Shown here one piece after another: positions 1 through 20,000 of a stretch of 20,000 bases of DNA (the stretch's first letter is position 1; each line of letters starts with the position of its first letter). The position numbers were made by a program, and so were the translations under genes. Where the stretch lies: the IMG/VR virus record IMGVR_UViG_3300013426_000032, one strand, 5' to 3'. The notes beneath the pieces are model-generated. The model saw only the letters and a program-made list of their open reading frames with translations. It made no database searches and was not told where the DNA came from. This stretch comes from an uncultured virus (IMG/VR IMGVR_UViG_3300013426_000032). Taxonomy: Duplodnaviria > Heunggongvirae > Uroviricota > Caudoviricetes.

Positions 1-1
1 G

Positions 2-538
2 GTTGCTATTACTTATATGGAATATGTTAGAGATAAATTACCATATATAGCAGATTATATAGATTCATTAGAAAAAGATGAATGTGGTGTTATAATAGAA
101 CATATATTGGGTAAATTAAATGAATTAATACCATCATTAACATATTTATCAACTTTAAATGGTGTTAATAATAATATCGTTGATTGTATAATAGAACTTA
201 TAAAATTTTTTAAATCATATACTGTAGATTTAAGAAATCTTAATGTTGTATATATATTCGATGATCCTTATTGGAATAGAATAAGAACTGTAGAAAATGT
301 TGATTTACATGTAAAAATACAACCTAGAGAAAAACCATTAGAATATAATGATATTAATTTTATTAGTTCGAATTATAATATTAATGAAAAAGTAAATTTA
401 TCATATGTAAATGCAATAGATATTGGTGATAATGGTACAATGGATAGAATGTTAATGAGATATAGTATGATTAATAATAAAATTTATAATGATGATAAAA
501 TCAATCTTAGAGACAAATTACAAATTATTTATGACTAA
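2..538 (+). CDS. C-terminal part of a large virion structural (baseplate-like) protein, 5'-truncated by the window edge
   Basis: Frame is open from base 2 to TAA at 536-538 and ATG17 has no RBS. The IELIKFFKSYTVDL segment resembles large baseplate proteins of AR9-like jumbo phages (from recall). Adjacent to other structural genes. Confidence 0.55.
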   Translation, partial: VAITYMEYVRDKLPYIADYIDSLEKDECGVIIEHILGKLNELIPSLTYLSTLNGVNNNIVDCIIELIKFFKSYTVDLRNLNVVYIFDDPYWNRIRTVENVDLHVKIQPREKPLEYNDINFISSNYNINEKVNLSYVNAIDIGDNGTMDRMLMRYSMINNKIYNDDKINLRDKLQIIYD

Positions 539-549
539 ACATTATAATA
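538..549 (+). promoter_or_regulatory. Late-type promoter AACA-N6-TA
   Basis: AACA-ttataa-TA(AG) upstream of the 577-2929 operon; matches the AR9 late consensus. Confidence 0.7.
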
Positions 550-576
550 AGATTAGTTTTTTTTGGAGGTAATGAA

Positions 577-903
577 ATGAAAGATGATAAAATGAAATTA
601 ACAATATTAGGGAAATTAGAAGAAGGAGAAGCTGTTGCTACTGTAAAAATAGACAATGTTATTTATATATGCAAAACAGATATTCAAACAACTTCTAGTT
701 TTAAAGGAATACAACCTGAAATTAAAATGTATGATGAGTATAGAAATGATTATAAAGACAGAGCTGTTTTAAAAACAGGGTTCGTTGAACCAGACGATAC
801 TTCTATAGATGATGTTGACAAACAAATAGATTTCATCAGAGAAAATTTACCAAAAATAGAAATAAAAGGAGTTGATGTAAATGACCAAGATATTAAAAGA
901 TAA
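577..903 (+). CDS. Hypothetical protein (108 aa)
   Basis: GGAGG RBS at 566-570; overlaps the next gene by 23 nt. Confidence 0.75.
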   Translation: MKDDKMKLTILGKLEEGEAVATVKIDNVIYICKTDIQTTSSFKGIQPEIKMYDEYRNDYKDRAVLKTGFVEPDDTSIDDVDKQIDFIRENLPKIEIKGVDVNDQDIKR

Positions 904-1714
904 TGTCAATAATAATGATAAAATCAGACCTATGAGAATAGAATCTAAACAAGGTAATTTAAAAACAAAAATAATAGGTTTAGATTCTTTAACTAAAGAA
1001 GTTTTGTTTGAAACAGAAAACCAAATAGTTTTAGGAGGAGCATTATTTATATTAGAAAAAGTATTTAATGTTAATTCTCCTATAACTGTAGAATATTTAA
1101 ATAATATAATGGGTATAGCAGCAGAAAACCCTATTGAAGAAAAATATCCTAAGAACACATCAGTATGCTTATTTGGTGTAGGCATAGGTGGGTGTGGTGA
1201 TTCTTCACTATCCGTAGTTGATGTTAATTTCTATGAAAGAGAAATATTTGATATGGTTCCTTTTAGAGTTACAGACGATGAATTAAATGAAGAAGATAAA
1301 GAAAAATATTGGTTTAAACGTAAAGAAAACGATGGAAGAACTTCATATTTCTTAAAAAAATTTGAACAAGATCCAACTATAAAAGTTTTATGGAAAGATG
1401 GAGATGAAGACGAAGATGGTTCTGAAGTTAGTAGTGGTGTTCATGATACTGCTCGTACTGAACCAATAGAAACATTTGCAGAAATGATATTAAAGATAAC
1501 TAAAAGAGATGTCAGAGAATATTTCGAAATAAATGGTGATATTGAAACAGCCAGAATAAATTCAATAGGATTATTTACTGGAATAAAACAAACTTTATCT
1601 GATGGTACAGAAGATTATAAACAAGTAAAATTATTTTCTAAATTAAACATACCTAATGAAATGCTTGTTAACAATAAAGATATGACTATTATATATAGAA
1701 TTTATACTTCATAG
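881..1714 (+). CDS. Putative baseplate/tail-fibre attachment structural protein
   Basis: AAGGAG RBS. Pattern N-x-IV-x-GG ... FGVGIGG ... I-x-S-I-GLF ... LFSK ... K-x3-IIYRIY is typical of baseplate/tail-collar proteins. Confidence 0.6.
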   Translation: MTKILKDNVNNNDKIRPMRIESKQGNLKTKIIGLDSLTKEVLFETENQIVLGGALFILEKVFNVNSPITVEYLNNIMGIAAENPIEEKYPKNTSVCLFGVGIGGCGDSSLSVVDVNFYEREIFDMVPFRVTDDELNEEDKEKYWFKRKENDGRTSYFLKKFEQDPTIKVLWKDGDEDEDGSEVSSGVHDTARTEPIETFAEMILKITKRDVREYFEINGDIETARINSIGLFTGIKQTLSDGTEDYKQVKLFSKLNIPNEMLVNNKDMTIIYRIYTS

Positions 1715-1726
1715 GAGGTGTAAATA

Positions 1727-2929
1727 GTGACTAGAAGAATAAGTGAAGCAGAAAAAAAGGAGTTATTACAAATAACTCCTGACCAAATAACATATACATT
1801 ATTAATGGATTTATTTGGTAAAAATTTAGTAGATGGTAAAGTAAAACCTGCTAGATTTTTACCTCAAGATGTATTTAAATTAAACAAAGGGGAATATATA
1901 AATAAAGATACAATAGATACTACTGTAGGAAGTTTTATATTTAATAAGTTTATAATAGAACCCAGATTTTCTACATTAATAGGTTATGATAATGATGTTA
2001 TTAATGGGAAAAATCTAGAGAATTTAGAAGCTAGATTAGCAGAATTGCTTAGAGATGATAAAATAGAACCAGCAGATTTTGCTGATTATTTGATGAGAAT
2101 ACAGTGGTTGGGTAATAAATTAAATGAACCAATAGCATCTTCATTTACTATGAAAGGAATGAAACCAGTTCCTAAAGTAATAAAAGAAAGAGATAAATTA
2201 ATAAAAGAAAATAAAAAGGCACTTGAAAAAGGTGATATAATCACGATGTCAGAAATAGAATCTAAATTAACTAAAATGGCTGAAGATGAAATAGGAGATG
2301 ATCCTTCTATGGATTTATACTATTCAGGAGCTAAAGGTTCTATAAGTAATAACTATAAACAGTTATCTATAATGAAAGGACCTATTATGAATCTAGCATC
2401 TGGTAAATATGAATTTGTAACTAAAAATTTCTATGAGGGAATATCTAAAGATGAAATATCTCCTACAGGTTCTAATGTTGTAAATGGTGCTTTCCCAAAA
2501 ACATGTGAAGTTAAGGATACAGGATATAAAGCTAAACAAATGAACTCAGCTTTACAATCTATTGTATTACGAGAAGATGTTCAAGATTGTGGTTCTAAAG
2601 GATATGTTGAAATATTATTAACTCCGACTGTAGCTAAAAAATGTAATGATCGATATATTATAGATGGTAATAAAACAGTTTTACTTACAAGTGAAAATAT
2701 GAATAAATATATAGGTAAAAAAGTTAAATTGAGATCTATTTTATATTGTGGTTGTGATTATGGTGTATGTTTAACATGTGCAGGATTGAGTTTTAAAAAA
2801 ATAGGAATAAATGTTGTTGGATTAACAGGTAGTGCTTTAACAGGTAGTCTTGTTAATATTAAAATGAAATCTTTTCATGATACATCAGTAAAGACAAATA
2901 TTATCGATCTGGATGATATAACTTTCTAG
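1727..2929 (+). CDS. rpoC: Phage multisubunit RNA polymerase beta' fragment (F-loop, bridge helix, Zn site, start of trigger loop); likely virion RNAP
   Basis: GTG start after GGAGG. SGAKGS..YKQL..MKG (region F); VKDTGYKAKQM (bridge helix, cf. TADSGYLTRRL); DCGS...LRSILYC...GVCLTCAG (Zn site); KMKSFH (trigger loop, cf. TMRTFH). Confidence 0.92.
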   Translation: MTRRISEAEKKELLQITPDQITYTLLMDLFGKNLVDGKVKPARFLPQDVFKLNKGEYINKDTIDTTVGSFIFNKFIIEPRFSTLIGYDNDVINGKNLENLEARLAELLRDDKIEPADFADYLMRIQWLGNKLNEPIASSFTMKGMKPVPKVIKERDKLIKENKKALEKGDIITMSEIESKLTKMAEDEIGDDPSMDLYYSGAKGSISNNYKQLSIMKGPIMNLASGKYEFVTKNFYEGISKDEISPTGSNVVNGAFPKTCEVKDTGYKAKQMNSALQSIVLREDVQDCGSKGYVEILLTPTVAKKCNDRYIIDGNKTVLLTSENMNKYIGKKVKLRSILYCGCDYGVCLTCAGLSFKKIGINVVGLTGSALTGSLVNIKMKSFHDTSVKTNIIDLDDITF

Positions 2930-2938
2930 TATTATAAT

Positions 2939-2950
2939 AACAAATTAATA
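2939..2950 (+). promoter_or_regulatory. Late-type promoter AACA-N6-TA
   Basis: AACA-aattaa-TA directly followed by the AGGAGG RBS. Confidence 0.65.
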
Positions 2951-2965
2951 AGGAGGATGAATAAA

Positions 2966-3289
2966 ATGGAAGAAAATAAAATTTACGATTATTCATTTGA
3001 TGCTCATGAATTAGCTGAAGCTTGGAAACAAGAAAATCCTAATTCAGATATGAGCCGAAATGAAGTAATTAGAGAATGTATAACTTTATTGTTAAAATAT
3101 ACTGTATTTGCAGATATAAATACAACACTTAAAGATTATGATGAAATACAAGTAAATATAACACAAAAAGGTTATAATAAATATGGTGAATTAACAAATA
3201 TACCATTATTAACAGAAAAATATGATTTAGTAGAAATGAGAAAGATTGTTGACATAGAACATGTTAATTTAATAGATTTCTTATTATAA
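2966..3289 (+). CDS. Hypothetical protein
   Basis: ORF 2957-3289; AGGAGG at 2951-2956 is properly spaced for ATG2966, not ATG2957. Confidence 0.75.
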   Translation: MEENKIYDYSFDAHELAEAWKQENPNSDMSRNEVIRECITLLLKYTVFADINTTLKDYDEIQVNITQKGYNKYGELTNIPLLTEKYDLVEMRKIVDIEHVNLIDFLL

Positions 3290-3294
3290 AATAT

Positions 3295-3324
3295 TAACCC
3301 CATCAAATATATTTGATGGGGTTA
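3295..3324. repeat. Perfect 30-bp palindrome (terminator-like hairpin without a U-tract)
   Basis: TAACCCCATCAAATA|TATTTGATGGGGTTA immediately after the stop codon at 3289. Confidence 0.85.
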
Positions 3325-3341
3325 CTGTAATCTACGATGAT

Positions 3342-3366
3342 AATAATTATATATTATATAAATGAG
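3342..3366 (+). promoter_or_regulatory. Early-type promoter box (TATATTAT core), degenerate copy
   Basis: AATA-attatatattatataaa-TGAG aligns with the other six boxes. Confidence 0.6.
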
Positions 3367-3376
3367 GTGATAGAGT

Positions 3377-3760
3377 ATGATTTTAATAAATAAAAAATAT
3401 AGATTCAATAATATTTTTGAATCTAGAAAAAATAATCCTGTTATGCATGAAGTTGCTAAAATGGATAAAACGTATTATAAAAATATAATGGAAAAATGTG
3501 ATAATAAAATACCATTAACATTAAAAGAATTTGTTGATATTTGTAAATGTTATGATGTTCCATATAATATTATTATAGTAAAAAACCACACTTATTTTAA
3601 AAGAGTATCTAATAATACAGAAAATATAATAAAAAAAATAAATGATATATTAAATGATTTTCTAGAATTAGATATAGGTAAAATAGATGTTGAAGAATTT
3701 GAATTTGAAGAAATATATAATGTTTCTAAAAATCATAATGTTAAGATAAAAATTAAATAA
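3377..3760 (+). CDS. Hypothetical protein (early)
   Basis: GAGGTGA RBS; 127-aa ORF. Confidence 0.75.
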   Translation: MILINKKYRFNNIFESRKNNPVMHEVAKMDKTYYKNIMEKCDNKIPLTLKEFVDICKCYDVPYNIIIVKNHTYFKRVSNNTENIIKKINDILNDFLELDIGKIDVEEFEFEEIYNVSKNHNVKIKIK

Positions 3761-3762
3761 AG

Positions 3763-3803
3763 TGTAAAACATAGACATTTTAATTCTATATTATCACTAT
3801 GTG
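3763..3803 (+). promoter_or_regulatory. Early-type promoter upstream of the RNAP beta' N-terminal gene
   Basis: TGTAAAACA-N6-TTTTA-attcTATATTATcacta-TG, same spacing as the copies at 6315, 17826 and 18650. Confidence 0.6.
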
Positions 3804-3861
3804 ATAATATAGATTGGTGTGTATAATGTGTGGTGTGTTTTTATTATAAAAGGAGGTTAAT

Positions 3862-5319
3862 ATGATAATAAAAGATAATGAGTCCAAAATAGGTGCATAT
3901 CATCTTACCATTTTAGATATGGATAAACAAGCTGAACTTGATTTGAGAACAGGTAAAGGCTTCGTTGTAACAGAACCGATAAAAGATAAAAAAAGTACTG
4001 ATAATACTTATAATAAATGGGGCATTAGATCTGATTTCTTTTATAGTGAGATGCATACTGATAATGCATTCAAAGAAAGATATAGTTGTGAATGTGGATA
4101 TTTGATGGGAAAATCATATGAATCTGCAGTGTGTCCGTATTGTAGAAAACCAGTAAAATTAGTAGATATTGATTTAAGTAAATTTGGGTATATAGTATTA
4201 AAAAATCATAGAATAATACACCCCCAAATTTATATGTTCCTTGACAATATGTTTGGAAAGAAAAACAAAGCAAGTGTATTAAATAATATATTGAAAATTC
4301 CTAAACATATTGATACAGATGAAGAAGGTAATCCTGTTAAAGGATATGAAGATGAAGAACAATACAAAGACCAACCATATGCTAAGATCGGCATGTTGGA
4401 ATTTCAACGAAGATTTGATGAAATATTTGAATATTATGTTGAAAAGAATAAAAGAAATAAAAAAATGGCAGGTAATGCAGAGTTTATTAGACAAAATAGA
4501 GATAAGATTTTTATAAGATATATTCCAGTATTTAGTTCGGCATTAAGATTTTCTGTGATACAAGATGAGATAAACTTTGTTCATGGTGCAGATAAAATAT
4601 ATAATATTTTATTCAGCACAGTGTCAAGTCTAAATAAAGCTAACGATAATATACAAATGACTATAAATAAAAAATTAGCATATATTCAGAAACAAATGCA
4701 GAATCTATATGAGAAAATGTTCTCATTAATAAATAAAAAAGATGGTTTTATCAAATCAGGAGTCATTGCAGGTAAGATGAATTTCACAGGACGACATGTA
4801 ATAATACCAAATCCAAATTTAGCAGCTGATGAAATTATTGTACCTTATATGTCGTTTTTAGAAGAATATAAGTTTGAGATAATACGAATGTTGGCTAAAA
4901 CTCAAAATATAAGTGAATCACAGGCTTATAATGAATGGTATTATGGGTGCATAAAATTTAGCAATAAAATTTATGAAATAATGAAACGTATAATTGATGA
5001 AGGAGCATATTATGGAATTAATAGACCACCAACTATTGATTATGGTTCAGTATTGTTACAAAGAATTGTCGATGTAACTCATGAAATAGACGATTTGACT
5101 ATGTCGATTTCATTTATGATATTACCAGGATTAAATGCCGATTATGATGGTGATAATTTAACTACAATGAAATTATCATCTAAAGAACAAATCGAAGAAT
5201 GGAAAAGATTTAATCCTAAAAAATATATGATGATTTCACATGATGACGGTTTGCTTAATTTTAATATGTTGCCTATTAAAGATTTAGCAATAGGTATAAG
5301 TGAGTTCAATAAAATATAA
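3862..5319 (+). CDS. rpoC: Phage multisubunit RNA polymerase beta' N-terminal/catalytic fragment; likely non-virion RNAP
   Basis: AGGAGG RBS. Zn ribbon CECG..CPYC; GKMNFTGRHVI (cf. GKRVDYSGRSVI); INRPPTI (cf. LNRAPTL); catalytic NADYDGD. Confidence 0.95.
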   Translation: MIIKDNESKIGAYHLTILDMDKQAELDLRTGKGFVVTEPIKDKKSTDNTYNKWGIRSDFFYSEMHTDNAFKERYSCECGYLMGKSYESAVCPYCRKPVKLVDIDLSKFGYIVLKNHRIIHPQIYMFLDNMFGKKNKASVLNNILKIPKHIDTDEEGNPVKGYEDEEQYKDQPYAKIGMLEFQRRFDEIFEYYVEKNKRNKKMAGNAEFIRQNRDKIFIRYIPVFSSALRFSVIQDEINFVHGADKIYNILFSTVSSLNKANDNIQMTINKKLAYIQKQMQNLYEKMFSLINKKDGFIKSGVIAGKMNFTGRHVIIPNPNLAADEIIVPYMSFLEEYKFEIIRMLAKTQNISESQAYNEWYYGCIKFSNKIYEIMKRIIDEGAYYGINRPPTIDYGSVLLQRIVDVTHEIDDLTMSISFMILPGLNADYDGDNLTTMKLSSKEQIEEWKRFNPKKYMMISHDDGLLNFNMLPIKDLAIGISEFNKI

Positions 5320-5355
5320 ATATATGGGAGCTATAATAGCTCCCATATATTTTTT
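5318..5355 (+). terminator. Intrinsic terminator
   Basis: 17-bp inverted repeat AAATATATGGGAGCTAT/ATAGCTCCCATATATTT followed by a T-run. Confidence 0.85.
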
Positions 5356-5359
5356 ATAT

Positions 5360-5371
5360 AACAAAAATATA
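5360..5371 (+). promoter_or_regulatory. Late-type promoter AACA-N6-TA
   Basis: AACA-aaaata-TA between the terminator and the AGGAG RBS of the Nudix gene. Confidence 0.65.
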
Positions 5372-5386
5372 AAAGGAGATGGTTAT

Positions 5387-5878
5387 ATGAATAATTTTTT
5401 TAAGATTAGAGATAGTATAGTACATGAAGTATTATGTGAATCTAATATGATAAATAAAAAATTAAATAAAGATGATTTAAAAGATCATGATGCTGTTGGA
5501 GTTGTTATATTAATAAATAACAAGGTACTTATGTTAGATCATATAAAATTTAATATGTTAACAATACCTGTAGGAAAAGGAGACGATGGTGAATCTCCAG
5601 AAGATGCTATGATAAGAGAAACTCAAGAAGAAATAGGAATTAGATTACGAAATTTAAAACAAATAGTTCATTTTAAAAATCAAGAGGTTAGAAATGGAAT
5701 AACAGTGCATATGAATAGCTACGTTTATTTATGTGAAAATTTTACTGGAATTCCATATAATAAAGAACCAAATAAGCATAGAAATTTATTCTGGATGGAT
5801 TTTGATGAATTTTTACATTTAGATACTATATCATTTATGACTAATGCTGCCATAGATTATTTTAAAAACAATATGTAA
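5387..5878 (+). CDS. Nudix hydrolase
   Basis: Nudix box GKGDDGESPEDAMIRETQEEIG. Start moved to ATG5387 because AGGAG lies at 5374-5378 and the upstream extension runs through a terminator. Confidence 0.9.
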   Translation: MNNFFKIRDSIVHEVLCESNMINKKLNKDDLKDHDAVGVVILINNKVLMLDHIKFNMLTIPVGKGDDGESPEDAMIRETQEEIGIRLRNLKQIVHFKNQEVRNGITVHMNSYVYLCENFTGIPYNKEPNKHRNLFWMDFDEFLHLDTISFMTNAAIDYFKNNM

Positions 5879-5940
5879 TTCATGAGTTTTCATTACTATA
5901 TTATAATATTGAATAAGGTATAAAATAGTTTATATCTTAT
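5874..5940 (+). promoter_or_regulatory. Early-type promoter plus 5' leader hairpin (copy 1)
   Basis: TTCA-N17-TGAA at 5889-5913 with a TATATTAT core; hairpin 5913-5940; near-duplicate of 17456-17522. Confidence 0.7.
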
Positions 5941-5967
5941 ATATTTATAAAATATGGAGGTGCTCTT

Positions 5968-6279
5968 ATGAGTATAGAAAAGAATTATAGTGAATATTGG
6001 AATGAAATAAGTGGAGGATATTTCGATAGAAAAACTCCAGATAATGAAATAATAATGGCGTATTTAAATACTGAATCAGAAAATTTATTACAAGAGCTAT
6101 ATTGTAGATCAATAGTTAATTGGTCAAATAGTACCAAAGAATGGTTAGATAAAATTAAACCATTAGAATGCACAAACTGTAATTATGATTGTAATGATTG
6201 TGGATTAAAAGATATGTATGTTAGAGATCCTAAAACTAATTCATTGATTCATAAATCATTATTCTTAAAAAATAAATAG
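5968..6279 (+). CDS. Hypothetical protein with C-terminal Cys cluster (CxxCxxxCxxC)
   Basis: GGAGG RBS; ECTNCNYDCNDCG. Confidence 0.75.
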   Translation: MSIEKNYSEYWNEISGGYFDRKTPDNEIIMAYLNTESENLLQELYCRSIVNWSNSTKEWLDKIKPLECTNCNYDCNDCGLKDMYVRDPKTNSLIHKSLFLKNK

Positions 6280-6302
6280 GGTTATTCCCTATTTATTTTT
6301 TT
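6267..6302 (+). terminator. Intrinsic terminator (possibly bidirectional)
   Basis: AAAAAATAAATAGGG-ttatt-CCCTATTTATTTTTT. Confidence 0.8.
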
Positions 6303-6303
6303 A

Positions 6304-6355
6304 TATGTTCCTAGTGAAAAACACGAATATTTCAATTATATATCATAGTAGTGAA
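6304..6355 (+). promoter_or_regulatory. Early-type promoter (TATGTTCCT + TGAAAAACA + TTCA-N17-TGAA)
   Basis: Same architecture as the copies at 17780-17869 and 18639-18690. Confidence 0.7.
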
Positions 6356-6380
6356 TATAATAAACAGGAGGTAATTTTTT

Positions 6381-6986
6381 ATGAAAACAGAAATAATAGA
6401 GATGATAAGAGATATCTTACCTGAATATGATAAAGTTAACGAAGGTGGTCATGGTAGAGAACATATTATTGATGTCATTACTAAATCTTATCACATGGCT
6501 ATTGAATTTGGAGAAAATCCTGAAGTTTGTTGTACTGCTGCATTATTGCATGATATAGGATTATTGAATTATTCAAGAAAAATACACCATATAGGTTCAG
6601 CAATATATGTAACAGAACATATTGATATGTTATCTAGATATTTCAATGAAGAAGAAATATACAAAATATTCAGTGCAGTATTAGAACATCGATCAGGATT
6701 TAATGAAGAATATACTTCATTGGTATCAAAGATAGTTTCTGATGCCGATAGAAGTACGAATATATATCTAATGATATCTAGATCATATCAATATAATAAA
6801 AACAAAGGATTTAATGAAGAAAAAATATATAGAGAAGTATATTCACATTTAAAAGAAAAATATTATGATAGAAAATATACTTTCATATCTCGCTCATTAC
6901 AAGAAGAGTTAGATAATGCAAGAACAATATTGGAAAATAAGACATTATTTGATGAATATTATAAAAAAATAACATCTTCTCTATAA
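6381..6986 (+). CDS. HD-domain metal-dependent phosphohydrolase
   Basis: GHGREHI ... AALLHDIG ... HH ... EH ... DADR motif series; AGGAGG RBS. Confidence 0.9.
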   Translation: MKTEIIEMIRDILPEYDKVNEGGHGREHIIDVITKSYHMAIEFGENPEVCCTAALLHDIGLLNYSRKIHHIGSAIYVTEHIDMLSRYFNEEEIYKIFSAVLEHRSGFNEEYTSLVSKIVSDADRSTNIYLMISRSYQYNKNKGFNEEKIYREVYSHLKEKYYDRKYTFISRSLQEELDNARTILENKTLFDEYYKKITSSL

Positions 6987-6990
6987 ATGA

Positions 6991-7034
6991 ATAAAAAAAT
7001 AAAAGGAACTCTGAAGTTCCTTTTATTTTTTTAT
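6991..7034. terminator. Bidirectional intrinsic terminator
   Basis: 20-bp perfect arms ATAAAAAAATAAAAGGAACT-ctga-AGTTCCTTTTATTTTTTTAT. Confidence 0.85.
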
Positions 7035-7043
7035 ATAAATATT

Positions 7044-7055
7044 AACAAATAACTA
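7044..7055 (+). promoter_or_regulatory. Late-type promoter AACA-N6-TA
   Basis: AACA-aataac-TA. Confidence 0.6.
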
Positions 7056-7079
7056 AATAGATTAATAGGAGGTATTTAT

Positions 7080-7871
7080 ATGAATAAAAATCAATTCGAT
7101 GAGATACTTATAAATGCTTTATATATGTTGGGAGGTACAAATGATACTCCATTTAAAGATATAAAGTTTTTTGAAGAAGAAAAGAATATAGATGATGGTA
7201 TATATTATAAAACAATGCAATGTTTAGAAGGCTTAGATGATGATGAATTCGATGAAGATTATGATTATAGTAGTATAGATATAAATGAAATAGCAGAAGA
7301 TATTACATCAAAAATAAATGTTGATCAAATAGTTGATGATGTAATGGATCGTTTATCTAAAAAAGATTCTTCAGAATTAATATTTCCTGGGGATGCCCCA
7401 ATAATTATATTGGATCCTGAAATATATAAAGATTTAGATGTAAATAGATTTGATTTAACTTTAAATAACTTTAAAAAGATAGATGATGATGATTTAAAAA
7501 AAATAGCAAATATTGAGGAAAAAATTAAAAAAATTAATATAGAAATGTTAAATAAAGTTAAAATGGGTATAAAATCAAAAGATGTATATGATATATTGCA
7601 TAAACGAAAAAATAGTTTAATTGAGGATTTATATAATAATATATGTGATAAAAAAACAGATGAAATTGAAAATATAATGACAGATTTTTGTAATTATGTT
7701 ATTAATAGTCAATATTGTAAAGATAAGTCTTCAGTTATAACTATGGTGGGTTCTACTGTAGTATGTGTTAGAAATTTTATGATAAATGAAGTTGATAATT
7801 TATTTAAACCTATACTTATTAAAGCAGGAAAAGATAGCGATGTTATAATGACATTAGTAAACTTATTATAA
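7080..7871 (+). CDS. Hypothetical acidic protein
   Basis: AGGAGG RBS; Asp/Glu-rich N-terminal half; no recognisable motif. Confidence 0.8.
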   Translation: MNKNQFDEILINALYMLGGTNDTPFKDIKFFEEEKNIDDGIYYKTMQCLEGLDDDEFDEDYDYSSIDINEIAEDITSKINVDQIVDDVMDRLSKKDSSELIFPGDAPIIILDPEIYKDLDVNRFDLTLNNFKKIDDDDLKKIANIEEKIKKINIEMLNKVKMGIKSKDVYDILHKRKNSLIEDLYNNICDKKTDEIENIMTDFCNYVINSQYCKDKSSVITMVGSTVVCVRNFMINEVDNLFKPILIKAGKDSDVIMTLVNLL

Positions 7872-7910
7872 TAAACAAAGTAGGATTTTCCTACTTTGTT
7901 TATTTTTTTT
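7870..7910 (+). terminator. Intrinsic terminator
   Basis: AATAAACAAAGTAGGA-ttt-TCCTACTTTGTTTATT plus T-run. Confidence 0.85.
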
Positions 7911-7917
7911 ATTAAAA

Positions 7918-7929
7918 AACAAGACTATA
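7918..7929 (+). promoter_or_regulatory. Late-type promoter AACA-N6-TA
   Basis: AACA-agacta-TA(AG) at the head of the structural operon starting at 7958. Confidence 0.7.
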
Positions 7930-7957
7930 AGATAAAATTTAATAAGGAGGAAATAAT

Positions 7958-8815
7958 ATGCGTTATTCAATGTCAAGTGCAAGTATGGCACATACTTATG
8001 GAAATGTCACAACATTAGTAAACCAATGGTTGACTAGATTATTTCCTAAAAAATATTTCAAAACTAATTATGTTAATTCTACAATAGCATATAAGGATTT
8101 TGCTCAATATACTAGTAAACGAAGTGAATTTCTTAAGAAAAATAAACCAATGTTGGTTATGAGACCTAGAATAGAAACAGATACTTTAGATGATTTACCT
8201 ATAAATCAAACATATTTAGCTAATAGAATATATGATATGGCTAATGATGATATTGATACTGGTAATTTACAACAATTTTTCTATGATGAAGAAAATCATA
8301 GACAAATTCAATTCCTGATGACAGCATTAAGAATAAATTTTGATGTTACTTTAATAGTAGATACATTAATGGAACAACTAAATTTGTATCATTATTTTAA
8401 ACAAAGAGTTAGACAAGAATGGACTTCTGTAATGATTGCAGATTTAGAATCATTTATATCTAGAGATATAATGTATCTATTAGCAGTTGATGCTGGTTAC
8501 GAGGATGTATTTACAGATGGAAAACGTATGGGGGATTTTTTATCATATGTAAATTCCCATTCAATATATCCAGTTACAGTTAAATATAAAAATAGTTCGG
8601 GTAGACATGAATTTTTTAGATTTCATCCATGTCATTTGAATGTTACTATACAAAATTTAGCTATTGATGAAGGTAATAAAAAAGGTCAGATATATGATAG
8701 TTATAATATAACATTTTCTGTTAGATGTGATTTTATTACAGCTGGCTGTATTATTATATGTCTGATAATGATAATATATTTAATAATCAATTACCTTCTA
8801 ATGATGATTTATTAG
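7958..8815 (+). CDS. Virion structural protein (neck/tail-completion-like), N-terminal part of a frameshifted gene
   Basis: AAGGAGG RBS. PMLVMRPRIE ... INFDVTLIVDTLMEQLNL resembles tail-terminator/completion folds (weak). The last ~23 residues look out of frame. Confidence 0.6.
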   Translation: MRYSMSSASMAHTYGNVTTLVNQWLTRLFPKKYFKTNYVNSTIAYKDFAQYTSKRSEFLKKNKPMLVMRPRIETDTLDDLPINQTYLANRIYDMANDDIDTGNLQQFFYDEENHRQIQFLMTALRINFDVTLIVDTLMEQLNLYHYFKQRVRQEWTSVMIADLESFISRDIMYLLAVDAGYEDVFTDGKRMGDFLSYVNSHSIYPVTVKYKNSSGRHEFFRFHPCHLNVTIQNLAIDEGNKKGQIYDSYNITFSVRCDFITAGCIIICLIMIIYLIINYLLMMIY

Positions 8816-9222
8816 TAGATAGTATAGTACCAGTTATAACTCCACAACAATTATACAGTAATTCTAGAATACCCGAAGGTTGGAATTTATATACTGCTCC
8901 ATTATTTGATTTAAGTGATTATAATGGAAAACCACCATATGAATTAAGTTTTAAAGAATTCATAAATACTAGTTTAAATGAAGCAATTAAATATCATAGA
9001 AAGAATGGTATACCTCTGGATACTTTTATGAATATAGAAGTTCATAAAAATGATAGAATTATGGATGAAAAAAGAGGAGAATATAAAATTGATTGGGATA
9101 ATTTAAAAATATTAATTTATAATTGTAATACACATCAAGACTATAGATTAATAATAACTGTATTTACTAAATATTTGAATGATTTGTTAGATGATATTAT
9201 TCATTATTCAGATGAGAAATAA
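8758..9222 (+). CDS. C-terminal part of the same structural gene (-1 frame)
   Basis: No RBS before ATG8758; frame is open from 8731 and overlaps the preceding ORF. Confidence 0.6.
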   Translation: MSDNDNIFNNQLPSNDDLLVDSIVPVITPQQLYSNSRIPEGWNLYTAPLFDLSDYNGKPPYELSFKEFINTSLNEAIKYHRKNGIPLDTFMNIEVHKNDRIMDEKRGEYKIDWDNLKILIYNCNTHQDYRLIITVFTKYLNDLLDDIIHYSDEK

Positions 9223-9236
9223 GGAGGTGAATTTAT

Positions 9237-12155
9237 ATGGATATAAGTTATGCAAAAGCAAATACTTCCAAATTATCACATAATGATCTGATTAAAATGA
9301 TAATAGATTTGATATTACAAAATATAAATGATGTTGAAAATTTTAATAGTTCTAAAGTATATAGAATAGGCGATTTAATATATTTAGAACAAAATAATGA
9401 TCATTATGTATATGAATGTATAGTTAATAATACAACAGGTTCTTTTAATTCTAATAATTGGGTTCCGATATGTAAAATGTACAATGGTCCAACATTAACA
9501 TTTAATACTATCAGAATACGAGAAGAAGTATATATTCCGACTAGTTCGGTTAGTAACTATACTATAAAATTAGATTTTGATACAAATCAAACTTCAGTTG
9601 CAATATATAGAGGAATGACTCGTTTTGCTAGAGGGTATGATTTTGAAATAAAAGGTAAAGATATAACATTTACTAAACCATTAACTGCAAATCAAAGAAT
9701 AATAATAGAACTTAGAGAAAGATTAGGTATAATAGCAAACATAATAATTGGTATTGTGTTATATGATAAAGACGATAATCCTTATAATGTAATAATAACA
9801 GATACAGGAATTGTTCAAGTAATGAGAATAACTCAAAAAGATCCTATACGAGATATTAAACGAGCTAAATTGATATATGGTGATACACGATATTATTTAA
9901 TGGTCGATAATAGTAAAACAAAGCCCGTATTAGGTTTATTTGAAGATTTTAGAAAATATCTACAATCTAGAGATGGTAAAGTATATAGTATACATCTTTC
10001 AGAAAACGATTTTTTAAGTATAAAATATGAACCTGATATTGAAGAAGGGGTTAAATATATAATGGGATCCGATAAAGTATTTTATGAATTTGATATAACA
10101 GAATCTTCTATAGCTCCTATTCGTATGACTAATACATCATTATTAGTTAAAGATCATAATATTGGATTTACATTAAAATCTGATGATTATAAGGATAAAA
10201 TGTTAGATGTTAATAATGGAATGATACGATTTGTTGATTATTTACCTAATACACCATACAATAACGTACGATTAAAATCTAAACTAAATAATGTTATATA
10301 TAATTTAAACGTAGATGATAATTTAATGATGTATTTATCAAATACAATGGATTCTGCTAAAACATATAGTGATATATATGATGATTTATATTTTTATAAT
10401 CAAGAATTGGATAATTGGAAATTGTATATAGGAGATAGAAATAATTTAACATATCAATCATGTGATGAAGTTGTTGTTAGAGATTCTAGAGGAATAAATC
10501 TAATAAGTAATGGGGGAATATTATGTAAATTTATATTACATGATAATAATGAAGTTGAAGTAATAGAATTCATAGATTTATCTAGACGAGGAACATTTTC
10601 CGCCCCTTTAGAATACGGGTTAGTATATAGTAATTTAAATATGATAACTGTTGATTCTAATAATGTAGGATTAACTATAGGTAATAAACCTTCAGATATA
10701 ACATTTATATATAAAAATCATTATATATTAGGTTCAGATAATAAAGTATATCAATTAGTTCCTAGTGGGTATAGTGTTAATATTGTTGAATGTAATGAAA
10801 ATGATTTTGTTGTTGAAAATAAAAAACAGAAAATGGTTGTTAAAAACAAAGAAATGATTAATATAATTGATATTAATAATAATGTAGTTAATATTAAACC
10901 TGTATCTACTATAACGCATAGAATAAAATCTACAAACGGTAATAAATATTTATTAGATGTTACAGGAAATAGAGGTAATGAATCAATAACATTAAATCAG
11001 ATATCATCTTCTCATGAATACTATGATTTAGGTGCAGGTTATTTATATCTTAAAAATAATAATGGTGAATATTATATAGGAAAAATATCTAATGGTAATC
11101 TGATATTTGAAAAAACTGAAGCTGATAAACTGATATTATATAATATCAGTTCATTATTATATTCATCTAAAGGTTGGTATAATATAAAATTAAACGGAAC
11201 GAGCGTTGTGTTAGAAAAAATATTTAATAATATTTATAATAAAGCATTATCTTATACTATAAGCCGAGATTTTGTTATGGAATCTGAAAATAAAGTTAAA
11301 TTTTCATTATCAGCAAATGGTAATGGTGATATAGTTACTAAAAAAATAACTAACATAAATGATAAATATATATTATTGCGTAGTAGTGACGATAATATAT
11401 ATTCTTTAGGTGTTAAAGATAATCAAGTTGTAACATATCGTTCATATATGGAAAAAGATGTTAAAATAGATAAAGTGGTATATTTAAAAGATGCTGTTAC
11501 TAGAAAATATTATATGTTATATATGGATAATGATATATTACAAATAGATGCTATAACAACCGCTCCTACTAATGCCAAAACAGAATTATTTATATATAAT
11601 AATTATGATGATGAATTTATTTTAATAATGATAAATGGTAAATTAGTTTTAGTTAAAGATATTATTGATAAAATTACAGATAAAAATGGAAATATGTATT
11701 CTATTTCAATAGATAATAATGAACTTAAATTTACTTCTTATACTGGAAGTTCTACTAATTTAACTATCGGTCCATTGAAATTACATGATATGGTTACTAA
11801 TGTTAATTATAAATGTTATGTAAATGGAAATAATGTTGAATTAGAAAATGTAACTGATGAATTTGAATCTCCAACCCAAGCAATACGTACAAGTGATGGA
11901 AATATTTATATATTAAGTTTATTTGAAAATAAGATATCTTTATCCATGATAAATGCTTCTAGTTCTTTATTAAAAGCTAGAGCGATTAGAAATAATAATA
12001 GTGTAATATTAGAAAATTATATACCTATGCGATTATACAATAATATAATGAATACTCAAAGTAGTATTATGTATAACAATAATAATATTATTTTTGAAGA
12101 TAATAAACTTAAATTAGTTGATGTAGATAATATTACTTCTGTTTATAAATTATAA
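9237..12155 (+). CDS. Putative tail fibre/virion appendage protein with ~20 degenerate beta-repeats
   Basis: AGGAGGTGA RBS. N-terminal CBM5/12-like (Y..GD.IY...YEC...W) and small beta-sandwich modules, then repeats of L-x-S-x-D/N-G-x-x-Y-x-L-x-V-x-N-G-x-L. Confidence 0.65.
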   Translation: MDISYAKANTSKLSHNDLIKMIIDLILQNINDVENFNSSKVYRIGDLIYLEQNNDHYVYECIVNNTTGSFNSNNWVPICKMYNGPTLTFNTIRIREEVYIPTSSVSNYTIKLDFDTNQTSVAIYRGMTRFARGYDFEIKGKDITFTKPLTANQRIIIELRERLGIIANIIIGIVLYDKDDNPYNVIITDTGIVQVMRITQKDPIRDIKRAKLIYGDTRYYLMVDNSKTKPVLGLFEDFRKYLQSRDGKVYSIHLSENDFLSIKYEPDIEEGVKYIMGSDKVFYEFDITESSIAPIRMTNTSLLVKDHNIGFTLKSDDYKDKMLDVNNGMIRFVDYLPNTPYNNVRLKSKLNNVIYNLNVDDNLMMYLSNTMDSAKTYSDIYDDLYFYNQELDNWKLYIGDRNNLTYQSCDEVVVRDSRGINLISNGGILCKFILHDNNEVEVIEFIDLSRRGTFSAPLEYGLVYSNLNMITVDSNNVGLTIGNKPSDITFIYKNHYILGSDNKVYQLVPSGYSVNIVECNENDFVVENKKQKMVVKNKEMINIIDINNNVVNIKPVSTITHRIKSTNGNKYLLDVTGNRGNESITLNQISSSHEYYDLGAGYLYLKNNNGEYYIGKISNGNLIFEKTEADKLILYNISSLLYSSKGWYNIKLNGTSVVLEKIFNNIYNKALSYTISRDFVMESENKVKFSLSANGNGDIVTKKITNINDKYILLRSSDDNIYSLGVKDNQVVTYRSYMEKDVKIDKVVYLKDAVTRKYYMLYMDNDILQIDAITTAPTNAKTELFIYNNYDDEFILIMINGKLVLVKDIIDKITDKNGNMYSISIDNNELKFTSYTGSSTNLTIGPLKLHDMVTNVNYKCYVNGNNVELENVTDEFESPTQAIRTSDGNIYILSLFENKISLSMINASSSLLKARAIRNNNSVILENYIPMRLYNNIMNTQSSIMYNNNNIIFEDNKLKLVDVDNITSVYKL

Positions 12156-12169
12156 AGGAGGCTAAGGAT

Positions 12170-13357
12170 ATGTATAATATAGACGATATTTTAGATAATC
12201 GTGATAATATAATAGAATCAATGAGTTATTTTAATCCATTAATAATAGAAGAACATAATGCTATTGTTACTGAAGGTATAATAGGCAATATAGCGGAAAC
12301 TATACGAAAATTATTTGAAATGATTCGTGGTTGGATAGGTAAATTAATCGATTTTGTTGCAAGTAAATTTAGTAGAAGAAAAAAAAATAAAAAATCTTCT
12401 TCTGATGATAAATCAACAAAAACAAAGAAAAATAATAATCAATCTGATGATAATGGAAATAATGGTTTATCTGATGCTTTTTATGATGCAGTTGAAAAAG
12501 AAAATGTTAAAAAACTTAGAATAATGCTAAAAGATGCATTATTAACAGATTTATCATTTAAGACTTATGATAATATGACCAGAATAGCTCATAGAATAAA
12601 AGGTTTATATGATGAAGATAATAAAGAAGGTTATGATAGAAATGAGGAACATTGGGATAAATCGTATATGGATAAAGTTTTAAGTATGTTAATAAAAGAT
12701 GGATATTTTTCTAAAAGAAGAATCGCTCATGCCAAATTAGTAATTAAACATGTATACTCAAAAGATAAAAGTTCTTTTACAAAGGAATTAGCTAAACGAG
12801 AAAAAAAACAACAAGATGCATTAAAAAATCATCCTAATAGTAAAAAAATGGATGAGATTTTAAAAGATGATGGTCCTGTTAAAAGCTTAAAAATGTTTAA
12901 ATTACCAACATTAAAAGATGCTAAAAAAGCTATTTCTGATATAAAACGAGAATGTGAAACAGCATTAAAACAAAAAGACCCAGGTAGTTATGCTTCTAAA
13001 GATGAACAAGCGATACGTAAATTCTTTGTTATCGGTAGTGAAAAAGAAATATCTCATAGTAAATTAATAAAAGATAGTGTTTATCTATCATATACTGATG
13101 AAGGTGGAAAAATTTGTGTTGATCAACTTAGAGCATATAAAAAAGCATTGGAAAATGAATATACTCATTTACACAATGCAGCAGTTAAAGAAACTAATCA
13201 AGAGAAAGCACAAGCTTTAGTAAAAAAAGCAAAAGGAATAAATATGATGACCCAAAAAACAATGGGTATAGCAATAAAATGTTTTCTACATTATTCAGAT
13301 GTAGTAACAAAAGCCATGGAGCAAGCAAAATTAATGATAGAGATAGGAGTGAATTAA
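12170..13357 (+). CDS. Putative internal head protein, paralogue 1 (with inserted helical domain)
   Basis: Shared leader IIESMSYFNPLIIEEHN..VTEG and C-terminal module KLPxLKDAKKA...CVDQLR...MTQ. Confidence 0.65.
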   Translation: MYNIDDILDNRDNIIESMSYFNPLIIEEHNAIVTEGIIGNIAETIRKLFEMIRGWIGKLIDFVASKFSRRKKNKKSSSDDKSTKTKKNNNQSDDNGNNGLSDAFYDAVEKENVKKLRIMLKDALLTDLSFKTYDNMTRIAHRIKGLYDEDNKEGYDRNEEHWDKSYMDKVLSMLIKDGYFSKRRIAHAKLVIKHVYSKDKSSFTKELAKREKKQQDALKNHPNSKKMDEILKDDGPVKSLKMFKLPTLKDAKKAISDIKRECETALKQKDPGSYASKDEQAIRKFFVIGSEKEISHSKLIKDSVYLSYTDEGGKICVDQLRAYKKALENEYTHLHNAAVKETNQEKAQALVKKAKGINMMTQKTMGIAIKCFLHYSDVVTKAMEQAKLMIEIGVN

Positions 13358-13358
13358 C

Positions 13359-14585
13359 ATGAATAATATAAATAACATATTATTAGAAAGAGATTGTATT
13401 ATCGATTCAATGAGTTATTTTAATCCATTGATTATAGAAGAACATAATGTTGTCGTTACTGAAGGCATTGTCGGGGGTATAGTAGAAAAATTAAAAGCTT
13501 TATATGAAATGATAAAAGGATGGATAAAAAAACTTATCGATTTCATTGCAAGTAAATTTAGTAGAGGTAAAAAAGGCGGAAAAGTTAGTACTAGTAACGA
13601 TAGTGTTGAACGAGCTAAGGAAGCAAATAAAAATGCTGGAGACACATTAAATGATTTACAAGAAAAAACAAAACAACTAGAAAAAGAAAAAGATGAATTG
13701 AAAAAATTGAATGATACTATATCTAAAAAAACAGAGCAAGTATCTAAAAAAGCAAAAGAAGTATCTAAAAAAGCAGAAGTTATTAAGAAAAAGAAAGAAG
13801 ACGAGCAAAAAAAGAAAGAAATGTTACAAGAAATAGAAAAAGAAAAAGAAAGATTAAGAAATAATATAACAGAATGTAAAAATGATATAGAAAAAATTAA
13901 AAAGAGAATGGGAAGTTTACCAAAAAGAATAAAAGAACAAGAAAATAAAATAGCTAAATTAAAAAATAATGAAATAGGATATGATGTTAAACGTCTTAAA
14001 GTTCCAGATTTAAAAAATGCAAAAAGTGCTATAAATGATATAATGAATGATTGTAAAAAAGCTATAATGACTGATAATCCTTATGAAAGTTTTAGAGGAA
14101 AAACAATAAAAATGTATTTTCTTAAAAGTAATAGAGAATTAGATATGTTATTGAGAGATTTTTTACAAAATAAAGATTTTGCTTCTTACAATTATGATGC
14201 AGGTCAAGACTGTGTCGATCAATTAAGAAAATACGAAAAAAGTGTGGATGCAACATATAATGCTTTACAACAGAGAGCGACTCATATATCAGTGGCAAAT
14301 AAAAATGAAGCAGATAAAATATTAAATAAAGCTAAAGGAGTTAATCAAATAACACAACAAGTATTAAAAGGAGCAGTAACAATGTTATCTGGTTATGTTG
14401 ATAGAATAGGTAGTTTAAGATCAAAATATAGCGTAGATACACGTAACAATGCTTCCGTATTAAGATCAGAAGAAGCTAAATTACAAGATATGAAAGAAGA
14501 TTACATGGAGCTATATAAAGAACAAATAGCACATGCAACACAAAGAATTAAAGATTGTGAAACAGAATTAAATGGTTTATCATAA
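13359..14585 (+). CDS. Putative internal head protein, paralogue 2 (coiled-coil insert and extension)
   Basis: Same N- and C-terminal modules; K/E-rich heptad region between them; AGGAG RBS. Confidence 0.65.
   Translation: MNNINNILLERDCIIDSMSYFNPLIIEEHNVVVTEGIVGGIVEKLKALYEMIKGWIKKLIDFIASKFSRGKKGGKVSTSNDSVERAKEANKNAGDTLNDLQEKTKQLEKEKDELKKLNDTISKKTEQVSKKAKEVSKKAEVIKKKKEDEQKKKEMLQEIEKEKERLRNNITECKNDIEKIKKRMGSLPKRIKEQENKIAKLKNNEIGYDVKRLKVPDLKNAKSAINDIMNDCKKAIMTDNPYESFRGKTIKMYFLKSNRELDMLLRDFLQNKDFASYNYDAGQDCVDQLRKYEKSVDATYNALQQRATHISVANKNEADKILNKAKGVNQITQQVLKGAVTMLSGYVDRIGSLRSKYSVDTRNNASVLRSEEAKLQDMKEDYMELYKEQIAHATQRIKDCETELNGLS
13719..13781 (+). repeat. Three tandem 21-nt (7-codon) repeats
   Basis: ATATCTAAAAAAACAGAGCAA / GTATCTAAAAAAGCAAAAGAA / GTATCTAAAAAAGCAGAAGTT, encoding ISKKTEQ VSKKAKE VSKKAEV. 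Confidence 0.75.
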
Positions 14586-14611
14586 AGAAAGCAAAAAAAG
14601 ATAATAATAAG

Positions 14612-14623
14612 AACAATTTAATA
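14612..14623 (+). promoter_or_regulatory. Late-type promoter AACA-N6-TA
   Basis: AACA-atttaa-TA(AG). Confidence 0.7.
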
Positions 14624-14660
14624 AGATTATTAATAAAATAAAGGAGGTTGGAGATATATC

Positions 14661-15428
14661 ATGGCAAATATAAAAGATATATTCAATGAAAAAGATATCA
14701 TAATAGAATCAATGAGTTATTTTAATCCATTGATTCTAGAAGAACATAATGTTGTTGTTACTGAAGGTGTTGTTGGAGGTATAGTAGAAAAATTAAAAGC
14801 TTTATATGAAATGATAAAAGGATGGCTTAGTAAATTAATAAGTTTTGTTGCTGATAAATTTAGTGGTAAAGGTAGAAAGAAATCATCTTCAGATTCATCT
14901 ACAACAAATAGTGAAAAAAAAGCAGAATCGGGATCTAGTAAAACGAAAACAACTTCGGATGCTGATAATGTAGTTAAATTACCAAAATTAAAAGATGCTA
15001 AAAAAGCAGTAGCTTCTTTAATAAAAGATTGTCAAAATGCATTAAGAGCAAATAAACCTGATGAATATTTTGATGCTGATCCTAAATCATACTTTTTAGA
15101 TGGTAATCAAGAACAAAAAATAACATTAAAAGAATTAGCTAAAAATCCTATATATGGTTCTTATAGTGAAGAAGTTGGTAAAGATTGTTTAGATAAATTA
15201 AGAAGTTATCAAAAAAGCTTAGAAGATTCATATAAAGAAATGCAAAGAAATATTGAAAGATTTAAAGATGCTAATAAAGAACAAACAGATAAAATAATAG
15301 TTAGAGCTAAAAGTACAAATAAGATGACACAAAGAGTTTTAGGTACAGGAGTAAAAACATTAGCAGTTTTAGTAAATAAAATTTCATTAGCTGTAGGTAG
15401 AGCTAAGAGAGTAACTAGAAATGACTAA
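14661..15428 (+). CDS. Putative internal head protein, paralogue 3 (minimal form)
   Basis: Same N- and C-terminal modules joined only by an S/T/K linker; AAGGAGG RBS. Confidence 0.65.
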   Translation: MANIKDIFNEKDIIIESMSYFNPLILEEHNVVVTEGVVGGIVEKLKALYEMIKGWLSKLISFVADKFSGKGRKKSSSDSSTTNSEKKAESGSSKTKTTSDADNVVKLPKLKDAKKAVASLIKDCQNALRANKPDEYFDADPKSYFLDGNQEQKITLKELAKNPIYGSYSEEVGKDCLDKLRSYQKSLEDSYKEMQRNIERFKDANKEQTDKIIVRAKSTNKMTQRVLGTGVKTLAVLVNKISLAVGRAKRVTRND

Positions 15429-15458
15429 AAGAAATTTCTATAATACAAATATTATTTT

Positions 15459-15495
15459 TAGAATCATTGGGTTATATTAACCCAATGGTTTTAAA
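15459..15495 (+). terminator. Intergenic hairpin (terminator/attenuator or stability element)
   Basis: TAGAATCATTGGGTTA-tat-TAACCCAATGGTTTTA (G-U pairs allowed), short T-run. Confidence 0.6.
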
Positions 15496-15514
15496 TATAA
15501 AGGAGGATTTGTAG

Positions 15515-16438
15515 ATGACTAATATAAATGATTTAATTATTGAAAAAAATTTAATAATGGAATCTATAGCATATAATTATTTTGACCCATTAGATTATCT
15601 TTGTGAATCAATAGATATATTATTAGAAGAAGATAATAATGATAATAAAAATGCTAATGCAAATAATGATAAAGATAATTTAAAAGAAAATGATAAGCGA
15701 TTTAATTTTGATGCTAAAAAAGCTATAGCTGATATGATTAGAATATTAATACAATGGTTTACTAGACTTAAAGATGCAATGAGTGCTTTTTTTAAAGGAT
15801 TTAGAAATTTAAATCACAAAAAATTAATAAAAGAAATATTTGTCGATCCAAATAAACATAAAAAGAAAATAAAAGTGTATAATTATATAAATATGCGAAA
15901 TGGTGTGGCTAATGCTAATGAATTAATAAGTAAAGCTACTGGTATATTAAATAATAGTATAAAAGCTAAGAATCCAAGTATGGATGATTATAAACAACAA
16001 GTAATACGAGCTTTTGATATAGATTCTCTTGGAGGTGGAGCTCTTAAAGCTAGAACATATGCTTGTTTTATTAAAAAAAATGAAAAGATAAAAATAACTA
16101 TAGGGCAATTAAACGAGCAAATAGTATCTAGTTATTTATTAGGTGCTAATGATACTGTTAATAACATAGAAAGATGGAAGAATGATCTTAGATCTACTAT
16201 GCAAAAAACGGATATGGATATTTATCAACAATTTAGAGCAGGACAAATGGATCAAAAAACATCTAGACAATTTACTAGTTTATTAAAAACACATACAGGA
16301 ATAGTAGAAAAAATATGTGTATATTCAATGAAATGTATTAAAAAAGCATATAGTGATTTTAATAAAATAGTTACTAAAGGTAATGGTACTACAGAAAATA
16401 TAGAAAATAAAGAAAACGGTGATGATAATGAAAAATAA
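15515..16438 (+). CDS. Putative internal head protein, distant paralogue
   Basis: Leader MTNINDLIIEKNLIMESIAYNYFDPL..LCES..LLEE, then an amphipathic helix with W (MIRILIQWF) as in paralogues 1-3. Confidence 0.6.
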   Translation: MTNINDLIIEKNLIMESIAYNYFDPLDYLCESIDILLEEDNNDNKNANANNDKDNLKENDKRFNFDAKKAIADMIRILIQWFTRLKDAMSAFFKGFRNLNHKKLIKEIFVDPNKHKKKIKVYNYINMRNGVANANELISKATGILNNSIKAKNPSMDDYKQQVIRAFDIDSLGGGALKARTYACFIKKNEKIKITIGQLNEQIVSSYLLGANDTVNNIERWKNDLRSTMQKTDMDIYQQFRAGQMDQKTSRQFTSLLKTHTGIVEKICVYSMKCIKKAYSDFNKIVTKGNGTTENIENKENGDDNEK

Positions 16439-16880
16439 TTTTAATGATAGAGTAAATTATATTATGGAATCTATATGTTATTTTGAAGAATTTCAATATG
16501 ATAATGAAAGAGTACGAAAAGATTATGAATTTGAAGAATTATTAGATTTTATAGATAATATATCTAAAAAAGATAGAGAATATCTTGCTATAGATTATAA
16601 ATTAGATGATTGTAAAATGAATAATTTTGTGATGATTAAATATGAAGGTTCTATTATAGGATTTTTATATAAAGATAAAAATCTATTGGATATGTTATAT
16701 ATAGATCCTAAGTATAGAAATAAAGGTATATGTAATAAGTTATTAAAACAATTTTGTAAACCTGGAGATTTAGCTAAAACAAAGACAAATAATAAAATTA
16801 TGGCTAATATATTACAAAAACATAATTGGAGAACAATAAATAAAAATTCAGAAACATTAACATGGAAAAATAAGGGGTGA
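16428..16880 (+). CDS. GNAT-family N-acetyltransferase with head-protein-like leader
   Basis: IIGFL...LYIDPKYRNKGICNKLL (acetyl-CoA-binding motif A) and N..M...L.KHNW (motif B). Start ATG16428 after GGTGA. Confidence 0.85.
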   Translation: MKNNFNDRVNYIMESICYFEEFQYDNERVRKDYEFEELLDFIDNISKKDREYLAIDYKLDDCKMNNFVMIKYEGSIIGFLYKDKNLLDMLYIDPKYRNKGICNKLLKQFCKPGDLAKTKTNNKIMANILQKHNWRTINKNSETLTWKNKG

Positions 16881-16885
16881 TTTAT

Positions 16886-17416
16886 ATGAGTTCTATAGAA
16901 TATATAAAAAAAGCTTTATATAAATTAGATAATGATAATCTAATAACCTTCTTATTAGATGTTATTACATGCGGAGGTATAGAAGAAGTTACTGATTATA
17001 GTTCGACTAAACAATACAAAAAAGATGAAAAAGTATATAAACAAGATGATGATGGTACACATCATATATACGTAGCTACAGTTGATAAACCTAAAATTGG
17101 TACAATATTATCTAGTGAATGGGTTGATTTATTACAATCTTTTAGAAGACCAATAATAAATGCTACTGATGTCATTTCTACTTGTGAAATGATAGAAGAA
17201 ACCATTTTATGTACAATGTCAAATCAAACTCAATTTACGATAACAACTCCTAGTGTTGAGAATAAAATATATACAATAAATGTATATCATCCAACAAAAG
17301 GTAGGTTAGCTCAAACTGATTGGACATTAAGTGGTAGAATTATAAAACTTAATTCTGAATATGCTGTGCCCAATATAGGTGATAAACTAATAATAGATTT
17401 ATTAAAGAAAAATTAA
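16886..17416 (+). CDS. Structural protein homologous to the N-terminal ~160 aa of the 972-aa fibre
   Basis: KLDNDNLI/KLSHNDLI, HHIY/HYVY, SEWV/NNWV, IEET/REEV, DWTLSGR/DFEIKGK, KLIIDL/RIIIEL; GGGGTGA RBS. Confidence 0.7.
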   Translation: MSSIEYIKKALYKLDNDNLITFLLDVITCGGIEEVTDYSSTKQYKKDEKVYKQDDDGTHHIYVATVDKPKIGTILSSEWVDLLQSFRRPIINATDVISTCEMIEETILCTMSNQTQFTITTPSVENKIYTINVYHPTKGRLAQTDWTLSGRIIKLNSEYAVPNIGDKLIIDLLKKN

Positions 17417-17448
17417 GGATATATGAGTTTCTCAAATATCTTTTTTTT
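17415..17448 (+). terminator. Intrinsic terminator ending the late operon
   Basis: AAGGATAT(A)TGAG-ttt-CTCA(A)ATATCTTT plus T-run. Confidence 0.65.
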
Positions 17449-17455
17449 ATCGTTC

Positions 17456-17522
17456 TGTAATTCATGAGATTTCATTACTATATTATATCTGTGAATAAGA
17501 TGTAAAATGGTTTATGTCTTAT
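17456..17522 (+). promoter_or_regulatory. Early-type promoter plus 5' leader hairpin (copy 2)
   Basis: TTCA-N17-TGAA at 17471-17495; hairpin 17495-17522; near-duplicate of 5874-5940. Confidence 0.7.
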
Positions 17523-17552
17523 ATCTTTTTATATTATACAGGGGGTTTTAAA

Positions 17553-17735
17553 ATGAAAGAAAAAAAATACATGGAAAGCATATATGAAGAAATAGCAATG
17601 GAAACAATATACCACAAAGAAGAAATCGTGGCTCTAGAAAAATTTGGAAGATTTTCAACAACTACAGAAGCCAAAACTAAAGCTTTAGAATTAGAATTAG
17701 AAATACTTGCCATGTTGCGTGGTGAAGAATTTTAA
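17553..17735 (+). CDS. Small hypothetical protein (60 aa, early)
   Basis: AGGGGG RBS at 17540-17545 supports ATG17553 rather than 17514. Confidence 0.7.
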   Translation: MKEKKYMESIYEEIAMETIYHKEEIVALEKFGRFSTTTEAKTKALELELEILAMLRGEEF

Positions 17736-17747
17736 TTTAGTTTTGAG

Positions 17748-17778
17748 AGGTAGGACTTTACATCCTGCCTTATTTTTT
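17748..17778 (+). terminator. Intrinsic terminator
   Basis: AGGTAGGA-ctttaca-TCCTGCCT plus TATTTTTT. Confidence 0.7.
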
Positions 17779-17825
17779 CTATGTTCCTTGTTATTTTTTA
17801 TATGAATATATACATACTAATAAAA

Positions 17826-17869
17826 TGAAAAACATACATATTTCAATTATATATTATATAATTGAAATA
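17826..17869 (+). promoter_or_regulatory. Early-type promoter containing a perfect 15-1-15 palindrome
   Basis: TGAAAAACA then TATTTCAATTATATA-T-TATATAATTGAAATA (17839-17869). Confidence 0.75.
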
Positions 17870-17889
17870 AAATTATTGGAGGTAATATT

Positions 17890-18498
17890 ATGTTATATTT
17901 AAACAAAAAATTTGAAGTTGTGGAAAGAGAAATGAAATGGGGAAAATTAGAATGTGTTGAATTGGGTGAAGAAGGTAGAGGAAGAAAATTATTCGCATTA
18001 CCAGTTCCTAAAAGACTTTTAGAAAGAGAAAACCCAAATAGAAGATATTTTAAAGAAGGAAAACATTCTGATCTAACAATAGGTTTATCAAAATCAGGAA
18101 AACCAAGAATTAACTATAATATTAATGAAAATGTTGAACCATTTATATATGTAATAATAGATTCTTATAAAGGATATACTAGAAGGGGTTGTGGTTCTAT
18201 CTCTATTTTACTAGGTGATGATATTGAAGAATTGGCATATGGTAATGGAGCAGATGGGGATGCTGGACGTATTGGTGATTGGGATGTAAAATTATTAAAA
18301 ATACCAAATGATGGAAAATTAAGAATAATAAAATGCATTTATTCAGGAAGACGTTATAGAGATGATGAACACGAATATACGTTATTCTTCTGTAAAGGAG
18401 AAGAAGTGGATGAAGTGTGGAATGGAGAAATAGATGATTATATAGATATTAAAGGAATTGATTTAGAAGATGAAATTATCGATATGATAAAGAAATAA
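17890..18498 (+). CDS. Hypothetical phage protein (Gly/Arg-motif rich, early)
   Basis: GGAGG RBS; motifs LGEEGRGRK, GYTRRG, GNGADGDAGRIGDWD; function unknown. Confidence 0.8.
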   Translation: MLYLNKKFEVVEREMKWGKLECVELGEEGRGRKLFALPVPKRLLERENPNRRYFKEGKHSDLTIGLSKSGKPRINYNINENVEPFIYVIIDSYKGYTRRGCGSISILLGDDIEELAYGNGADGDAGRIGDWDVKLLKIPNDGKLRIIKCIYSGRRYRDDEHEYTLFFCKGEEVDEVWNGEIDDYIDIKGIDLEDEIIDMIKK

Positions 18499-18504
18499 TA
18501 TAAG

Positions 18505-18542
18505 ATATAAGCCTAGTTTTTACTAGGCTTATATTTTTTTTT
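18505..18542 (+). terminator. Intrinsic terminator
   Basis: ATATAAGCCTAGT-tttt-ACTAGGCTTATAT plus T-run. Confidence 0.85.
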
Positions 18543-18568
18543 ATAAATTAAAATTTCATTAGATATCT

Positions 18569-18580
18569 AACAAATTTGTA
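18569..18580 (+). promoter_or_regulatory. Late-type promoter AACA-N6-TA (no immediate ORF)
   Basis: AACA-aatttg-TA just after a terminator, the same placement as other late sites. Confidence 0.45.
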
Positions 18581-18638
18581 ATAAAAAAAAGAGTAATATT
18601 TATAATTTGAATCTTAATTAATTTAAGATTTCTTTTTG

Positions 18639-18690
18639 TATGTTCCTCATGAAAAACATGTAAGTTTCAATTATATATTATATAATTGAA
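18639..18690 (+). promoter_or_regulatory. Early-type promoter containing a perfect 12-1-12 palindrome
   Basis: TATGTTCCT, TGAAAAACA, then TTCAATTATATA-T-TATATAATTGAA (18666-18690). Confidence 0.75.
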
Positions 18691-18716
18691 TAAAATTAAT
18701 AAGGGGGTAATTGTAT

Positions 18717-19835
18717 ATGAAATTTAATGAGTATGTGAATCAAGAGGAAAAAAGAAAAATCAACAGAAAATCAGGAGATATTAATAAAAATCAACAAAAC
18801 GCATTTATAAAAGCATTGAAAGCTATACCAAGTTTAGCTTTCACTTTAGTTAAGAAAACGTTCAAAATATTTGCTAAATTATTTAAAATGGGATTCATGA
18901 TAATAAAATGGATAATAAATGAATTATTAGAATGCCTTATGTTGTTGAATCAAATAATGACTACGTTTTCAGAAAGAAAACAAAAGATGGTCATAGGTAT
19001 TGTATTATCATTAATATTGTTATTAACAGGATGTATTATTTATACTAGACATCAAAATGGAGTATTACACGATAATATTGCATCTATGCAACAATCAATA
19101 GAAACAGGGGAAACTAAACAAGTTGAAAATAAAACAGTAAAAAAAGACAATAAAAAAGCATCAAAAACTATACAAGCTGCTTCTGCTGAACAAACTTACG
19201 GTGACGTTTATTTTAATAATAGAGTTAACGGAAAATCTGATTATTATGGTAAAGGATATGTTAGATATGAAGAAAACGGGGAAATCAATGTAAGTGTATG
19301 TAACACTTATGGATTAGGAGAATTTACAGATTCACCTAAATCTGGTTTGCGTTATGTAAAAAATGTAACAGATTATTTTAAACAAGTAGATCCTGAATTT
19401 TATCAAAAATATTTTGGTAATGTCAATGGTCCTGGGACTACAACTTTTACTACTGGTTGGCAAACTGCAGCTAGACAAGATGAAGATAAAATGAAAAATT
19501 ATCAATTCCAATATCTTTATATAACTTATGTAGAAAATACAATGAAAGATTTAAAATCTAAATATGGAATAGATATGAATAATAAAGCAATGAAAGAATT
19601 GATATTTGCATCTTCTGTACAATATGGTTATAAAGGTACTATGTATATATTTGAACAAGCAGGTATTGAAAAAGGAATGACAACTAAAGAAATTATAACT
19701 AAAGTAGAAAATGAAAAAATTGATAGTATTAATAATTACACATACACTGATGGTTATAAATATGATGATCAAGATAGAGAAAAAATAAAAAATCAAATAA
19801 ATAATGAAAAAGAACAAATTTTAAATTTAATATAG
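18717..19835 (+). CDS. Membrane-anchored protein with a putative VgrG3-like lysozyme-fold peptidoglycan hydrolase domain
   Basis: TM segment MVIGIVLSLILLLTGCIIY. C-domain RYEE..YG..F...PG...F...W...Q..Y...Y...A..E.I...SVQYG follows the T6SS VgrG3 C-terminal muramidase pattern. RBS spacing favours ATG18717. Confidence 0.6.
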   Translation: MKFNEYVNQEEKRKINRKSGDINKNQQNAFIKALKAIPSLAFTLVKKTFKIFAKLFKMGFMIIKWIINELLECLMLLNQIMTTFSERKQKMVIGIVLSLILLLTGCIIYTRHQNGVLHDNIASMQQSIETGETKQVENKTVKKDNKKASKTIQAASAEQTYGDVYFNNRVNGKSDYYGKGYVRYEENGEINVSVCNTYGLGEFTDSPKSGLRYVKNVTDYFKQVDPEFYQKYFGNVNGPGTTTFTTGWQTAARQDEDKMKNYQFQYLYITYVENTMKDLKSKYGIDMNNKAMKELIFASSVQYGYKGTMYIFEQAGIEKGMTTKEIITKVENEKIDSINNYTYTDGYKYDDQDREKIKNQINNEKEQILNLI

Positions 19836-19847
19836 GGGGTAAAGTGT

Positions 19848-20000
19848 ATGAATAAAAAAATAGAAAATATGTTTGAAAGAGAAAATATGGAACGTGAAGC
19901 TAGAGCAAGATTAAAAGAAAAACAAAATGCGTTCATCAATAATAGTAAAAAAATGGTAGTTGTTGGGGCAACTACTTTAGTATTAGCAGGAGCATTAAGA
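19848..20000 (+). CDS. Partial CDS (3'-truncated), likely membrane-anchored/secreted
   Basis: AGGGGGT RBS; MNKKIENMFERENMEREARARLKEKQNAFINNSKKMVVVGATTLVLAGALR, open to the window end. Confidence 0.75.
   Translation, partial: MNKKIENMFERENMEREARARLKEKQNAFINNSKKMVVVGATTLVLAGALR

Follow-up and report, generated by a model that had tools for sequence, protein, structure and literature searches.

Seven copies of the short motif AACA-N6-TA lie between genes in the window, the 20,000-nucleotide stretch of an uncultured virus of the Caudoviricetes analysed here, and they raise two linked questions: which RNA polymerase, if any, reads them, and whether the surrounding DNA carries uracil in place of thymine, as the initial annotation proposed. 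In Bacillus phage AR9, use of an AACA-N6-TA-type motif by the non-virion multisubunit RNA polymerase (nvRNAP) together with gp226 is described as demonstrated (PMC7598289). Judging from sequence comparison, we suggest that AACA-N6-TAA is very probably a promoter read by the phage's own RNA polymerase, as in AR9, and that the DNA more likely carries thymine rather than uracil. All seven motif starts given in the initial annotation were verified in the sequence; the candidates and three associated hairpins are as follows.

538..550, plus strand: late-type (nvRNAP) promoter candidate AACATTATAATAA; predicted start A549, 28 nt 5' of ATG 577
2939..2951, plus strand: late-type promoter candidate AACAAATTAATAA; predicted start A2950, 16 nt 5' of ATG 2966
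5360..5372, plus strand: late-type promoter candidate AACAAAAATATAA; 8 nt past the 5318-5352 terminator
7044..7056, plus strand: late-type promoter candidate AACAAATAACTAA; past the 6991-7034 hairpin, predicted start A7055, 25 nt 5' of ATG 7080
7918..7930, plus strand: late-type promoter candidate AACAAGACTATAA; past the 7870-7904 terminator, predicted start A7929, 29 nt 5' of ATG 7958
14612..14624, plus strand: late-type promoter candidate AACAATTTAATAA; predicted start A14623, 38 nt 5' of ATG 14661
18569..18581, plus strand: late-type promoter candidate AACAAATTTGTAA; 32 nt past the 18502-18537 terminator, 137 nt 5' of the gene start
5318..5352, plus strand: intrinsic-terminator-like hairpin at the end of the nvRNAP beta-prime N gene
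7870..7904, plus strand: intrinsic-terminator-like hairpin
18502..18537, plus strand: intrinsic-terminator-like hairpin

Every one of the seven intergenic sites is on the plus strand and has an A directly after the TA, giving AACA-N6-TAA, and the window holds no eighth intergenic AACA-N6-TA site, so the list is complete. Against a composition-matched background, the motif is enriched between genes and on the sense strand only. Counting both strands, the whole window has 26 matches, compared with 31.63 +/- 5.56 expected from dinucleotide-preserving shuffles, 175 of 200 of which reach 26. By contrast, the 19 upstream intergenic stretches (1,889 nt, each including the stop codon (3 nt) of the gene before it; gene calls from our own simple ORF caller) contain seven sense and no antisense matches. 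The intergenic sense expectation from 1000 mononucleotide shuffles was 1.23 +/- 1.06; the highest count among them was 6, and none reached seven. The stricter AACA-N6-TAA form was found seven times versus 0.49 in shuffles. Motif density is 3.71 per kb on the intergenic sense strand versus 0.83 per kb in coding sense (15 in 18,033 nt). When the spacer of AACA-Nk-TAA was varied, k=6 returned seven sites, and each of the twelve other spacings between 0 and 12 returned 0-3. The predicted start, the final A of the motif, lies 16-38 nt 5' of a start codon with RBS support at six sites; at 18569 the distance is 137 nt. Terminator-like hairpins are also abundant in the window (18 versus 2.1 expected), and four of them (5318-5352, 6991-7034, 7870-7904 and 18502-18537) end 8-32 nt 5' of a motif. 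At 538 the motif's opening A doubles as the final base of the upstream stop codon, the 5360 site falls within a longer alternative ORF beginning at GTG 5300, and the information content of the motif is low in DNA of 25% GC.

Four relatives (L002-L005) could be compared site by site. At 538, a candidate heading an operon with a virion-structural-protein homologue and a piece of virion-RNAP beta-prime, AACA-N6-TA is retained in all four and the downstream sequence has diverged. The 12-mer at 7044 is identical in all four with varying flanks, and at 7918 AACA and TATAAG are likewise retained in all four with varying spacer bases. The 2939 site is retained in L003-L005, the L002 sequence being different. 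The least convincing of the seven is the 5360 site, which lies 16 nt 5' of the start (5387) of a NUDIX gene and is not conserved: L002 has GACA, and the entire cassette is missing from L003-L005. The relatives offered no alignable orthologous intergenic region for 14612, where the gene at ATG 14661 belongs to a paralogous family, and no alignable orthologue of 18569.

The same signal recurs across two whole relatives. Intergenic sense matches number 80 in G001, versus 18.0 in shuffles (maximum 32), so that about 18 of the 80 are attributable to chance, and 74 in G002, versus 17.4 (maximum 30). AACA-Nk-TAA at k=6 occurs 67 times in G001 and 57 times in G002, compared with 3-17 and 5-20, respectively, at other spacings. 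Varying the box ahead of N6-TAA gave, for both genomes together, 124 matches for AACA, 7 for ACAA, 8 each for CAAA and AAAC, and 2 for GACA; 93 of 161 motif matches end 10-40 nt 5' of a start codon. At the 57 of 80 sites that could be aligned between G001 and G002, core identity is 0.959, compared with 0.830 for the spacer and 0.821 for the flanks, and the full motif is retained at 47. As a positive control, 100 kb of AR9 run through the same pipeline gave 19 versus 4.6 and 18 versus 7.3. The N6 peak appears in other gp226-bearing phages as well (phiR1-37, 64 versus 25.6; LPJP1, 54 versus 30.3; S6, 38 versus 23.0), each with its own lineage-specific base after the TA (84-89%).

A second motif in the window, TATATTAT-N6-G, resembles the AR9 early promoter consensus, given as AAATATATATTAT-(6N)-G in PMC5312081, and marks seven candidates.

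3350..3364, plus strand: early-type (virion RNAP) promoter candidate TATATTAT-N6-G, AR9-like motif
3787..3801, plus strand: early-type promoter candidate ahead of the gene for nvRNAP beta-prime N
5897..5911, plus strand: early-type promoter candidate, subclass TTTCATTACTATATTAT
6339..6353, plus strand: early-type promoter candidate of the TATATCAT variant; an HD-domain gene lies downstream
17479..17493, plus strand: early-type promoter candidate
17850..17864, plus strand: early-type promoter candidate with extended upstream consensus GAAAAACA...TTTCAATTA
18674..18688, plus strand: early-type promoter candidate, 3' of the 18569 late-type site and with the same gene downstream

Because the 18674 candidate sits between the 18569 site and its gene, the arrangement there appears to be dual, early plus late; continuously expressed AR9 genes are described as having both promoter types (PMC5312081). 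The initial annotation proposed testing for the AACA motif upstream of structural genes; in G001 it is the nearest upstream promoter for all 22 structural-labelled genes, none being early-only. It is also nearest for 14 of 20 DNA-metabolism genes, so late or structural genes do not have the motif to themselves (late-only, structural versus DNA genes, Fisher test p=0.12). Early-only genes in G001 are those for the gp226-like protein, gyrase, ligase and an RNAP beta subunit with Rpb2 domain 6, which we take to be nvRNAP beta. AR9 g226 is likewise reported to have early promoters (PMC5312081).

Two genes in the window encode parts of the phage polymerases.

1727..2929, plus strand: virion-RNAP beta-prime fragment gene (phrog_2962, 3.9e-61), downstream of the 538 promoter candidate and in the same operon
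3862..5319, plus strand: nvRNAP beta-prime N-terminal-half gene, AR9 gp270 homologue (phrog_2987, 3e-64), preceded by the early-type candidate at 3787

The product of the first is 36.6% identical to its AR9 counterpart (E 6e-68), and its homologue in Staphylococcus phage MarsHill is annotated 'viral RNA polymerase beta-prime subunit'. By tblastn, the second is 31% identical to phiR1-37 and 28% to AR9 (E 1e-32), the AR9 match being g270, annotated 'non-virion RNAP subunit'. The window phage is represented by a 22,959-bp contig and not by a whole genome, so the rest of its gene content is inferred from relatives, which are 82-90% identical to the window at the beta-prime protein, amount to about two independent lineages, and are the only source of gp226, ThyA and Tmk. 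The gp226 homologue suggested as a check in the initial annotation was found: all five related contigs carry gp226-like ORFs, identical in protein sequence among G002, G003 and G004. The protein matches AR9 gp226 (PDB chain 7s01_A) in phmmer over residues 45-494 (E 2.4e-6), and its AlphaFold2 model (pLDDT 85.6) retrieves 7s01_A first in Foldseek (E 4.1e-15), with the phiKZ nvRNAP chain 8que_B at 2.4e-5. A gp105 homologue with the invariant Arg363 occurs in three of five relatives.

Could the motif be no promoter at all, and instead arise from AT-rich intergenic composition or terminator tails, or act at the RNA level, for example as a processing site? The lack of window-wide enrichment, the low information content and the T-rich terminator tails adjoining several sites would fit, but composition-matched shuffles never attain the observed intergenic count, the signal is restricted to one spacer length and one strand, the core is conserved beyond spacer and flanks between diverged relatives, and sites 538, 2939 and 14612 have no terminator before them. 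We regard this as the least probable reading. It is also very improbable that the motif is read not by the nvRNAP but by host RNA polymerase with a phage-encoded sigma-70-family factor. G001 does encode a 190-aa protein with Sigma70_r2 and Sigma70_r4 domains, whose nearest upstream promoter is early-type, but a six-base spacer makes a -35/-10 pair impossible, GACA is rare beside AACA (2 versus 124), sigma-70-type matches are unenriched in the window (189 versus 193.8 expected), and the N6 peak is shared with AR9, which uses nvRNAP and gp226, and with three other gp226-bearing phages. AR9-type recognition, as first proposed, is thus well supported by a motif of the same consensus, spacer and orientation with its statistics, the gp270 homologue, a gp226-like subunit in all relatives, and AR9-like early promoters.

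Such promoters could be combined with dU replacing dT, the enzyme needing dU at template positions -11 and -10 as in AR9. Among cultured phages, the window's RNAP subunits are closest to those of AR9/PBS1, BpSp, LPJP1, S6-like staphylococcal phages and phiR1-37, which are described as reported or presumed uracil-DNA phages (PMC7598289; MarsHill preprint), and AR9 gp226 found homologues by tblastn only in 21 records of that group. The window's consensus is, moreover, one reported to be inactive with thymine in AR9 (PMC9209446). As the initial annotation predicted, dUTPase is absent from all four relatives searched, although thymine-compatible genomes equally lack it and the absence does not discriminate; a dCMP/dCTP-deaminase domain is also present, 34% identical to AR9 g221, a protein placed in the PBS1 dCTP deaminase family (PMC12697855). 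Against uracil stand a ThyA gene (PF00303) in three of four relatives, including both near-complete ones, and a Thymidylate_kin (dTMP-kinase family) gene in four of five; each is found in none of five known or presumed uracil-DNA phages, and a phage that purges dT should not make dTMP. The ThyA gene, about 8 kb past the window-equivalent end in G001 and G002, is under purifying selection (pN/pS 0.26 between them), and its product scores 331.1 bits on the NCBIfam equivalog NF002495 (cut-off 327). Its best PDB matches are two entries carrying the name thymidylate synthase, 1b02 and 1bko (E 1e-51), which we take to be Bacillus subtilis ThyA; they are identical to it in Pro-Cys, Arg-Arg and Arg-Ser-Asn-Asp stretches, presumably the catalytic and dUMP-binding motifs. 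No homologue of Ugi (weak evidence, Ugi being small and fast-evolving), of a HAM1-type dT-nucleotide hydrolase (Dtt; the phiR1-37 positive control worked) or of a YfbR-type one (Dtm) was found in any of five relatives. Here Leu replaces Val206 of AR9 gp226 and Gln replaces Tyr210, whereas Val and Tyr/Phe are retained in AR9, BpSp, LPJP1, S6 and phiR1-37; in addition, gp105 Lys375 aligns to Ala. The AR9 authors describe this valine as absolutely conserved in uracil-DNA phages and its C-beta as the atom with which a thymine methyl would clash (PMC9209446); since Leu has a C-beta too, thymine tolerance does not follow from the substitution alone. Finally, several ordinary metagenomes yielded assemblies of the related contigs, a weak argument because it depends on the library methods, whereas dU DNA is reported to have blocked standard PCR-based Illumina libraries of MarsHill-like phages (MarsHill preprint). 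The uracil claim was unsupported by any gene-content test run, and we consider it unlikely. ThyA-family enzymes include hydroxymethylases, so nvRNAP promoters in DNA containing uracil in a thymine-derived or 5-substituted form, 5-hydroxymethyluracil for instance, are conceivable: the ThyA-family enzyme would be the hydroxymethylase, and the Tmk-like kinase would phosphorylate its product. Together with the dCMP deaminase, these enzymes are compatible with the 5-hmdU pathway, known from SPO1-type phages, on which this reading of the gene set is based. The Tmk-like protein is fast-evolving (48% identity, pN/pS 0.81 between G001 and G002) and scores below the NCBIfam dTMP-kinase cut-offs, and dUMP hydroxymethylase and HMdUMP kinase are named as genes of such a pathway in the MarsHill preprint. 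However, ThyA clears the thymidylate-synthase equivalog cut-off, shares 50-57% identity with phage genes carrying a thymidylate synthase annotation and has best PDB entries named likewise; no dT-excluding dUTPase or dTTPase was found in the relatives, and the bulkier C5 group would fit an AR9-type pocket still worse. This reading is improbable.

Thymine is favoured over uracil because the closest relatives make thymidylate, and we consider the combination of nvRNAP/gp226-like promoters, two promoter classes and a thymine genome probable as a whole; a literature search found no published account of it. Motif statistics, conservation, homology and the gene content of relatives were observed directly; from these we infer where transcription starts, which enzyme pairs with which promoter, when the promoters are active and which base the DNA carries. 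The seven AACA-N6-TAA sites would serve as promoters for the nvRNAP, directed by the gp226-like, sigma-like fifth subunit, as in AR9. By analogy, the holoenzyme would recognise AACA through its complement on the template strand, at about -11 to -8, and would initiate at or beside the A in TA, leaving leaders of 16-38 nt. Middle and late genes, including all structural and many replication genes, would be transcribed from these promoters. The TATATTAT-N6-G class would be read by the injected virion RNAP for early genes, probably among them the nvRNAP subunit gene of the window and the gp226-like gene of its relatives. In favour of thymine, the clade's genes include those for dCMP deaminase, thymidylate synthase and a dTMP-kinase-like enzyme, and AR9's uracil-selecting residues are missing from its gp226-like subunit. 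In consensus, spacer and orientation, then, the window motif matches the AR9 promoter, and the clade consensus, AACAA-N5-TAA, is two bases longer than that of AR9.

All seven of the AACA-N6-TAA sites that the initial annotation proposed as late promoters are present in the window, each with the trailing A. Their positions (start of the motif), and their conservation in four syntenic relatives from IMG/VR, are as follows:

538, + strand: late-type site, kept in 4/4 relatives
2939, + strand: late-type site, kept in 3/4 relatives
5360, + strand: late-type site, kept in 0 relatives
7044, + strand: late-type site, kept in 4/4 relatives
7918, + strand: late-type site, kept in 4/4 relatives, with AACA and TATAAG constant and the spacer bases varying
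14612, + strand: late-type site, no alignable orthologue in the relatives
18569, + strand: late-type site, no alignable orthologue in the relatives

Over the whole window the motif is not above chance (26 matches, against 31.6 +/- 5.6 expected), and the signal becomes visible only once position, intergenic and sense, is counted. The intergenic placement originally described was borne out, with seven sense and no antisense matches across the 1,889 nt of intergenic sequence that precede genes; shuffles of that DNA gave 1.23 +/- 1.06 sense matches, and 0 of 1000 reached seven. When the spacer was varied, AACA-Nk-TAA occurred seven times at k=6 and zero to three times at twelve other spacings (k 0 to 12). 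The sites had also been said to lie mostly after a stop or terminator and before an RBS. For six of the seven, 16-38 nt separate the end of the motif from a start codon with RBS support, and four of the seven follow terminator-like hairpins (18 in the window, against 2.1 expected). Predicted leaders of 16-38 nt would be compatible with the final A as the transcription start. Sigma-70-type promoters were also considered and were rejected as candidates, the window scan giving 189 matches against 193.8 expected, with no enrichment.

PHROG and tblastn searches place the window, on protein similarity, in a jumbo phage with split multisubunit RNA polymerases. The window is 25% GC with all called genes on the + strand, and megablast against cultured phages gave no DNA-level match; looking for exact matches to it in IMG/VR also yielded none. 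Its ORF at 3862-5319 (+) matches phrog_2987, RNAP beta-prime families (3e-64, PHROG search), and the best cultured tblastn matches are phiR1-37 (31%), S6-like staphylococcal phages (29%), BpSp and AR9/PBS1 (28%; E 1e-32), the AR9 match being g270, annotated as the N-terminal beta-prime subunit of the non-virion RNAP (nvRNAP). A second ORF, 1727-2929, is 36.6% identical to its AR9 match (E 6e-68), and in MarsHill its homologue carries the annotation virion-RNAP beta-prime subunit. The window's own contig, 22,959 bp with the same end as the window, has no visible gp226-like gene, and gene content was read on the relatives (n=4 or 5), not on the window's own genome. The four syntenic relatives have beta-prime identities of 82-90% and DNA identities of 78-90%; a fifth fragment was added later. 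Two are whole records, G001 (265,959 bp, rated 100% complete) and G002 (231,410 bp, 94%). Because the gp226-like proteins of G002 and two further relatives, G003 and G004, are identical, these three are nearly one phage and the relatives represent about two lineages. The ribonucleotide reductase of G001 is of the anaerobic NrdD/NrdG type, and these two genes suggest an anaerobic host.

Comparison with a composition-matched background, which the initial annotation had suggested, gives an intergenic excess in the window (7 against 1.23) and in both whole records. There are 80 intergenic sense matches in G001 (18.0 expected, shuffle maximum 32) and 74 in G002 (17.4 expected, shuffle maximum 30); when the trailing A is required, 67 remain in G001 (7.2 expected) and 57 in G002 (7.1 expected). 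AACA-Nk-TAA again peaks at N6, where these 67 and 57 matches compare with 3-20 for the other spacer lengths, and permuted boxes are rare (ACAA 7, CAAA 8, AAAC 8 and GACA 2, against AACA 124). The clade of the window phage and its relatives has a longer consensus, AACAA-N5-TAA, with A as the fifth base in 84-89% of matches and as the base after TA in 77-84%. Of 161 matches, 93 end 10-40 nt before a start codon. Antisense counts (35 in G001, 31 in G002) are also above the shuffle mean, probably because an intergenic region between divergent genes enters the count once for each of them. Fifty-seven of the 80 G001 sites can be aligned to G002, and 47 of these keep the full motif; identity at the 57 sites is 0.959 for the six core bases, 0.830 for the spacer and 0.821 for the flanks. 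The AACA-N6-TAA motif is real, and it is very probably the nvRNAP promoter of an AR9-like, uncultured jumbo phage that infects an anaerobe.

In AR9, 94 of 118 non-early start sites are described as carrying AACA-(6N)-TA/G, transcription beginning at its last base, and early promoters as AAATATATATTAT-(6N)-G (PMC5312081); the AR9 nvRNAP holoenzyme with gp226, its sigma-like promoter-specificity subunit, is described as reading the complement on the template strand (PMC9209446). As a positive control, the same pipeline run on 100 kb of AR9 gave 19 against 4.6 and 18 against 7.3. The gp226 homologue that AR9-type recognition called for was found, a gp226-like protein being encoded in 5/5 related contigs. 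By phmmer it matches PDB 7s01_A (AR9 gp226) with E 2.4e-6 over residues 45-494, nearly full length; with its AlphaFold2 model (pLDDT 85.6) as a Foldseek query, AR9 gp226 is the top match (E 4.1e-15, TM 0.49/0.53) and the phiKZ nvRNAP chain 8que_B is next (2.4e-5). A gp105 homologue (31% identity) is present in 3/5 relatives, including 2/2 near-complete ones. A split nvRNAP core is encoded, with the N-terminal part of beta-prime (the gp270 homologue) in the window and the gp105 homologue in the relatives; G001 holds more RNAP beta and beta-prime ORFs, not individually matched to gp154 or gp089. The motif can be tied to the gp226 family because three other gp226-bearing phages show both an N6 peak of AACA-Nk-TA (phiR1-37 64 against 25.6, LPJP1 54 against 30.3, S6 38 against 23.0) and a preferred base after TA (G in 84%, T in 89% and T in 84%, respectively, whereas the clade has A in 77-84%). 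Motif, spacer, the gp270, gp105 and gp226 homologues and the early/late logic agree, and together they argue for the AR9-type recognition originally proposed.

The AR9 early-promoter core, TATATTAT-N6-G, has seven intergenic sense matches against one antisense in the window, 33 against 7 in G001 and 31 against 5 in G002. This early-type motif, which can also be written TATAT[TC]AT-N6-G, fits the AR9 early (virion RNAP) consensus, and the window holds the following candidates:

3350-3364: early-type candidate, TATAT[TC]AT-N6-G
3787-3801: early-type candidate, TATAT[TC]AT-N6-G
5897-5911: early-type candidate, TATAT[TC]AT-N6-G
6339-6353: early-type candidate, TATAT[TC]AT-N6-G
17479-17493: early-type candidate, TATAT[TC]AT-N6-G
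17850-17864: early-type candidate, TATAT[TC]AT-N6-G
18674-18688: early-type candidate, TATAT[TC]AT-N6-G

Upstream, the sites of this class share a long stretch of conserved sequence, G[TA]AAAA.AT ... TTTCAATTA, and they fall into two subclasses, TTTCAATTATATATTAT and TTTCATTACTATATTAT. An early-type site precedes the nvRNAP gene of the window, and the early-only genes of G001 include those for the gp226-like protein, gyrase, ligase, primase and an RNAP beta (Rpb2 domain 6) that is taken to be nvRNAP beta. A late-type motif is the nearest upstream in 22/22 structural-labelled genes of G001, and also in 14/20 of its DNA-metabolism genes. The late-only class comprises 20/22 structural against 14/20 DNA-metabolism genes, a difference that is not significant (Fisher p=0.12), and we therefore consider 'middle/late nvRNAP promoter', not strictly late, to be the accurate label. 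The regulatory logic, as read from promoter positions, matches that of AR9, with nvRNAP and gp226 genes behind early sites and structural genes behind late sites.

Several other features of these genomes were recorded. In a 1.66-kb cassette at 5361-7018 of the window, a NUDIX gene behind the 5360 late-type site is accompanied by a 103-aa Cys-rich ORF and an HD-domain gene, each of these two with an early-type promoter of its own; the cassette is flanked by two copies of a terminator-tail-plus-AACA junction. It is missing in three of the relatives' aligned loci (L003-L005), and the insert in a fourth (L002) is partly different. A single 421-aa gene, unbroken in G001, is divided in the window between ORFs 7958-8815 and 8758-9222; the split comes from a 1-nt deletion, with the break near 8746, and a real frameshift and an assembly error are both possible. 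Four tandem paralogues at 12170-16438 (395, 408, 255 and 307 aa) gave no family match and share an N-terminus (…ESMSYFNPLI.EEHN…), their middles being variable, charged and coiled-coil-like; their copy number and order vary between relatives. G001 also encodes a 4,229-aa ORF with M23, GDSL and C39-like peptidase domains, Tad2-like and Tad8-like anti-Thoeris domains, a MazF/PemK-like ORF, an IF-1-like ORF, a 190-aa sigma-70-family protein, FtsH-like and GroEL-like proteins and several collagen-repeat fibre proteins. About 1.4 kb beyond the 5' end of its gp226-like gene, at about 74,900-75,700 (about 14,900-15,700 of its locus L012), lies a tandem repeat array with a spacing of ~60 or 89 nt, each repeat with paired GGATT.TT..GCC boxes (14 matches, one strand). 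The array had no match in Rfam, and a tRNA scan of G001 found none.

The suggestion that this phage carries uracil in place of thymine fared less well and is the weaker half of the initial annotation: relatives encode ThyA and a dTMP-kinase family protein, and the gp226 signature of uracil phages is absent. We consider thymine the likely base of this DNA, uracil an unlikely one, and a modified thymine more improbable still. ThyA is present in 3/4 relatives, both near-complete ones included, and scores 331.1 bits, above the 327-bit cut-off of the NCBI equivalog for thymidylate synthase. Phage genes annotated as thymidylate synthase share 50-57% identity with it, and its best PDB matches are entries of that name (E 1e-51), with which Pro-Cys, Arg-Arg and Arg-Ser-Asn-Asp stretches are identical in alignment; these we take to be the catalytic and dUMP-binding motifs. 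The gene is under purifying selection (pN/pS 0.26), and in both lineages it lies ~8 kb beyond the point that corresponds to the end of the window. A dTMP-kinase family gene (Thymidylate_kin) was found in 4/5 relatives. Neither ThyA nor Thymidylate_kin was found in any of the five reference phages known or presumed to have uracil DNA (AR9, BpSp, LPJP1, S6 and phiR1-37), and ThyX was found in 0/10 of relatives and uracil-DNA phages together.

The gene-content checks suggested in the initial annotation were applied to the relatives. dUTPase is absent as predicted (PF00692 in 0/4 relatives), which does not discriminate because it is also absent from the uracil-DNA reference phages (0/5). A dCMP/dCTP-deaminase domain, 34% identical to AR9 g221, is present in 4/5 relatives and may act on either dCMP or dCTP. 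In G001 (L022:1080-2354, - strand) the domain is followed, in the same protein, by 275 C-terminal residues for which neither a family match nor a counterpart in the five uracil-DNA phages was found. The UDG inhibitor that was also expected did not appear in the five relatives with AR9 g104 as query (E<=1), a weak negative because the protein has only 84 residues and the search had no control genome. Uracil-DNA phages are described as purging dT nucleotides with Dtm (PF06941 or PF12917) and Dtt (PF01725) enzymes (PMC12697855). HAM1-type Dtt (PF01725) was found in 0/5 relatives, with the phiR1-37 positive control detected, and YfbR-type (PF12917) in 0/10; the search for NT5C (PF06941), the PBS1-type Dtm, is uninformative because it also scored 0/10, including AR9, where the enzyme is known. 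The HD and NUDIX proteins of the window were considered as dT-nucleotide hydrolases and set aside, their matches being to generic families only and neither being callable. Palindrome avoidance was examined as a possible indicator of U or T. Three uracil-DNA phages have observed/expected GATC ratios of 0.65-0.85, and those of G001 and G002 are 0.40-0.44; however, several T-containing hexamers are avoided in phiR1-37 too, and GC-only tetramers are avoided in all. CCGG and GGCC are absent from G001 and G002 (0 against 16-26 expected), and GCGC occurs 0 times in G001 (15.1 expected) and nine times in G002 (12.5 expected).

The recognition pocket can be compared residue by residue. As described in the text of the AR9 structural study (PMC9209446), the -10 uracil sits between gp226 Ile207 and gp105 Arg363 and is bonded to Lys375; a distance of 3.9 A separates C5 of this uracil from the Val206 C-beta, and thymine is accepted once the valine is mutated (V206G); the -9G on which Tyr210 stacks packs in turn against -11U; and Val206 is called absolutely conserved in uracil-DNA phages. 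In the relatives gp226 Asp204, Ile207 and Trp208 and gp105 Arg363 are invariant, Val206 is replaced by Leu and Tyr210 by Gln, and gp105 Lys375 aligns to Ala. HMMER and MAFFT agree on the Leu/Val pairing at 206. Because Leu still has a C-beta, the change from Val206 is by itself no predictor of thymine tolerance, and as judged by alignment all that the Leu indicates is that these proteins lack the uracil-phage signature. The gp226-like family is large, with 359 clusters (50% identity) matching at E<=0.001, and residue 206 is hypervariable among the 122 full-length sequences of the best 150 matches (V 21, K 16, T 16, G 14, L 13, P 10, plus further residues), Val206 plus Tyr210 occurring in only five. 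A scan of IMG/VR with the gp226 alignment gave six loci.

For promoter recognition on the template strand that works only with uracil DNA, the AR9 nvRNAP is the textbook case. In a 2026 review, uracil is presented as keeping the polymerase of nucleus-less jumbo phages off host DNA (PMC13282480). We lean towards the interpretation that the clade is a natural thymine-DNA branch of AR9-like phages, in which the template-strand AACA-N6-TA code is read with thymines. Its gp226-like subunit would have been reshaped at two uracil-discriminating spots, Val206 to Leu and Tyr210 to Gln, together with gp105 Lys375 to Ala, and the two extra conserved bases of AACAA-N5-TAA would offset the lost discrimination against host DNA. 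A large family with a variable position 206 would fit such a branch, and Gly at 206 resembles the thymine-tolerant V206G. If this is true, the promoter code can be uncoupled from uracil and probably predates its use, and the uracil requirement would be a later specialisation of the subgroup with Val206 plus Tyr/Phe210. The same promoter code and a gp226-like subunit, combined with the clade's own thymidylate synthase, amount to a natural experiment that asks whether sequence readout is separable from uracil readout and which residues set the latter. In the literature and review passages searched, we found no description of AR9-type promoters in thymidylate-synthase-encoding phages. Moreover, an intergenic, spacer-controlled count recovers the motif in the clade, phiR1-37, LPJP1 and S6, and could thereby serve operon-level annotation of uncultured jumbo phages.

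Among known systems, phiKZ resembles the clade in having a five-subunit nvRNAP whose sigma-like fifth subunit appears, from model comparison, to be of the same fold family; we infer that chain 8que_B is phiKZ gp68. The phiKZ nvRNAP is described as acting on thymine DNA, with a late promoter, TATG, that is a short motif at the start site without an AACA box (PMC7598289). The gp226-like protein of the clade is closer to AR9 gp226 in sequence and, as modelled, in fold. phiKZ is nucleus-forming, and none of the 271 ORFs of G001 matches the tubulin family at E<=1e-5.

The Staphylococcus S6/MarsHill group, Listeria LPJP1, Bacillus BpSp and Yersinia phiR1-37, for which uracil DNA is reported or presumed, are the nearest cultured relatives by RNAP subunits and carry gp226 homologues. 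The gp226-bearing uracil-DNA phages resemble the clade in that they all lack a dUTPase and carry a gene of the dCMP-deaminase family; they differ in keeping Val206 and Tyr/Phe210 and in having ThyA in 0/5 and Thymidylate_kin in 0/5. As far as these sources report, a late motif was not recovered by MEME for MarsHill (preprint), and no late consensus was identified for phiR1-37 (PMC5312081).

The closest comparison is with the late promoter system of AR9/PBS1, in which a five-subunit nvRNAP holoenzyme (gp270, gp154, gp105, gp089 and gp226) reads the template strand. The clade differs from it in the consensus AACAA-N5-TAA, in an enrichment stronger than that in AR9, in having ThyA and a dTMP-kinase family gene with no Ugi homologue found, in a ribonucleotide reductase of NrdD/NrdG type where AR9 has NrdE/F, and in a protein identity to AR9 of only 21-37%. 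What the two share is AACA, the six-base spacer and TA, in sense orientation upstream of genes; the early core TATATTAT-N6-G; and the polymerase itself, with a gp270 homologue in the window and gp105 and gp226 homologues in its relatives.
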